A stretch of DNA of 64,000 nucleotides, taken from Stegostoma tigrinum. Its lineage: Eukaryota. The DNA lies in the NCBI RefSeq assembly GCF_030684315.1, contig NC_081386.1:12285914-12349913 (forward strand). Reading direction: 5' to 3'. How positions within the stretch are numbered: position 1 is the stretch's first letter; each line of letters begins with the position of its first letter. Below the pieces are notes generated by a model. It did not search any database. It was not told the DNA's origin and saw only the letters and a program-made list of their open reading frames with translations. Both the position numbers and the translations under genes were made by a program. Shown here one piece after another: positions 1 to 64,000 of this stretch.

Positions 1-269
1 CTTATAAGGAATGGTGCCATGCAACTCACGCTGATTGTAATAACAACTCCACAGGTTAACTAATCTTGTTTGAAGGAAAGCTGACATCCTTACCTGTGAA
101 ATCACATGTTAATCACTCTTTAGAATGTGTCAACAAACTTCACAATTCAAGGACAATTAGAGATGGGCAATAATGATTGCCTTGCTGATGACATCCACTT
201 TCTATGAATGAATGAATAAAGAAGAAAATAGCAAAATGAATAATACACAAAAAATATATTCAAATACTT

Positions 270-1410
270 GTACTGTATTTTTAAAAAAGGTGCCACAAAA
301 TTTAACAACGCAAACTCGGATCACATGGGAGTAGAGCTAAATTAGTTTGGATAGAGGATTGGCTAACCAACAGAAGGCAGAGAGTCAAGATAAGTGGTCA
401 ATTTTTTGACCGGTATGACATAACTAATGGAGTGCCACAGGGTTCAATCCTTGGGTTCCAACTATTTATGATCTAAACTCATGGGGTAAGCCGGTGATGG
501 AATAGTTGTATTATCACTCGATTATTAATTAAGAGACCCAGCTAATGTTCTGAGGATCCAAGTTCAAGTCCCATCATGGCAGATGGTAGAATTTGGATTC
601 AATAAAAATCTTGAATTAAGACTCTAATGATGAGCGTAAATCTATTGTCAGAAAAAAAAGATCAGGTTCACTAATGTGAAGGAAACTGCCAATGTTATCT
701 GGTCTGGTGTATATGTGACTCCAGATCCACAGTGATTTGGTTGAGTCTTAACTCAATTAGGAATGGGCAGTAAATACTGGCTGAGCTAGTGATGCCCACA
801 TCCTGTAAATGAATAAAATAGTTGAATGCAGGGACAGAAGGTACAAGAAATAAATTTGCAGGCAACACTAAAATAGTTGGGAAAGTAAATTGCATGAAGA
901 AATGAAGCATTAACAAAATGGGTCACAATTTGGCAGATGGTGTTTAACACGGGTAAGAATGAGGTTACTTATTTTGGTCTGAAGAAGAAAAGGCAACTTA
1001 ATATCCAAACAGAGAGAAACTTCAGAGTGCTTCGGTGCAGAGTGATTTGGGTGTCCTCATGTATGAATCGCAGAAATTTAGGTTGCAGGTACGGGCAATA
1101 AAGAATGCAAAAGGAATTTTGGCATTTATTGCTGAAGAAATAGTGCATGAATATAGAAAATTGTTATTGCAACTGTAAAAGGTATTAAGGAGACCTCACC
1201 TGGTGTATTCCACAAAGTTTGGTCACTTTACTTGAGGTGGGATATAAATGCATAGGAGGCAGTTCAGAAGATGTTCACTACATTGATTCCAGGACTCAGG
1301 GGTTTATATTATGAAGAGAGATTGAGCAGTTTCAGCCCAAACTGTCTAGAGTTTCGAAGGAGAGGAGATCTAATTGAGTTATACATGACGCTAAAAGTTC
1401 TTGATAAAGT
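270..1410 (+). mobile_element. Decayed CR1 (HER1-like) LINE ORF2/RT fragment, interrupted by a SINE at ~490-820
   Basis: CR1-like stretches (ggagtgccacagggttcaatccttggg; ORF 1271-1486 IPGLRGLYYEERLS...RRRGDLIE) with many stops and frameshifts; homologous to the younger copy at 27650-28620. Confidence 0.8.
490..820 (+). mobile_element. tRNA-derived SINE with L2-type tail (family A)
   Basis: tRNA-like head (tattatcact...gttcaagtcccatcatggcagatggtagaatttg), body and ATGAAT tail shared with many copies in the window; the tail matches the L2 3' end at ~29640-29700. Confidence 0.8.
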
Positions 1411-1414
1411 AGAT

Positions 1415-1640
1415 CAGAAACAAAAACAGAAATTGTTGGAGAAACTCAGCAGGTCTGGCGGTGTCTGTGGGAAGAAACCAGATTAATGTTTTCAGTCCAG
1501 TGACTCTTCAACAGAACTGTTAATAGCTCAGAAAAGTGGCATTTATGCTGAATCCAAAATTGAGCTTGAGGAGGGGAGAGGTGAGTGGAAAGCAGATATA
1601 TCTCTCTCTGGGCTCCAACTTAACCCTTTGCCTCACCACA
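1415..1640 (-). mobile_element. Penelope-like family 2 terminal fragment
   Basis: aaacaaaaacagaaattgttggagaaactcagcaggtctggc matches the arms of 23928-24162; decayed hammerhead region at ~1485-1520. Confidence 0.65.
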
Positions 1641-1719
1641 GCCAACACAATTCCATCGCGCCCCCCCCCCCCCCCCCCCACGTCACAGTAATGATCTGGA
1701 TCTGGGCGTGCAAGAGACT

Positions 1720-2560
1720 ATTTCAAAGGTTGCAAATGATTTACAACTTGGAGGAATTGTAAACTATGGCAAGGATGATGTGGAATTCCACAAGGATATG
1801 GACAAGTTGGTTGAATGGGCAGTGAAGTGTGAGACCATGAATTTTGGAAGGAAAGAGGTTCAAGACTAAGGAGAGTGCAGGAACAGAGGGACTAACTACA
1901 TTTATGCACAGATCACTGAATGCGGCAGGACAGGTGAGAACGCAATTAATGAAGCATATTGTATTCACAACTTTATTAATAGAAGCATAGTGTACAAGAC
2001 CAAGGGGATGATGTTGAACTTCCATAAGACATTTATTAGATTTCAGCTGAAGTATTATGTGCAGCTCTTGGCATTATTGAAAGGATGTGAATGCAATGGA
2101 GAGAGTGTAGCAACAATTTATAAAAAAGGTTCCAGGATGTGAAATTTCTGTTGAGAAAGTAGATTGAGGAAGTTGGGACTGTTCTCCTTAGAGGGAAGAA
2201 GGCAATGAGGAGATTAGGTAGGGGTTTTCAAAATCATGAGGGGGCTGGATAGAGTATATATGAGGGGAAAACTGCTTCTGTTCATAAAAGGATCAAGAAT
2301 CAGTGGGTACAGATTTAAATGGATTTGCAACTGTGAGATGAGAAAGATCTTTTCTTACATGGTGAGGATTTAGGATATGCAATACACTGTCTGGAAGTGT
2401 GATGAAGGCAGTCTTTAATTGAAACATTCAATAGGGTTTTGCATGATAATTTGGAGAGAAATAATATGCAAGGGTACAAGATTGGCAGGAGGTAATGAGG
2501 CTCATTTGAAGAGGTGATCCAGACACGATGGGCTGAATAGCCATCTTCTACACAGTAAAA
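1720..2560 (+). mobile_element. Decayed CR1 LINE 3' fragment
   Basis: Degenerate homology to CR1 RT C-terminus and 3' UTR (gacacgatgggctgaatagcc). Confidence 0.7.
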
Positions 2561-2837
2561 CCTCCGTAATATGAGTGACCCTTTGAGTCTGACTGCCACC
2601 AGCAGATGTCTGAGAGTGACAAAGCCCCTGGACTTGATAATGGGCACTGCCCCTATAACTGACAGCAGCTAACCACCCTCCACCCTGCCCTCTACTCCCC
2701 ACTCCACCCCCTTGACTTGACAGAAGACTTTGAGACATGGCCATTTGGTTGACCCACATACGGTGTATTTTCCAAATAGGCTGTAGCACGTGCTGGAGGT
2801 GTGAAATTGACGAAGCACTTTACTGTACAGCAACATT

Positions 2838-3060
2838 TGAATTGAGTTAGCTTTATTATCAAATGTACTCACAAGAGTACAGTGAAAATTTTACAAGTTG
2901 CCACATATAGATCTACCCTAAGTATCAAGGTACCTAGGTACAGATTCATGAGTACAAATTGTTAGCAAAAAGAAATTTAAAAAGAAAAAAAGTCAAGCAT
3001 TATAGATCTTCAAAAGTACAAAATCATAGTAATACATTAGAAAAAAAAAATATTTAGTTC
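2838..3060 (-). mobile_element. 3' part of the ~600-bp non-coding retroposon with an (ATTGA)n-type tail
   Basis: ttgaattgagttagctttattatcaaatgtactc...tacagtgaaaattttacaagt matches 38691-38860. Confidence 0.65.
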
Positions 3061-3270
3061 ATCCCTCATCTGATAACTGCTGACAACCAGGACAAGCTGC
3101 TTCTTTGCATCTGTTTTAAACAGGAGGGCAAGATAGGAATATTGCGTGCCTTTAAAATGCAGCTGAGGGAAGGCAAGACATAGATGCAGCGAGCATTCAA
3201 ATAGGCACTAATGAACTGTGTGCTAAGACAGCAAGTGAGCAGCTCTGAAATGCAGCCTGGTCCTGTCTAT

Positions 3271-3467
3271 GATAACAAAGTGTGAAGCTGGATAAACACA
3301 GCAGGCCAAGCAGCATCTCAGGAGCACAAAAGCTGATGTTTCGGGCCTAGACCTAGGCCCGAAAAGTCAGACTTTGTGCTCCTGAGATGTTGCTTGGCCT
3401 GCTGTGTTCATCCAGCTTCACACTTTGTTATCTTGGATTCTCCAGCATCTGCAGTTCCCATTATCTC
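3271..3467. mobile_element. Fold-back Penelope family 1 mini-insertion
   Basis: Inverted arms gataacaaagtgtgaagctgga...ggcctag / ctaggccc...cactttgttatc; ~35-nt tail on the right arm only; direct repeat ctggtcctgt at 3257-3266 and 3467-3476. Confidence 0.9.
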
Positions 3468-3509
3468 TGGTCCTGTGCGTGAGCTGGGCCTTTTTAAAAA
3501 ATGAAGGCC

Positions 3510-3835
3510 TCGTGGTATTATCACTACACTGTTAATCTAGAGACCCAAATAATGCTTTAGGGACCCCAGTTCAAATCCTCCCATGGCTGATAGTAGAATT
3601 TGAATTCAATAAAAATCTGGAATTAAGTGTTCAATGATAACCATTGTCAAAAACAAAACCCACCTTGTTCATTAATGCCTTTTAGGGGAGGAAACTGCTA
3701 TCCTTAACTGATCTGGCCTACAAGTGTCTCCAGATCCACAGAAATGTGGTTGACTCTTAACTGCCGTCTGGGATGGGCGATAAATGCTGGCCCAACCAGC
3801 ACTGCCCTCATCCCATGAATGAGTTTTTAAAAAAG
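3510..3835 (+). mobile_element. tRNA-derived SINE family A
   Basis: gtggtattatcactacactgttaatctagagaccc...catcccatgaatgag. Confidence 0.85.
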
Positions 3836-4139
3836 TACTCAATAGCTCTATTGCAGCATTTCAATCAGAGGCAATCAATCCCATGTGCTGTATTAAAGTG
3901 CAGAAGTGTAGCGGATTTTAGTGAATTGGAAATATATGATGTTGGAGAGGCCGGGTACTTGATGGATACCAATGTCCATGGATATGTGGCGCATGCAGGC
4001 ACTGCAAAGGGAGTGGTCCCCTGAGACATTGATGCTAAATGCCTGAGTCTGAATTACAGAGGAGCAAACGGCGAGTTGGAATGCCAGGACCCTGCTCTAC
4101 CTTGCATATTGATAATTCTTTGCAATTAGCTTCTATCAG

Positions 4140-4612
4140 ACAGGTGGGAGAGTGGGAGTGCATGCTAGTGGCCTGGCATGGCAGCCTCTTGGCCCAGCAT
4201 GGCAATGTTTCAATGTCTCAGCGTGACAGTCTCTTGGCCGGGCATGGTGGTCTTTTGACAGTACTTGGTTGTCTCTCGGCCTGGTGTGGCCTAAGCATGG
4301 ACTTCCACTCTTGAGGTGATTCCCCTAACTGTATTCCCACCATGGCCAGGCACTTACGAAAGCCTGTAATGTTTGAACTTACAGCTTTATTTATTTACTT
4401 TCCACTTAAAACTGAGAAGTTACACATCTGCAATGTGTAACTTTTAATCTTATTTCTTATACTATAATTACTGCAATGTTTAACTTTTAATTATGTTCTT
4501 TCTTTCTACCTTATTCTTAAGATTCTGCCTAGGTACTTGCACCGAAGATGGTGCCTTGTCCATTTGTCACTGTACTCCAGTACTTGAGTAAGTGGGACAA
4601 TCAAATCAAAAT
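4140..4612 (+). mobile_element. Non-coding retroposon copy with (AATCA)n tail
   Basis: Degenerate ~20-bp internal repeats, aagatggtgcc motif and tail gacaatcaaatcaaa; homologous to 33480-34032 and 38691-39288. Confidence 0.6.
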
Positions 4613-5464
4613 AATGGAGTGCGATTAAGTAATAACGAAGGTGATAATGAGTAAAATTATGTGTCAAAAGGTGTCTCATTGCTCAGTAGCAAGAATCTCA
4701 TCTTGATATCCAGGCCATCGTCTTGCACTTTTACATGCTCGAAACAAGTTATATAAGACATAGGAGTCTGTTTTATGTTGGTAAAAGAAATTTGTACAGA
4801 CATTTCACCTCTTATATGTGAAAAGGGGATCATGGAGACAACCAACCTTGCAGCATCCCATGGCAACATTCACCATCTAATCAAAATCTCCTTTCCTTGT
4901 CTGAGAATTAAGATTGACAGTTAACTGTTCTTGCTGAATTTCCATTCCAATGAGAGCCCAAACAATCAGCACAATTAACTCATATGTATAAAAAATGTGT
5001 ATAAAATGTTGTTGCTATATAAAATGGCATCCCTTTTTCCAAGTCAGTTTCTTGCATCCTAGTTCTGCTCAGTGCATGATAAACAGCTGTGACTTCTTGT
5101 ATCCCTTTGGCAATGTTAAAGCAATAAAGGTAAAGTTGCCATTGTCTTTCAATGCTGAACTGTTTACGACCTTCATATGGCCCAGTAATTGTAGGAATGC
5201 TTACAACCAGTGTTTCCTTGTGTTCTTGATAACTTAAATCTTTGCTCAACTTTGCTGTTCAAACTTTTAAGAGTATTATTGGAAGTTACTTATCTTGAAT
5301 TGGTTTTCATTTACATCTGCTATGTTATTATCTACCTGCTGCCTTGTGTTCATAAGCCACTTGTAAAGAATTTAGAATGTTTTTCTATGTAAGGTTGCTG
5401 AACAAGATTAGGGTTGTTCACTTTCAATGTTTCTACACTTATAAAGCCATTTCTAATGAACGCA

Positions 5465-5625
5465 GAGATATAGGAACTGCCAATGCTGGAGAATCTGAAA
5501 TAATAAGGTGTAGAGCTGGTTGAACATTCAAGAAAAATCAAGGGTTCAGACCGGAAACGTCAGCTTTCCTGCTCTTCTGATGCTGCCTGGCCTGCTGTGT
5601 TCATTCAGCTCTACACCTTCTTATC
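5465..5625. mobile_element. Fold-back Penelope family 1 mini-insertion
   Basis: Tailed left arm gagatataggaactgc..., right arm ends ccttcttatc; TSD tctaatgaacgca (5452-5464) / tctaatgaataca (5626-5638), differing only at a CpG. Confidence 0.85.
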
Positions 5626-6726
5626 TCTAATGAATACAACAGTGCAACACGTGATAAGACAAAGTGAACCTTAGATTACAATGTTGTTAGGATTCCTAAA
5701 GGTACAAAGAGATTTGATTTCCTTTTGAGGGCATGCAATGAGTTGCTCCGAAGAGTGGTACAAAATAAAAGTACTAATTGCCTGGCCTTGCAAAGGTCAA
5801 ACTTTCCTTTATCATTTTGATTCTGGTCCCTAGCTACTTTGGACTATACCGATAAAAGATTCTATGGTGCAGCTGAAAAATCAAGTCCATCTTTATAGGT
5901 TTACAAATGATAGATGCTGGTGCTGACAGGCAATGTCCATTAATACGATGATAAACTTAGCAGAATGCTAATGTGGAACCTTCCTGAAGATGGCTATTGC
6001 ACTTTGCACAGAGAACACCCTGTGTAAATGGATGCGAGCCAGAATATTTTCCAGCAGATAAAATATGGAATGAGTCAGTCATGACCATGGCATCAGACAA
6101 TCAACCATATCAGAGTAAGGTCAGGCTGCCACATTTAACTGTAATACTTTGAGTATCTGCTTTCCTAGCCTTGGCCTAGTTTGCCCTTCAGTTTTGGCAG
6201 TGAGACAAGTTGTATAATGATATGGCTCTATGATTTATAGAAAGGCATGCTTTTCTTCTGATATCTTTATATACTGAGGACTAAGATTCTTTCCCTTACA
6301 TTAAAGAGCCTTTTCCTGCTTTCTGCGCTGAGTCATATTACAAACAGAAAATGCAATTAAAATGAACAAACCAGGGATGCAAGAAATTCTGAACTGGGCT
6401 GAAATTAATTATGACAATTTTTATTCCATGCACCTCCTCAAAAAGATCAATTCATTATAAGGTATAAAACTGGGTGATCCTAATTGGTTTTGATCAATGT
6501 TAATGTGTCTGCATATGTTGCAAAAAGAGAAATAGCTTCATTATGTTGACAATATTCCGACTCACCAAAGTAAAATTTATGGTCACAAATTTCTGCTTGG
6601 TTACACTGAGTGTCTTGATGCGGTTTGTTTAAACCAGTGCAAAAGATGGCAGAATTTGCACAGCACAAATTGAATTTCCCCAGTTCTTTTTGTGCTACTT
6701 TCAGAAACAGTTACTATTAATAGCTG

Positions 6727-6838
6727 ATTTATTAATATCCGTTCCAGAAGAAGGGTCTCCACCCAAAACATCAGCTTTCCTGCTCCTCTGATGCTGCTTG
6801 GCCTGCTGTGTTCATCCAGCTCTATACCGTGTTATCTC
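6727..6838 (+). mobile_element. Penelope family 1 terminal mini-insertion with decayed hammerhead
   Basis: ccagaagaagggtctccacccaaaacatcagc is a decayed CTGATGAAGGG...CCCGAAACGTCAGC; perfect 14-bp TSD actattaatagctg at 6713-6726 and 6839-6852. Confidence 0.88.
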
Positions 6839-6964
6839 ACTATTAATAGCTGGCTTAGTCCACAAAATAAAAAATGACCTCAGCTCAAATTAATTATATT
6901 TGCAGGTTTCTAACAGTACCTGTTTGCAGGCATTTAAGGAGGCTTTTTTTGTTTAAGTGGGGGA

Positions 6965-7068
6965 AGTTCTGTAGAAGGTCACTAGACTCACAATGTTAAC
7001 TCTGTTTTGTCCCCATAGATGCTGCCAGACCAGCTGATTTCCTCTCGCAATTTATGTTTCTGTCTCAG
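6965..7068 (+). mobile_element. Penelope family 2 terminal fragment
   Basis: ttctgtagaaggtcactagactcacaatgttaactctg...agatgctgccagacc matches the right arm of 23928-24162. Confidence 0.7.
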
Positions 7069-7119
7069 TGCTAAGTATTTCTTTTAGTATGGGGGTGGTG
7101 TTCGTCAACAGCACTATTT

Positions 7120-7428
7120 TCATAGAATCCCAACATTGTGGAAGCAGGCTACTCAGCCCACTGATTCCACACCACCCCTCTGAAGAGCATCCCTACTCAC
7201 ATCCACCTAGCTAACACATCATTGAATACTATGAGCAATTTAACATGGCAAATCCACCTAACTTACAAATCTTTGGGCTGTGGGAGGAAAAAACAGCACC
7301 CAAAGGAAACCCACACAAATTCAGAGAGAACATACAAGCTCCACAAACAGAGTTGTCTGAGGCTGGAATTGAACCTGGGTCCAATGGCAGTAAGAGGTAG
7401 TAGAGCTGAGCACTGAGTCACCATGCGG
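7120..7428 (-). mobile_element. HE1-like tRNA SINE
   Basis: Minus strand reads gcatggtgactcagtgctcagctctact...ccaggttcaattccagcctc...gtggagcttg..., ending in a CR1-type tail (gattctatg). Confidence 0.8.
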
Positions 7429-8009
7429 CTCAAATTCTTTGGCTTAAAAGTTTCAGAATATGTAATTTTAATAATGTCACAAAACTTATCACCATAAACT
7501 ATTGAAGCAATAAATTTGGATGGCTCTGCTCAACTTTTCAAAGATGTTTCCAATTGTTTAAAGTTGGGTTACTTATTCGTATTAGGCGAAACACTTAGAT
7601 TAAATTGCTTAGTTTATGTGATCAACTAATTTTAACTCTATTAATAAAACATTTCCTTTTAATCTATCAAGGATTTAAAAAAAAACAATTTTTAAAAATC
7701 TACAACATGCTCCCTTTGCAAATCATGCACTTGATGATGTGCAAAAAAATTTGAGAAGAAACTTGGGAAGAGAAAACAAGCCTTAAAAATATCACAGTTT
7801 TGATCAAAATGTGTTCCTAGACCATGACTTTCTTCCAAAGCACAAAGACACTGATTTAATATGCTACCTATGGAAATGTTGGTGGGAACAGATATTAGCC
7901 TTGGATGCCAGCAAAACTAAAGAAAGCACGAATACTGGTTAACCTGCTAAAATGATGATAAACTCAAACACAAAATCAAATGCCAACAAGATCTGGGACC
8001 TGGTTGTCA

Positions 8010-8375
8010 GGTCATGGAGACGTTCGGTCAGAGAGGTTCACAGTATGGAAACATGCCCTTTGCCGCACATGTCAATGCTACCCAGTTTACACAATTAATC
8101 TAGTCCCATTTGCCTGCACCTTGTCGATACCCATCCAAACCTATTCCATCCAAGTATCAATTCAAATTTTTCTTAAATGACAGAATCGTACTTGCCTCCA
8201 CCACTACCTGTAGCAGTCCATTCCAGACAGTCACCACTCTCTTGTGAAAGAACTGCCTCTGGACCCTTTTGTATCTCTCCCCTCTCATCTTAAACCTATG
8301 GCCTCAAATTTTAGACCCCCTTACCATGGAGAAAAGCTATCTACCTTAGCCACTCCTCTCATGATTTTATAGCTA
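8010..8375 (-). mobile_element. CR1 LINE 3' fragment
   Basis: acagtatggaaacatgccctt...tagtcccatttgcctgcac is the reverse complement of a CR1 3' end. Confidence 0.75.
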
Positions 8376-8613
8376 AACAGTTATTAATAAATAATCAAAC
8401 ATCAAATAGGAAATATATAAAGAGCAGATTTCCCTTTAATTGAACAGAATTAATAAGTTACCACCACATCCTGGACCACTACGTCATTTCAACTGAAAAA
8501 AGGATTTACATTAAGCTGCCCCGATGTTTATAAAGATTACTAAATAAAAATACCTTCCATATCAGAAAATGATTTAACAAAAAACCATTAACTCTTTTTC
8601 TGTTGCTTTGCAG

Positions 8614-8720
8614 CCTGAAAGAATTGAAATCAGTGCAGCAATATCTGAATGTAAAATTTCCAGTAACACTCAGCTTCAATAATCAGAGCAGTCGAAGAAG
8701 CAGACGGGAAAGGATGATAG
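8614..8720 (+). other. Candidate coding exon of an unidentified gene
   Basis: Strong acceptor ctctttttctgttgctttgcag, one open frame LKELKSVQQYLNVKFPVTLSFNNQSSRRSRRERMI, moderate donor AG|GTACTT. Protein not recognised. Confidence 0.3.
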
Positions 8721-9437
8721 GTACTTAAAATGTGGCACTCTCCTGATAACAATTTGTATCCTTGACAATGTTGCACAACTCTTTGCAGGCAGCTAACCAA
8801 TATTTTCTTGATGTGTGGAGAGGTCTATATGGTGGACATGTATCCCCAGGACTCTGTTGGGTCTGACAAGAACACATTTCACTTGCAACCTTCGACCTTT
8901 GAGAATGCATAGAACAAATTTACTGTGCTATAGTCCTTAGTAACTCACTTTAACCCATTCAGATCAATAGGAGCTAGACAAATCCCACTATAAATTATAG
9001 AAATTCCTGATTTTTTTTAAGGATCAACAGGGGTACGGTGGAATCTTGATACAATTTATAATCGCCAAAAATGAATGATCCATTGAGCATCATGCTGCAA
9101 AAGAGATATAATTAATTTAATTAGTTCTCAATTCTCTCATTCAACACACAACCTGCTGCAGTCATTAATATATTATTCAGGGTGAAACCTTATTGCGTTT
9201 ATTTTAGATGCAGATGTTTTCCATAACTACATTGGTGATTTTTATTTAAATAAAGCATTTTCTTTGTGTTTAAAATTTGTAATTTATTCATGAAATGTTA
9301 CCCTTTCGATCTACTTATTTCATTTGATTGTTTGAATTTATTCTTCAAATGAACAGCTTCACCATTAAATAAGAATTGATTTCCCTTCAGTCTTTTAACG
9401 TTAATTTATGCTAATATAGGTGATAGGACCAAAAGTT

Positions 9438-9757
9438 ATAGAATTATAGAATTGCTGCAGTGTGGAAGCAGTCCACACAGCCCCTTTGAAGAGGATCACA
9501 CACAGACCCACCCCAACCTTATCCTTGCATTTCCCATGGCTAATCCACCTAGTCCGTACACCATTGGATACTATGGGCAATTCAGCATGGCAAATCCACC
9601 CAAACCACATATCTTTGGACAGTGGGAGGAAATCGGAGCACCTGGAGGAAACCCATGAAGAATAGGCAAACTCCACACAGACAGTTGCCCAGGTTGGGAA
9701 CCACAGTTTCTGACATTGTGAGACAGCAGAGCTAACCACTGAGTCACTGTGCCACCA
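9438..9757 (-). mobile_element. HE1-like tRNA SINE
   Basis: Minus strand: ggtggcacagtgactcagtggttagctctgctgtctcaca...gtgtggagtttgc..., tail ttctataattctat. Confidence 0.85.
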
Positions 9758-10144
9758 AGTTATAATTGTTTCTTTCAAAGTTGCATTTGTATAGCATCCT
9801 TTACACCATTAAGATACTCTGTTGTGCTTTAGATCTAATGAGTGCAATTGAAAAGTAATGACTTATTTTGAATACAGAAATTACTGTTAATTTCTGCAGT
9901 GAAAGGTTCCCCCAAACAAATGTAGATAAAATGATATGTATGCTGATTTCACAGAATGACAATCGAGTTACATAAGGACAATCACTCAATGTCATAACAT
10001 CTCGTACATCCAAATGAACAGGCAAACAGGTCGGTCACCACAAAACAATTTCACCCGTAACTGTACAGCACATGTTTAGTATTATATTGAGGTGCCAGCC
10101 TGTCCTTTGTGCTCAAAACCTTGGTGTTGGGCTTAAAGCCACAA

Positions 10145-10375
10145 CTTACATAAGAACATAAGTAATAGAAGCAGGAGTAGGCCATCTGGCCCCTTGGGCT
10201 TGCTCCACCATTCAATTGGACCATAGCTGATCTTTTTCAGCTCCACTTACCTGCCCACTCACCGTAACCCTTAATACCTTCACTGTTCAAAAATCTATCT
10301 ATCTTTGCCTTAAAAACACATTCAACAAGGTAGCCTCAACTGCATCACTGGGCAAGGAATTCCACAGATTCAACT
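10145..10375 (-). mobile_element. CR1 LINE 3' end
   Basis: acataagaacataagtaatagaagcaggagtaggccat is a CR1 tail in reverse orientation. Confidence 0.8.
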
Positions 10376-12109
10376 GAAACAACTTGATATCTCAGAGATG
10401 CAAATGTTAACTGATGAACTGCACTGGCACTTTGCTCATAGAAAAGTACTAAGTACACTCAGTAGCACCTATGGGGAGCACAAAGAAGGAAATATCCTTT
10501 CATCTACAATCTTCTGCTGTTGTTGACACTGTAACTTCATCCCTTTTGGGCACAGTCATCATGAGCAGCATTTGATTGTAATAGAAGGACTGAGTCACAA
10601 GTGCTGTGAAATGCTTGTTCCACCCATAGATGACTTGCAGCAGATTTTCACCGCATTAAAGGAAATGAAATGCAATCAGCATTTAAACTAATGAATTCCA
10701 ATAAAAGTGTGCGCTATTTTCATTGAAAAGATATTTTAAATTGGGCACTGTAGATCTCAATTTTCCAGTCAAACTATTTCACCTGTTAATTCTCATGAAG
10801 TTGGAAATCCTTGAAATGTGTTTAGATCAATTTGTACTGCAGCGCTCCAATTTTCTATTACAACTTCTTGTGGAACCATTGTAGTGAGTAAAGAAGTACA
10901 ATTTTATTAATAATTCCTTTGACATGGAAGGTCAAGGATAAATTGTGAAGAACTATCGAATACTTAAGTCTCTTATATTCCAATGAACATTTAAAATGGA
11001 CACATAATTATTCTTAGTTCAGTCCTGTCAGAAGATGTAAAATGGATTTAAATATATCAGTTAATTTCAAAATGATATATACTTATATCTAATATATTTT
11101 ATGCCTTTGCACGTTAAGGAATTATTTCTAAAAAAAATTGCACAAACAACGCTTGTTTTTTAAAAAGTTGTTATTTTTATACTGCAGTTTAAATATTAAA
11201 ATGTTATTTGAAAACTATTTTTCAGTAAATAAATAGCGTTCTCCAACAAAAAATGCTGGAGAATTTTTCAGCACTTAAGTTTGCCATTATAATGAATGCG
11301 TCCCTCATGGAATCAGCAATCTTCCATTGGGTTGAAGAATTAATACTACTCTATTCACATCAGGCATCAAGATCCAGTTTATTTCACTAGGATAGCACTA
11401 GCTACTATTTTCACTTGAAATCTTTTCACTTTAAATAGTAAGGACAATTAAATTCAGTTATATGTGTGAGCAATTCTATTACCGATATTCTGACAGCTGG
11501 TATATCAATCTCCATATTTTCTCCAATTAGTAACACCGTGATGACTTAAGAATAGTCCCTAAAAAAGGAAACATTAGCCACTCATAAGAATGGATATTTT
11601 TCACAGATGCAAGTCCCTAAGTGTACACAATGGTTTGAATAAATTCTTTTGCTGATAAAACCATTCATAAAAGATATTTGGACCAGTACTTCAACATAAC
11701 GTTACTACATTTTTTCTGTAAGTCTTTTCCCATACCGAAAATATTACATATTCAATGTACTTTACATGGATAAATAATTCAATATGGGCAATAATGCATA
11801 TTTGTACTTCTAATCAGCTATTTCTTCACTAAGGATAACTTCCCACTGCCTGGCAGTATTAAATTAATCAGCTGTCTGTATTCACTCAGACTACCATTAA
11901 CCATGTCCAAATCCGATCAACCGGCTTAATTTAAAATGGAAACCATGTTACCAAAAGCTCCAAGAAAATTCACACTTTCCCACCTCTGTCAATAGTGCAA
12001 TACCTAATCCAGCATGCACTTCAAATCCTCAGAATAAAGATACTTCAAATTGATTAAACATTGATGAACAAAAACAAACAACAACCTGATTAGTTAGCTC
12101 ACTTTTCAC

Positions 12110-12510
12110 TTTTTGTTATCTATTCCTGGAATGTGAGTATTGCTTGCAAAACCAGCACTTATTACTTGCTATTTTATCTTGAAAGGTGGTGGTGAGCTGC
12201 CTTCTTGAACTTCTGTAGTCCATTTAGGGTAGAAATAATCCTGATAGAAGGGAGTTCCAGATCTTTGACTTTGTGCCAGTGAAAGAATGGGGCTTCTTAT
12301 TCCAAGTTCAAAGTCAGGATCCAATGCCACCTTGTACTTCTAGGTTATAGTAGCCATGGATTTGGAAGGTGCTTTCAAATATCCTTGCTAAGGTACTGCA
12401 GTCTATATTCTAAATGGCACATACATCTGCCATTGTGCACTGGTGCTGGAGGGAGTGAATATTTAGAGTGTGGATGAGTTGGCAATCAAATGGGCTGTTT
12501 TGGCCTGTCA
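12110..12510 (-). mobile_element. L2 LINE 3' fragment
   Basis: ttgaaaggtggtggtgagctgccttcttgaac...ggatttggaaggtgct is the reverse complement of the L2 at 29280-29700. Confidence 0.75.
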
Positions 12511-13229
12511 GAAATCATACTATTATACTATTTATTTCTTATAAAAGGCACATTTTGAAAACTAGAACTAGTTTTATGCTTTCCAAAGTTCATAACTATT
12601 GCTATAAATCTTTATTATAATATTGCATTTGTTAAGGTCAAATGTGCCCATTCTATTAAAAGTTCACACATTTTAAAAATGTATTTTTTTAAAAGATTGT
12701 ACATAATATTTTAGTTTCTAATTGGCATGAAGCACTCATTTACATCAGCCATCTATAAAATGAAAAAGAAAATAAAAGTGGAGTAACTCAGTGGATTTCA
12801 GTTCTATGCTCACTGACTGTGAGAATACATCAGCAGGATTAACAGTTTACCCTGCTTTCTGACATCACTGTTGCTGGATACCTATAGATCTCCTTGGTCA
12901 AGCACTGATTCAAACTGATATTGAGAAAGGAGCAATTCATGGCATAGGGATTTCTTAGATCCTTGTGAGCATCTTTCTTCAAGGTCAGGGTTGAGCATCA
13001 TTTGTTTTCCTGCCAATCTCAAAAACGCAACAGTATTCAAGTAGGATTAGACTTCCCCAAGCCATCAGACTTTAATGTAATTGTATTTAAAACTTATGCT
13101 GTACTTATACTGTAGTGAATGCTGGGCGTGTTTTAAAGATGTGTGTGTACTGGAAGCTTTCTGTTATGCTATCTCGCCTACATCACGCTGAACTTAGGAG
13201 AAAGCTGTGACTTGTGTGTGCATACTCAC

Positions 13230-13432
13230 NNNNNNNNNNNNNNNNNNNNNNNNNNNNNNNNNNNNNNNNNNNNNNNNNNNNNNNNNNNNNNNNNNNNNNN
13301 NNNNNNNNNNNNNNNNNNNNNNNNNNNNNNNNNNNNNNNNNNNNNNNNNNNNNNNNNNNNNNNNNNNNNNNNNNNNNNNNNNNNNNNNNNNNNNNNNNNN
13401 NNNNNNNNNNNNNNNNNNNNNNNNNNNNNNNN
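13230..13432. other. Assembly gap
   Basis: Run of N. Confidence 1.
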
Positions 13433-14248
13433 CTATTTTCAATTTTAATTTTAACAATTATAAAATTGCTCTATGCCATTTGCACCCTCACTGCAAGTAA
13501 GCCCATGTCCAAAACCAAACTTCAAACCCTGACCAGTGCTGCCTCTGGCATAATTCTTTATTAAATAGACACATGCTGTGCCAGCCACAGTGGGCATTTC
13601 TATTCCAAGCCAAAAAGCAAAAACAGAGGTACAGTACCCTACACTTTGCTAGCAGGAGCGCACAGGAGGGGAAAATATACTTGTATGACGCATAATCTGT
13701 ATTCTTCCAGTTTTGCCTCAGATTAGCACAGTGTCCAAACACTGTCTGGGTAGACCAGAATGATTGCTGGGAGACAGTTTGTGCCCCAGTAAGCCTTTAA
13801 TCTCAGCTTGGTTACATTCTAGGCTCTTTAAAGGATAAGTCAGATTTTATGAACTAATTTTGTAACCTGCCATAGAACTGATTCAGATCATGTATGGGAG
13901 CAGTAAAGAGGAGAAACACCTTGCATTCGATAATGAAAAATTTCTTTATAGCAAAGTAAATAACAGAAGTGCACCATTCTGTTTTCAGTTTGCCTCACCA
14001 ATCTTCCTGTGAGACAGTGGCACTGAGGAAGCATGTTTTGGATACTCAGAATTGAATGGGAAAAATACTTCCTCGCAAATGGGTAGTGTGCTGGTTACAA
14101 TGAGCCATTCCGAGTCATCCCAGGTTGCTGGGATTTGGTACACACTATAGATAATTTGGATAATTTTGTAGCCAACTATTTCCCAGTTTGTAAGCAGGTC
14201 TGCAGTAACTAAAACATGATCAGTTTAACAAGGCAGGAGATGGGATTG

Positions 14249-15057
14249 TGTAGTGATTGGCACCAGGTGGATGCCATTGACTACAAGATCCCTGATTGGA
14301 GTTGTTAACCTGGGCCAATCAGGAAGCTAGCTGACCAATATAAACAGAGGATTCTAACACCAACTGTCTTTTGTTTTACAGCACTGTGGAAGTGTGTGCT
14401 TGTGCCCAATCTTGAGTTATCTTAAAGAACTCTTTTTGTGTTTTTGACTACACTTCAGCCCCATGCTCCTGATCATTGGGCACCTGTTGTGAAGGGGAAT
14501 GAGTGGGTCTGAGGATCTCCTCATGGGTCTGCTCCTAGGCCATTAATAGGTCCAGGCAGCAGGCTGTGGTAATTATGGCTGACTACTTGCCCCTTTTCTG
14601 TGGCTACATGCCCGGCTGCAGAAAGAGCACATTTTGTCCATTAATACTCTTGATACCTTTTGGGAGAGGTGGGTACTGCAGGTTGTTCAGTGCTTTATTC
14701 CCCCTCCAATGCCATTTTGATTGGACCTCCCCCTCACCACCTTGTTCACATAGGCATTGCCCCCAGGGTCTCTGCTTGCTACTGGTTCTTTAGTCACATG
14801 GTTGATTTACCTGGTGGTGGTATGTTAGTAAAGTTATTTGCTCACCTGGTGTTTTTACTGCATTTCACACCTAAAGAGGTACATCAAGGGTGCTAGGGAC
14901 GATAAGTACTGCTGATTTTTTTTTTAAAAAAGTGATTAGAATCTCCTCAGAAAGAAACAAAAACATATAAACAGGGGACTGACTCCAAGCTGGCTGACCA
15001 AATGGTGCCCAAATAAATAACGAGAGATTTGGTGATGGGATACCATCAGTTATTTCA
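14249..15057 (+). mobile_element. Solo LTR (probably Gypsy-type), split by a Tx1/L1 insertion
   Basis: Starts TGTAGT and ends TTTCA; CCAAT box (ggccaatcag), TATAAA, AATAAA near 15012; flanks gattg/gattt resemble a 5-bp TSD with one mismatch. Confidence 0.55.
14348..14964 (+). mobile_element. 5'-truncated Tx1/L1-clade LINE 3' end
   Basis: Degenerate reading FSPMLLIIGH...SEDLLMGLLLG...INRSRQQAV resembles the Tx1-type ORF2 C-terminus; A-rich end; 10-bp TSD atataaacag at 14338-14347 and 14965-14974. Confidence 0.6.
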
Positions 15058-15064
15058 GATTTGT

Positions 15065-15310
15065 TTTTTTTCTTTATTCATTTACAGGATGAGGGCATTG
15101 CTAGCTAGGCCAGCATTTATTGCCCATCCCTAATTTCCCAGAGGACAGTTAGGAATCATGCACATTGTTGTGGGTTTGGAGTCACATGTAGGCCAGGATG
15201 GCAATTTCCTTCCCTAAAGGACATTAGTGAACCAGATGGGTTTTTCCAACGATCAACAATGGATTCATGGGCATCACTAGATTCTTAATTTCAAATTTTT
15301 TTATTGAATA
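15065..15310 (-). mobile_element. tRNA-derived SINE family A (partial)
   Basis: ttattcatttacaggatgagggcattgctagctaggccagcatttattgcccatccc. Confidence 0.8.
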
Positions 15311-15659
15311 TTATTTGCATACTTTCTCAGTGAGGAGTCCTCCCCCTGTTCAGATCCTCAGCCAATGGCCCTGTGAGGGTGTGGGGCCCTCCATCTTATA
15401 GTCAGATGCATTGTTCAACTGTTTTATGTTTGAATATCTGAGTCTGTTCACTGTTGATGCTCACTGTGCTTGATTGATTAAGCCTAGCTGTGTATTCAAT
15501 GGTAAGTACGAAAGCTGTGGAAAGAGCTGTAGCCTAGTGCAGACAAATAAACACACTAACTAAAAACCTGTTATATGCGTCAAAAGTTAAACTACAGAAA
15601 ACTGTGCAGCTGTGGCCTTTTGGAAACTATTTATTTTCATTTGGTCTTGAGAGGACTTC

Positions 15660-16040
15660 TATCATTTTCACATGGGCATGTGTGACCCAGACAAAGCCAG
15701 GACTTGCTGACCATCCCTAGCTGCACTTGGGATGGTGGTGAGCTAATTTCTTGAACTATTGCTGCCCATCTGTTATAAATATAATCCTCAAGTATGTGAG
15801 GAAGGGAATTCCTGGATTTGGATCCACCGAAATTGAAGGAATGGTGAAAAAGTTTGAATTTCAGAGAATATTTCAATGCTTGTGGATGGTGGATAGGTTT
15901 TGGGATGATAGGTGGTATATTACTGCTAAATATATATCCCCTGACCTGTTCTTGTAGCTGCAGTATTTACGTGGGCATTGAATACAGTTTTCGGCCAATA
16001 GTAACCTCCAGGATGTTGATAGAAGGAGATTCAGTGAAGG
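15660..16040 (-). mobile_element. L2 LINE 3' fragment
   Basis: Same family as 12110-12510 and 46940-47560. Confidence 0.65.
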
Positions 16041-16041
16041 G

Positions 16042-16200
16042 AAGGTTTAATTCCACCCTAGGGTGACTGTCTTTGTGGAGTTTACACGTTGTCCCTGTGT
16101 CTGCATGTGTTCCCTCTACATGCTCTGGTTTCCTGCCACAGCACAAAGATGTGCAGGTTAGGTGGACTGGCCATGGGAAATGCAGCATTGGGGTGGTAAG
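16042..16200 (+). mobile_element. HE1-like SINE fragment
   Basis: ggtttaattccacc...gactgtctttgtggagttt...aaagatgtgcaggttaggtgg. Confidence 0.75.
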
Positions 16201-16329
16201 TTGCCTTTCAGAGGACAGGTCTGGACTTGATCACCCTAGTACCCTGCTTCTACACTGTTGAAGTTCTATGAGTAAGGATGTCTGCATCAATCTAGCCAAG
16301 TTTTATTTTCCATCTTCTGAGTGACAATG

Positions 16330-16882
16330 ATATGAAAGCAAGAGTAGGTCTATATCATGGCTGATGTTCATCCAAACACCATTTTCCCTCATTATCCCCA
16401 TAATCCATTGGTGTCATTAGTATCAAAAAGCCTATCTATCTCTAGAGTCACACATCATGAAAACAGATCCTTCGGTGCAACCAGTCTATGCCAAACATAA
16501 TTCCAAATTAAACTGGTCCCACCTGCCTGCTCCTGGCCCATATCCCTCCAAACCTTTCCTATTCATGTACTTAGCTAAATGACTTTTAAATATTGTAATT
16601 TTACCCACATCCACCACTTCCTCAGAAAGATCATTCTGCACATGAACCACCCTCTGGGTAAAAAATTGCTCCTCGTCTTTTTTAAATCTTTCTCTTCTCA
16701 TCTTAAAAGCGTGCCCTTTAGTCTTGAAATTCCCCATCTAAGGGTAAAGACAACTACCATAAACTCTATCTCTAACTCTCATAACTTTGGAAAAATGTAT
16801 AACTGATCTTCTCTGACCCTCTAGGGCAGAAAAATTGGGTAAGATCTGATAAAGGTCTTAAATTGCTTGTAGTTTTTCTAAG
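16330..16882 (-). mobile_element. Nested CR1 3' fragments; the older one continues at 19622-19930
   Basis: ORF 16486-16737 (KTKGHAFKMRRERFKKD..FFTQRVV) is a CR1 C-terminus; the older CR1 resumes after the Penelope TSD (gactcctttagttttagactc). Confidence 0.75.
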
Positions 16883-16980
16883 TGACAATGGGAACTGCAG
16901 ATGCTGGAGAATCCAAGATAATAAAATGTGAGGCTGGATGAACACAGCAGGCCCAGCAGCATCTCAGGAGCACAAAAGCT

Positions 16981-17008
16981 GACGTTTCGGGCCTCGACCC
17001 TTCATCAG
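16981..17008 (-). ncRNA. Minimal type I hammerhead ribozyme core
   Basis: Minus strand CTGATGA-A-GGGT-CGAG-GCCC-GAAA-CG-TC; palindromic ACGT in place of stem III, as known for PLE minimal hammerheads. Stem I is only ~2 bp. Confidence 0.75.
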
Positions 17009-17467
17009 AGAGGGGGATGGGGTGAGGGTTCTGGAATAAATAGGGAGAGAGGGGGAGGCGGACCGAAGATGCTGCCAGACCCGCTGAGCTTTAACAGCAA
17101 TTTCTGTTTTTATTCCTGATTTACAACATTTGCAGAACTTTTCAATTTTTATCAAGAGGTCATTATCATTGCTTTTAATGAAAAGTATCTGATAGCAAAA
17201 TAAATGACTCTTGTTTGAATTCAGGTAGAAATGAAAGCTCCATAAACAAATGTTTGAAAAATGTATTATTTAAGAAACTGTAACTTTTTCAATGCAATGG
17301 AGAAATATGACATTCCACAAATATAAAATTTGCTTTTCAGATCCAGTGAGATTACTTACCAGCAATTGCGAAGTCAGTTGACAACTGTTGACAATCCAGC
17401 CACATCTTCTTCAATATAATTAATTGTGAGACTGGATGAACACAGCAGGCTCAGGAGCACAAAAGCT

Positions 17468-17495
17468 GACGTTTCGGGCCTAGACCCTTCATCAG
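17468..17495 (-). ncRNA. Minimal type I hammerhead ribozyme core
   Basis: Minus strand CTGATGA-A-GGGT-CTAG-GCCC-GAAA-CG-TC. Confidence 0.75.
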
Positions 17496-17659
17496 AGAGG
17501 GGGATGGGGTGAGGGTTCTGGAATAAATAGGGAGAGAGGGGGAGGCGGACCGAAGACAGAGAAAAAATAAGATAGGTGGAGAGGAGAGTATAGGTGGGGA
17601 GGTAGGGAGGGGATAGGTCAGTCCAGGGAAGACGGACAGGTCAAGGAGGTGGGATGAGG

Positions 17660-18678
17660 TTAGTAGGTAGGAGATGGAGGTGCGGCTTGGGGTGGTAGGA
17701 AGGGATAGGTGAGAGGAAGAACAGGTAAGGGAAGCAGAGACAGGTTGGACTGGTTTTGGGATGCGGTGGGTGGAGGGGAAGAGCTGGGCTGGTTGTGTGG
17801 TGCAGTGGGGGGAGGGGACAAACTGGGCTGGTTTTGGGATGCGGTGGGGGAAGGGGAGATTTGGAAGCTGGTGAAGTCCACATTGATACCATTGGGCTGC
17901 AGGGTTCCCAAGTGGAATATGAGTTGCTGTTCCTGCAACCTTCGGGTGGCATCATTGTGGTACTGCAGGAGGCCCATGATGGACATGTCATCTAGAGAAT
18001 GGGAGGGGGAGTGGAAATGGATTGCGACTGAGAGGTGCAGTTGTTTATTGCGAACCGAGCGGAGGTGTTCTGCAAAGCGGTTCCCAAGCCTCCGCTTGGT
18101 TTCCCCAATGTAGAGGAAGCCACACCGGGTACAATGGATGCAGTATACCACATTGGCAGATGTGCAGGTGAACCTCTGCTTAATATGGAAAGTCATTTTG
18201 GGGCCTGGGATAGGGGTGAGGGAGGAGGTGTGGGGGCAAGTGTAGCATTTCCTGCGGTTGCAGGGGAAAATGCCGGGTGTGGTGGGGTTGGGGGGCAGTG
18301 TGGAGCGAACAAGGGAGTCACGGAGAGAGTGGTCTCTCCGGAAGGCAGACAAGGGTGGGGATGGAAAAATGTCTTGGGTGGTGGGGTCAGATTGTAGATG
18401 GCAGAAGTGTCAGAGGATGATGCGTTGTATCCGGAGGTTGGTGGGGTGGTGTGTGAGAACGAGGGGGATCCTCTTTGGGCGGTTGTGGCGGGGGCGGGGT
18501 GTGAGGGATGTGTTGCGGGAAATGCGGGAGGCGCAGTCAAGGGTGTTCTCGGCCACCGTGGGGGGAAAGTTGCGGTCCTTGAAGAACTTGGACATCTGGG
18601 ATGTGCGGGAGCAGAATTCCTCATCGTGGGAGCAGATGCAGCGGAGGCGGAGGAATTGGGAATAGGAGATGGAATTTT
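17660..18678 (-). pseudogene. Penelope polyprotein C-terminal part: RT thumb/linker, Zn knuckle and GIY-YIG endonuclease
   Basis: ORFs 18410-18595 and 17660-18352 are in one frame, split by a single TGA; motifs IPLVLTHHP, CNRRKCYTCPH and NVVYCIHCTRCGFLYIGETKRRLGNRFAEH...HF. Confidence 0.9.
17745..17860. repeat. ~39-bp tandem repeat (3 units) in the Penelope 3' region, mirrored at ~19170-19285
   Basis: Encodes TASQNQPSLSPPP / TAPHNQPSSSPPP / TASQNQSN. Confidence 0.8.
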
Positions 18679-18764
18679 AGGGATGTGCTGGAGATGGCCC
18701 AGGTGAACTGAAGGTTGGGGTGGAAAGTGTGGGGTTTGGTGCCTGTGTAGGTGCAGAGGAGGGA

Positions 18765-19143
18765 CTGTTCACTTCACCAACAATTTCACCCCAACCTTCA
18801 GTTCACCTGGGCACTTCCCTCACCTTCCTGGACCTCTCAGTCTCCATCTCAGGCAACCAGCTTGTAACTGATGTCCATTTCAAGCCCACCAACTCCCACA
18901 GCTACCTAGAATACACCTCCTCCCACCCACCCTCCTGCAAAAATTCCATCCCCTATTCCCAATTCCTCCGCCTCCGCCGCATCTGCTCCCACAATGAGGC
19001 ATTCCATTCTCGCACATCCCAGATGTCCAAGTTCTTCAAGGACCGCAGCTTTCCCCCCACAGTGGTTGAGAATGCCCTTGACCGCGTATCCTGCATTTCC
19101 CGCCACACATCCCTCTCACCCCGCCCCTGCCACAACCGCCCAA
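18765..19143 (+). pseudogene. Penelope RT C-terminal fragment in the inverted arm; endonuclease deleted
   Basis: LTFLDLSVSISGNQLVTDVHFKPTNSHSYLEYTSSHPPSCKNSIPYSQFLRLRRICS contains the PLE RT motifs FLD, KPT, SSHP and RLRRICS. Confidence 0.9.
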
Positions 19144-19530
19144 TGTGGACTTCACCAGCTTCAAAATCTACCCTTCCCCCACCGCATCCCAAAACCAGCC
19201 CAGTTTGCCCCCTCCCCCCACTGCACCACACAACCAGCCCAGTTCTTCCCCTCCACCCACTGCATCCCAAAACCAGTCCAACCTATCTCTGTTTCCCTAA
19301 CCTGTTCTTCCTCTCACCCATCCCTTCCTCCCTACCCAATCCGCACCTCCATCTCCTACCTACTAACCTTATCCCACCTCCTTGACCTGTCCGTCTTCCC
19401 TGGACTGACCTATCCCCTCCCTACCTCCCCACCTATACTCTCCTCTCCACCTATCTTCTTTTCTCTCCATCTTCGGTCCGCCTCCCCCTCTCTCCCTATT
19501 TATTCCAGAACCCTCACCCCATCCCCCTCT

Positions 19531-19558
19531 CTGATGAAGGGTCTAGTCCCGAAACGTC
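19531..19558 (+). ncRNA. Minimal type I hammerhead ribozyme core
   Basis: CTGATGA-A-GGG-TCTAGT-CCC-GAAA-CG-TC. Confidence 0.72.
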
Positions 19559-20376
19559 AGCTTTTGCGTTCCTGAGATGCTGCTGGGCCTGCTGTGTTCT
19601 TCCAGCCTCACATTTTATTATCTTGTAGTTTTTCTAAGACTGACTCCTTTAGTTTTAGACTCACCAACTGCCTCCACCGAAAAATAATACCCAACCAGTG
19701 GAAATGACCAATCCATCCCTGTCTGGTCCTTTACGAATTTTGTAAGTTTCAACGACGCCACTTCATTCTTGTAAGTTCCAGAGAATACAAGCCTGGTCTC
19801 CTCAAGCCCCTCCTCATTAGACAGTCCCACCATTGAAGGAATCAGTCTGGTGATTCTTCACCGCAATCCCGCGCACACACAAGCATCCTTCCTTATGTAA
19901 GGGGACCAAAAGCATGCAGAATGCTCCAGAATCTTCACAGAAACAGGGACCTCTCATATGTTATTGACATGTTAATTCTCGCATATAGGTTTAATTGTCA
20001 AACACAGCAATATTAATTATTTCAAAACCAAACATTCAAAACATATCAGTGACCTGAAATTTAGCTTTTCCTCCATATCCATGGGTGCTCCCTGACCTGC
20101 TGAGAATTACCTACATTATGTCAGTGAAGAATATTATGGTTGACAATATCCAAGGGTTAATGTGTGGGACTGTATGGATAACACGTCTCTTAATAATGAT
20201 GTGTATTAGCGCAGGTTTGAGAGACTTGGAGGCAGTTTGATCATGGCTTCAGCAGAGTATGCCATGCTTACGTAAAACTGTTTGTGGTTTCTTAATTTGT
20301 ACTTTAGTATTTTATGAACTTATCAATGGCTCAACAGTCTTTTCAGAGCTGAACTAACCGACTTAAACAGCTAAGA

Positions 20377-20563
20377 GCAATAAAAAACAGAAGTTGCTGG
20401 GAAAGCTCAACAGTTCTGGCAACATCTGTGAAGAAAAATTAGAGTTAACATTTTGGGGCGTTAACTCTGATTTTGCTTCACAGATGCTGCAAGGACTGCT
20501 GAGTTTTTCCAGCAACTTCTGGTTTTTGTACCTGATTTACAGCACCCATAATTCTTTTGGTTT
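20377..20563. mobile_element. Fold-back Penelope family 2 mini-insertion
   Basis: Arms aaacagaagttgctgggaaagctc...agagttaac / gttaactct...cagcaacttctggttttt; tail on the right; perfect 14-bp TSD ttaaacagctaaga at 20363-20376 and 20564-20577. Confidence 0.9.
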
Positions 20564-21242
20564 TTAAACAGCTAAGAATTGTTCTGGAAATTGCTTTATC
20601 ATTGTGGGCACAACAAAGAGATGCTACAATAAAAATCAGCATTGTAACAGATACTTTCAATGTCTTCCACCTGGTCAGCAGTCATGGAGTGGTTACAAGC
20701 ATCCTAATCCTTCTCTCATGTTTAATGTACTGTGATATACGTCTGTTGACTTTTTAGTTGATGCCCCAGAGTCTACAAGTTCAAACAGTAACAACAGCAC
20801 ACTGGAAACTGTTTACTCAGAGTATTTTCACATAACATCTATGTCTCCCTCTTGTCTATAAAGCCTGATAACATTGTGATTGAACTGAACATAATGAGGT
20901 CTTTAAAAATTCACAATAGCATTAGTTCCTAAAAATAAACAATGCAAAACGGTTCCCTCATCAGTTATTAAAATGAATGCGTCAAAAATATCATCCAAAG
21001 AAACCTATTAACACATGCACACTAACTGATGATATGTTTTACTCCATACAAGAATATAGCTATTTCACATACATTACACATCATTGTATATCTTATCCAA
21101 ACACTACGAATGTGTATGTGCTGTGCTCATGTTATAATTTCATATATTAATTCATCACTGTGCCCAACCGTTCGTATTGTCTTGATCATTGATATACATA
21201 GAACTACAGCACAGATCATGCCATTAGAAAAAGTTGTTTTTG

Positions 21243-21437
21243 TCAGTTAGTTCAGTTGACTGGATGGCTGGATTGCAATGCAGAGTGACAGCATAAGTTT
21301 AATTCCAGCACCAGCTGATATTACTGTGAAGGTTCTACATTCTCAACCTTGTCCATCACTTGAGGTGTGATGGCCCTCAGTACCAGTCATCTCCCTTGGA
21401 TGAGACAGCAGCCCTCTGGCACTATGGCCATTTATTT
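21243..21437 (+). mobile_element. Old tRNA-derived SINE (third family)
   Basis: A-box-like tagttcagttgactgg, B-box-like gtttaattcc and a tttattta tail. Confidence 0.45.
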
Positions 21438-21511
21438 AATGCTCCAGACAAGCCTCCACAGACTCTATCCACATCATTTCACCTGATCAATATGCACTTA
21501 TTGAAACATTG

Positions 21512-21848
21512 GGGAGGTGATTGCCTGATGGCATTGTCATTAGACTTTTAATCCAGCGACATAGGTTAAAGTTTTGGAACATGGGTTGAAGTCCTGCCAT
21601 GGCAGATGGTGGAATTTAAATCCAATCTAAGTTTGGAATTAAGAGTCTAATGTTGACTGTGAAACAATTGTTGACTTACAGGGAAAGATACCATCTGATT
21701 TACCAGTGCCCTTTAGGGCAGGAAATTGCTGTCCTTACGTCTGAGTACCATGTGACCCCCATTCCACAGCAATGTGTTTGAATCTTCTGGATAATAAATA
21801 CTGGCCTGGCCAGCAATGCCCACGCACATCCTGTGAGTGAATGCAAAA
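21512..21848 (+). mobile_element. tRNA-derived SINE family A
   Basis: gggaggtgattgcctgatggcattgtcattagac...catggcagatggtggaattt...gtgagtgaat. Confidence 0.8.
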
Positions 21849-21869
21849 GGATAACAAGATAATGATATG

Positions 21870-22212
21870 TAGTTTGAGAAGATAGGTGATGTTTCCCTTT
21901 GTTGGGAAATCAAGAACAATGGGTACATTTTCAGAATAAGCAGTTGCTCAATTAAGATGGGAGTGAGGAAGAATTTCTTCTCTCAGAGAGTGATAATGCT
22001 GCTGAATTCTCGACCCTAGGGAACAGTGGAGATTGAGCCAATAAACGTAGTCACGACTGAGTTAGACAGATTTTTGAATTCTAGTTGAATTTAACATTTT
22101 GAAAAACAAATAGTGAAGTGAATTTGAGGCCAAAATGTACTCAGCCATAAACTCAGTGAATAGCAGAGAAGACCTGAATATAGCCTACTCTTGCAAACAT
22201 TTCTTATGTTTT
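21870..22212 (+). mobile_element. CR1 3' fragment
   Basis: gaggaagaatttcttctctcagagagtg...cctactcttgc...ttcttatgtt. Confidence 0.7.
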
Positions 22213-22984
22213 TTATCATGTGCTTCTGCTTTATTCTCCTGCATTTAGTTGTATATTTTCATCTTAAAGGTATCTATGTTATTCAACTCAACTGTTTCTT
22301 ATGGCAATAAGTTCCATTATTTGCTGAGTACAAGATTTTCCCAGAATTCCTTATTGGATTTGTTTATGACTCTCTTATACTCAGGGTGCCTAGTTTTATT
22401 GAGCTAGGTGGAAACATTAGATACCATCTTATTGCCTCTGAATGTTTGTGAAGGTTGAGCTCAAACGGGATCCCAAACCAGGTGGTACTGTCAGCACAAT
22501 CTACTGGAGGTGGCCAATTGGGAGATGAATCAGAGAGCAGCAGCAAGGATGTTGGGTACGAGATACCCAGCTGGTCAAATGGGAGATCCTGCAGTGTTAT
22601 CCTGCTAGGAGCCCAACCAGAGGCAGTAAGCAATGCTGTGCCAGGTAGGGGAATGTGCCTCAAGATGGGACAACCTCTGAAGATGTAAGTCATTTGCGAA
22701 AGCTTTTTTGAGTCTCAGCTGCCATGTTATAATTATGGAGGGTCCCTCCCTCTATTAAATGGTTATGGATGCAGATATGAAACAGTGCCAGAGGTGGCTT
22801 TGGAGCTGGGTGTGAAAAACAAAGGAGGATATAGAGATGTTTCCAGCTCTGTCAGCAGGATGCCACCTCCAGCGAAAATCCATATTTTACCCCTACCATG
22901 GGACTAATATGCCACCAGTTAGATCATGGTTTTGGGTGTCACCAAGTGGCCACTTCATTACCAGTGTCAGATGTATAACCGCTT

Positions 22985-23178
22985 TGAAACTAAAACCAGA
23001 AAGTTCTGGAGAAAATGCAACAGGCCTGATAGCATCTGCAGAGAGAGAACAGTTAATGTTTCAAGTCTGATATGATTCTTCATTTTCAAAATGTTAACTC
23101 TCTTTATGACTCCACAGTTCCCACCAGACTTACCATTTTTATTTCAGATCTTCAGCATCTGCAGTACTTTGCTTTCAG
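22985..23178. mobile_element. Old fold-back Penelope family-2-like mini-insertion
   Basis: gaaactaaaaccagaaagttctggagaaa...gttaatgtttc / aaaatgttaactctc...ttcagatcttcagcatctgcagtactttgcttt; TSD not clear. Confidence 0.6.
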
Positions 23179-23927
23179 AATAGTTGCTTCTATTAATCAC
23201 CTACTTCCAATGAGGTGACCCAGGAATAGGAATGTGTCAGCTGGTCAATCTGAAGGGCTATTCTGCAAAATTCCCCCGACACTCACCTCCAAAGCCGTCT
23301 CTGAGTATTTGCTAAATTCTGCCATTTTTAACTGTCATTTTGTCTATCAAAAGCATTCAACTTCTAAATGTTTCTAACAGGTTATTTTCTCAGCCTTTCT
23401 TGAGAAAAGAAGTAAAAACCTTTGGAAAGGCTGTGATGTATTTCAGTGTAGTATTGTTATGTTGCTGCTCCTTATTGCACTAAGTCATTGTGAAGGCTCC
23501 ATTTCACCATACTTATTTGGATTTGAGCCTTATATTTGTGACAGTAAGCCTTTGTTCTCATTTCCTCTCATCAACTCCAAATTGGTTTGATTTTAAAGTA
23601 GGATTTTGCGTGAATATGATAGTTAGGGAGTTTCAGTTCTCAATGCTGTCACCAATAATATTCCAATATCAATCTTCTGATTGGGTGCCACCTTGAAGAG
23701 AATGGGAGAGCTACAAACAGCCACAATACGCAACAATACAGATACAGAGGAATACTACAGCTTTTCAACTGGGACAATAAGACATAGTGCTGGGACATCT
23801 GTAATAGTATGGGAGGATGTGAACCAACTGATAAGTTAACAGCAGAAACGTTATTATGTCAAAATCTTGATATATTAACATTTTTGGCAATCCTTTCAAT
23901 GTTAATGTATAGGCTGTTTTATAAAGA

Positions 23928-24162
23928 AAAACAAAAAGAACTGCGGATACTGTAAATCAGGAACAAAAACAAAGTTTCTGGAAAAGCTCAACAGGTCAGG
24001 CAGCTTCTGTGGATGACAAAACAAGAGTTAACATTTCGGGTCCGGTGACCCTTCCTCAGAACAATTCTGAGGAAGGGTCACCGGACCCAAAACGTTAACT
24101 GTTTTCTCCTCCACAGATGCTGCCAGACCTGCTGAGCTTTTCCAGCAACTTTGTTTTTGTCC
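23928..24162. mobile_element. Fold-back Penelope family 2 mini-insertion with two opposed hammerhead cores (24030-24059 minus, 24067-24096 plus)
   Basis: Palindrome centred near 24063; each arm reads CTGAGGA-A-GGGT-CACCGG-ACCC-(G/A)AAA-(C/T)GTT; perfect 14-bp TSD ctgttttataaaga at 23914-23927 and 24163-24176. Confidence 0.92.
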
Positions 24163-24299
24163 CTGTTTTATAAAGATCTTTGCTTTCATTTCAGTTTGTT
24201 TAACATTCATTAGTCCGGTAGAAACTATTTGATTCCTGAACAAGTGCTAGCAAAGATTGACTTTTTTTTTGTTTCATTTTGTTAAATAAATCCAACAAT

Positions 24300-25270
24300 C
24301 AAGGTCAAATGTGAGTGATGAAATGTTCTGTTGATTCCTACCACAGTTGAGGAATGATCATCCTTCCATATTGAACTCCACTTGGAAGAAGCACTGAGGA
24401 CAACAAAGACTCTGAATGTGTTCCTGGTGGAAGCGAAATTCAATATCCAACACCAATGTTTAGAGGTGCCATTATTTTCTGAGTCCTGAAGGACACAGCT
24501 GGCAGACTGGGCTTGCAAATGTTAGCGAGAGGATTGATAGAAGGGAGGGAAGAATGACCTCATTCCTACCATACTACCTGTTGCAGATCTATCTGTCCCT
24601 GACATCATTAGTCAGAATTACTGCTGCAAAGTCCATGTGGACATAAAGTCCTGCCTTCACATGGCAGACATCCTGTATCATGTTATATGGACACAACCAT
24701 TTTAGTGAATGGGATAAATTCAGAACAGATCAAAAGCTCAAAACTGGGCATGCACGAGGTATCCTGGACCCTCACCAGCAAGAAAATTATATTTCACAGT
24801 CTGAAACCATTCTGTCTGGCATTTTTCTCACTATACCACCACCATCAAGTAGGGGACCAACTGTGGTTCAATACTGAGTGCAACAGAGCAAGCCAGGGAC
24901 AGTATTAGGTGTACTTATCAATAGATACCAACTGGGGAAGCTAAAACAATATGTGCATGCTAATCAATGGTAGCAGCACATAGATAAAGCCAAACAATCC
25001 CACCACCAAAATATAGGTCAAAGTACTTTTGTCCCTTCATATTCAGTTTTGAGTGCTGATAGACATCTGAACAAAACTAACAGGAGAAAACTCCATAAAT
25101 ATATTCATCTTAATGATGCAGAGCCCAATACATGAATGGTTCAGTCATGACTGAAGCAAATGCAATTACCAGTTCACCCATGAGTGCCCACTAGATAATC
25201 CATTGTTGCCTTATACTGAGATTCCCACTATCATATTTGGCATTTTTCAGCCAATTCAACACATGTAATG
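24300..25270 (+). mobile_element. Old L2 LINE internal fragment
   Basis: Degenerate endonuclease/linker-like sequence (ttcaatatccaacaccaa; ggggaccaactgtggttcaat). Confidence 0.5.
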
Positions 25271-25419
25271 TGATATAAAGAGAGAGATTAGCAATTAAAT
25301 TGGCAGGGGGATGGGAATCTTAGAAAGACCTTAGGTTCAAGGGACATAAAACAAATGAAGTGGAAAAGATTAATAAATAAATCTAGAAGACAGACAAAGT
25401 AATGACAAGTATTGAATGA

Positions 25420-25800
25420 GATTAAAATGAAAAAAATTAAAAAGGCTAAAAAGGTCTGAATGTACATAGTATTTGCAAAAAATTTGATTTCAATGCATAA
25501 ATTGAGGTAAATAAAAATAATTTAGTTGGTATTGCAAAGATGTGACTAGGGTGACCATGATTAGACATGTAATATCCAATGTTATACTACACTTAGGAGG
25601 GATAGATGAAAAGGAAATGGAGATGTGCCATGCTCCTAATAAGGGATGGCATTGGTACCTTAGAAATAGGTCATCATCAATTGAAATATGAAGATGTAGA
25701 ATCAATTTGGGTTGAGCTAAGAAACAGTATAGCGAAGCAAATATTGGTGGGAGTTGAATATAGAATACTAAACTGCAATACTAATGTTGGACTTATAATA
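25420..25800 (+). mobile_element. CR1 APE-endonuclease fragment
   Basis: ORF 25606-25839 VESIWVELRNS...ILVGVEYR matches the CR1 endonuclease motif ESxWVE...LxGVxYR. Confidence 0.7.
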
Positions 25801-25809
25801 AATCACAAG

Positions 25810-26760
25810 ATGTTACGACTGTTTTACAAACCCATCTGATTCATTAGTGTCCTTTAAGGATACAAAACTGCCATTCTTATCAGATCTGTCCTACATGTGA
25901 CTGAAGACCCACAGAAATGTGTTTGACTCTTAACTACACTCTGAACAGGCTCAGCAAGCCACACTGTTTATCAACTGCTAGCTGGTCCCAAATAAGAAAT
26001 GAAAGCAGACAGACCACTTAGCACCATCGAAGGCACTGGAAACAAAAGCTGCAAGCCCATTCCTGCCAACTCTGTCCCTCCCTATATCTAGGAGATAGAG
26101 GTGAAATTAGGAGAACTGTCTCACAGATCAGTCAAGCAACAGCCTAACTTTATGCCTAACATACAATTTCTCAGACAACGCCATCACTATCTCTGGGTAT
26201 ATTGTATCTCGTCAGCACAGTGTTGTATAGGCAAGAGGGAATTGCCCTGGGAGTCCATGAGGTCCCTTGGCATCAAGTAAACAAACATCTGGCAAGGACA
26301 CCTCCTGTTGATTATTACGTACACATCTCAATACCCACACCCACGGTATACAGTGTGAATCAGTGTAACTTCATATTGAATATCACATATTGTGGAAGCC
26401 TGTGACAACGTTCCAGCAACTGTACTGAACATGTGTTTCTCAGAACCAGCCAGACCCCTAGCTGAGCAGTTGTAGTACACGACAATGCTAACATCTGTCC
26501 AACAATTTGTAAAATTGTCCAGGTATGTCCTGTACACAAGAAGCAAGACAGATTCAGTCCAGTCAGTTACTGCCCTATCAGTTTACTCTCGATATTAGTA
26601 AGTGTTATCAAGCAGCACTTGCTCATCAATATCCTACTCAGCGACACTCCATTTGAATTCTGTCAGGACCTCATTTCAGCCTTTGCACAAACATGGAAAA
26701 AGAACTAAATTCCAGAGGTGACGTGAGAATGAAGCCCTTGGCGTCAAGGACCCCAATAAA
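25810..26760 (+). mobile_element. L2 LINE 5' and internal fragments (continues at 28621)
   Basis: gttactgccctatcagtttactctcgatattag (NYRPISLL-like); ends tcaaggaccccaataaa and resumes aaaactagagtcaacgagaatc. Confidence 0.65.
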
Positions 26761-26763
26761 AAA

Positions 26764-26834
26764 GGCTGGAATCGAACCTGGGTCCCTGGTGCTGTGAGGC
26801 TGCAGTGCTAACCACTGAGCCACCGTGCCGCCCC
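26764..26834 (-). mobile_element. HE1-like SINE 5' tRNA head
   Basis: Minus strand gggcggcacggtggctcagtggttagcactgcagcctcacagcaccagggacccaggttcgattccagcc with A and B boxes. Confidence 0.85.
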
Positions 26835-26837
26835 CTA

Positions 26838-27412
26838 TAAGGAGAGTCATACAGCATGGAAATTGACCTTTTGGTCCAAACAGTCCATGCCATGTTCAGA
26901 AACTAAGCTGGTCCCACCTGCCTGTGTTCGGCCCATATCCCTCCAAACCTTTCCTATCCATGTACTGATCCAAACGCCTTTTAAACATTGTAACCATACC
27001 CACAGCCAGCACTCCCCCGGCCGCTCGTTCCAAAATACAAACTAGTCGGTGTAAAGAAGTTGTCCCCTGTGTCCTTTTTAAATCTTTCTCCTCTACCTTA
27101 AAAATACTTCCCCTGGTTTTGAACTGCCCCACCGTAGAGAAAAGATCATTGCTGTTCACCTTCTCCAGGCCCGTCATGACTTTATAAACCTCTGTGGGAC
27201 ACGCCTCACCCTTCTACATGCCAATGAAAAGAGTTCCAGCCTACCTCCATAATTCAGACCCTCCATTCCCAGTGACATCCTGGTAAATAACCCTCTCCAC
27301 CTCCAGGAGCAGGGTGACCAGATCCTCACACAGTGCTCCAGAAGAGGCCCCACCAACGTCCTGTACAATCTCAACATGACGTCCCAGCTCCTGCACTCAA
27401 AGGCCTGAGCAA
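26838..27412 (-). mobile_element. CR1 3' fragment
   Basis: ORFs 27174-27377 (LRLYRTLVGPLLEHCV) and 26896-27177. Confidence 0.85.
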
Positions 27413-27649
27413 TATCTCTGTGCTACACACCTTTTTCCCAAACCCGGTCTATGTATGATATGGATGTTGGACTAACGTGGATTGTACAGGGCAACCTGAT
27501 CAAACTGATAGGATGGATGGTTACAGTCTTTATCCCGGGTGGAAGCGTCACATGCACAGGGCCATAGTTTTAAAGGGAGAGGAGCAAGTTTACAGGAGAG
27601 CAATTTTTACTTTTAATCACAGCGGGTGGTAGGTGTCTGAAACATACTG

Positions 27650-28620
27650 CATCCTTGGGCCTCTACTGTTTGTAATTTTTATTAATGACTTGGATGAGGG
27701 GATTGAAGGATGGGTCAGCAAGTTTGCGGACGACACAAAGGTCGGAGGTGTCGTTGACAGTGTAGAGGGCTGTTGTAGGCTGCAGTGGGACATTGACAGG
27801 ATGCAGAGGTGGGCTGAGAGGTGGCAGATGGAGTTCAACCTGGATAAATGCGAGGTGATGCATTTTGGAAGGTCGAATTTGAAAGCTGAGTACAGGATTA
27901 ACGATAGGATTCTTGGCAGTGTGGAGGAACAGAGAGGGATCTTGGTGTGCAGATACATAGATCCCTTAAAATGGCCACCCAAGTGGACAGGGTTGTTAAG
28001 AAAGCATATGGTGTTTTGGCTTTCATTAACAGGGGGATTGAGTTTAAGAGTCGTGAGATCTTGTTGCAGCTCTATAAAACTTTGGTTAGACCGCACTTGG
28101 AATACTGCGTCCAGTTCTGGGCGCCCTATTATAGGAAAGATGTGGATGCTTTGGAGAGGGTTCAGAGGAGGTTTACCAGGATGCTGCCTGGACTGGAGGG
28201 CTTATCTTATGAAGAGAGGTTGACTGAGCTCGGTCTCTTTTCATTGGAGAAAAGGAGGAGGAGAGGGGACCTAATTGAGGTATACAAGATAATGAGAGGC
28301 ATAGATAGAGTTGATAGCCAGAGACTATTTCCCAGGGCAAAAATGGCTAGCACGAGGGGTCATAGTTTTAAGCTGGTTGGTGGAAAGTATAGAGGGGATG
28401 TCAGACGCAGGTTCTTTACGCAGAGTTGTGAGAGCATGGAATGCATTGCCAGCAGCAGTTGTGGAAGCAAGGTCATTGGGGTCATTTAAGAGACTGCTGG
28501 ACAGGTATATGGTCACAGAAATTTGAGGGTGCATACATGAGGATCAATGGTCGGCACAACATTGTGGGCTGAAGGGCCTGTTCTGTGCTGTACTGTTCTA
28601 TGTTCTATGTTCTATGTTCT
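27650..28620 (+). mobile_element. Young 5'-truncated CR1 (HER1-like) LINE
   Basis: LGPLLFVIFINDLD..SKFADDTK (RT catalytic motif), WQMEFN, LYKTLVRPHLEYCVQFW; two frameshifts; tail (gttctat)n at ~28595-28620. Confidence 0.95.
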
Positions 28621-29705
28621 AAAACTAGAGTCAACGAGAATCAAGGAAAAATTTTTCAGTGCTAGATCATATCTGGCACAAAGGAAGTGGTCATTGGGGT
28701 TCAGTTATCTCAGCACCAGGGCATGTCTGCAAAAGTTCTTAGGCCTTACCACCTTCAGCTGCTTCACCAATGACCTGCCATTCATCATCAAATCAGAAGT
28801 GTAATCATCAATGTTCAGCACCATTCTTGACTCCTCTGAAACAGTCCATGTTCTGGTATAGCAAAGCCTGGACAATATCCAAGGAAGTAACATGGATTAT
28901 TCGTGCCACACAAGTGCCAAGAAAGTAGTAAGCATAATTTTGGCACATAAGTGCCAGGCAATGACCATCTTCAACAACAGAGAATATAACTATTAACGTT
29001 GATGTTCAGTGATATTGCCATCAATAAATGACCCAATGTCTACATCCCAGGCATTGCCATTGGCCTGAAACTGAAATGAACTAGCCATGTCAATGTAGTA
29101 ACTACAAGAGAAGATCTGAGCCGAAGAATCCTGCAGTGAGTAAGTTACCTCTTGATTCCACAAAGCCTATACACCATCTACATAGTAAAGATAGGAGTGA
29201 GATGGAATACTCCCTATTTGTCTGGATGATTACAGGCCCAACGACACTCAAAAATCTCAAGGAGACAGCAGCCCGCTTCAATGGTGTCACATCAACAAAC
29301 ATCTACTCCCTCTACCCCTGATGTTCAGAAGCTGCAGTATCATCCACACAGATGCACTGCCAAAATTCACCAAGGCTTTTTAGACAGTGCCTTCCAAACC
29401 CATGGCCACTACTGTCAAGAAGTACGAAGACAGCAGATATATGGATACATCGTGAACTGCAAGTTAATCTCCAAGCCACTCACCATCCTGACTTGGAAAT
29501 ATATTGCTGCTTTTTTTTTGTGTCGCTGGGTCAAAATCCTGGAACTCCTTCCTGAACTGCATTGTGGGTCTACCAACAGAAAATGGACTGTTGCATTTCT
29601 GGAAGGCAGCTCACCACCATTTTCTCAAGGTCAATTCCCAATGGGCAGTAAATGCTGGCTCAGCCAGCAATACTGATATCCCGAAAATGAATAAAGATGA
29701 AAAAA
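28621..29705 (+). mobile_element. L2 LINE 3' part
   Basis: CFTNDLPFIIKSEV, RSEMEYSLFVW and KSWNSF motifs; 3' end gggcagtaaatgctggc...atgaataaa. Confidence 0.8.
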
Positions 29706-29723
29706 GACTGACATCAAGGGAAA

Positions 29724-29853
29724 GAGATAATGGGAAGTGCAGATGCTGGAGAATCCAAGATAACAAAGTGTGTAGCTGGATGAACACCGCAGGCTAAGCA
29801 GCATCTCAGGCTGCTTGGCCTGCTGTGTTCATCCAGCTACACACTTAGTTATC
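29724..29853. mobile_element. Fold-back Penelope family 1 mini-insertion
   Basis: Tail gagataatgggaagtgcagatgctggagaatccaa, then arms gataacaaagtgtgtagctggatgaacac / gtgttcatccagctacacacttagttatc; perfect 16-bp TSD ctgacatcaagggaaa at 29708-29723 and 29854-29869. Confidence 0.92.
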
Positions 29854-30872
29854 CTGACATCAAGGGAAAACTGTCTGGTTCCAAGCTGGAGTCATACCTG
29901 GCACAAAGGAGATGGTTCTGGTTGTCTTGAATCCAATCATCTCAGTCATCATACATTACCACAGGTCTTCAACTGCTTTATCATTGACCTTACCTTCATC
30001 AAAGTGTCAGGAGAATGGTGTTCACTGGTAATTGCAATGTATTCAATATCATTCGCAACCCCTCAAATAACAAAATAGTCCATGATCATATGCAGCAAGA
30101 CTTAGACAATATTTAGACTGAAGCTGTTAAATAACAATTAACATTTGTGCTATAGAAGTGCCAAGCAATGACCATCTTTAATTAAAGAGAATCCAGCCAT
30201 CGTTCCTTGACTTTCAATAGAATTGCCATCGCCAAATTCCTCACCATCAACATCCTGTGTGTCAACATTGAATATCTGAATTAGACCTTCCATATAAATA
30301 TTGTTGTTATAAGGACAGGTCAGAGACTGGACTTAATAGAGTAAGTAAGTCTCCTATTCATTTCCCAAAGCTTGTCCACCTTCTGAATAGTTCAAGGCAA
30401 GTGTGTGACAGAATTAGTGCACACATTAGTGCAGCTCATCAATATTCAAGATGTTTTATACCATCTGCAATAAAACAGCTTACATCCACCATTCTAAACA
30501 TTCAATCCATCCACCATCTGTGCACAATGACTACAGTGTGTGCTACCTACAATTAACATTGCAGCAATTTTCTAAAGTTTTTTTGATAGCTTCTTTCAAA
30601 CATGTGACCTCTAGTGCTTTGAACAAAAAAGACAGTGAACACATGGGAACACAAACACATGAAAGTTTTCTCCAAGTCACTTGTCACCATGAGTTAGAAC
30701 TATGTTGTTGCTTTAGTAGCAAAGTCCAAGATCTTTAACCAGCAACGAACAGCACTATGTGTGTACCTTCCTCACGTAATCTGTAGCAGTTCAAAAAAAC
30801 CAGCTCACCATGGCCTTCTCAAAGTAAGATGGGCAATAAATTTCCCTCAAATTCCACAAATGAAAAAAAAAA
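29854..30872 (+). mobile_element. Second, older L2 3' part
   Basis: Colinear with 28640-29700 (ggagtcatacctggcacaaagg ... gatgggcaataaa). Confidence 0.75.
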
Positions 30873-31659
30873 TACACTGAGAAGAGACAATAGGAGCATC
30901 AAGGGGGGATATGTCTTCAATTCCCTGCTGGTTTAATGGGATTTGCCTGTTGTATCTTAATCAATACTTCTCATATAGAAGTTTTGCGGCTAATATAGTT
31001 GTCACAATTTACCTGAGGGCTCAAGTCAAAATATTTTTACCAGTGCTTCTATGTTCACCATGAACAAAAATAAAGAGCTGGAACTTTCACATCCCACCAG
31101 TGGGATTGTAGGCAGATTGTGCACCTTTCCTGCCTCCTAGCCGTCTGCCCAGATTCAATTTTACCAGCAGTAAGGATTTTACTGGCTGACTGGTCTACCC
31201 AGCCAAAAGAGACAGGTGACCACAAAAGGGCTATGCTCTGCCACTGCTGGGATTTTGCCAGGGGAGAACCCATGCCAACTCCTCAGCCCATTAACTTTCA
31301 TTGACAGCTTTTGGCAGACAAGTCGGATGTCACTCCTACAGGGGTCCTCAAAGTTCTCTTCTCCAGATTTTAACACCCTTCTTCATCCCTTCCCATTGTC
31401 CCTGGCAACCTCACCCCCTCCCTCACATCACTCGTCCTCCCCGACTACTATCCCCATTTACTGTTGAATCTAGCTCCATGGCCCTTCACCCTCTTGCGTT
31501 GTACCTCACGGGCAGTATGTCAGTAAAGAGGCAAGCTCACAATATCTTCAGTGCATCATACCATGTGACCTGAGCATATACAGAAATCATAGTCCATCTT
31601 ACTTCAGATCACTTGAAGTATGGCACGCTACTGAAAGAACCAACAGCTTAGAGGATAGG

Positions 31660-31958
31660 ATTCTGGGGACCCAGGTTCAAATCCTGCCACGGCAGATGGT
31701 GGAATTTGAATTAAATAAAATATCTGGAATTAAAAATCCAATGATGGCTGTGAATCCATTGCTGATTGTCGGAAAATCCAATCTGGTTGACTAACGTCCT
31801 TTAGGGAAGGAAACAGCCTTCCTTGCTTGGTCTAGCCTACATGTGACACCAGGCCCACAGCAATGTGGTTGATTCTGTACTCTACCAATTAGGGATGGGC
31901 AATAAATGCTGCCTATCCAGAAACTCCCTCATTCTGTGAATGAATAAAGAAAAAAAAA
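31660..31958 (+). mobile_element. tRNA-derived SINE family A
   Basis: ttctggggacccaggttcaaatcctgccacggcagatggtggaatttgaa...tgaatgaataaag. Confidence 0.88.
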
Positions 31959-32014
31959 TTAATACAAGACCAGGCATTCGAATGCCCCCGGATTACGTTT
32001 TGCGACAATAACAG

Positions 32015-32112
32015 TGTCTGAAACAAAAACAGAAGCTGTTGGAGAAACTCAGCAGGGTGCGCAGCAGCTGCAGAAAGAAGGTTTCAGATCCAGTGACCTT
32101 TCTTCAGAACTG
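32015..32112 (-). mobile_element. Penelope family 2 terminal fragment
   Basis: tctgaaacaaaaacagaagctgttggagaaactcagcagg...cagtgacctttcttcagaac. Confidence 0.7.
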
Positions 32113-33439
32113 GTCAGTATTTGCTGGATTCTTCATTATCATGAGATCCATACCCATTTCTTATATTATACAAGTATCTGTTTTAAAAAAAAAATTTGCA
32201 TTACATCTCAAACATTTTTTATTCTGGGTGCAGATGGGAATCCCAATGTCCCATAAAGTGCAGCCCATATGGAAAATGAACACCTGATAATGTTCATCTT
32301 TTACTTTATGACGGGTCTTGACAGGATCTGAATCTTTCCCCATGGTAGGTAAATTTACATGCAGCAGAATTGAATATTATGAGGAGTTGTAGATCATCTG
32401 CAAGAGGAGAAAAAGACAGAAAAAAATCCAACAGAATTGGTCTGACAAGAGTTAAAATATGAACAATGCAATGGCCTGTTTTATTATCTTTAGAATTGTA
32501 TCTCGTTTGAAAATACTACTTCACATTCTGGCAGATATTAAAACATCTTTATTTTATGACTCAATGATGAATGGCCATCACATAAAGTATATGTTTTAGC
32601 CTTGGTTTCTGCCTTGGAAAGGGATACAAGTGGTGTATCATGATGTTTCAATTATCCATTCCAGAAGTGAATGTGAGAATTATAAAACATTAATTCTGCA
32701 TTTTTATTCTAATGTCAACACTTTTAAACATGAGATCATCCCTCCTTTCTTCATAACTCATGATTTGGCTCATTTCTATCAGGATTTGGCGGAAAACCCT
32801 TTGACATTTGACCACTTTTCTATCAATTGGGTCAACTTGCCATTACTGGCTTAGCCTAAAGGAACAATGCACTCTTCTGACAAGTCTGATGAACATTTTG
32901 GCCCCTGATCTTCTCAGAAATCTTCCTGCCTTCTCTGACTGACCTCTTTAATGGGCACTTTTCCTGCCATAAATTCAGGTTTTCTGTTGCTTTTCCAGAT
33001 TATTCTTATTGAAAACAAGTATCTATTGCAGCTGAAATCTCTGAGGTTAATTTCATTTATTGGTTCATGGAATGATGGTATTTCCGGCCAAGGCCAGAGT
33101 TTAGTTCCCTTCTTAATGCCCTTGAAAAGGTGACAACAAGTCACCTTCTTTAATCACACCAATCCAACTGGTGCAGGTATTACAATGGTTTTAGGAAGAG
33201 AATTCCAAGATACTGGTTCAGTGACAGGGAATGAATGGCTTTATAGTTCTACATCATGATAGAGTTAGAACTAGCCTTCCATTTTTAATTTTCAAATTGG
33301 CAGATGCAGTGATTATCTCAACATGTCACAGATAAATCACATCACTCCACTGTCTGTCCCTCTCTTCTGCTCACTGAAAAAAAGATTAGGGGAACTGCAA
33401 TAATTTATTGAATATAGTGAGTGTGCAGCATAGTTTGAT

Positions 33440-34033
33440 GATCGAAAAGGCTTGAAACACGGTCTTGAGCCAGGATCGCATTCATTCTGCCCACTTTCCT
33501 TTCTTGCTTTAACTTCTCTTTCTTTTTTGTTATTTGTTTTAGTTTTTTGTGTTTCTTAATTGTCTTTTGGAGGTAACGGCGGTGAAGGAACGTGGCCCAG
33601 CATGAGCCATGATGGTGGCAGCAGTGAGATGGTGATTGGCGGTGAAGGAGGGTGGCAGAGGTGAGATGGCGATTGACAGTGAAGGATAGTAGCAGCAGTG
33701 ACATGGAGGTCAGGGCCAAAGCCTTATGAATGGCAGTGAAGCCTGGCCTGCCTGAGTGGGTGTTTGTGTAGCACAGGTGAAAGCATGCCAAACACGGCAG
33801 GAGACCAAGCCCTTTTGGAGCATTTGCAGGCTCAAGAAGGACTGTAATGTTGGCACTTTAACATCATTTCCTTACTTTTCTACTTTTATGTTAAGGAGAC
33901 TGTAGTGCTGAACTTTTTAATTTCTTTATTTTTCTATTTCTTTAGGAAAGATTTTATACCTAGGTACATTGTATCTAGGATGGCAGCGTGTGCAGCAATA
34001 TTGTACTTTTTTACCAAGTACTTGAATAAAACC
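33440..34033 (+). mobile_element. Non-coding retroposon copy with (AATCT)n-like tail
   Basis: Pyrimidine-rich 5' part, ggcggtga-type repeats, taggtac...ggatggcagc motif and tail aaacctaaatctaattccaaatcta. Confidence 0.6.
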
Positions 34034-35400
34034 TAAATCTAATTCCAAATCTATGTCTCAACAGCAAAACTCAACAGCCGAGTAACCATCTGAGTAACCT
34101 TCACTCAATGAATTAATGCTTAAACAGATAACATTTTCACTGTTGCTTCTTGATGATCTGTGATTGTTGAAACAATGGCCACAATGCAAATCTCTTTCTC
34201 TAATAATCTTAATAATCCCAGCCCCAGGCTCAATCAACTATGTGTTTGATACATGGAAAACACTCGCAGCTGTGGGCCAAAGGGAGAAGGGTTCAAAATG
34301 CATTGCACAGACATATCTAGGCTATTGATTTCAATGAGGTACTGAGGGAGTGCTGCTTTACTGTTTTTCAAATTTCCTTTGTTCCCTCTGTCTAGCCAAC
34401 TTGATAAAGGAGAATCCATGATATTTCCTTTTTTAACTCATGCTTGAGAATTGACAGCATCACTGGCAAAGCTGGAACTTGCTCTCTATTCCTAGTTGCC
34501 CTGAGCAATTAAGGGTGCAATGAAAACAGCAAGTATTTTGCTTTTAATCAAGTTAGATGTGTGCCTTCCACTTGAGCTGTTGGTAGAGATTCAAGTCTTG
34601 CTCAGCCACTTTAGAAAAAAATTATTCAAAGAATCAAAAATTCAAATTATTCAAAATTATTAAGAGTCACTGGTGTGGAATTCAAGTCAAATATTAGCAA
34701 GAATGGGTGAGGACAATACTTTTAGTTTTCAGGTTGCACTTTAAAGCAAAGCAACATCTTTTACTGACTTCTTTATTAAAGCTGAAATCTCATTTGCAAA
34801 CTGCTACACTTTGAAGTATTATTCCCATCTTTATGCCAATGATCTGGTAAGATAACGAATACATGCCACGTACTTCCCACGATACTCAATGTAAATTGAT
34901 CTTTCTCGCTTTGAGGGACTATCCACATTGTTTTGATCCTATTTTAAAATTGGAATAACTGATTCCTTCCTCTTGCCAACTTACACCTCTCTAGAAACTA
35001 TTTTTGAATCGCTTGAGCACCATTAAGTTGTCAATAAATGGCCCAAATGGTCATTGATTGATGAGGGGTAGACAAAGATAATTAGCTCTCGTGGACATCA
35101 CAGTCAAGCTGCAGCTAACCCTTGCCCATTATCTACAAGTTTGTTATCAGAATTGGGACAACGAGCTGTTTTTCAAAGTCTAAACAAGAAGGTCAAATAC
35201 AATAGTGAAATCACCAAGCTTTGAATTGCAAAATGAATATCCAATTAAATACCTTCCCGATCTTTGTCATCAGTTGCCCTCTGGATATTCTCACTGAACA
35301 ATCAGGGGAATAAGCTCAAGTAGATTGTCATTAAAGGCATTCCTTAAGAAGGTAGTACATCATGAATACTAGTGCAATCATATCAATTCCCATCAACAGT

Positions 35401-35707
35401 CTCAGGTTTCGGAGTAGCTTTGTAGCTCGGTTTATGGGTGTTGAGATTGTTATGATTGGTTTGCTCGCCGAGCTGATTTTCCAAAAGCATGCAATTAATA
35501 AACACATTGAATTCGACCCCATATACATTCCACTATGAAGGAAGACCGGAAGTGAGGCAATCCATCTCAACAGACCCCAGAGTTTAAAAGCCAGGCAGGA
35601 AAACATACCAATGCTTCATTGAAGGCTGCACTGAGGATGTTACTAAACATGGTAAAGAAATGCCTACAAAACAAGAAACCAGCTCAGCGAGCCAACCAAC
35701 CCCAACA
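35401..35707 (+). mobile_element. Penelope family 3 truncated copy with inverted tailed 5' end and decayed hammerhead (35631-35664)
   Basis: AINKHIEFDPIY PLE C-terminal motif; CTGAGGA-TGTTAC-TAAACATG-GTAAA-GAAA-TGCC; inverted ttggtttgctcgccgagctg / cagctcagcgagccaaccaa; TSD ccatcaacagt / ccatcagcaat. Confidence 0.8.
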
Positions 35708-36591
35708 CCATCAGCAATAACATAAAACTTAATTTTTTTTAAAATTGAATGACCTGATATTACCACAGGTATTTTGGATCTCCACTTCATAGGATCCATG
35801 GCTGAACCCACATAGCTCTGCCTAGCTCCTTGACTGATGTAATCTTACTGATCAGTTCCAAATTGATAAAATGTGGCCAAATTTTCTCCCAGTTACACTA
35901 CTATTGAGAAAAGAGCTGAAATTCAGAAGGAGCAGTTTCCATGGATGGATACCATCATTATGGTGCATTATAGCATTGATTTGTAAAGGTTGGTCATTAT
36001 CTGAACTATAAATGTACTTAAATAGGTTTTAGAGAAAGGAATCAGTTGCATGGATGTCAGTCATGAGTTGTGAGATACCATCTCTCTAGCCATGTTCATG
36101 CTACTATAGTTTATATTGAGTTGCAAAAAGAACTGTGTTCCAAATTGTAAAGTCATGCTGAGCAGGAGATAACAACATATCTATAAAAAAGCATGTTGCT
36201 TCAAACTCTACATTTACCAATAAGTACTCTCTTTGTCTCAGTCATAATGTAAATGGCAAGTTAGCTATATTCACGAACTACGCTTAGCAAGTCCAACAAT
36301 CTTACTCCATTGTAAAAAGAAGAGCTGAAGGAAGGAGTTGGAATTGCACATGAACCTGTTTTCTGCTGGATTCACAAATGTCCCAAATTGCTGGACTGAT
36401 GAATCTCATAGTGTGGACTCTTTGTTAGACAAAATCTGGAAAATATGTTTACTGTGCACTTTGACTGTCCCATTTTCTACCTGATAACAATAAATATTTA
36501 ATTGTCTGTGCGACATTTTGAATTGTCTGAACATGTTGGAAAGTCAAGAAGACAATATCCACAATAACGGGAGGAGCAGGCTAGTAAATCA

Positions 36592-36948
36592 TGGGGTGGC
36601 AGATGAGTAGTGGTAATGTCACTGGACTGGCAATCCATAGCCCCGGGTCAGATTCTGGGCACTTGGTTTCATATCTCACCATGGCAGACAGTGAAGTTTG
36701 AATTTTAATTTGAGTGAAAAAACAATCTGGAATTTAAAAAAAAACAATCTGTTGATGAACATGTAACCACTGTTGATTGGTTTTTATGGCAATCTCATTC
36801 ACCAATGCCCTTTAGGGAATAAAACCTGCCATCTTTACTTAGTCTGGCCTACCTGTGACTCCAGACCCACAGAAATGTGATTGGCTCTTAATTGCCACTT
36901 GGTCAATAAATGCTGGCCGACGAGTGACACCCACATTCCATGAATAAG
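36592..36948 (+). mobile_element. tRNA-derived SINE family A
   Basis: tagtggtaatgtcactggact...catggcagac...ccacattccatgaataa. Confidence 0.82.
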
Positions 36949-38269
36949 TATATATAGAGCCTCTCATTTCTGCCAGGTGATGGGCTTAAAAAAATGTTTC
37001 CACCACCATCCCCACTCCAGATGTGGCTGGAGTTACCCCAAGTATCTTTCCAAAATGGGTCAGAATTTACTGTCAAACTATCAGCAGGTTTAGTACATGT
37101 ACCAAAATTAATATGTTTTGCAAAATTAAGAGCTGGTGCAAGCATAACATTGGCCAAGACACCATACTCATTTTCAACAGAGTCAGATTTTAATAGTTTT
37201 TCAGAGAGGGCAAATGGGACACAGTTTCACCCGAAACAACAGATGTCCTCCTGGTTAACACTAAGAGGACCTGCTGGAATTATGAGCAGAAGCATCTGGA
37301 GTGAGGTTTGAACCCACACTTTTTAGATTTGGAAATAAGAACAATGGCCAAGACATGAGCTTCTCAATCGTAGAGAGAATCCCCAAGTGGGATTTAGTTA
37401 AATAATCAAGAGTGTGTTACTGGCTCAGAAAATATCTCCAACGTGTTTGATAAATCTCTCCCTCACATCCCTCACAAAATATCTTCCACTAAAATATTAT
37501 CATTTCCGATATGCCAAATCTGACTGCCTAAGTGAATTCAACTTGCCAAGAAGACACAATTTTAACAATTATCTCTCCATCCAACATTGAGTTGCAGTCT
37601 GGGAATCTACCAGGAACTAATAAAAGGTTGTCTTTAAAGCAATGACATTTTATACAGATTCTGCCTGACTTTCAAAGTGTTTCCCACATTTTCTGTTTGA
37701 TAGTAGCTTGAAACTGAGCAGCATTTGATCCAACACCACCACTTCTCTTAAAGAGTCAACAAGCTGGTTTAAAGACTCAAAGCACCAAGCAATTTAATAT
37801 TGATAATTGCTTGGTACTCTCAGCCTCCATGCAATATTATTGACAATTATCTCCAAACACTCAATTGGCATCTGGGATTTGGGGGGAAGAACTCTTGTAT
37901 GTATATATACTCACTTTCTACCTCTGCAGTCTGAATTGCAAGTTAGGAAACATCTTCTTTTATCAAGAAATAGAATACATTGCTTAGTGCATCGAGGTCT
38001 GAACAATTAAGAAAATGTCTTATGAGTTGTTGGAAAACGCAATCTTATTTGAATAAAAATTGTAATCTAATTGATAATACATAACTTGAGTGGTCCTAAA
38101 GAAAGACTCATTTTGTTGAAGCTTTTTGTCTTGCACTCATTAGGATGTTTCACAAGAATACCAATGGTTGGGGAAAACTGACATGTATGGTGTGAGAGTG
38201 GAGAATATTGATTGGTTAGCATATGGACTCTGATAGAGGTGTTGCCCTGGAATGCAACCATTTTTATGC

Positions 38270-39430
38270 ATTAACAGTTAACAGCTAGGCAGGGTGTTGT
38301 CCTGACAAATGACCCAATGAATGGTCATCGCCGATTTTGTTGTAGACAATGCTCTTTCTCTCTGCTAAGCACAGGGTACCATGTATGAATATATATGGTA
38401 TCCATCATATGCAAATCCATCACACTATGATCTCGACAGACAACTTTAAATTGGCTGTCAGTGTAATTTCCTGAATAGTTAGGATTATCCAGCAAATGGT
38501 ATACAGATGCAGAACTACATTTAATGTTAAACATACTGCGAGTTTGTAGGTACTTGTCGCAAACAACTAAATGGAAATGACCAATTAGTCTTTGAGGAAT
38601 ATGGCCTATATACCGGGCACCACAATGGTAGTGAAATTCACTTACCACATTATTCAGTTTTGTGATGGACAGAATATATTTTGGCTTGATTAGATTGAAT
38701 TGAATTGAATTAGCTTCACTGTCACAGGTACTCAAATGAATACAGGGAAAACTTTACAAGTCACTACTTATGGTGCCATCTTAGATACAAGGTACTTAGG
38801 CACAGATTATTCAGGCCAAGTTCTTAAGAAGAAAAATTAGAAAAATAAAGAAATAAAAAGTTCAGAAAAGTTCTAACTCAGCCCACAACAGCACCTTGCT
38901 TCAGGTCCACATCAGGACTTGAATCCCCTCGAGGCTGGAAGGCCATACTAGGCCCATAGACCACAATGGACCACTGAGAGATTGCCACACCGAGCTGGAA
39001 GGCCGGCACACTGGACTGAAAGAACACCACACTGGGCTAACGAGAGTGTACCATGGGCCACCAAAAGACCACTATGCTTTACTGCTGAAAGACCGCCACA
39101 TTGAGCCACCGAGAGGATGCCACGCTGGGTCAAGACATCATGCCCGTCAGTGCTGAGGCCAGAAATTCAGGATGTCACCAAGAAGAAAGCAGAGAAAAAG
39201 CACAGAAGAGAAAATTAAGAAAACTAAATAGGTGGAATGGACAAGCTCTGGTTGAAACATCCTACTCTGCCTCCATCTCGAAATCTATTTGATGGTAGCA
39301 TCTTGTTAGTGGCAGATACCAGTCACGTTGCCACTTCAGAGTGGCAGCATTAAACAAATAGCTTTAACTTTTGCTGAAACCTTTGAGGTAACATAACCTT
39401 CCATAGTAATCTAAGGTAAACTTTCCACCA
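38270..39430 (-). mobile_element. Penelope family 4 GIY-YIG fragment, interrupted at 38691-39288
   Basis: NVVSEFHYHCGARYIGHIPQRL is a GIY-YIG motif; upstream reading SQRFQQK...ATNKMLP joins SSQK across the insertion. Confidence 0.75.
38691..39288 (-). mobile_element. Full ~600-bp non-coding retroposon with (ATTGA)n tail
   Basis: Tail tagattgaattgaattgaattag; ~20-bp degenerate repeats at 38950-39130; 5' gagatggaggc; flanked by ttgat (38686-38690 and 39289-39293). Confidence 0.75.
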
Positions 39431-39469
39431 TCAAGAGAGACTATTTTAGGGACATTTATGGGAAGACCA

Positions 39470-39892
39470 TACATTTCAAAGTTTGTCAGATCATGACAGG
39501 AACAATGCTGATAACCAATTTAGGTTTGCCAGTTGGGCTTGAAGTGTGCCACACTTGCCTCTATGGAAACTCTACATATTAGTACACATAGCCCTGTCCT
39601 TTGCAGACAGAAGGATTGTGTACCCACTGGTTTTAACTCAACAAATTAGGGACTGTCACACTGGTTCAAATCTCAGGGCAATCTGATGACCAGTTAGAGT
39701 CAACATAACTGATTTAAAATTTAACCAAAGCTTGCCAGTCAACAGTCAATCTGTGCGAATGGGTGCAATCTCCACGATAGCAGCTCTACCAACTGGAATC
39801 CACTTGTCCAACAGTCAGCATTCTCCTCCCATGCAACACAAATGTTGTTTTTTTCTCTTGAATATGTCTTCTTGTCAAATGTCCTGATGACT
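39470..39892 (+). mobile_element. Penelope family 4 3' end, inverted relative to 38270-39430
   Basis: METLHISTHSPVLCRQK is homologous to MDTIYIHTWYPVLSREK of the minus copy; ends at a partial hammerhead gtcCTGATGA. Confidence 0.65.
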
Positions 39893-40412
39893 GTAATTTT
39901 TTTTATATGGGCCAGATGTTTTAGAACCCAGAGTTACTAATTATGACATATCAACACTCATTCAAGTCAAGATTGGTGCCATATAAAATATACATTTATC
40001 TACCTCACCTGTATACTTGTGCTACTAGCTAGTTCCATAGTAGAGCCAGTGAAACCTACATTCGACTAGAGGCCTTCAAATTGCTGCCTTGCAATCACAT
40101 AGTCAAGCAAGCCTTTTCTTTTTAAATGCCGGCTACCTCTTGAAACTGAACATACATATTGCTGAAGTGGAAATTCTTGGTCTTGATCGGGGCAGAAAGA
40201 AGATCCATCATTACAGATTGTATGGCACAAAGAAATTCTAGTAAAAACTGGAGTCACTAAGAATCAGGGAGAATTGCTTCACTGGTTAGATTCAATTCAC
40301 ATACAAAAGACGTTGGTTGTGATTGTTGGAGACTAGTCATCTCAACACCTGGACCTCTCTGCAGATATACCTCAGGGGGTTTTAAAATTTATTTTCTGTC
40401 AGTTGCTAATTA

Positions 40413-40905
40413 AGAGTCATAGAGCTGTACAGCGTGGAAACAGACCTTTCAGTCCAACTCATCCATGGCAACCAGATATCTAAGTTAATCTAGTCCCATT
40501 TACCAGCATTTGGCCAATATCCATCTAAACCCTTCCTTTTCACGTACACATCTAGATGCCTTTTAAATGTTGTAATTGTACCAGGGTCCACCACCTCCGC
40601 CGGCAGCTCATTCCACACACACTCACCACCTTCTACATGAAAGATTTGCCCATTAGGTCCCTTTTAAATCATTCCCCTCTCACCTTCAACCTATGCTTAC
40701 TAGTTGGGGACTCTGCTACTCTAGGGAAAAGATCTTGGCTATTCACTATGCTATATCTATGCCCCTCATGATTTTATAAACTTCTATAAAGTCACCTTTA
40801 TAAAGTCTGATGTTCCAAGGAAAATAGCCCCAGGCTATTCAACTTCTCACTATAGCTCAAACCCTCCAACCCTGGCAATTTCCTTGTAAATCTCTTCTGA
40901 GCCCT
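40413..40905 (-). mobile_element. CR1 3' fragment
   Basis: agagtcatagagctgtacagcgtggaaacagaccttt... Confidence 0.85.
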
Positions 40906-43900
40906 TAAATGGATATTGACCATTTTGTGCTGATTGCTAATATAGCCGTGAAAGGATCTCTGAAAAGATTAAGAGGTTTACTGGGTCACTTTTTGCCAAG
41001 ATGTCACCAACACTGAAGCAACAATAATTCCAAAGTTCTGTGCAGATATGACCTAAAAAGTGTTAGACTGCTTCACTTTACTGGACACCCTATATTAGTC
41101 ACTAGGAAAAAGGGAATGTTCAGTCTTATGCATCTTGCAAGTAGCTCACCTTTGCAGACAGCATGTCATGAAACCAGACTGTTGCTGTAGGAGAGTGAAG
41201 AGGGTGGGCAGGTTGAGTAGTATACACTACTGTTGTGTGTAAAAGAAATCCCTTATCACCACCAGGATCTCCAGTGACACACCATGACACACCCTTTCAC
41301 TCAATTCCTGACTCAGCTCTTAACCACCCTGGGCTGGCCAAAGTACTTCATATCGTTATTGCATGTGGGGGCCAAGACCCCATATCCATAACTCCTGAAA
41401 AATGCACCTCATCAGCATTTGGGCGACTAACTGTCCAAGTTTCTAGTTGGAGCCTGAGGGCATGTTCACATCATGATAACCATCAGTTAGCCCCTTATTA
41501 TCTCACCACCAATTAGCCTAGAACATTGTTATTAAATCTGGTCTTTCAAACAGGCATTCTTTATTAGCTTAGCATTCTTTTGGCATTTGTTTTCACCCAT
41601 TGGCCAAAATAACGTCATATATTTCTGGAATTTCCACTGGTTGAACAAAAAGCTCATCCTTCCACCTCACCCCACACTGTGATTTGCCCCAGAAGGTCAG
41701 GCATTCATTGCTTTATGTATTAAGACTTCTCTATTAAGTCTTTTCTACCCACAAAGAGATAACGCATCAGAGCTTAGTGTGAGCACAGCAGATTCTGTGC
41801 CATGAGGTCTTGCCAGAATAGTTAAAAAGACTAACGTCTTTGAGTTCTGGCAAACAGGAAAGAGCCCCTGCTGAGCTTACAAGTGAAGAAGCAACTAGAA
41901 GTGGAATATATAAAAGTAAAACAAGTAAGCATGCAAAGGAATATGCAAGCTTCTGGAACATGTACTTTCACTGATTTTGTTCTTGAAGCCAAATAAAATT
42001 AAATCTGAGGATGTGTGGAATCTTCTCAAACCCAATGTGGAAAAAGAGCAGGGATGCAGATCCTATGTTTATGGCAGGAGCTAGCAAGGTCACAGTGGCA
42101 TTAGTACCTAGATATCATGAAAAACAATGCCATTCTCCAGAAGGATTGGACATGTTCCAACACGGAACAAAGAATGTTTGCATGACAATGAACAGTTATT
42201 AGTGTCTTTTTTGCTCAATTATCTTGATGATGTATAGTTTAAATAAATATATTGTTCATGCAGTAAGGACAGCACTAAGCAATTTTAGAAGAGACTAAAA
42301 TGTCTTTACCTGACGGATTACATTTCTATAAGTTTTTCGTCTGTAGTAATTTCATCATCTAGAGAGTCATTTCCTGGGGGAATTTTGTCAACTTTTTCCT
42401 TCTTGAGATCCCATTGTAGTCTATTTCCATCACTGGACCTGTAGTTATGAATTAATGATTTGCAGATATATCCTTCATCACTGATGCTTTATCACATTTA
42501 TTTTTCTTTGATTCAGGTTCAATGCATCAGCATAATCAAAATTGTCGGTGTTTATAACTTTAAGATTGCTTTTTAACACTCTCAAGTCTATTCCACGAGA
42601 AAAGATGGATAAAATTGTTACCAAGAACAAGGACACAACCAAAGACAAAATAAAAATTGTTCTTGGTTCATTGAACTACTTAAAAATTGAATTTGGAATT
42701 GTATGCAAAGAAAGACAGGTTCAAAAGCATTGTTTATAAAAGTTGGATATTCAGCTGTGTAAGTTGCAATATCAGAGAAACTGAGCTCGAGGGCTCTTGA
42801 CTTTCTCCTCTGTTAAAATTAACTGGACTAATTAAAAATTGAGTGACCACCATCAACAAAATCACAATCTTTCTGCATCACCGGCGTAATGTTAAAACCT
42901 TGCTTACCAGAACGAAACTAATACCTGACAGCACTTTCACACAGGATCATCACAGTATTTGTACAATTCTTTGTTTCAACCTAAGGGTCTCTGTAAATGT
43001 GAGGTGGTTCTCCTGTATCAAACCTATGTCTAAGTTTTCCTTTCACTTGACAAAGCATGGCTTTATTTGTCTCGTGGGTTATATTTGCTTAATTTACTAT
43101 TGAATGAAATTTGTTTGGATGTTCCTCCTTTAAGCTCTGCAAGCCTACATTACAGCTAAGGGAAATTGTGCATCAGCAATATTCCTTTAACATTCTAAAC
43201 GACAGTCCAGTGCCACCTGGTGCATGCAAGTGAAGAAGATTAGGTTTAACAAAATACAAAAATTGTTTCCTCAGTAACGTTGTTTCTAAAAAAAAACACA
43301 AAGGTTAATTGCTGAATGGGAGAATTAAACCTCGCACACCTTGCTACTGTCAGTATACTTAAGATACATTCTGCAAAGGCTGCTTGATATTTTTCATCAT
43401 AGACATACCAGTATGTGGGAATTAAATATTCTTGTCTTCTGTTGATTTGAGTTGGATGTCACTAGACAGTGTGAGGAATGTTAGCTGCCCGTTTTAACCA
43501 AAATCAATTCCTACTTTCTGGTTATAAATTGCAACCCATATTTCGACAATTTTCAGCCAAAAATAGAGCTGAGCAGCCTACAATCAACAGCTAGCAGTAA
43601 TCCATAAAGGATATTATTTAGACTCTACAGTTGATTGGAAGCGTGGTCACATTATGCCGAGGTTCCAAAACCCATTCTTCCGGGTCAATACCGAAATTTG
43701 TAAATTCTTGAAGGATTGAATAAGGTAATGGTACATTCCAACAGTCCTATTGATCGGTTTTTCAGCTACAAAAGATTTGCTTCAGTTAAGCAAGTCAGAG
43801 CTGACAGACTTCAAATTTAATTTCATTTTTTTATTGAATTGAGCAACAATTTATTAAATCAAAATCACACTCATAATCTGATTTTTTAAAAAACTTCCTG

Positions 43901-44255
43901 ACTCCTTGGTATGTGCGACCTTTTAAAAATTCCAAGTTAGAGCTTGACATATTTCCCGCTCAACTATTGTTTGTATTAAGTGAAAATAAAAGGAAATTGC
44001 TGCACTGTTTAGAAAGGAAAGGCTTTGGGTCTTGTCCCCATATTAAGCACATTACTGAATTAAGTATTCCCATGCTCACAGGTCTGTAGCATACCTACAT
44101 TACAAGTTGAGGGCATTTGGTTGTTATAGTATCTTAGCGCATGATATTGCCAACAGTATTTGTGAATTCCCACATTTCTCTTATTCAACATTCTTTTATC
44201 ACTTTACACAATCTATAAAAAGCTGCTAATGGCCTGTGACTGGCAAGTTTGCCGC

Positions 44256-44687
44256 AGAAATAACTTCTTTAAATTGCTGCCATTGAGTTATAATGATGTA
44301 TGTTACCTAAAAACTGAGCTTGTTGCCCTATGTACAGGTAAGGCACTCAAAAATAAGCAAAGCCACATTTTTAGTTTGCCGCAGAGAGGCAACAATAAAA
44401 CTATTTTAACTGCCTGAACAATCATAACCTGTAAAAATACTTTCTTATGTTCTTGGGTTAAGGTATAACTGCTCTGTTGAATGTTAAGAACATAGAACAT
44501 GGAACATAAGACAGTACAGCACAGGCCCTTCGGCCCTTGATGTCATGTCAAACGTTTACCCTAAAGGGTCTAAAACGTGGCTATGGTTATTTTTGAGTGC
44601 CTTATCTGTACAAAGGGCAACAAGCTCAGTTTTTAGGTATCAGACATCACTATAATGCAATGGCAGCAATTTAAAGAAGTTATTTCT
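44256..44687. repeat. 118-bp inverted repeat (44256-44374 / 44570-44687) enclosing a CR1 tail (44486-44568, minus)
   Basis: Arms align at about 90% identity by eye (agaaataacttctttaaattgctgccattg...aggcactcaaaaataa). Confidence 0.9.
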
Positions 44688-45963
44688 CCAATTTCCAGGT
44701 ATTGGACATCTCGGTAAAGGATTGGATGGGCTTTGTGGAATTCACAAGGGTTCAATGATAACCCGGACAGATCAAAGACCTTGATATTTCTAAGAGTTGG
44801 GAATACTGTCAGGTAAGTATAAGGAGGTCAGGCTTAGTCTAGGGGGTGATGGAGGGTGGGAGGCATTGGAAGGTAGGAGTCAGGAGTGAGACCTTTGAAC
44901 ATGGGATTGGGAGTGGCATTTATTGGGTAAGTAGTTGTATATTCATACTTATATGGCATTTAGTATTGTTTTTCCAAAGTATACACATCAGGAGCCATTT
45001 TGCGGACCAAATAGCACCCATTGCCATCAATTCCAATTTTATTTCTATTTTTTCCCCAGTCTATATAAATAAGAATTGAGCAAACAGAATGAGGGACAGC
45101 TAATAGTTAATTGGAGAGATTATCATTTAATAGGCACATCCTTATAACCCACTCATGTTAGGCCTTCATTATTTATAAGTTATGGATCTTCAAACTAGTG
45201 AAATTATCTTGTCAAGCAATGCTTTGTAAAAAGCACTTTATTCCCCCTGCCACTACTAATCTTATCTTTCCCACAGAAACTGTGATTTCAACAGAAACAC
45301 ATTAATGTGAGAAATGACAATTTTATGTGGTCAGTTAAAAATTACTTGGGCAACAATTATTCAATTTGCAATCAACTATAACTAGACAGGCAAATAACAT
45401 TATTCTAAGATAATCATTTTCCTAATACTTCCAATTTTCTTTGCCTCAAACCACCTTTTTTGATAATTACAAATATTTATCTTAATTGGACAGTGCTGAG
45501 CAACATCCTTCGAAATTCATATGTTCAACTGAGGAAAAAATTCCCAAACCATACATCCGCACTTGATTTAGACCTGGTTGGTAATCAGTAAATTAAAACA
45601 TGCCTTTGTTTTAATTTACAGATTGCTAAATGGGCCATACATTAACTGAAACACAACTGCAAAACAAATTAAAGTTTGGTTTAGATATTTAAATATAAGC
45701 ATCTTTCTTGTGAACACCTGCAAAAGATTACTATGTGTGTTATCAACTATCACTATGCCAACTTGAAAATACTGATTGGTCAGTGAAAGAAGAGGGGCCA
45801 AAGCCTTTCAGGGTGAAAATGTCTGATTCAAGAGGCCCACTTCAATATGCATGACAAGGATGCTTAAATGGCTGTACTAGTGCCTGTGTACCTTCATTTC
45901 GTGATGTAAGGAACACAGAAGCAAGAGAAGGCCATTCCAATCTTCAAGCTGGTTCAGCCATGT

Positions 45964-46272
45964 ATGGCTAAGTGGTATTATCACTGGACTGTTAATCCAG
46001 AGACCTGGCTAATATTGTAGAGACCTGGGTTCAAATCCCACTACAGCAGATGGTGGAATTTGAATTCAATAAAAATATCTAGCATTAAGAGTCTAATGAT
46101 GACCATGAGTTGATTGTTGGGAAAAATGTCCTCTAGGGAAGGAAACAGCCACCTTACATGGTTTGACCGACAAGTGATGCCAGACCCACAGCAATGTGGT
46201 TGACTCTGAACTGCCCTCTGGGCAATTCGGGGTGGACAATAAATGTTGGCCTCATCCCATTAATGAATAAAG
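45964..46272 (+). mobile_element. tRNA-derived SINE family A
   Basis: gtggtattatcactggactgttaatccagagacc...taatgaataaag. Confidence 0.88.
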
Positions 46273-46939
46273 AAGGGAATAAACCTCTAAAAAGCATGAA
46301 TTCATGGAACAAGTAAATAGCTATTTATCTTTTTATTTATTGGTCTAATTTTTGCTGGTTTTGGCCCTCCCTCATTTCTTAACAAGTTGTCATCATTGTG
46401 ACAAGAGATGCTTACATACTGATACTTGCCACAGGCATCAGTCTGTCGCGAAAACCTGAATCTGCCAATATTTGAACATTTTGCACATAAGGATTTTCTT
46501 TCTCCCTTCCTAATGTGATCAACAAATGTCAATATTATTTGTCAGAGTTAATTATCAATTTGGTTGAAATGGGGTCGGGAGTTTGTCAGAAAATGGATGT
46601 CGGATGAGGCCGGTGACTTTGAAACCCAACCAGTATCGTTGTGAAATGTGACAGAAGGCCATTTACACTCATTATTGGTTTGAATGAACTTGGGAAAGTT
46701 GATGGCTTTTGAGTTAAGTTTGATTTAGTGTTTGGTCTCAAAGAAATTACATTCAGTGAATATGCTGCTAAAACGTAAACCTTTAAGCCATTTATTAAAT
46801 GAATATTCCGTACAAGAATGCTTTAATTTTTAAGTTATTTACATTATTTGAATACACATAGAGAAAAATTAGTGAGCATATTTAACTTGATTTTATTTAT
46901 AAATGTATTGTAAAGCACTGTGGGACTCTTCTTAAAAAA

Positions 46940-47562
46940 TATTTGCTCATGGGATGTAAGCATCACTACTAGGCCAACATTTATTGCCCATCCCAAGTTG
47001 GCCTAGAGAAGGCAATGATCAGTGGCCTTCCTAAACTGCTGCAATCCATGATGGATAAATACACACCCACAAATACTGTTAGGAAGGGTGTTTCAGGATT
47101 TCAACACAACGGGGAATGAGAAGCAATTAGTTCCAAGGCAGGATGATGTGTAGTTTGGAGGGGAACTTGCAATTGGTGGAATTCCAATGCGTTTATCACT
47201 TCTGCCCTTCCAGGTGCCAGAAGTTACAGCTTTAGAAGGTGCTGTCAAAGGTGCCCTGGTGAATTACTGCAGTGCATCTTATAACACATACACACTGCTG
47301 CCACTGTGCATTGGTGAAAAAGGGACTAAATGTTGAAAGTAGTGGACCAATCAAGTGGGATGCTTTGTTGTGGATGGTGCTCAGCTTCTTGAATGATGTT
47401 GGAACTCAAATTATCCCAGCAAGTAATCCCTCAGACTCCTGGTTTGTGCCTTGTAGATAGCGGACAGGCTTTGTCGAGTCAGGAAGTGCGTTACATGCCA
47501 CTGATCTTACAGCTGTATTTATATGGCTGGTTCAAGTCAGTTTCTCATCAACCCCCAGATGT
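46940..47562 (-). mobile_element. L2 LINE 3' fragment
   Basis: atttgctcatgggatgtaagcatcact...atttattgcccatccc is the reverse of an L2 3' end. Confidence 0.78.
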
Positions 47563-49239
47563 TGATCGCACCATTCACCTTTACCAGACCTTGTAAATGC
47601 AAGAACTTTACCTTTAAAAATTCAGCAAATTGCAGGAATACACTTGTTAACAATCAGGGCAGAAAGAAAGCAGGTACCATACAATCTTAAGAACTGTAAA
47701 GTAATATATTCTGGGGGGGGGGGGGGGGGTGGGGGAGACAGTTAAATAAAGATATTCCTAAACAAACAACTTTCTAAAAAGTTGAGATTTTGAGTAACTC
47801 ATGAGTTAAAGCATTTTGTCGAAGCAGATAGTTTCCTCTCGAGTAGAAAGATGGAAATCATGAAAATGAGAACAGTGTACACCATGGATTACAAAGCTTA
47901 GTGACTCTGAGTGGAAATGGAATTAAATATATAATAAAGCAGTTCATCTCATGGTGTTGCCTGAAACCTTACTGCTGCAGCTTAAAATGACTGAACAAAA
48001 TGGAGACAATATTTGCGATCCACGGCAAAATAAGTTGCTATCACCATAAACTGAAGCAGCTTCAGTCGCAGAGTGTTGAGCAGAGGGAACAGAAGTTGCA
48101 GCAGGAAGCAGCAAACCTAGAGCCGGAGATCCAAAAGTAGGTGAATTAAAGGAAATCATCTGTGCCTAACCTGTTGATTAGGTCAGACAAAGTGTTGTAC
48201 TACATTAGATTCACTATAAGGATTGCAGGATGTGCTAAATCATCAGCGAGCGTAGAAATAGGACAATTAACTATTAACTTCTTGCATTTGTGATGGTTGA
48301 AATGAGTTCAACCTGCAGCATAACGTTCATTTAAAATGGGATTAAAATGCATACAAGTGGTATCTGTTTAATCTGCTATTGAACTTGCAAAATTGTGTCT
48401 CCCATTCTAACTCAGAGGTTGGATTTTTTTCCCACTAAAATGTATGCCAGTTTTTTTTGCCAAGCTGGGGTTTATTATAAGAAATAAAATGCTTGGATTT
48501 GATGCCAGAGTTTAAGCATTTTCTATCATTGTCCAGCTGTGTCAGTTTAAAAAAAGTACCATCTCTTTGAAAGTTATTAATGTCCAACTATAAACTTGGA
48601 ACCCAAATTCCTTTAACATATGTGGCTCCTGTCACCCTTTAATGTACCTTTGGTTTGGAGACAAAAATAACAGCATGAAGTCCCTGCAGGCTCGTAACAC
48701 CCTGACATGTTTTCAAGAAGATACTGATATGATGATAAAACCTAATAAACTCAATATAAAAGCCCTGACCAGCCTCAATGGTGTGTGCCAGTGTAAGCAA
48801 ATCCCTCACCCAAGGCAAACAGAGAGGCCTAAAACCCAAGGACGTTCACTGAGATATTCTTAAGAGAGGAGGTGGGGGGAACTTGAGGCCATAACCTCTG
48901 TACGTCAGCAGGACAGAAAGTGATGAACGTGTTTGTAGGAAAATATTTTTGCTCAGTTTAAATCAGTGAGGAATTGATTATAGAAGCTGTGAACAAATTC
49001 CAACCCAGTTATTGCAAAAGTCCCTCTCAGTTGCCACAAATCATCTCTGCTGATGTTTTGGTGGAAAAAAATTAGAAAAATTTCAATTTCAGGAACTTTA
49101 TTATTTTCATTAATCATTGCAGTGCTGTCACCCCTGTCCTTATGGTTTAGCAGGAGATCTATTATATGGTCCATTTACTCTGAACCATATTACCTCATAT
49201 GTTTTCCTGGCTGACCAAATAAGACTTAAGAGATAAAAC

Positions 49240-50760
49240 AATTTACTGTTCATTATGATCCGTGTCACTGAAATCAATCTATTAACCTCCGTTAACTGGA
49301 TCTGTGGCGATATCATGCACACACGTGCATGCAAGAGAGAAAGACAGAGAGAGAATCTCCAGCATGACCATAAAGTGCAGGAGACATGTAATTTCCCGAG
49401 CAAATACAGCTTCATTTTCTCGCAGTCCCTGTCGTTTCAGCAGCTTCAAACAGCCCCTGACCTGTGAAAAATTCTAACAAATTGGCTCCTGTTGTGGAGG
49501 CAAAGGTGCTCAGAATGAGGCGATGGTCGGCTGGTCCGAGTGTGTGGAAGGGAACGCCGCTTAGGGTCATTGCTAATGGCCCTGGCCTGTGTGACGGGAC
49601 TAGCCTATTCTGCACTGCTTTCTTTGCAAATTGCTTATTTTAATTCAAGCTTACAATTGCATCTGGCTCTGTAGGGCCGCGTGAAGACAGATTCTCCAGC
49701 TTGTATTTGTCCAACGGCCTGGGAGATGGGGAGGAAGTGGAAATCCCTAGAATCCCCAAATAGCAGGAGGTTTCAAAGGTGCAGGGTCAGATACGTTCGG
49801 CATTCTGTCCCAGCCCAATAGCCTCTACCAACAGTGAACTTCCCTATGAATGCAGAGGAGGTGCAGAAGGGGTTAAAGATTGGTGTTCCAGGAGTAATAA
49901 GGAAGGGGGAGTAAAGTGGACAGCAGAGGGGAGGGAAAGGTTGTCTGTCTCTCGCCAGGATTAAAGACATTTCAATGAAAAAAATAAAAGAAAGCAGCTG
50001 GATGAAAGGACCACTACTCCCATATAATGAGACAACGGAGTGGATTGAAAAAAAAAGGCAAAATGGTTTCGAAAAATAAAGATAATTATGCCTTACAACA
50101 ATTACGCCAGCTATGAAGTGAAATTATAATAGCCCTTCAAAACTAATTTCAACGTGATGAAAGCGGCTGTGCAAGACAGCAGAAAATCATAAGGTTTACG
50201 ATGCAGATCTCAGCTACAAAGATAGTGATCAGTTTATTCTCCGTACTTTCACGTTACCAGCAGGGCCCATCAGTTTCAGGATCGACAAGCACCGTGGTGA
50301 AGTTTGCAACGGAGTTAGCAATGACCGAGGAGTATATTGGGCTAAAATGATAAAACAGTCTCACACATAGACACCGAAGCAGGCGAATAATTAGCAATCG
50401 CCTTTGAAGTATTCGTTTCAGTTCCAGTGGAAATCCAGGCAGCTGTCATCTTGCGACCAACACATTTCTTTTTCTACCGAAAATCGACAACATCAGACGC
50501 CGAGAGTTAGTTTCATTCGCAAACGTCCCAGGTTTATATTTTGTCATTCTTCAAATACCAACCCCTCCCCCGCCACCAACCACCACCGAGCCATTACTAA
50601 GACGAAAATTAAACCTGGGCTTGATTAATTGAAACCGAGAATAAAGTTTAAACATTCAATCTTACTACAAGCAATTATGATCAAATGCAGTTGAGCATAG
50701 CACCTATGACAGCACATTATTTAGCACGAGATAAATGAATCACCGGCACTTTTTCGAGTG
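49240..50760. promoter_or_regulatory. TE-free CpG-retaining island, candidate promoter or enhancer
   Basis: More than 25 CpGs in 50030-50760 despite AT-rich composition; no recognisable repeats between ~47750 and 51250. Confidence 0.5.
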
Positions 50761-51255
50761 TAGTGCATATTTATTTATATTATATAAAATACACAATCTC
50801 ATTAGAAAGAGTTTGTGAGATCTTTATTTAAATACCATTTATGTACCTTAGGCTTAAATTGTTGTGACATGCCACCAATAATGAGTTGAACGAATTCTGT
50901 TTGCTAATAAATATTGACTCTAACAATGGGCTAATACTTAATTTTATCTGTCTACCTTTTCCCATTCTGTCTGCAATATCTATCCGTCTCCTCAGTGTAG
51001 ATCTTAACTTTGTTTGACAGTGAATCAGCAGCTCCTTGTATCACCCTCAATTTTTATTTTCGCAGGCCTGCTAATTTGCTGCCACTTTTATTTAACACAG
51101 AAGGTCAACAGACTCATCCCTGCTTCAAATAGTTAGTTAGATGTGTTTCTCGGTCTTAGAACCCAGTGTGATCTGGTAAGTCATCTTGCCTCATGCATGT
51201 GTTAACCGTACTAGTAGACACTGACAGCTATTTAACAACAGGAAGCATCACAATC

Positions 51256-51410
51256 AAGAAGCAAAATATTGCAAGAGTTTGTAATCTGTATGAAAAAAAA
51301 TACTGCTAGAGATCACAGCAAGTCAGGCAGCATCTGTGGAGATAAAACTACCCTGTTTTCACTCCATGAATGTTACCTAACCTGCTGTGATCTCCGGCAT
51401 TTTTATTTTC
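51256..51410. mobile_element. Old fold-back Penelope-derived mini-insertion
   Basis: tagagatcacagcaagtcaggcagcatctgtggag / ctccatgaatgttacctaacctgctgtgatctcc; flanks agcatcacaatc / agcattcaatc resemble a TSD. Confidence 0.65.
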
Positions 51411-51819
51411 AGCATTCAATCTGCCTTTTTAAATTTAAAAAAAAGGCATCCCCTTACAGCTAGGCCAACTTGTTCTTTCTCACCCCAGGATCATAAGCAT
51501 TAATGGCAAAATTTATCCAGTGGCTTTGCTTTGCCACAATTTTGCACAACACATGGTTTTGTTTTGTCCGAGGCAGAAAATACCAGTTGTTAGAATAGTA
51601 AAAGGTCATGAATTGCTTACAATGGCATCAATGAAATGGCACATTGAGTATCAGATTTTCTTTTTTTTAAGGTCAGGACAATTTAGTCAGTTTAGTTTGA
51701 TCCCGTTATCACAATCATTACCAATACATTTTGGGTCCAATCACTTTTATAAATATGGAGGGGAGCGGGGTGGGGCAGGTGAATTCTTATGATTTCATTT
51801 TTCCCTATTGCAAGACTTC

Positions 51820-52152
51820 CTTTTCTATTCATTCACAGTGTCACTGGCCAGGCTAGCGTTTGTTAACCATCTTAATTACCAAGAGGGAAGTTAACTGTCA
51901 TCACGTTGTGTGTTTGGAGTCATATGTAGGTGAGACCAACTAAGGATGGCCGATGCCTTTTTTAGAGGACTTTTGTGAACCAAATGGAATTTTATGACAA
52001 TTTACAGTGGTTACATGGCCAGCATTATTCTCTCCACCAATTCCAGATTTTATTGAGTTCAGATTTATCCATCTGATATGATAGCTCTCAACTCACATTC
52101 ACACAGTTGCCCATGATGCTAGATTACTAGCCCAGCAATATTACCACTTTAT
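51820..52152 (-). mobile_element. tRNA-derived SINE family A (old)
   Basis: tattcattcacagtgtcactggccaggctagcgttt...aattccagattttattgagttcag. Confidence 0.72.
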
Positions 52153-53843
52153 CGTCGCCTCCACCCCATCCCCCACAGTCACTGTGATTGGACTTTAAAT
52201 CAGATTTTACAAAGCAACCAGTGGGATCGAATATAATGCTCATCTGCAGCCACATGTGATGTTCATAGGAAATTTACTTAGCTGGCAAAGAATGGTGGGT
52301 TAGGACCCTGACACCCGTCAACCTCTGCTCCATTTAAGTCTGAAGTAGCATAACTTATAAATGGATTTCCTGCTCCATCATCCATTGATGCCATTAAATG
52401 GGCAATTAAAGACTAGAAGGGAGAAGTGGCAAGAACATACCAAGCACAAGACCAGAGCTATTCTACAAAGAATCTGCTTCTACACCTCCTGGCACTATGA
52501 ATTTGGGGCTTTTCTCTTCACAGCCTTTGCAGAGGGAATTGAATTTCAGAAACAACTAAAGGAGGAAATGTGAAAAGAAGAAAACCAGTAATTCTGCATG
52601 CAGACTTTTTGATTTACTTCCATGACTAATTTATTTGAGAAGTGATTGTGCCTTTCACAATCACACCAGACTTTAGTTAGTGGTGGGATTGGTAAATATG
52701 AACAGATGCAGTGAGTTTACAGCCCTCCATTGCCTTCCAATGTCACTCTGTAATCAAAAAGGACAAAAGAGAGGCCCATGCAATTGGTCTAAGCTTATCT
52801 CTCAGTTCTGAATAACAATAATTCTCCCAGGCTGTAAATGCTGCACTATTACATAGTCAATTTCTCAGGCAGGCAATGGGAAGTGACAATTATGCACATT
52901 GATTACTCTTGTTCTGTGTCAGAAATCTTGTCATTTTCTACACAAGCTGTTCAGATAAATATTTGTAAGGTAATTTTGAATAGCTTCTACTACTTTTTTC
53001 TATAAATAACAATTTGAGAGAAACAGCAGAATAATTCGATGGATAGAGGAAGGGTTGCTAATGCATGATAGAGTGGAAAATGGCAGTTTTCACCTGCCTC
53101 AGTTGTTTCATTGAGGAGTGACAACTCACACCATCAAGTCACAGCTGTGCATCGATGTGCAATATCCCAGCCTTTTGAACACCAAATCAAGCGACCAAAC
53201 CAGCATTCTTCAAAGGCAGGAAACACACATGATACACTCTGGCACGAAGATACACCAAGTTCACTTCAAGGGACTTTTATGGATGGATTGTGAACATGTT
53301 ATATTTCATAAAACCATGCCTTCAATGGTCAAGAGGCCAACTTGCTATCATTCTATACATACAACTTAATCACTGGTAGCCACCAAACAGAAAAAAAACA
53401 GCATTGTGGAATTCAACACATTTTGAACAATTGAAGAAGCCATCAACACCACCAAAATCATGACAAGGAGCTGCACATTCTCAGTGGGTCCAGATTCATT
53501 GATTTAAAATAGCTGAAGTTCTCCATTCCAAGTGCACTAAAGCCAACCCTATACAATGGTGACTTTGACAACTGCCCACATTGTGTGAGGCTATGAAGCA
53601 AATGAAGTTGACAGCAGAAATCAGGAAGTGAATGCCTGTGGAAGATGCGTAACTAACCTTCAATCACAAACAAATCATTTCCTCTCTATCCGATGGCAAT
53701 AACACCACATCTTGGACTGCACCACTGTTTACAAAAATGAAAGCAAAATATTCCTTGACTTCCTAAATGAACAAATAAATTTCTTGGTGGAACTCAACTA
53801 AAGCCAAATAGCACTGCTTTTGGGAAGCCATCAATAAAAGAGG

Positions 53844-55225
53844 GTGGCAAATGCCATTCCCTGGAATAATCCTGGAAATTACAGACCAGTCAGTCTGAGC
53901 TCTGTGGTGGGCAAATTATTGGAGAAGATTCTGAGAGATAGTATTTATGATTATTTGAAAAAGCACCATTTGACTAGAAATAGGCAGCATGGCTTTGTGA
54001 GGGGAAGGTCATGCCTCACAAGTCTTATTGAATTCTTTGAGGATGTGACAAAACACATCGATGAAGGTAGAGCAGTGGATGTGGTGCATATGGATTTAGC
54101 AAGGCATTTGATAAGGTTCCACATGGTAGGCACATTCAGAAAGTAAGGAGGCATAGGATTTAGGGAAATTTGGCTGTCCAATAGAAGGCAGAGTGTGGTA
54201 GTAGATGGAAAGTATTCATCCTGGAGCTCAGTGACCAGTGGTGTTCCACAGGGATTTGCTCTGGGACCTCTGTTCTTTATGATCTTCATAAATGACTTGG
54301 ATCAGGAAGTGGAAGGGTGGGTTAGCAAGTTTGCCAATGTCACAAGGGTTGGTGGAGTTGCAAACAGTGTGGAGGGCTTTGTGTAGGTTGCAATGGGACA
54401 TTAACAGGATGCAGAGCTGGGCAAAGAAGTGGCAGATGGAATTCAACCCAGAAAAGTGTAAAGTGACTCATTTTGGACAGTTGAATTTGAATGCAGAATA
54501 CAGGGTTAATGGCAGGATTCTCGGCGGTGTGGAGGAACGGATGGATCTTTGTGTCCACGTCCACAGATCCCTCAAAGTTGCGACCCAAGTTGATGGGGTT
54601 GTAAAGAACACTAATGGTGTGCTGGCTTTCATTGGCAGGGGAATTGAGTTTACGAGCCGTGAGGTTATGCTGCAGCTCAGTAAAACTCTGGTTAAACCGC
54701 ACTTTGAATATTGTGTTCAGCTCTGGTCACCTTATTAAAGAAAAGATGTGGCAGCTTAAGAGAGGGGCAGAGGAGATTTAGTAGGATGCTGCCTGGAGTG
54801 GAGGGCAGGTCTAATGAGGAAAGGTTGAGGGAGCTAGGGCTTTTTTCATTGGAGCGAAGAGGGATGAGAGGTGACTTGATAGAGGTGTACAAGATGATGA
54901 GAGGCATAGATAGAGTGGATAGTCAGAGACGTTTTCTCAGGGCGGAAATGACTATTACAAGGGGGCATAAATTTAAGGTGATTGGAGGAAGGTGTAGGGG
55001 AGATGGCAGAGGTAGGTTCTTCACACAGAGAATGGTGGGTGTGTGGAATGCACTGCCAATGGTGGTAGTGGAGTCAGATACTTTAGAGACTTCTAAGCCT
55101 CTTTGGATAGGCACATGGAGGATAATAAAATGTAGGGTATGCAGGGTAGATTGATCTTAGTAGGATAATACATCGGCACAACATCATGGGCCGAAGGGCG
55201 TGTACTGTTCTAGGTTCTATGTTCA
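53844..55225 (+). mobile_element. 5'-truncated CR1 LINE with frameshifted RT
   Basis: PGNYRPVSLSSVVGKLLEKI, QHGFVRGRSCLTSLIEFFE, VTSGVPQG..LGP, WQMEFNPEKC; tail gttctaggttctatgttc. Confidence 0.95.
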
Positions 55226-55511
55226 TTCAAGAGGAGATCTGAATGCCACAACACTGGAACATATGTCTGGTTTATTTGTTTCCATATCAGTGCTACCACA
55301 AATGAGGTTCTCGGGGAGAGTCCATAACTTACTGAACAAAAGAGCTGGAGGGTTTGAATGTGCAACAATCAGGCAAGCCCTAAATAGTGAATGTGCCAAT
55401 ACTGCCCTAATAATGTTTCTAGATTGTGCTGGACATCAATAATGGATTTAGTGTGGTGAAGTTCTAGACTTTATATACTCTAGTCAATCTGTCTGGATCC
55501 CTGTTTCCTTT

Positions 55512-56860
55512 TCTTCATTCACAAATTGTGAGGATTGCGGTGTAGGCCAGCATTTTTAACCAGTTTTCTTGGCCTTGATAATGTCGCAGTGATTCTGCTT
55601 TCTTGAACTTGCTGCAGTCTGTGGAGGGAATGTGTGTAGGTAGGTGGGTGTGTGAGTGGGGAATGGGGTGCAGCATTGCGGACTTGATGGGAAGTGTTCA
55701 GAATTGATGGTAGGTACACGCAAAGTGCTGACAGGAAGGAAGTTCCAGAATTTTGATTCAGCAACAATGAAGGGGATGGGGACATAGCTCTACGTCAGGA
55801 TGGTATGTGACTTGGAGGAAAACTTGCATTTGGTGGTGGTCCCTTGCATATGCTGTCGTTATTCTTCTAGATAACAAAAGTCATGGGTTTGAAAGGTACT
55901 GTTAAAGGAACATATAGGAGTGCAACTTATAGACAGCACATACTATTGCCACCGTGTATCCGTGGCAGAGGGAGTGAATGTATAATGCAGTGGGTGTGGT
56001 TTCAATCAAGCGGGATGATTTATCTTGGACAGAGTCAATCTTCTTGAGAGTTGTTAGAGTCGCACAATTCCATCACATTCCTGATTTATGGCAGACAGGC
56101 TTTGGGGATTCAAGAGATGAGTTACCCTGCACATAACTCATATCCTCTGACCTAGACTTGTCGACATGATATTTTATATGGCTGGTTCAGTTCAGTTTTT
56201 TTTGTGATTTTAACCTAACGGATGTGATAGTGGGGGATTCAGTCATGGTTATGCCATTGAATAGTGAAGAGAGATGTTTGGATTCTCTCTTGTTCAACTT
56301 GTCAATTGCCTGTGCAATTGTGTGACGTGATTGTTACTGAAAGTCCAGCACTGGAAATTATCCAGGCCTTGCTACGTATAAATGTTGACTGCTTTGGTAT
56401 CTGAACAGTTATGAGTGGGGCTGAATACTGTGTAATCATCATTGAACATCCTTATTTCTGACCTAATGGTGGAAGGAAGGTCATTCATAAAAAAAGCTGA
56501 AACTATTTGGGCCAAGGAAGTTGCTCTGAGGAAATCCTGCAGTGATGTCATGGGATCGAGATCACTGGCCTCCAAAAACCACAAAGGTGCTAAGTATGAT
56601 TCCAATAAATGAAATGTTTTCTCTCTGATTCCCATTGATCCCAGATTTGCTTTGATCTCAAAAGCAGTCATTCTCACCTCACCTCTGAAATCCTGGTCTT
56701 CTGTCCATGCTTGGGCAAAGGCTGTATGAGGACAGAAGCTGACTGGACTTGGAGGAACCTAAACTGATCAGGCTGTGGTGGAACAAATGCTGCTTGCTAG
56801 CCCTATCACTGGCTGAGCTAGAGATCAAAAGCTCAATGATGGGTCAATAATTGGCTGGAT
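55512..56860 (-). mobile_element. L2 LINE 3' part
   Basis: ORF 56372-56677 FMNDLPSTIRSEIRMFNDDYTVF (RT motif); 3' end ttcattcac. Confidence 0.8.
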
Positions 56861-57149
56861 TGTGTATCATCTTGGATCTGCTAATTCATCAATATATGAA
56901 ACCCTAAAACTTATAGGATTCCAAACTGGAGAATAGCAAAAACAAACCACTCAACAACAACATCAAGTGAGATTTACATTAACAACTACATACAGCAATG
57001 ATCATAAATTGGTCTGAATGGTCCCATTGTCATCTGCTCAGATGAAATGAAGTAAGATTCACCTGTAATAATTAATGGAAAGGTTGCCTATAGAGATGGT
57101 ATACCCCAGAACTCCTTCATTCATTGAGCCCTAGGCAATTCCACTGGAT

Positions 57150-58320
57150 GTGCCTCAGTTCCATCCCAAAAACAGGATGGAAGCTAATTTATTGTCATAG
57201 TAAAACTGGGCGGGGCAGTTGATGACCAGAATGGTCGAGGTCAATATCAATTATGTACATGACTGATAAACATCAGAAATGTACAATCCTCCAGAGAATT
57301 GTCCCATCATCGAGTCAGCAATCCTTGAGACGCGTGGAATTCTTGTGTAATTATGATTTCTGAAGACATGTTTGCCCCTTGTGATGACCATAGGGAGTAG
57401 ATTCCAGAAGAAATCGAGACAGATGCAGCTTTGGTCGACCTGCCTTTGGTTTATGGCACACTCTGGATGAAAGGACTGATGCTGAAGCTTGCAATGATTA
57501 ATCAGTGCTTCAGCTCCTAGCTCCTGCTATCCATTTGAAACAACAAAGTCAATGTGCCCCAATTATCAATCCTGAAACTCAGAACAAGGGTCAACATTGT
57601 TCAATGTCCACACAAGCAACATTTTGCCAACAAATTCGCACAAATCTGCATGTGTGGATCACCTCACCCTGGTGACACAAAGCACCACCTTCAACGAAAG
57701 TGAGCCCATATTGAATACATAAGAAACATCTTTCCAGAAGCAGATACTTAATTCAAAGCCCCCACAACATGTCATTGTATTCAATTTCAATAATGGAAAT
57801 GCCAAGCATGTGGAAATGACCTTTTCCACCATTGTAGTCTGACATGATCCTACTCTGATTTATTGTGATGTGAAGCTGGAGCTTCCTGCCAAGCATTTTC
57901 TGCCAAGCCAAAGTGCAGTGTGAACCTTGTCTAGGAACTGACAAACACATGCTGGGACATATCAGCTTTTTGACATCAGCAAAGATGACTGTATAGTCAG
58001 CTAACGGCATGGGTCTGGGTCTGATGTGGACAGTTGATGCCCACCTGAACATTATAATACTGGACCTTCTTAGTTAACCCTAAGGACAAGGCTGCCTGTG
58101 TTGTTGGACAATGCTCCCTTATCCGTTCACCACAATGTTATCAGAAATCCAGTGCATTGTCAAAAATGTATATCCTGCATACAGCAGGACCTCAACAATA
58201 CCCCACAGCACTGTTTGAAGTACCTGTGTGCTTCCTGTTAGGAGCTTTGATTGAGAGATCTTTAAGATGTGGCTGATTATTCTGATGGAGTGTTTCCAAT
58301 TTACTTGGCTGACAAGAATC
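57150..58320 (+). mobile_element. Highly decayed RTE-like LINE remnants
   Basis: Weak similarity to RTE C-terminal region and 3' end; no intact frame. Confidence 0.3.
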
Positions 58321-59074
58321 ATGGTACCAACAATGACTGAAATCTCTCAAAACCAAACCATACTGAATTAAAATGGGACCATGGAATTTCAAATGAATAG
58401 TTGAATATGTTTGGCTAACCAGCAAGAAAAAAATGTCAATTAATTGAATGCATTCGTGTGTGGATGTTTCAGGTCTTAGTTCCATATTATTATAAAAATG
58501 GTGTAAGACACTGGATTGTTTGCATGATTTTGATTATGAGCCTCACTTTGTTCATTCTTAGTGGACTTTGCTCAACATGGCTGTTATTTTGTCAAACAAG
58601 AGAGGATCACTTGATAATTATTGAGGCCAGTAAGTTATATTGTTCTAGCCAGTCATTGCGGCCAATGAGTTTGAGATGAGCAGCCGACAATTCCATAGGA
58701 ACATAGAAGAAAGAATTTCACAATTAGCATCCATAAAAGCTTACTTAAAAATAGGCAGTAGAGACTGGTATTATTTTAAATATTGACTTATATGTTCTAG
58801 TCTGAAGCCAACACGAAACATCAGTATAAGATACATTTCACATCTGATATCCAGAGCACATCTATCTTGGAGCTCCAAATTCCTCGTACTCATGTACATG
58901 TAACAAGTTGCGGAGGAGTGGGTTGAAGTGTTCTCATCAAGAAAAACTTGATATTTCAGGCCAAGAATCTAAGGCAAATGACAAATAACCTGAACTTTTT
59001 ATGAGGCGAGGAAAAGGGCAATATAAGTCTATCACTCCCCTGAATCAAAGTTGACAAGAGTAGGATATTTACAA

Positions 59075-59390
59075 AAGTTATTCATGGGATCTGGCTGTTG
59101 CTAGCTAGGCAGCATTTGCTGTGCATCCCTAATTGCATAGAGGACAGTTAAGATTCAATCACATTGCTGTAGGTCTGGAGTCACACATAAGCCAGACCTG
59201 GTAAGGACAGCAGTTTCCTTTCCTAAAGGATAATCAACAACAACGTAATTGTGACCATTCATTCTAAACTTTTATTGAATTCAAATTCCGGCAGCTGCCA
59301 TGATGGAATTCAAACACAAATCCACAGAACATTACCTGAGTCTCAGGATGAATAGCCTAAAGATAATAGGCCTATGCCAGTGTTTCCTCC
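59075..59390 (-). mobile_element. tRNA-derived SINE family A
   Basis: ttattcatgggat...ggtctggagtcacac...ttattgaattcaaattcc...ctgccatgatggaattcaaac. Confidence 0.8.
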
Positions 59391-62300
59391 TAATGTTTAA
59401 TGGAAAAATGTGGCTGCTGAAGACAAGAAGACATTCAGGTATGTGGTTTAAAGGAACTTGTTAAGTCAACGTCAATAAATAACGAGAATCTTAAAACGTG
59501 TAAAACCGCACAAGACCTGTTTACCAGGCATTCCCCTCCCCTGATCAGAAGATCAAGTCGTGACTTGAGCTGTTGGAAGAAAATGATGTGGATGAGCTGA
59601 GTTTGCCATTTTAATCACCCAGCTTTCACTGGCCAGACTGTGTGAATCTTTACTGTCAGTGTGAGTCAGTTTAATTCATTGCAACAATATGAGATTACAC
59701 CTTAATCTTTTCTCGTATTTATGATATTTCAACCGATGATAATATTATCTTAACTGTTTTTATTCTATTCTGACTCACTTTAAATTTGGAACCACTTGGA
59801 GAGCATATCTAACAAGCTCACTTTTGCGTAGTAATTTCCCCATTGTACAATAAAAACTACTTAAACTATGAGAGTTATAGAATGAGAAGAAAGTTATTAT
59901 ATAGCTTTTAACAGTTAATATTACGGTTTTGATGCAGGGTCCACTTATGACATTTGGAATGTATTTATTTTTAATTAATTGTATACCTAAATTGGCAAGC
60001 AACTGATACTGTTGCATTAATTTAATGGACTGACAAATTTATGTCAAAGTTTCTGTGACAGATGATATAAAATATGTTGCATACTTTAGTTCATGTTATC
60101 TTTTCCTTTCATACTGCCTGAAGAGAATTAGTTCCCATGTCTTGCATGATGAACACCATAAATTTATATCTCTAAAAACTGAAGGTCATCTTTTTATATT
60201 TTCATTTAATAAATTAAATTGGCAATGCATTAGTAAAACATGTCTTACACAGTCTTTCAGCTTTAAGTTATTGTTGGCATGTATACTTTCTATCAGAAAA
60301 AATTGTTTTGAGTTTTATTTTAATAACCATTCAAAATGATATTCATGAAAATGTGTTGCTTGCAAAATGCCAATTCCAATATAGAAAAAGGAAAACTTTA
60401 TACAAGTCAATGATTCAATCTCTTGATTAAACCTAAAACTTCTGAAGATAGTAATTCTCATTTTAAAAGACAAGTACGTTTCTTCCAAACACTGAAGATT
60501 ATGCATTCTGTTGTAGTTTATGCCGCCAATATGGAACTTAATTATTTCTCAAGAACATTCTTCCCACTCTGAAAACCAACAAACACATCAAACCTTCTCA
60601 AACCAGTTACAGTTGTTGTGGATTTGTTAGGTTTAAAACAAAATTCTGGACCACTGTATATGCCAACAGGGTGACACAAAAGCCAACACAGAAGAATAAC
60701 CCTGTTGACATGTATATTACTTTCATCAACTACTTTTGAGTCAGATTGGGACTGTCAAACTGAGATTTAATAAGTTATTTTCTTGTATTTATGTTCTGAA
60801 AGAATGTTCAGAATTGTCTGTTATAATGATTTCTTGATTCTCCTGGTTTCACATTTTAGATCTGATACCAGTCTTTTTTTATGGATCTTCGATCTTAATT
60901 TGTGAGGTAGCAAATAAAAGGTTAAAATTTACAGTATGCAAAACTTGGGGAATAATTTCAAGGGAACAATTCATCAGCGCTGCCAGAGTAGCATTGTTAA
61001 TAAAGAACGTGGCATTTTTCCTGTATTAGAGCATTCAGCAATTCTGTTAGGAAGTTTCTGATTTGCTCATGCACTGTAGAATGAATAAAATGGATTCTGA
61101 AAACTTGACAGCACAAGGTTTAGTGGCATTTTTTTTCTGGTCAAATTACTCTGTAAATGCCTTGCAAATAACAGCTTCTTTAAATAGTGTTCTTATCAAG
61201 ATGCTTAAAAAGATGAGATAATTCCACAGCAAAGTGGTGTCTTTCCAGTTAAACCAGTTTATTTAGCTGAATTAGTCAAGTGGCAAACTGATCGGTAGCA
61301 TGTTGAAGGTTGACTCTTCCTTGGAGTTTTCAAAATGTCCGCTGATCATACCATATAAGGGATGGGAGACAGCTTGGAAATGGCAGAAAATTTCCACGGT
61401 GCAGCATTTCGTGATTTCATATTCCACCAGAAATATCAAACGTTCAAAACAATGTAATATCCCTGTGAAAACACTGGAACGAAGACAGAAGAATCAGTCT
61501 GATTTTAGCCATATATGTTAGGGCTAATTGATAACTCGCAGGACTAACCACAAGGTAAAGGATTAAAAAAAAATCATATGCTGTCTTTACATCCTCAGGT
61601 CTCAGTAAAATTCACTTAGTGTCACTAAGCCAGTGCTTTAGACAAAACAGTAAGGCAGTTCCACAAGCATCTCGAAAACTTACACAATTTATATCAAAGT
61701 TGTATTAAATTGGTTACATTGCTAACTATAAGCTTGGGAGAAAAGAAACTTCCAAAGCATTTTAAAATGATTAAATTCATTGAGCTAAGAAACATCATAA
61801 ATACTGCAAGACTGACACTTCTCTGTAACATTTCCCTCTGTTGACTGAGATGAAAGTGGCCTTGAGAGAGAGAAAATGGCCACAAAAATACCAGCTTTTA
61901 AACTCTGAATATTTAATTTACTGATAAAAAGGACCTATTTCCTGCCTGAGCTGCACAAATAAAAAAAAAGCACATCTTAGGAGAGAAGCAATGAGCAGAA
62001 AATGACCTTTTGTGAGTGGAGATGAGAGAAGGTGCACAGCTAATCCTGAATGTCTCCTATTGGCTGACTGGTAGTGTAGAAAATGTCTCCATCTGGACTA
62101 ATCTCCTCTCAGTTGGATGAACTGAGACTCTCAGTGTTAACCTGACATTTTACAATAATTACCCTTTCGTCTGACCCGAGCCCAATCTTGCGCTCTCTTA
62201 TAAATATCTTTGCTTCCAACTCCTTGACTCTTGTGTTAGAGATAGTGGGGTTGATGATACGATAATAATATGAAGGGAGTGGGAAGTTGAAACACTGTAT

Positions 62301-64000
62301 GTGTTTTTTTTATCTCAATCCCAGCTATCTATCAGCCCTTGGTGTCTTGTAATAGGGACATGTTAGAAATGAATATTATGGCATATTAAGTAATGCTTTC
62401 TTATCACACTAAATAAAATATGTTTCTAATCAGCCTCACTCAGCACCAGGCACTTATCAGTGCTGAGGGGAAATGGTGCATGGAAATGGGTTCAGATGGA
62501 AAATTAAGTTCAAAGGTTGAACAGTACGGTTCTAAGGCTAACCAAAGATGAAATGTGGCTATTTGTTTTAACCAAGTCTGACTTCATCTTCATTCTAAAG
62601 GTCAACATGATATATAAAAAAAATCCCCAGAAATAATTTATCTCTTTGTGTCCCAGTCTCATTTCACTTATTATGCTGGAGACAGTGGGTCGTTGAATCT
62701 TCAATAATATGCAATCAGCTGCCTTGTGAGAAAGGGCAGTAATAATTGTGTTTTATGCTCCTTTTTGTTTACTATTATCTGATTCATTAGTACTGTAGAG
62801 AATTTGTGGGTGCTGTCACTCTATCATCTTCATTTCAGAATGGCAAGAAAAACAAAAAAAATCAATATTAATAAAATGACACGGTAAAAGAAAGGCTATC
62901 GACTTCACAGTATTTTTCAAGGCAGATTTGCACTGCGATCTGTTCATTGGCAGAATGGAGAGATGCTGTACAACACGATCCCGGTGCTCTTTCCAATCAA
63001 TTTTTGGATGAAAATGGGATTTACTTGTGACACAGTTTTCACAGTGTCACGTGCCCACTTAATTGCATCATTATCGAACTCCAATTACCTTTACTGTTTG
63101 CAAAGCATGCAGGAAAAATCCTTCTCAAATGTTTGCAAAGGGTCTGTGGAATGATGAAGGCAAGATTCAGTCTAACAAGGTGTTTGTTAAGCCCACTGCT
63201 ATCCATGTTTTGCAAAGCTCACTTTTCTGCACACTGGCATCGGGATTAGGGCATTGGCACCGATAAGTGAGGACAGTGGCTCATGCCAGCCACAGCTAGT
63301 GCAAAGGCAGGTGTGGGAGCATATAAGTAATGTGACCATCTGAAGCTGGGAAAAGCATTTTGGATAATCCATTTACAGAATCAGACATTAAAAAGGAAAT
63401 ATTGTGGGGGATGGGGTAGGAGGAAGGGAGTTGAAAGCCTACATTGCTGTTTGTCAAAGCTTTACATCCAGTCTTTTTATCACATTTAACCATGTCTTTA
63501 TTGGGTAATTGAATTATAATGACCAACCTTAATTTCTGATAGCAGCTTCAAAAGAATTATCTCAGAAGTGTCATTTTACTTATTTTAAGAAATGGCATAA
63601 ATGCTTGGGCTGGTTCTATTAAGCAAACCATTATGAAGATTTAATTTCGGTAATTGATCTGGATTCTACAGGCCATTAGGATCAGAGTTAAGGCTCCATT
63701 TTCCTTTGTGTTTGCTCAGGGTGCTAACACTCAGGGCGAGGGAATTTACAGTATAAATTAGTTTCACAAATATTTCTTCCCTGAATACATACAATTAAGC
63801 ATGCAAGCCATGATTTTGTTATCCTGTATTACTCAAAAGGACAATGTTTGGTTAAGTGAGGTTGGAATTTTTAAAGCAACTATTTAAGCCCAGGCATTTT
63901 GTATGTGCACTGAATGCATTAGATTTAGAATGGAGCTTAATCAATGTGAAGTCATTATTTTAGAGATGCGTCTGGATCTCAACTAGAAGTGAGAAAATGA

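Follow-up and report, generated by a model that had tools for sequence, protein, structure and literature searches.

A 64-kb window of the Stegostoma tigrinum genome (the window being the whole stretch of DNA analysed, 64,000 nucleotides) carries a population of short, mostly inverted insertions, which raises the question of what such miniature elements are, and how they are made. In a first-pass annotation, nine were listed, most of them as fold-backs, and read as built from hammerhead termini of Penelope-like elements (PLEs). All nine are present at the positions claimed, and are given below with a long insertion and several single arms absent from that list (strand where assigned; TSD, target-site duplication). 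The mini-elements are very common stumps of known PLEs and do not constitute a new family that copies itself. The way they end hints at how PLEs, a class whose insertion is poorly understood, enter the genome, and the hint can be tested.

1389–1521 (−): family B single arm with tail, not previously listed
3257–3476: family A fold-back (the 3271 element), 10-bp TSD (3257–3266 / 3467–3476); tail-less antisense arm at about 3271–3351, sense arm up to 3435, then tail at 3436–3466
5449–5634: old family A insertion with unequal arms (5465), TSD 9 bp exact or 12 bp with one mismatch; short tail-bearing left arm, 13-nt filler, longer tail-less right arm
6713–6852 (+): family A single arm (6727), tail-less, stopping near the ribozyme start, 14-bp TSD (6713–6726 / 6839–6852)
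6983–7069 (+) and 32017–32079 (−): further single arms, not previously listed
16866–19638: long family A insertion of 2.7 kb, not previously listed, sharing the termini of the short elements; one tail, 17-bp TSD
20363–20577: family B fold-back (20377), tail on right arm, 14-bp TSD (20363–20376 / 20564–20577)
22985–23178: decayed family B fold-back (22985), tail on right arm, internal deletion
23914–24176: family B fold-back (23928), tail on left arm, 14-bp TSD (23914 / 24163); both arms end just upstream of the ribozyme core
29708–29869: family A fold-back without ribozyme (29724), left tail, 16-bp TSD (29708 / 29854); arms end at +40 and +48 from C3 of the hammerhead
35390–35716 (+): family C PLE (35401), 5'-truncated tail-less sense copy spanning the ORF end, the 3' UTR and a decayed ribozyme, TSD 9 bp with one mismatch (35390 / 35708); short inverted arm with AC-rich tail at 35401–35480
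51250–51412: old family B-like fold-back (51256), tail on left arm, arms about 72–75% complementary

The turn points vary between copies, as had been proposed. A readable TSD of 10–16 bp, claimed for most, is exact in five of the nine and weak or absent in four; 22985 shows neither a readable TSD nor a significant hairpin, and 51256 has only an unconvincing AT-rich 9-mer with one mismatch. The description of the insertions as built only from hammerhead termini fails: the minimal-hammerhead descriptor is passed only by the left arm of 23928 (C3 at 24059, −), leaving one listed element in nine with an intact hammerhead; 3271 turns within stem II at 1 nt of microhomology, 29724 ends before reaching the ribozyme, and 35401 takes in the 3' UTR and the last part of the ORF region as well. 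An Rfam search of the window returned no hammerhead match, and Pfam identified no host exon among the 97 window ORFs of at least 75 aa. In place of at least three unrelated families there are two related ones and one distinct: families A (3271, 5465, 6727, 29724) and B (20377, 22985, 23928, 51256) can be aligned along their whole length (65% over 132 nt, E 6e-10), and only 35401 (family C) stands apart.

The arms are PLE 3' ends, and the mini-elements come from endonuclease-bearing (EN+) PLEs. In the 2.7-kb insertion, a CxxxxCxxC motif precedes remnants of the RT C-terminus and GIY-YIG domain (frame 17660–18409, −); the insertion also carries a captured segment of 347 nt (17068–17415) and intact minimal hammerheads at 17008 (−) and 17495 (−). 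Its GIY-YIG match (E 2e-4, 21.9 bits) lies just below the profile cut-off of 22.6 bits; an RVT_1 match, likewise below cut-off (E 4e-5), falls in a 665-aa sampled frame with the same termini, which terminates in the same EN motifs as the window copy. Long copies with these termini thus have the RT followed by C-terminal GIY-YIG that characterises EN+ PLEs. At nine loci a family B arm lies at most 900 nt downstream of a same-strand PLE ORF match, one more such match is of family A, and family C arms too lie downstream of ORF matches. The CxxxxCxxC Zn-finger-like motif precedes GIY-YIG in the window and in sampled family A frames, as in the Neptune clade; in the accessible text of one source, such a motif between RT and EN is assigned to Neptune and also to Nematis (PMC8557442). 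In family C, represented by a partial ORF only, an ATG stands right behind the ribozyme core and the tail is AC-rich. Minimal hammerheads, expected of PLE pLTRs, gave 106 descriptor matches in 1.72 Mb of sampled genome (drawn from large contigs at fixed offsets), and none in shuffles.

Being short, non-coding, inverted, TSD-flanked and abundant, the insertions could pass for MITEs derived from a DNA transposon with terminal inverted repeats that resemble PLE ends by chance. Such elements should have a fixed short TSD and symmetric termini, whereas here TSD length varies (9–19 bp, mostly 13–16), the ends are made asymmetric by a 30-nt tail, the arms of long copies run into RT and GIY-YIG ORFs, and insertion sizes grade from 0.1 up to 3 kb. 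Because the TSD is variable and the arms are continuous with PLEs, the MITE reading is refuted, with a probability close to nil. An origin by PLE retrotransposition, as first suggested, is supported by the RT/GIY-YIG-linked arms, the variable TSD and one apparently empty orthologous site: a contig from another organism (organism C) spans 6692–6838 with 22 letters, matching the expectation for an empty site at 6727. At 3271 the alignment of a contig from the same organism ends at 3272 with 47 letters remaining, which fits an empty site without proving one; both ends of 5465 are also present in its contigs, and 29724 is bridged by no listed contig.

In the 1.72-Mb sample there are 101 short fold-backs (59 per Mb, or one per ~17 kb), so that the density first given, one per 7 kb, describes a window about twice as rich as the sampled average; extrapolation to 3.2 Gb gives on the order of 190,000 palindromes. 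A TSD of at least 10 bp flanks 57 of 64 sampled short fold-backs, compared with 7 of 291 swapped pairs, and the TSDs are therefore not due to chance. They are slightly AT-rich (63% vs 58%).

Precise mapping of how the two arms are joined, and where they end, covers family A. A 30-nt tail is present on exactly one arm in 61 of 64 assessable short fold-backs and on both arms in none, the three exceptions being tail-less pairs. The same holds for all 18 long fold-backs (one false pair, the “long” pair of L105, having been removed), with no double-tailed case, and for 19 of 19 separately picked pairs. Family B has one tail in 30 of 36 fold-backs, with three tail-less and two double-tailed pairs among the exceptions. 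Among TSD-bounded “single” arms, 17 carry fillers, and all 12 of those classifiable begin at the opposite start site. Six are tail-start stubs facing tail-less arms, for which the long arm holds no template; two separate primings are therefore needed, and priming at two sites is held to be quite probable.

The first-pass annotation had envisaged abortive fold-back integration. Understood as snap-back or self-priming, in which the second arm is copied from the first, either by a cDNA folding back or by self-priming of an antisense template, this would suit arms that are often near-equal (their lengths correlate with a Spearman coefficient of 0.47 overall and 0.71 in young copies), the small loops, and a junction hot spot in the self-complementary stem II (203 loci); self-priming has also been proposed for Adineta PLEs, in the section of that report available (PMC3846280). 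The six stubs, however, would have had no tail to copy, 37 of 74 pairs have the longer arm on the tail-less side (29 on the tail side, eight being equal), and microhomology is absent at 20 of 47 filler-free junctions. For family A snap-back is largely refuted, and as a general account it is improbable. Nor does the tail-less side significantly lead in reverse transcription (37 vs 29, p 0.39).

The arms stop sharply 3–8 nt upstream of the ribozyme core. Counted from C3, the longer arm ends at −8 to +6 in 53 of 78 cases and past −8 in only four; 34 of 52 TSD-bounded single arms end at the same edge, and the core is spanned by 52 of 130 sampled arms. A TATTTAT box stands at −34/−35 in 57 of 66 long family A copies, where its conservation is no higher than that of its neighbours (the copies being mostly young) and it overlaps a splice-acceptor-like stretch. 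Family B arms end at −4, in the initiator-like CCATCAGTT; a TATA-like box lies at −29 to −35 in three of nine long family B copies, five have no TATA-like match, and one has only a TA repeat. For D. virilis Penelope, a TATA-less internal promoter is described in the available part of the source (PMC2377424). To judge from its position, about 30 nt below the TATA-like box, the arm edge is likely to be the RNA start. A cap-derived extra G at the edge was not significant (16/52 vs 13.5 expected; 13/44 vs 11.9). An apparent G excess at −7 to −4 came from dividing the data after the fact, and shrank once better references were used. A second arm edge, noticed post hoc, coincides with the hammerhead cleavage site.

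If both cDNAs copied one RNA, they should reach its start together. An edge arm is paired with a long arm in one case, compared with 15 expected (0 of 20000 permutations; 83 of 84 pairs used), and partner arms share rare variants (20/268 vs 4.6 expected); young partners differ by 1.4%, compared with 7.5% from the median other arm. Concordance of the arms at subfamily columns is barely above age-matched controls (0.897 vs 0.877; young copies 0.946 vs 0.896), and the sharing could reflect later gene conversion, or two RNAs from one source. The latter would correspond to two-ended priming on two dimer-held RNAs of the same source locus, each subunit being limited to one start site; the arm edge would then mark where the RT stops, or where the RNA was processed. 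This would account equally well for the one-tail rule and the stubs, is in keeping with the dimer predicted for PAc (Poseidon of Anolis carolinensis) in the accessible portion of that paper (PMC11167929), and sits well with long arms matched only loosely in length and with the unseen cap signal. Pairs of edge and long arms should then occur, though, and if structure halted the enzyme, the arms should end at the ribozyme's 3' foot rather than past its 5' side. The two-RNA account is thus rather unlikely, and a single RNA, from whose start both cDNAs run off, is favoured with modest confidence.

Whether the mini-elements copy themselves is a separate matter. Hairpins, or promoter-bearing short copies, might be transcribed and re-inserted as units, and the very large class, the recurrence of exact junctions (that of 3271 at 17 loci, the stem-II junction at 203) and the existence of non-autonomous PLE derivatives such as retrozymes (10.64898/2026.07.22.740005) and, in the text available, Chlamys MRC1 (PMC8557442) would all fit. 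Distinct junctions nevertheless make up 69 of 74, and loci that share one differ in tail side and haplotype. At the 15 of 17 3271-type loci that were parsed (the complex L031 and L033 being left out), the tail is on the longer arm in eight and on the shorter in seven, eight haplotypes occur, and the arms match in 11 of 15; fetched stem-II loci are likewise mixed, and the junction of 29724 is found again at sampled locus L206 with the tail on the opposite side. Arm differences at same-junction loci hardly ever repeat (one pattern among 26 differences, two among 24). Short copies have no variants specific to them and share haplotypes with long ones (best p 0.011 of nine tests). The combination of a common junction, a common orientation and diagnostic variants, which would mark an amplifying family, is thus lacking, and this reading is very improbable, rare secondary amplification being compatible with a comparison of only 32 fetched loci. 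Truncated copies that carry a promoter could nevertheless contribute in trans to the run-off class. Between the two origins first offered, junction, tail-side and haplotype data favour independent events over an amplifying hairpin class, and that the mini-elements are independent by-products of ordinary PLEs is held with high confidence. The accompanying rule, that shared junctions mean an amplifying family, misleads here because such junctions recur independently.

The sequence of events would then be as follows. Each 3' end of a staggered target cut would start reverse transcription on the same RNA, one from the end of the tail, the other from an inner terminus lying about 30 nt upstream; head-to-head joining of the resulting cDNAs would follow. 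In the short class, the enzyme would take the copy of the start sites near the 5' end of the pLTR-promoted transcript, from which both cDNAs would run off the RNA start about 100–130 nt away, a strong-stop-like product; long fold-backs would arise from the 3' copy of the same sites. The cDNA 3' ends would be trimmed and joined through 0–5 nt of microhomology or a short filler, often in the self-complementary stem II. The short products do not include the upstream TATA-like box, and are probably dead ends. All of the evidence on mechanism is in the form of fossil genomic copies, from which two-ended priming, head-to-head joining and run-off appear a probable explanation of the whole. A bolder version, advanced tentatively, is that two-ended priming on one RNA is obligate for PLEs, with one start site per target end, that the ~190,000 stumps are strong-stop run-offs placing the start of the RNA at the hammerhead's first bases, and that the cleavage-site edge is a fossil of germline hammerhead cutting. 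If true, a single mechanism would explain why the insertions have a tail, an inverted pLTR and a long TSD.

The role first proposed for them, as a major source of long dsRNA hairpins, is putative. Strong folding is predicted for five of the nine (z −7.8 to −29; longest unbroken helix 12–36 bp), weak folding for 5465 (z −3.4) and none for 6727, 22985 and 35401; the window helices are short. No one-strand A-to-G editing scar passed the screen among 140 fold-backs, and a role for the predicted hairpins as a dsRNA source is possible. One fold-back scored against an Rfam miRNA model. For annotators, such palindromes resemble MITEs or miRNA hairpins, and common junctions are no proof of a family.

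The overall layout of the insertions is already published for PLEs. In the accessible parts of three reports, EN+ PLE insertions have an inverted pLTR and an optional 30–40 bp tail, and Adineta Pen2a_Av and other EN+ PLEs show a head-to-head inverted 5'-truncated copy, a tail at one end, a TSD and a palindromic junction (PMC3846280; PMC8557442; PMC8969392); the inverted 5'-truncated copy, one-end tail and variable TSD are all found here. In contrast to Adineta, the arms here are mostly <130 nt and ORF-free, a tail on exactly one arm is a near-rule, TSDs are 13–16 bp rather than the 8–10 bp given in the text available, and the data oppose the self-priming reading proposed there (PMC3846280). 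The hammerheads have the same minimal type I motif as those of metazoan PLEs, and dual opposite-strand hammerheads 100–700 bp apart in Schistosoma have been ascribed to truncated PLEs; most copies here are cut through the ribozyme or lack it, and statistics on TSD, tail and junction are absent from the accessible portion of that work (PMC4209133). Among the titles and abstract openings listed by literature searches, none dealt with short fold-backs of PLEs in cartilaginous fishes or with twin priming by PLEs.

Non-LTR retrozymes are similarly non-coding, hammerhead-bearing and derived from PLE pLTRs, but are head-to-tail tandems with at least two intact ribozymes (10.64898/2026.07.22.740005), whereas the fold-backs are head-to-head products of single events. 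They do not form such tandems of complete ribozymes, the cores being mostly cut. In L1 twin priming, each cDNA is made from a different part of the RNA. There too, in the text available, both target ends prime cDNA and give a TSD-flanked inversion (PMC2837659); here both cDNAs would copy the same part from sites 30 nt apart, producing a palindrome.

The mechanism proposed here fits the biochemistry of PAc, for which, in the accessible text, cutting and extension involve both strands, the tail lies between two RT start sites, a dimer is predicted and the ribozyme lies just upstream (PMC11167929); family C, possibly of the Penelope/Poseidon clade, resembles PAc in the ATG right after the core and the AC-rich tail. 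In that portion the start sites are not paired with the two target ends, inverted copies are left unexplained, and no RNA reads end at the cleavage site, where genomic ends here show an edge (PMC11167929). Further mechanistic work on PLEs has been called for, in the part of the review available (PMC8557442). On the origin of inverted copies and one-sided tails, the stumps provide predictions testable in the PAc in vitro system: each target end should use a single start site, both ends should copy the same RNA, and synthesis should run off where that RNA begins.

The first-pass annotation had described nine short insertions in the window as built from the hammerhead termini of Penelope-like elements (PLEs), most of them fold-backs. 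In a fold-back two arms, each a PLE 3' end, meet at a turn point, the junction.

Insertions built from PLE termini, by start position
3271: fold-back, family A
5465: fold-back, family A, arms of unequal length
6727: single arm, family A
20377: fold-back, family B
22985: fold-back, family B
23928: fold-back, family B
29724: fold-back, family A
35401: family C
51256: fold-back, family B

Self-comparison and an inverted-repeat search of the window recovered 3271, 20377, 23928, 29724 and 51256 as fold-backs, together with the unequal arms of 5465; 22985 was recovered by a profile search. The readable 10-16-bp target site duplications (TSDs) reported for most items are exact in five of the nine, shorter or mismatched at 5465 and 35401, and not convincing at 22985 and 51256. 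Families A and B, previously taken as two of at least three unrelated families, are homologous from the ribozyme through the tail (the 30-nt terminal piece beyond the inner terminus), and only 35401 stands apart. A minimal-hammerhead descriptor, modelled on the motif in PMC4209133, matched 106 times in 1.72 Mb versus 0 in shuffles; among the nine items it is passed by the left arm of 23928 alone. Folding was strong for five items, weak for one and absent for three, with unbroken helices of 12-36 bp in the five strong hairpins. The family B hairpin at 20406-20503 scores 42 bits against the Rfam microRNA model MIR1888, under the 72-bit cut-off, an example of stumps mimicking microRNA precursors.

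The PLE origin is supported by a 2.7-kb insertion at 16866-19638, whose two ends are those of the fold-backs. It bears a single tail, is flanked by a TSD of 17 bp and codes for remnants of a GIY-YIG domain preceded by a CxxxxCxxC motif. A 665-aa frame from sampled long copies combines a reverse transcriptase (RT) with the same endonuclease, and PLE ORF matches lie upstream of family B arms at nine loci and of family C at one. Within the 2.7-kb insertion, 17068-17415 (347 nt) is an inverted copy, at 98.3% identity, of a source that lies some 33 kb further upstream in the contig (L001:3819-4165). The captured piece starts within an old family B fold-back and shows microhomology of 3 nt at each joint; it resembles the product of a template jump, made in the course of insertion, to nearby DNA or a nearby transcript.

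The fold-backs are real, abundant, and insertions of a known kind. Sampling covered 172 loci of 10 kb each, 168 taken from large contigs at fixed offsets and four adjacent to the window. The 368 family A termini in them gave 65 short fold-backs and 19 long ones, of which one was a false pair, and family B gave 36 short ones. The density of short fold-backs in this 1.72 Mb, 59 per Mb or one per 17 kb, corresponds to about 190,000 in the genome if the sample is representative; across the 3.2-Gb assembly, one 29-mer from the A terminus has 98,968 occurrences. A TSD of at least 10 bp was found for 57/64 short A fold-backs versus 7/291 swapped pairs, with lengths centred on 13-16 bp.

The tail sits on exactly one arm in 61/64 short and 18/18 long A fold-backs; none is double-tailed, versus an expectation of about one quarter under free choice. 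In family B, 30/36 are one-tailed, two double-tailed and three tail-less. Among 74 one-tailed short fold-backs the tail-bearing arm is the longer in 29 and the tail-less arm in 37, with eight ties. Among short single arms, 52 of 142 tested have a TSD, 17 of these 52 carry a filler of at least 8 nt, and all 12 recognisable fillers begin at the start site unused by the main arm. In six cases the filler is a tail-start stub (9-34 nt) opposite a tail-less arm, which therefore did not serve as its template; these stubs argue for two separate primings, against both snap-back and the self-priming proposed in PMC3846280. In mixed pairs of a long and a short arm (among 83 fold-backs, 172 loci), the long arm bears the tail at L039, L137 and L079, and likewise in the C1 pairs L210 and L217; the short partner stops at +28 to +65, never at the RNA-start edge.

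Both arms appear to be copied from one RNA, with run-off at its start. Measured from ribozyme position C3 (set to 0), the longer arm ends at -8 to +6 in 53/78 short fold-backs and past -8 in only four, and 34/52 TSD-bounded singles also end at -8 to +6; an edge arm is paired with a long arm once, versus 15 expected. TATTTAT lies at -34 or -35 in 57/66 long A copies. An initiator-like CCATCAGTT is found in long B copies, with its A at -4, the stop point of short B arms; 3/9 of these copies show a TATA-like box between -29 and -35. A TATA spacing of some 30 nt and the initiator pattern are familiar promoter features. Together these suggest that the arm edge marks the RNA start. Partner arms share 20/268 rare variants versus 4.6 by chance, an excess to which gene conversion could contribute, and their agreement at subfamily columns is barely above age-matched controls. 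A cap-derived G was not found. Several 0.4-0.9-kb fold-backs (L185, L184, L039:8434-9285, L072:3571-3951, L112:7489-8117) have near-equal arms with internal ends that match no known fixed RNA end, and could derive from broken RNA or coupled termination.

Shared junctions had been proposed as the mark of an amplifying family. Junctions do recur, yet tail side and haplotype vary: there are 69 distinct coordinates among the 74 one-tailed short fold-backs, and 17 loci have exactly the junction of 3271, of which 15 parsed have the tail on the longer arm in eight and the shorter in seven, and comprise eight haplotypes, the two arms agreeing in 11. Another recurrent junction, with its centre in the self-complementary stem II, is present at 203 loci, 15 of which, when fetched, were mixed in the same way. 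The junction of 29724 is found again at L206, where the opposite arm bears the tail. Common junctions are therefore hot spots. With multiple testing taken into account, no variant separates short from long copies, and the suggested new class of non-autonomous hairpin retroposons finds no support; the fold-backs are independent events.

Judged by length, the orthologous site of 6727 looks empty in another organism (C): one of its contigs aligns to 5602-6691 and to 6839-6999, and only 22 letters separate the two blocks, versus 147 in the window. The missing 125 fit the 112 nt of the element and a single TSD of 14 bp. The older insertion at 5465 has its two ends within that same alignment run. 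The 29724 site was not bridged by any contig among those listed. Since sampled young arms differ by only about 1.4%, young copies would, if transcribed, form near-perfect dsRNA stems, mostly of 50-100 bp.

Pfam found no host exon among 97 ORFs of at least 75 aa in the window. Non-repetitive 5908-6283 and 6440-6577 show about 94% and 85% identity in a more distant organism (D), and are possibly a conserved non-coding element or exon. An inverted duplication at 44256-44687, not PLE-derived, has 116-nt arms (91%) that match nothing else in the DNA sampled, and a 200-nt spacer containing a repeat end that looks CR1-like. Two LINE remnants with RT matches (27633-28489 and 53838-55154) are 78% alike, and a tRNA-headed SINE has many copies (e.g. 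3512-3822, 45961-46250).

An inverted copy, a one-sided tail and a TSD have already been described for EN+ PLEs in PMC8557442, PMC3846280 and PMC8969392, and ribozyme pairs on opposite strands, 100-700 bp apart, in PMC4209133. No statement of a one-site-per-end rule for PLEs was found in the titles and abstract openings searched. The stumps are valuable as a mechanistic footprint, testable in an existing in vitro system. TSD-bounded singles show a second edge, with two ending at +7 to +27 and 15 at +28 to +48 (p 0.002, bins chosen after seeing the data), or 0 versus 8 for direct junctions only, in the same post hoc bins. Cleavage is predicted between +27 and +28; pausing of the RT at the ribozyme foot would give a similar edge. 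For Poseidon of Anolis carolinensis (PAc), PMC11167929 reports no RNA ends at the cleavage site, whereas the shark stumps have a genomic edge there. The same source describes both strands being cut and extended, and RT starting at two sites that bound the tail, in keeping with two primings in the shark stumps.

Follow-up and report, generated by a model that had tools for sequence, protein, structure and literature searches.

A head-to-head Penelope-like insertion in Stegostoma tigrinum that encloses an inverted copy of a locus 33 kb distant

The block at 16883-19621 of the window (the whole 64,000-nt stretch of Stegostoma tigrinum DNA that was analysed) is a genuine head-to-head Penelope-like insertion, bounded by a target site duplication (TSD) and with a tail at one end. 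It records a real and infrequent accident of copying, such as has been seen with human L1. Our preferred reading, to which we give a probability of about 0.5, is that a single event made the whole block: the first cDNA would have paired with a look-alike remnant 33 kb off instead of with its partner arm, been extended on it, and then been primed anew. What is new here is the 33-kb distance of the donor, the restart and, likely, the entry guided by homology.

The insertion and its frame

Resolved into pieces against 29 family copies fetched from the genome, the insert is enclosed, as a preliminary description had claimed, by a perfect 17-mer, present on the plus strand at 16866-16882 and at 19622-19638, which is absent elsewhere in the window and whose repetition by chance is expected at about 1e-5. 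The first four nt of this 17-mer (CTTG) also continue the terminal repeat (pLTR) of the plus arm, and therefore the true length of the TSD is 13-17 bp, its left copy measuring 17 bp, or 13 bp without the 4 nt common to the pLTR. The tailed terminal repeat announced on the minus strand is indeed found, as cDNA 1 (16883-17071, minus), a tail plus pLTR corresponding to the last 189 nt of the element, which carries a hammerhead-core motif and departs from the family majority at 2 of 190 nt. Its last 3 nt (ATG) are common to the donor of the following piece, an inverted 348-nt copy (17069-17416, strand given as ".") of C43:12270078-12269731 (L002:1848-1501 in genome G000). There follows the minus arm, cDNA 3 (17417-18678, minus), running from the tail-less site of the family to the RT thumb region, with an 11-nt deletion at 17449/17450 and, at 17660-18409, an ORF that holds a CX4CxxC linker and the GIY-YIG domain previously noticed, recognized by Pfam at E 2.2e-4 with 21.9 bits against a cut-off of 22.6.

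Two shorter element pieces in the same orientation come next: one (18679-18733, minus) after a skip of about 120 nt, without microhomology, and the other (18729-18783, minus) after a skip of about 85 nt with some 5 nt of microhomology, the latter overlapping the inversion seam near 18770. The plus arm, cDNA 2, consists of a 5′ part (18770-19143, plus), with a 10-nt deletion near 18811, and a 3′ part (19141-19625, plus) that stops at the tail-less site; it ends without a tail, as described, and its two parts are separated by a 591-nt deletion. The patchy inverted junction of the preliminary description exists, although at 18679-18783, with the plus arm starting at 18770 and not at 18813.

One TSD thus encloses six large internal junctions together with the 10- and 11-nt deletions. 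The inversion seam is an ordinary arm-to-arm join, while the junction of the 591-nt deletion, with a 3-nt CAA microhomology, occurs once in the genome; skipping by the RT is the simplest cause of the deletions, and a later loss at the DNA level is also possible for each of them. Since the seam is ordinary and the private deletions may be later, the "at least five template jumps" proposed for a single event are a count of discontinuities, not of demonstrated RT jumps; the one TSD-bounded event with several discontinuities stands.

Immediately to the right of the TSD there is an old CR1-like 3′ fragment (19639-19860, minus), which may continue to the left of the TSD as far as about 16854. The idea that the block splits this older element is weakly supported: a profile of 31 similar copies bridges the empty site reconstructed in silico and reaches 12 nt beyond the TSD on its left side (0/7 for control joins), but BLASTN across that site gave 0/22 spanning matches, TBLASTN no match for CR1 continuity, and Pfam no name for either flank.

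Inverted repeats do trouble assemblers, and the block could be conceived of as an artefact of assembly; this is scarcely believable, however, given six differences between copy and donor, an exact TSD as long as is typical of the family, junctions that are private, and a contig of sample S1 that spans the left junction and reaches 24 letters into the element, below the bar of 31 letters, S1 being possibly the assembly's own sample. No empty allele appeared among the contigs aligned on 15900-17440 and 16750-16900, which were swamped by repeats; organisms B and D yielded nothing that covers the unique flank. Within the captured stretch the S1 contig differs from the window at 3/5 of the diagnostic places covered and that of S2 at 0/4, a pattern in which a collapsed assembly and a polymorphism of the donor look the same.

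Identity and habits of the family

In a family copy of 517 aa (L146), a single ORF contains RVT_1 (E 1.1e-4) and then GIY-YIG (E 0.0067), both under the Pfam curated cut-offs, that is, the order of RT and C-terminal GIY-YIG that is diagnostic of an endonuclease-positive (EN+) Penelope-like element. A pLTR with an optional tail of 30-40 bp, an inverted truncated copy and a TSD are likewise present, with two end clusters about 33 nt apart. All three pLTRs of the insertion contain a candidate hammerhead-core motif, and this motif is decayed in the donor remnant; Rfam at E<=1 gave no hammerhead match, only sub-threshold matches of the microRNA-hairpin type. The ORF at 17660-18409 shows the CCHH motif, with VYCIHCTRCGFLYIG followed by the histidines and two cysteines between GIY and YIG, according to the cysteine criterion of PMC8557442 (this and the other sources are cited here from their accessible parts). 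Ahead of the endonuclease, the linker CNRRKCYTC fits the form CX2-5CxxC, a mark of the Neptune/Nematis type that is absent in Penelope/Poseidon (PMC8557442). By these protein features, the element fits an endonuclease-positive Penelope-like element of the Neptune/Nematis type.

What is normal for the family was established in 1.51 contiguous Mb around the locus (C43:11646000-13159899), which contain 136 clusters of family pieces; 49 TSD-bounded two-arm rows, less one duplicate with the same TSD, left 48 units, filtered for a clean TSD and gaps < 900 nt. In every one of the 48, one outer end is tailed and the other tail-less; their TSDs measure 12-19 bp, and the tail-less start falls at offset 30-45 from the tail end in 46/48. 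The head-to-head frame, the one-sided tail and the TSD length of the insertion at 16883-19621 are the family norm. For Penelope-like elements, this head-to-head form with a one-sided tail has been described (PMC8557442), and two adjacent RT start sites, with extension of both cut strands, have been shown in vitro (PMC11167929). An internal gap of at least 12 nt is present in five of the 48 units, three of these gaps being element-derived, one of 16 nt being without a match, and the fifth belonging to the insertion treated here; local capture is therefore found in 1/48 units, and in 0/47 once the locus from which the survey started is set aside. The 11-nt deletion of the pLTR occurs 99 times in the genome, the window included, and in the six such loci inspected the partner arm is visible in two and intact in both, so that this deletion is recurrent and arm-specific. 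On the 3′ side of both nicks, the 48 units also display a target motif, albeit a weak one (approximately R^YTKNNTT), and their tailed and tail-less ends pair one to one.

The captured stretch and its donor

A search of the genome (3.2 Gb) with 17112-17424 returned 28 matches, namely the window itself, a 305-nt match of 98% that lies at C43:12269731, and 26 short ones in AT-rich sequence. The ungapped alignment of 17069-17416 to this donor extends to 348 nt, with 342 identical positions and six differences. The donor, apparently intact, lies 33,251 nt distant on the same contig and on the opposite strand; only these two full copies exist in the genome, and by our arithmetic a random donor would be found so near with a probability of about 2e-5. 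Non-element DNA inside a TSD, with an intact donor nearby, is the pattern of a locally templated insertion. The first ~55 captured nt come from an old hairpin remnant of pLTR-like type, of which they form one arm, and the remainder is single-copy DNA.

The preliminary description had seen here a piece of a different Penelope family plus unique DNA, and had concluded that the RT switched templates between families. Both the pLTR-like piece and the unique DNA are present; they are, however, a single contiguous inverted copy of one donor and not separate pieces, and the switching between families is not borne out. In that scheme the RT would have left the RNA of this family for a free RNA from a second Penelope family, gone on to an unrelated unique sequence, and finally returned, and the pLTR-like repeat with its decayed hammerhead core in the first ~55 letters speaks for it; with both parts contiguous at the donor and aligned without gaps, and with other copies of the repeat at most 84% alike in the 1.51 Mb, it is extremely improbable. 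This contiguity refutes two separate jumps, and leaves, of all RNA templates, only a read-through RNA of the donor locus as possible. What survives of the original claim is that the switch probably entered the donor through a related pLTR-like remnant, by homology.

The captured copy contains no intron, and ORF scans, crude exon scoring, Pfam on 15 candidates, a protein search and a PDB search revealed no host gene. The spacer could also have been carried by the source element already, through 3′ transduction or mobilization in trans, as proposed for Pen1_Av and Pen3a, and indeed two direct pLTRs with a host spacer and one inverted pLTR are a described Penelope form (PMC3846280). Nevertheless, 3′ transduction supposes a donor that abuts the 3′ end of the source and a site unrelated to the donor, and no family element abuts either donor end, only two full copies exist, and the donor is local, which transduction does not predict; we hold this origin to be very unlikely.

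Other repeats and duplications were observed in the neighbourhood. A hairpin remnant of the same pLTR-like kind as the entry repeat lies at 20382-20527 of the window. At 2.5 kb from the donor there is a perfect 154-nt inverted local duplicate (L012; C43:12266719-12266872 and 12267114-12267267), 395 nt apart and with no Penelope piece adjoining. Just past the tail-less end of an old Penelope copy, C43:11824206-11824345 and 11824760-11824899 form a 91% inverted pair of 140 nt, and C43:13062784-13067402 and 13153887-13158815 an inverted low-copy duplicate of ~4.6 kb, 90% alike and 90 kb apart.

Age of the event

The arms had been called very similar, and the event accordingly young. This does not hold: the arms differ at 26/474 plus 21/203 positions, i.e., 47/677, whereas the copies of a neighbouring subfamily are 99-100% alike. 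They have two non-majority variants in common, three motifs of their private variants occur once each in the genome, and, in a search for the source lineage of the arms, the best relatives reach 97% (among the 40 scored of 5,099 candidates). The event is middle-aged for the family, not young. As for the neighbouring subfamily, a copy 50 kb away (L014; C43:12250507-12252536) is a 2-kb palindrome of a very young subfamily with at least 40 genomic copies 99-100% alike; conversion within the palindrome was considered as the cause of its near-identical arms and was rejected, the copy belonging to that young subfamily.

The age of the captured piece bears on a history in two steps, in which an ordinary tailed two-arm insertion came first and the pLTR piece and the donor copy were added later at the tail boundary, either by a second retrotransposition into the element's own pLTR or by a template switch in replication that duplicated ~150 nt. 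By their differences, the capture and its donor (6/348) and the tail pLTR (2/190) seem younger than the arms, for which 50 non-CpG changes are counted over 1,934 nt, and on the clock of the arms 17.4 differences between capture and donor would be expected where 6 are seen (P 0.0015). In addition, the minus arm has four changes in 14 nt at the point where cDNA 1 ends, as many as in only 1/73 family copies, and nicking of the element's own pLTR has been proposed (PMC11167929). However, in the 43 other units the TSD cores differ at 7/380 against a mean of 4.5% between arms, and once the clock is scaled by these TSD mismatches 7.1 differences are expected against the 6 seen, so that the age gap, significant on the arm clock, vanishes, and as a proof of two steps it was rejected. 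This scaling is rough, being built on seven mismatches and biased to clean TSDs, and therefore the later addition stays alive as a rival. Also to be set against it are the absence of a second TSD, the lack of any private variant common to the two left pLTR copies, and, for the replication route, a return point that would fall in the tail-less start window by chance in ~7% of cases. Taken at its present weight, a history in two steps is unlikely. The ~2.4-fold greater difference of arms than of TSD cores in the 43 two-arm units hints that arms may differ at birth, through the use of two RNAs or through errors of the RT.

Entry, restart and the course of the insertion

The sequence of cDNA 1 ends in ...AGATG, and the donor letters beyond the entry match the continuation of the pLTR at 4/4, 11/15 and 17/30 positions; in a post hoc test, 0.66% of the ATG positions in the 1.51 Mb match this continuation as well, and there are 22 equally matching sites within 50 kb, the insertion's own included. 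This same break is seen five times in the genome, and the other four, three of them with a TSD of 13-14 bp, join the left arm to the sense pLTR of the right arm. Because these four are arm-to-arm joins, the most fitting view of the junction at 17069 is that of a normal seam for which the partner was the wrong one, namely the decayed pLTR-like hairpin. The direct microhomology at the entry is 3 nt, from which we infer an intermediate pairing on CATCT. On the far side of the capture, the minus arm has its start at offset 37, counted from the tail end, which places it in the tail-less start cluster (30-45), and its first letters include three mismatches, as they do in 9/71 family copies. A restart of 14 nt inside the seam, without capture, is found in another copy (L045). 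Among further unusual copies, L208 has two tailed arms, apparently of different subfamilies, joined at AGATG and followed by a 293-nt spacer and a repeated tail, and L044:360-2393 is a Penelope nested in a Penelope, with ~14 nt duplicated and two tail-less ends.

If these elements are assembled into one course of events, (i) the endonuclease would have cut both strands 13-17 nt apart, each end then priming the RT, one at the tail site and the other at the tail-less site, in the pattern of all 48 units and with a chemistry suggested by PMC11167929; (ii) cDNA 1 halted after 189 nt at ...AGATG, the register that elsewhere is seen to join left to right arm; (iii) its end would probably have paired on CATCT, its own or that of the partner cDNA, gaining a few pLTR letters, and then engaged the homeologous remnant 33 kb off, on which it would have been extended by 348 nt with DNA or nascent RNA as template; (iv) the new 3′ end would have primed the RT again at the tail-less site, where the arm is seen to start, yielding a minus arm of 1.3 kb with two skips; (v) and finally, the minus arm would have been joined to the plus arm via a short microhomology. 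A single event is favored because all the pieces are enclosed by one TSD, with outer ends that obey the rule of the family, because no other full-length match than the donor exists and this donor is on the same contig, and because the minus arm starts within the tail-less window of the family. Against it count the uncorrected arm clock, the short microhomology at the entry, the fact that it is a single case, and the far end of the donor, which scores like an endonuclease site (P ~0.04, post hoc).

This last point leads to a variant, also of one event, in which the donor was nicked as well, the minus arm was primed there, and the donor end with its cDNA was moved or copied into the seam 33 kb away, with docking through the complementarity between the remnant and cDNA 1 and with the donor restored from the sister or the homolog. 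Tail-less starts are otherwise primed from target nicks; when the donor end is taken together with a partner nick at a distance of 16-17 nt, the score on the target motif of the family is 7.26, which falls at the 55th percentile among real sites (against random, P 0.04, with a likelihood ratio of ~5); the donor letters at 17067-17086 are 80% complementary to cDNA 1 at 16945-16964; and synchronous L1 insertions bridge distant sites (bioRxiv 10.1101/2024.08.27.596794). On the other hand, the joint statistic was picked after the data were seen, the single-nick test gives P 0.20 (an earlier test of the target motif at the donor was uninformative, its window having missed the informative columns), and the donor end bears neither scar nor element, so that an extra repair step is needed. 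Since re-priming of the extended cDNA requires no repair of the donor, we rank it first and the two cuts second, as a tentative and rather improbable alternative; in its full form, in which Penelope would have cut at the same time at two points 33 kb apart and the two cuts would have been stitched together as a single inherited insertion, with the pLTR remnant as the dock, it is slightly more doubtful still.

Relation to known systems and meaning

The insertion resembles the EN+ Penelope-like elements of PMC8557442 and PMC11167929 in its RT with C-terminal GIY-YIG, pLTR, tail at one end, inverted arm and TSD, and in the two RT start sites with both strands cut and extended; what sets it apart from them is that a single TSD also contains a third RT start and 348 nt copied from a local genomic site. 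With the Pen1_Av spacers and the Pen3a-flanked captures of Adineta vaga (PMC3846280) it has in common host DNA between direct pLTRs, an inverted pLTR and a TSD. For these rotifer elements a "capture of host DNA" and template jumps were proposed with the donor unmapped (PMC3846280), whereas in the present case the donor has been located, in cis and at 33 kb, each of the two junctions is resolved, entry falls within a related remnant, and there is no sign that the unit moved again. A literature search, with subscription journals mostly outside its coverage, found no mapped local donor for a Penelope capture, and the accessible parts of PMC9977147 and PMC10760644 hold nothing on Penelope captures.

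In human L1, templated genomic pieces, twin priming and joins of several RNAs (PMC11702581), as well as synchronous bridges (bioRxiv 10.1101/2024.08.27.596794), have been reported, and the likeness extends to both ends being extended, a TSD of 12-18 bp (13-17 bp here), microhomology at the seams and nearby DNA inside. L1 is nevertheless a different class of element, and its cases come from tumours or cell culture, while the present one is an inherited locus of an assembly; nor does twin priming of the L1 type, with separate portions of the RNA in each arm, apply, as both arms begin at the pLTR end and overlap by 677 nt.

The way in which a Penelope insertion is completed has yet to be defined (PMC8557442, PMC11167929). 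The present locus, one dead copy without sign of function, has the value of a mechanistic fossil. Together with its neighbours, it indicates that extension takes place at both target ends, each from its own start site; that Penelope arms can join by a short microhomology at a recurring register; and that a cDNA end left without its partner can likely reach a look-alike remnant tens of kb off, and then restart. The homology at the entry and the target motif at the donor end are predictions that can be tested. If the donor was indeed cut as well, pLTR remnants would be landing pads, Penelope insertions would duplicate and rearrange the local chromosome, and the locus would be the equivalent, in the germline, of the bridges that L1 forms in tumours. 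Rotifers are known to have host spacers between pLTRs, described without a donor, and for spacers of this kind the locus supplies a mapped one.

Follow-up and report, generated by a model that had tools for sequence, protein, structure and literature searches.

A composite Penelope-like element insertion in Stegostoma tigrinum whose spacer was probably copied from host DNA 32.9 kb away

Two hammerhead cores on the minus strand of a 64,000-nt stretch of Stegostoma tigrinum DNA, analysed as a whole and referred to here as the window, flank a 348-bp spacer, which we term the cargo. We conclude that this locus is probably one composite insertion of a Penelope-like element (PLE), in which the cargo was copied in from a local donor during integration. 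According to self-comparison and mapping on a long sibling copy, L047, the whole insertion is 2.74 kb and consists of four parts: A, cargo, B and C (Table 1).

Architecture of the insertion

A target-site duplication (TSD) of 17 bp surrounds all four parts, while B-C alone has none. The 17-mer is the sole match of at least 10 bp between the flanks and occurs twice in 94 kb. Over 156 nt, A and C differ by five substitutions; B and C are ~7% different. The 11-nt deletion of B is common to ~30 other scored copies and missing in A and C, so B likely derives from another template. Moreover, the divergence among A, B and C exceeds that between the cargo and its donor (1.7%), such that several template molecules would have been needed. 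Mapping on the sibling revealed no ORF-start sequence beyond the tail in the window element.

Table 1. Features of the composite insertion and its surroundings, in window positions.
Feature	Position	Strand	Description
Left TSD	16866-16882		CTTGTAGTTTTTCTAAG, 17 bp, of which 2-4 nt at either end could equally belong to the element
Piece A	16883-17071	minus	5′-truncated pLTR end with ~31-nt tail; 97-99% identity to 39 other scored copies
Hammerhead core A	16981-17008	minus	CTGATGAAGGGTCGAGGCCCGAAACGTC at 17008-16981; pattern search
487-nt stretch between predicted cuts (hypothetical RNA unit)	16981-17467	minus	Single copy
Cargo	17069-17416	minus	348 bp; inverted copy of G000:C43:12269731-12270078
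End fragment of older short repeat in cargo	17069-17128	plus	Complete only at the donor (L002:1775-1968)
3′ part of exon-like segment	17360-17416	minus	94-nt segment at the donor with GTAAGT donor-site motif, rank 9 of 38 listed
Piece B	17412-~18773	minus	Tail-less pLTR and 3′ half of ORF; 11-nt deletion after core, two internal deletions
Hammerhead core B	17468-17495	minus	CTGATGAAGGGTCTAGGCCCGAAACGTC at 17495-17468; pattern search
ORF remnant in B	17663-18409	minus	Open for 249 codons; Cys-rich linker and GIY-YIG endonuclease
Piece C	~18770-19625	plus	Inverted tail-less arm; ~585-bp internal deletion
Third hammerhead core	19531-19558	plus	One change in stem II
Right TSD	19622-19638		Second copy of the 17-mer, right of C

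The pLTRs of EN+ PLEs are described as occurring both directly repeated and inverted, one end optionally bearing a tail of 30-40 bp, and complex tandem and inverted insertions with tails are presented as standard (PMC8557442). The window insertion has this organization: its pLTRs are direct and inverted, A is tailed, and B and C are tail-less. Its TSD of 17 bp compares with 9-16 bp in sibling insertions, and PF01541 was found in B and in L047, the endonuclease of L047 lying C-terminal to a putative RT. The GIY-YIG domain of B matched this Pfam family with an E value of 2.2e-4 and 21.9 bits, narrowly missing the cut-off of 22.6. A Cys-x4-Cys-x2-Cys linker was seen in the window element and in L047; such a linker is attributed to Neptune and Nematis PLEs (PMC8557442), and a Zn-finger-like motif between RT and endonuclease is one mark of the Neptune clade.

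The sibling used for mapping, L047:3017-8074, is almost full-length; its ORF pieces measure 542 and 483 codons, and it has an inverted arm. Its same-strand cores are 3.5 kb apart with long ORFs between them, the usual pLTR-ORF-pLTR form. An RT-type YIDD motif was read by eye upstream of the endonuclease; Pfam returned no RT match. The same PLE family has left more short pLTR stubs and fold-backs in the window, at 3266-3468, 5537-5626, 6747-6837 and 29722-29856.

The hammerhead cores

The initial annotation had described two same-strand PLE minimal hammerheads, with the palindrome ACGU replacing stem III and only ~2 bp of stem I, and our analysis bears this out: both are type I cores in a pLTR, and their predicted cuts are 487 nt apart. 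Positions 16981 and 17468, which it gave as the starts of the cores, are correct as positions and are in fact 3′ ends, each being the last base ahead of a predicted cut. The core pattern matched three times in the window, as compared to 0.40 expected, and at least three matches occurred in none of 100 shuffles. The third core, at 19531 on the plus strand, had been overlooked, as had the 17-bp TSD. Core A has a 4-bp stem II, an extra A after CUGAUGA, the ACGU and a 2-bp stem I. Stem I comprises two contiguous base pairs in cores A and B, likewise in 33 of the 38 listed cores, and no convincing longer register was found. A search of the window against Rfam yielded no hammerhead family at E ≤ 1.

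An exact 42-mer around the core had 55,963 matches (27,938 + 28,025) in the 3.2-Gb assembly; the reversed control had none. The cores carry the conserved nucleotides, the extra base before stem II and the palindromic 15.2-16.2 positions of PLE minimal hammerheads and, judged by sequence, are standard minimal type I hammerheads of a high-copy PLE. They resemble those reported for metazoan PLEs in being type I, in the extra base between 9 and 10.1, in G10.1-C11.1, in the palindromic ACGU and in their pLTR location (PMC4209133). They differ in that stem II is short (4 bp) and helix I does not reach the 4-5 bp given for most families in that report, which also describes a D. virilis variant with a 2-bp helix I (PMC4209133).

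Origin of the cargo

The cargo is identical to its donor at 342 of 348 positions and lies inverted with respect to it, 32.9 kb away on the same contig. This donor was the single strong match besides the cargo itself, the other 26 matches being short and 70-93% identical. Queries with the whole unit and with the B junction likewise found a single donor among the best candidates scored. The initial annotation had proposed captured foreign DNA between the cores; capture is borne out, but of host rather than foreign DNA. By simple arithmetic, the chance of a random donor falling within 33 kb is ~2 in 100,000. This proximity favours local DNA or a nascent RNA as the template. At the junction with A, the cargo has a 3-nt microhomology (CAT, 17069-17071); at the junction with B, there is an exact overlap of 1 nt at the tail-less start site.

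The direction of copying is indicated by the absence of a PLE at either boundary of the donor and by the older short repeat, which is cut at the edge of the cargo and whole at the donor: the sequence passed from donor to cargo. This repeat is one of a second family, older than the PLE, of short inverted-repeat elements, in some of which a degenerate hammerhead core is present (L002:1775-1968; window 20382-20527 and 23953-24170). An Rfam MIR1888 match at 20406-20503 corresponds to the hairpin of this family. The window also contains a dispersed, tRNA-headed SINE-like family (495-763, 3502-3772, 21518-21785, 25828-25945, 31653-31891, 36609-36903, 45962-46222 and 59110-59379), one copy of which has a weak Rfam tRNA match at 45961-46045.

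The other end of the cargo falls within an exon-like segment of 94 nt at the donor (L002:1464-1557; G000:C43:12269694-12269787, plus strand) that carries an acceptor motif, a donor motif and one open frame. Its 31 codons gave a best E value of 1.2 against PDB sequences, no hit at E ≤ 0.001 among 1.84 billion representatives and no Pfam match. Across 94 kb, none of 142 scanned ORFs (the 140 longest among 544 unmasked ones, plus two) matched Pfam. The orientation of the segment would give the cargo the same sense as A and B; the protein searches lend this no support.

The cargo might instead have come from a read-through transcript. In such a case, a PLE at the donor boundary, since lost or polymorphic, would have been the source of B; its transcript would have run into the 348-nt flank, and the RT would have jumped onto it from a normal element RNA (A). 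The B-cargo junction, at the tail-less start site, resembles an ordinary insertion junction, B has its own 11-nt deletion, and the orientation of the cargo fits read-through from B. However, the assembly contains no PLE at either side of the donor, in run X1 a contig end of the donor type runs on as ordinary donor sequence, and an RNA source leaves the 33-kb proximity of target and donor unexplained. We therefore consider read-through transduction unlikely.

Support for a single insertion

The same arrangement could have been produced by two independent, adjacent insertions, or by an assembly error that pasted in donor DNA. With 55,963 cores, chance alone should give ~245 pairs on the same strand within 500 bp (arithmetic), and no contig among those listed, of which repeat contigs were numerous, bridged the cargo junctions. 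Nevertheless, one TSD spans all the parts and the spacer duplicates a distant locus rather than local flank. Run X1 contigs cover both outer junctions of the insertion, and a run X3 contig carries the window's letters over 17096-17343, although these runs may derive from the same individual as the assembly. Finally, the six differences between cargo and donor argue against an assembly paste, as well as against a brand-new event. Overall, adjacent insertions or an assembly error are quite improbable. Because the empty target site had no match in the assembly, it is the TSD that argues for a single-event origin.

Sibling insertions

We compared the locus with the 29 best-matching loci fetched out of 40 scored, from 624 candidates. 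An exact TSD of 9-15 bp was present in 10 of these siblings, and at least 17 had an inverted arm. Eleven inverted arms stopped at A-positions 151-158, the same range in which B and C stop. In none of the 29 were pieces on one strand separated by a non-element spacer of at least 60 bp within 1.5 kb. The first 100 exact cores on C1 included no same-strand pairs within 1 kb and three within 3 kb, as compared to 17 inverted pairs. Ten loci chosen for close core pairs yielded no second case of host DNA between pLTRs with a found donor.

Several of these loci are informative in their own right. Two of the three same-strand core pairs on C1, those of L044 and L045, were fetched, and at L044 separate TSDs identified two independent insertions. 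The spacers of L048 and L050 both proved to be element sequence. These two loci (L050:1467-1864 and L048:3725-4103) are mini-elements with different breakpoints, each with 97-106 nt of ORF start between same-strand pLTR ends, and by sequence are better candidates for non-autonomous, retrozyme-like forms than the 487-nt unit. A complex insertion at L053:1430-2489 has a 326-bp non-element spacer, which terminates with a duplicated tail and 11 bp of flank.

The 487-nt unit as a retrozyme

Retrozymes are defined as tandem units that each have a complete core and, functionally, by a circular RNA (PMC7229834; bioRxiv 10.64898/2026.07.22.740005). The initial annotation had read the 487-nt unit as a newly born retrozyme, excised by dimer cleavage of a minus-strand transcript. 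On such a reading, a promoter in the pLTR of B would transcribe the cargo and A, dimer cleavage would take place at the two cores, and the released 487-nt piece would be circularized. The two cores, both intact, share a strand, an internal promoter is reported for Penelope pLTRs (PMC2377424) and that of B may hold one, and animal retrozymes have been proposed to be pLTR-derived (bioRxiv 10.64898/2026.07.22.740005). Further, ~2.6 head-to-tail units of 99 bp at L044:5295-5552 (G000:C1, ~4383794-4384051) begin at the predicted cut and run to the tail, without the catalytic core; this array looks like repeated copying of a 3′ cleavage product. Genome-wide, the restart signal was not sharp: 1062 restarts were found at the predicted cut, as compared to 177 at -3 and 784 at +5, the +5 control including near-cut restarts. 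Two small assemblies of unspecified kind did not cover the cargo, which says nothing about its expression.

The structure and copy number of the unit do not support this reading. Among the best candidates scored, no other genomic copy of the unit was found: the cargo occurs only here and at the donor, from which it has drifted by 6 bases without leaving a daughter copy. No tandem array with a 487-nt period was present, only 156 bp being duplicated, and the unit lies inside one TSD-bounded insertion. The window element also lacks the ORF-start segment; by comparison, Anolis PLE RNA use is reported to need the first 172 nt of the ORF (PMC11167929). Where a canonical type I hammerhead has a helix I of ~6 bp and a short helix III, the cores have a 2-bp stem I and no stem III.

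The predicted minimum free energy of the 487-nt circle was -101.7, as compared to -98.4 ± 5.6 for 40 shuffles in a nearest-neighbour model, and thus no special circular fold is predicted. In a 637-nt context, the pairing probability of stem II was 0.003-0.004 and that of ACGU with ACGU was ~0, in a model without proteins or tertiary contacts. A forced hammerhead dimer cost 48 kcal/mol in the nearest-neighbour model, which ignores the same two factors. In the isolated core, CUGAUG pairs with CGUCAG in 83% of the ensemble, a misfold that shuts the core. The minimal hammerheads of metazoan PLEs are reported to have weak activity, cutting poorly even as dimers (PMC4209133), and eight of nine Xenopus dimers were uncut in vitro (bioRxiv 10.64898/2026.07.22.740005).

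Thus, the unit resembles the described metazoan non-LTR retrozymes in its two same-strand type I cores a few hundred nucleotides apart and its pLTR ancestry (PMC7229834; bioRxiv 10.64898/2026.07.22.740005), but differs from them in lacking tandem units, a family, canonical stems I and III and, by predicted fold, a structured circle. Tables of the 2026 preprint include retrozyme families from chondrichthyans (bioRxiv 10.64898/2026.07.22.740005). We consider a nascent retrozyme very improbable. A retrozyme caught at birth, in which an accident of PLE integration and a protein-aided double cut gave a 487-nt circle with host sequence that was never amplified, is no less doubtful. Were cutting and circularization of the 487-nt unit true, they would provide a direct route from a PLE insertion to a retrozyme, and integration errors would seed retrozyme-like circles.

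Discussion

We favour a templated insertion within one integration. On the plus strand of the window, the target end, A, cargo and B can be read as one continuous nascent strand, with C coming from the opposite end. Starting from the observed order of parts, duplication, donor and junctions, integration may have proceeded as follows. The PLE endonuclease would make a staggered cut at the target, and one target end would prime the RT at the tailed start site, giving A, which would stop after ~187 nt. Pairing over 3 nt (CAT) would then let the new strand anneal to the nearby donor and copy 348 nt, after which its new 3′ end would prime a second round on element RNA at the tail-less start site, giving B. 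The opposite target end would prime C, and B and C would then be joined. Such a scheme would involve three RT starts and one templated copy in a single integration. The hammerheads would be passengers of the pLTRs, their 487-nt spacing having been set by the point of the copying switch.

Some of these steps have parallels in the Anolis PLE protein, which in vitro is reported to cut both strands and to start reverse transcription at two sites separated by the tail (PMC11167929). In the same system, hammerhead cleavage depends on protein, and insertion in vitro can proceed without it (PMC11167929). The Anolis requirement for the beginning of the ORF sets that RNA apart from the window element, in which no part of the ORF start follows the tail.

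Templated insertions that copy nearby DNA are described at LINE-1 integration sites (PMC11702581; bioRxiv 10.1101/2024.08.27.596794). As in those reports, the insertion studied here has non-element DNA copied in from near the target, microhomology and a twin-primed inverted arm. However, it belongs to another retroelement class, its template is longer, its donor is 33 kb away and the RT apparently restarted on element RNA after the copy. Typical L1 templated insertions are under 250 bp and copied from close to the site, whereas here the donor is farther and the copy longer. The account in PMC13174262 offers general chimera models only.

Closer counterparts come from the rotifer Adineta vaga. 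Host DNA lies between the element body and the 3′ pLTR in Pen1_Av, and in Pen3a two direct pLTRs and one inverted pLTR surround host sequence inside the TSD (PMC3846280). The present insertion shares with these a unique host spacer and direct plus inverted pLTRs within one TSD. It differs in its spacer of 348 bp, as compared to 0.9-1.5 kb in the rotifer, and in having an identified donor; further, the layout is rare in this family (none of the 29 siblings) and typical in that account (PMC3846280).

The origin of such spacers is left unexplained in the rotifer work as reported (PMC3846280); here, a host spacer between direct pLTRs is tied to a donor 33 kb away. This locus, a single case of a recurrent by-product, suggests that, once DNA has been copied, the resulting end can prime the element's RT anew, at the tail-less start site.
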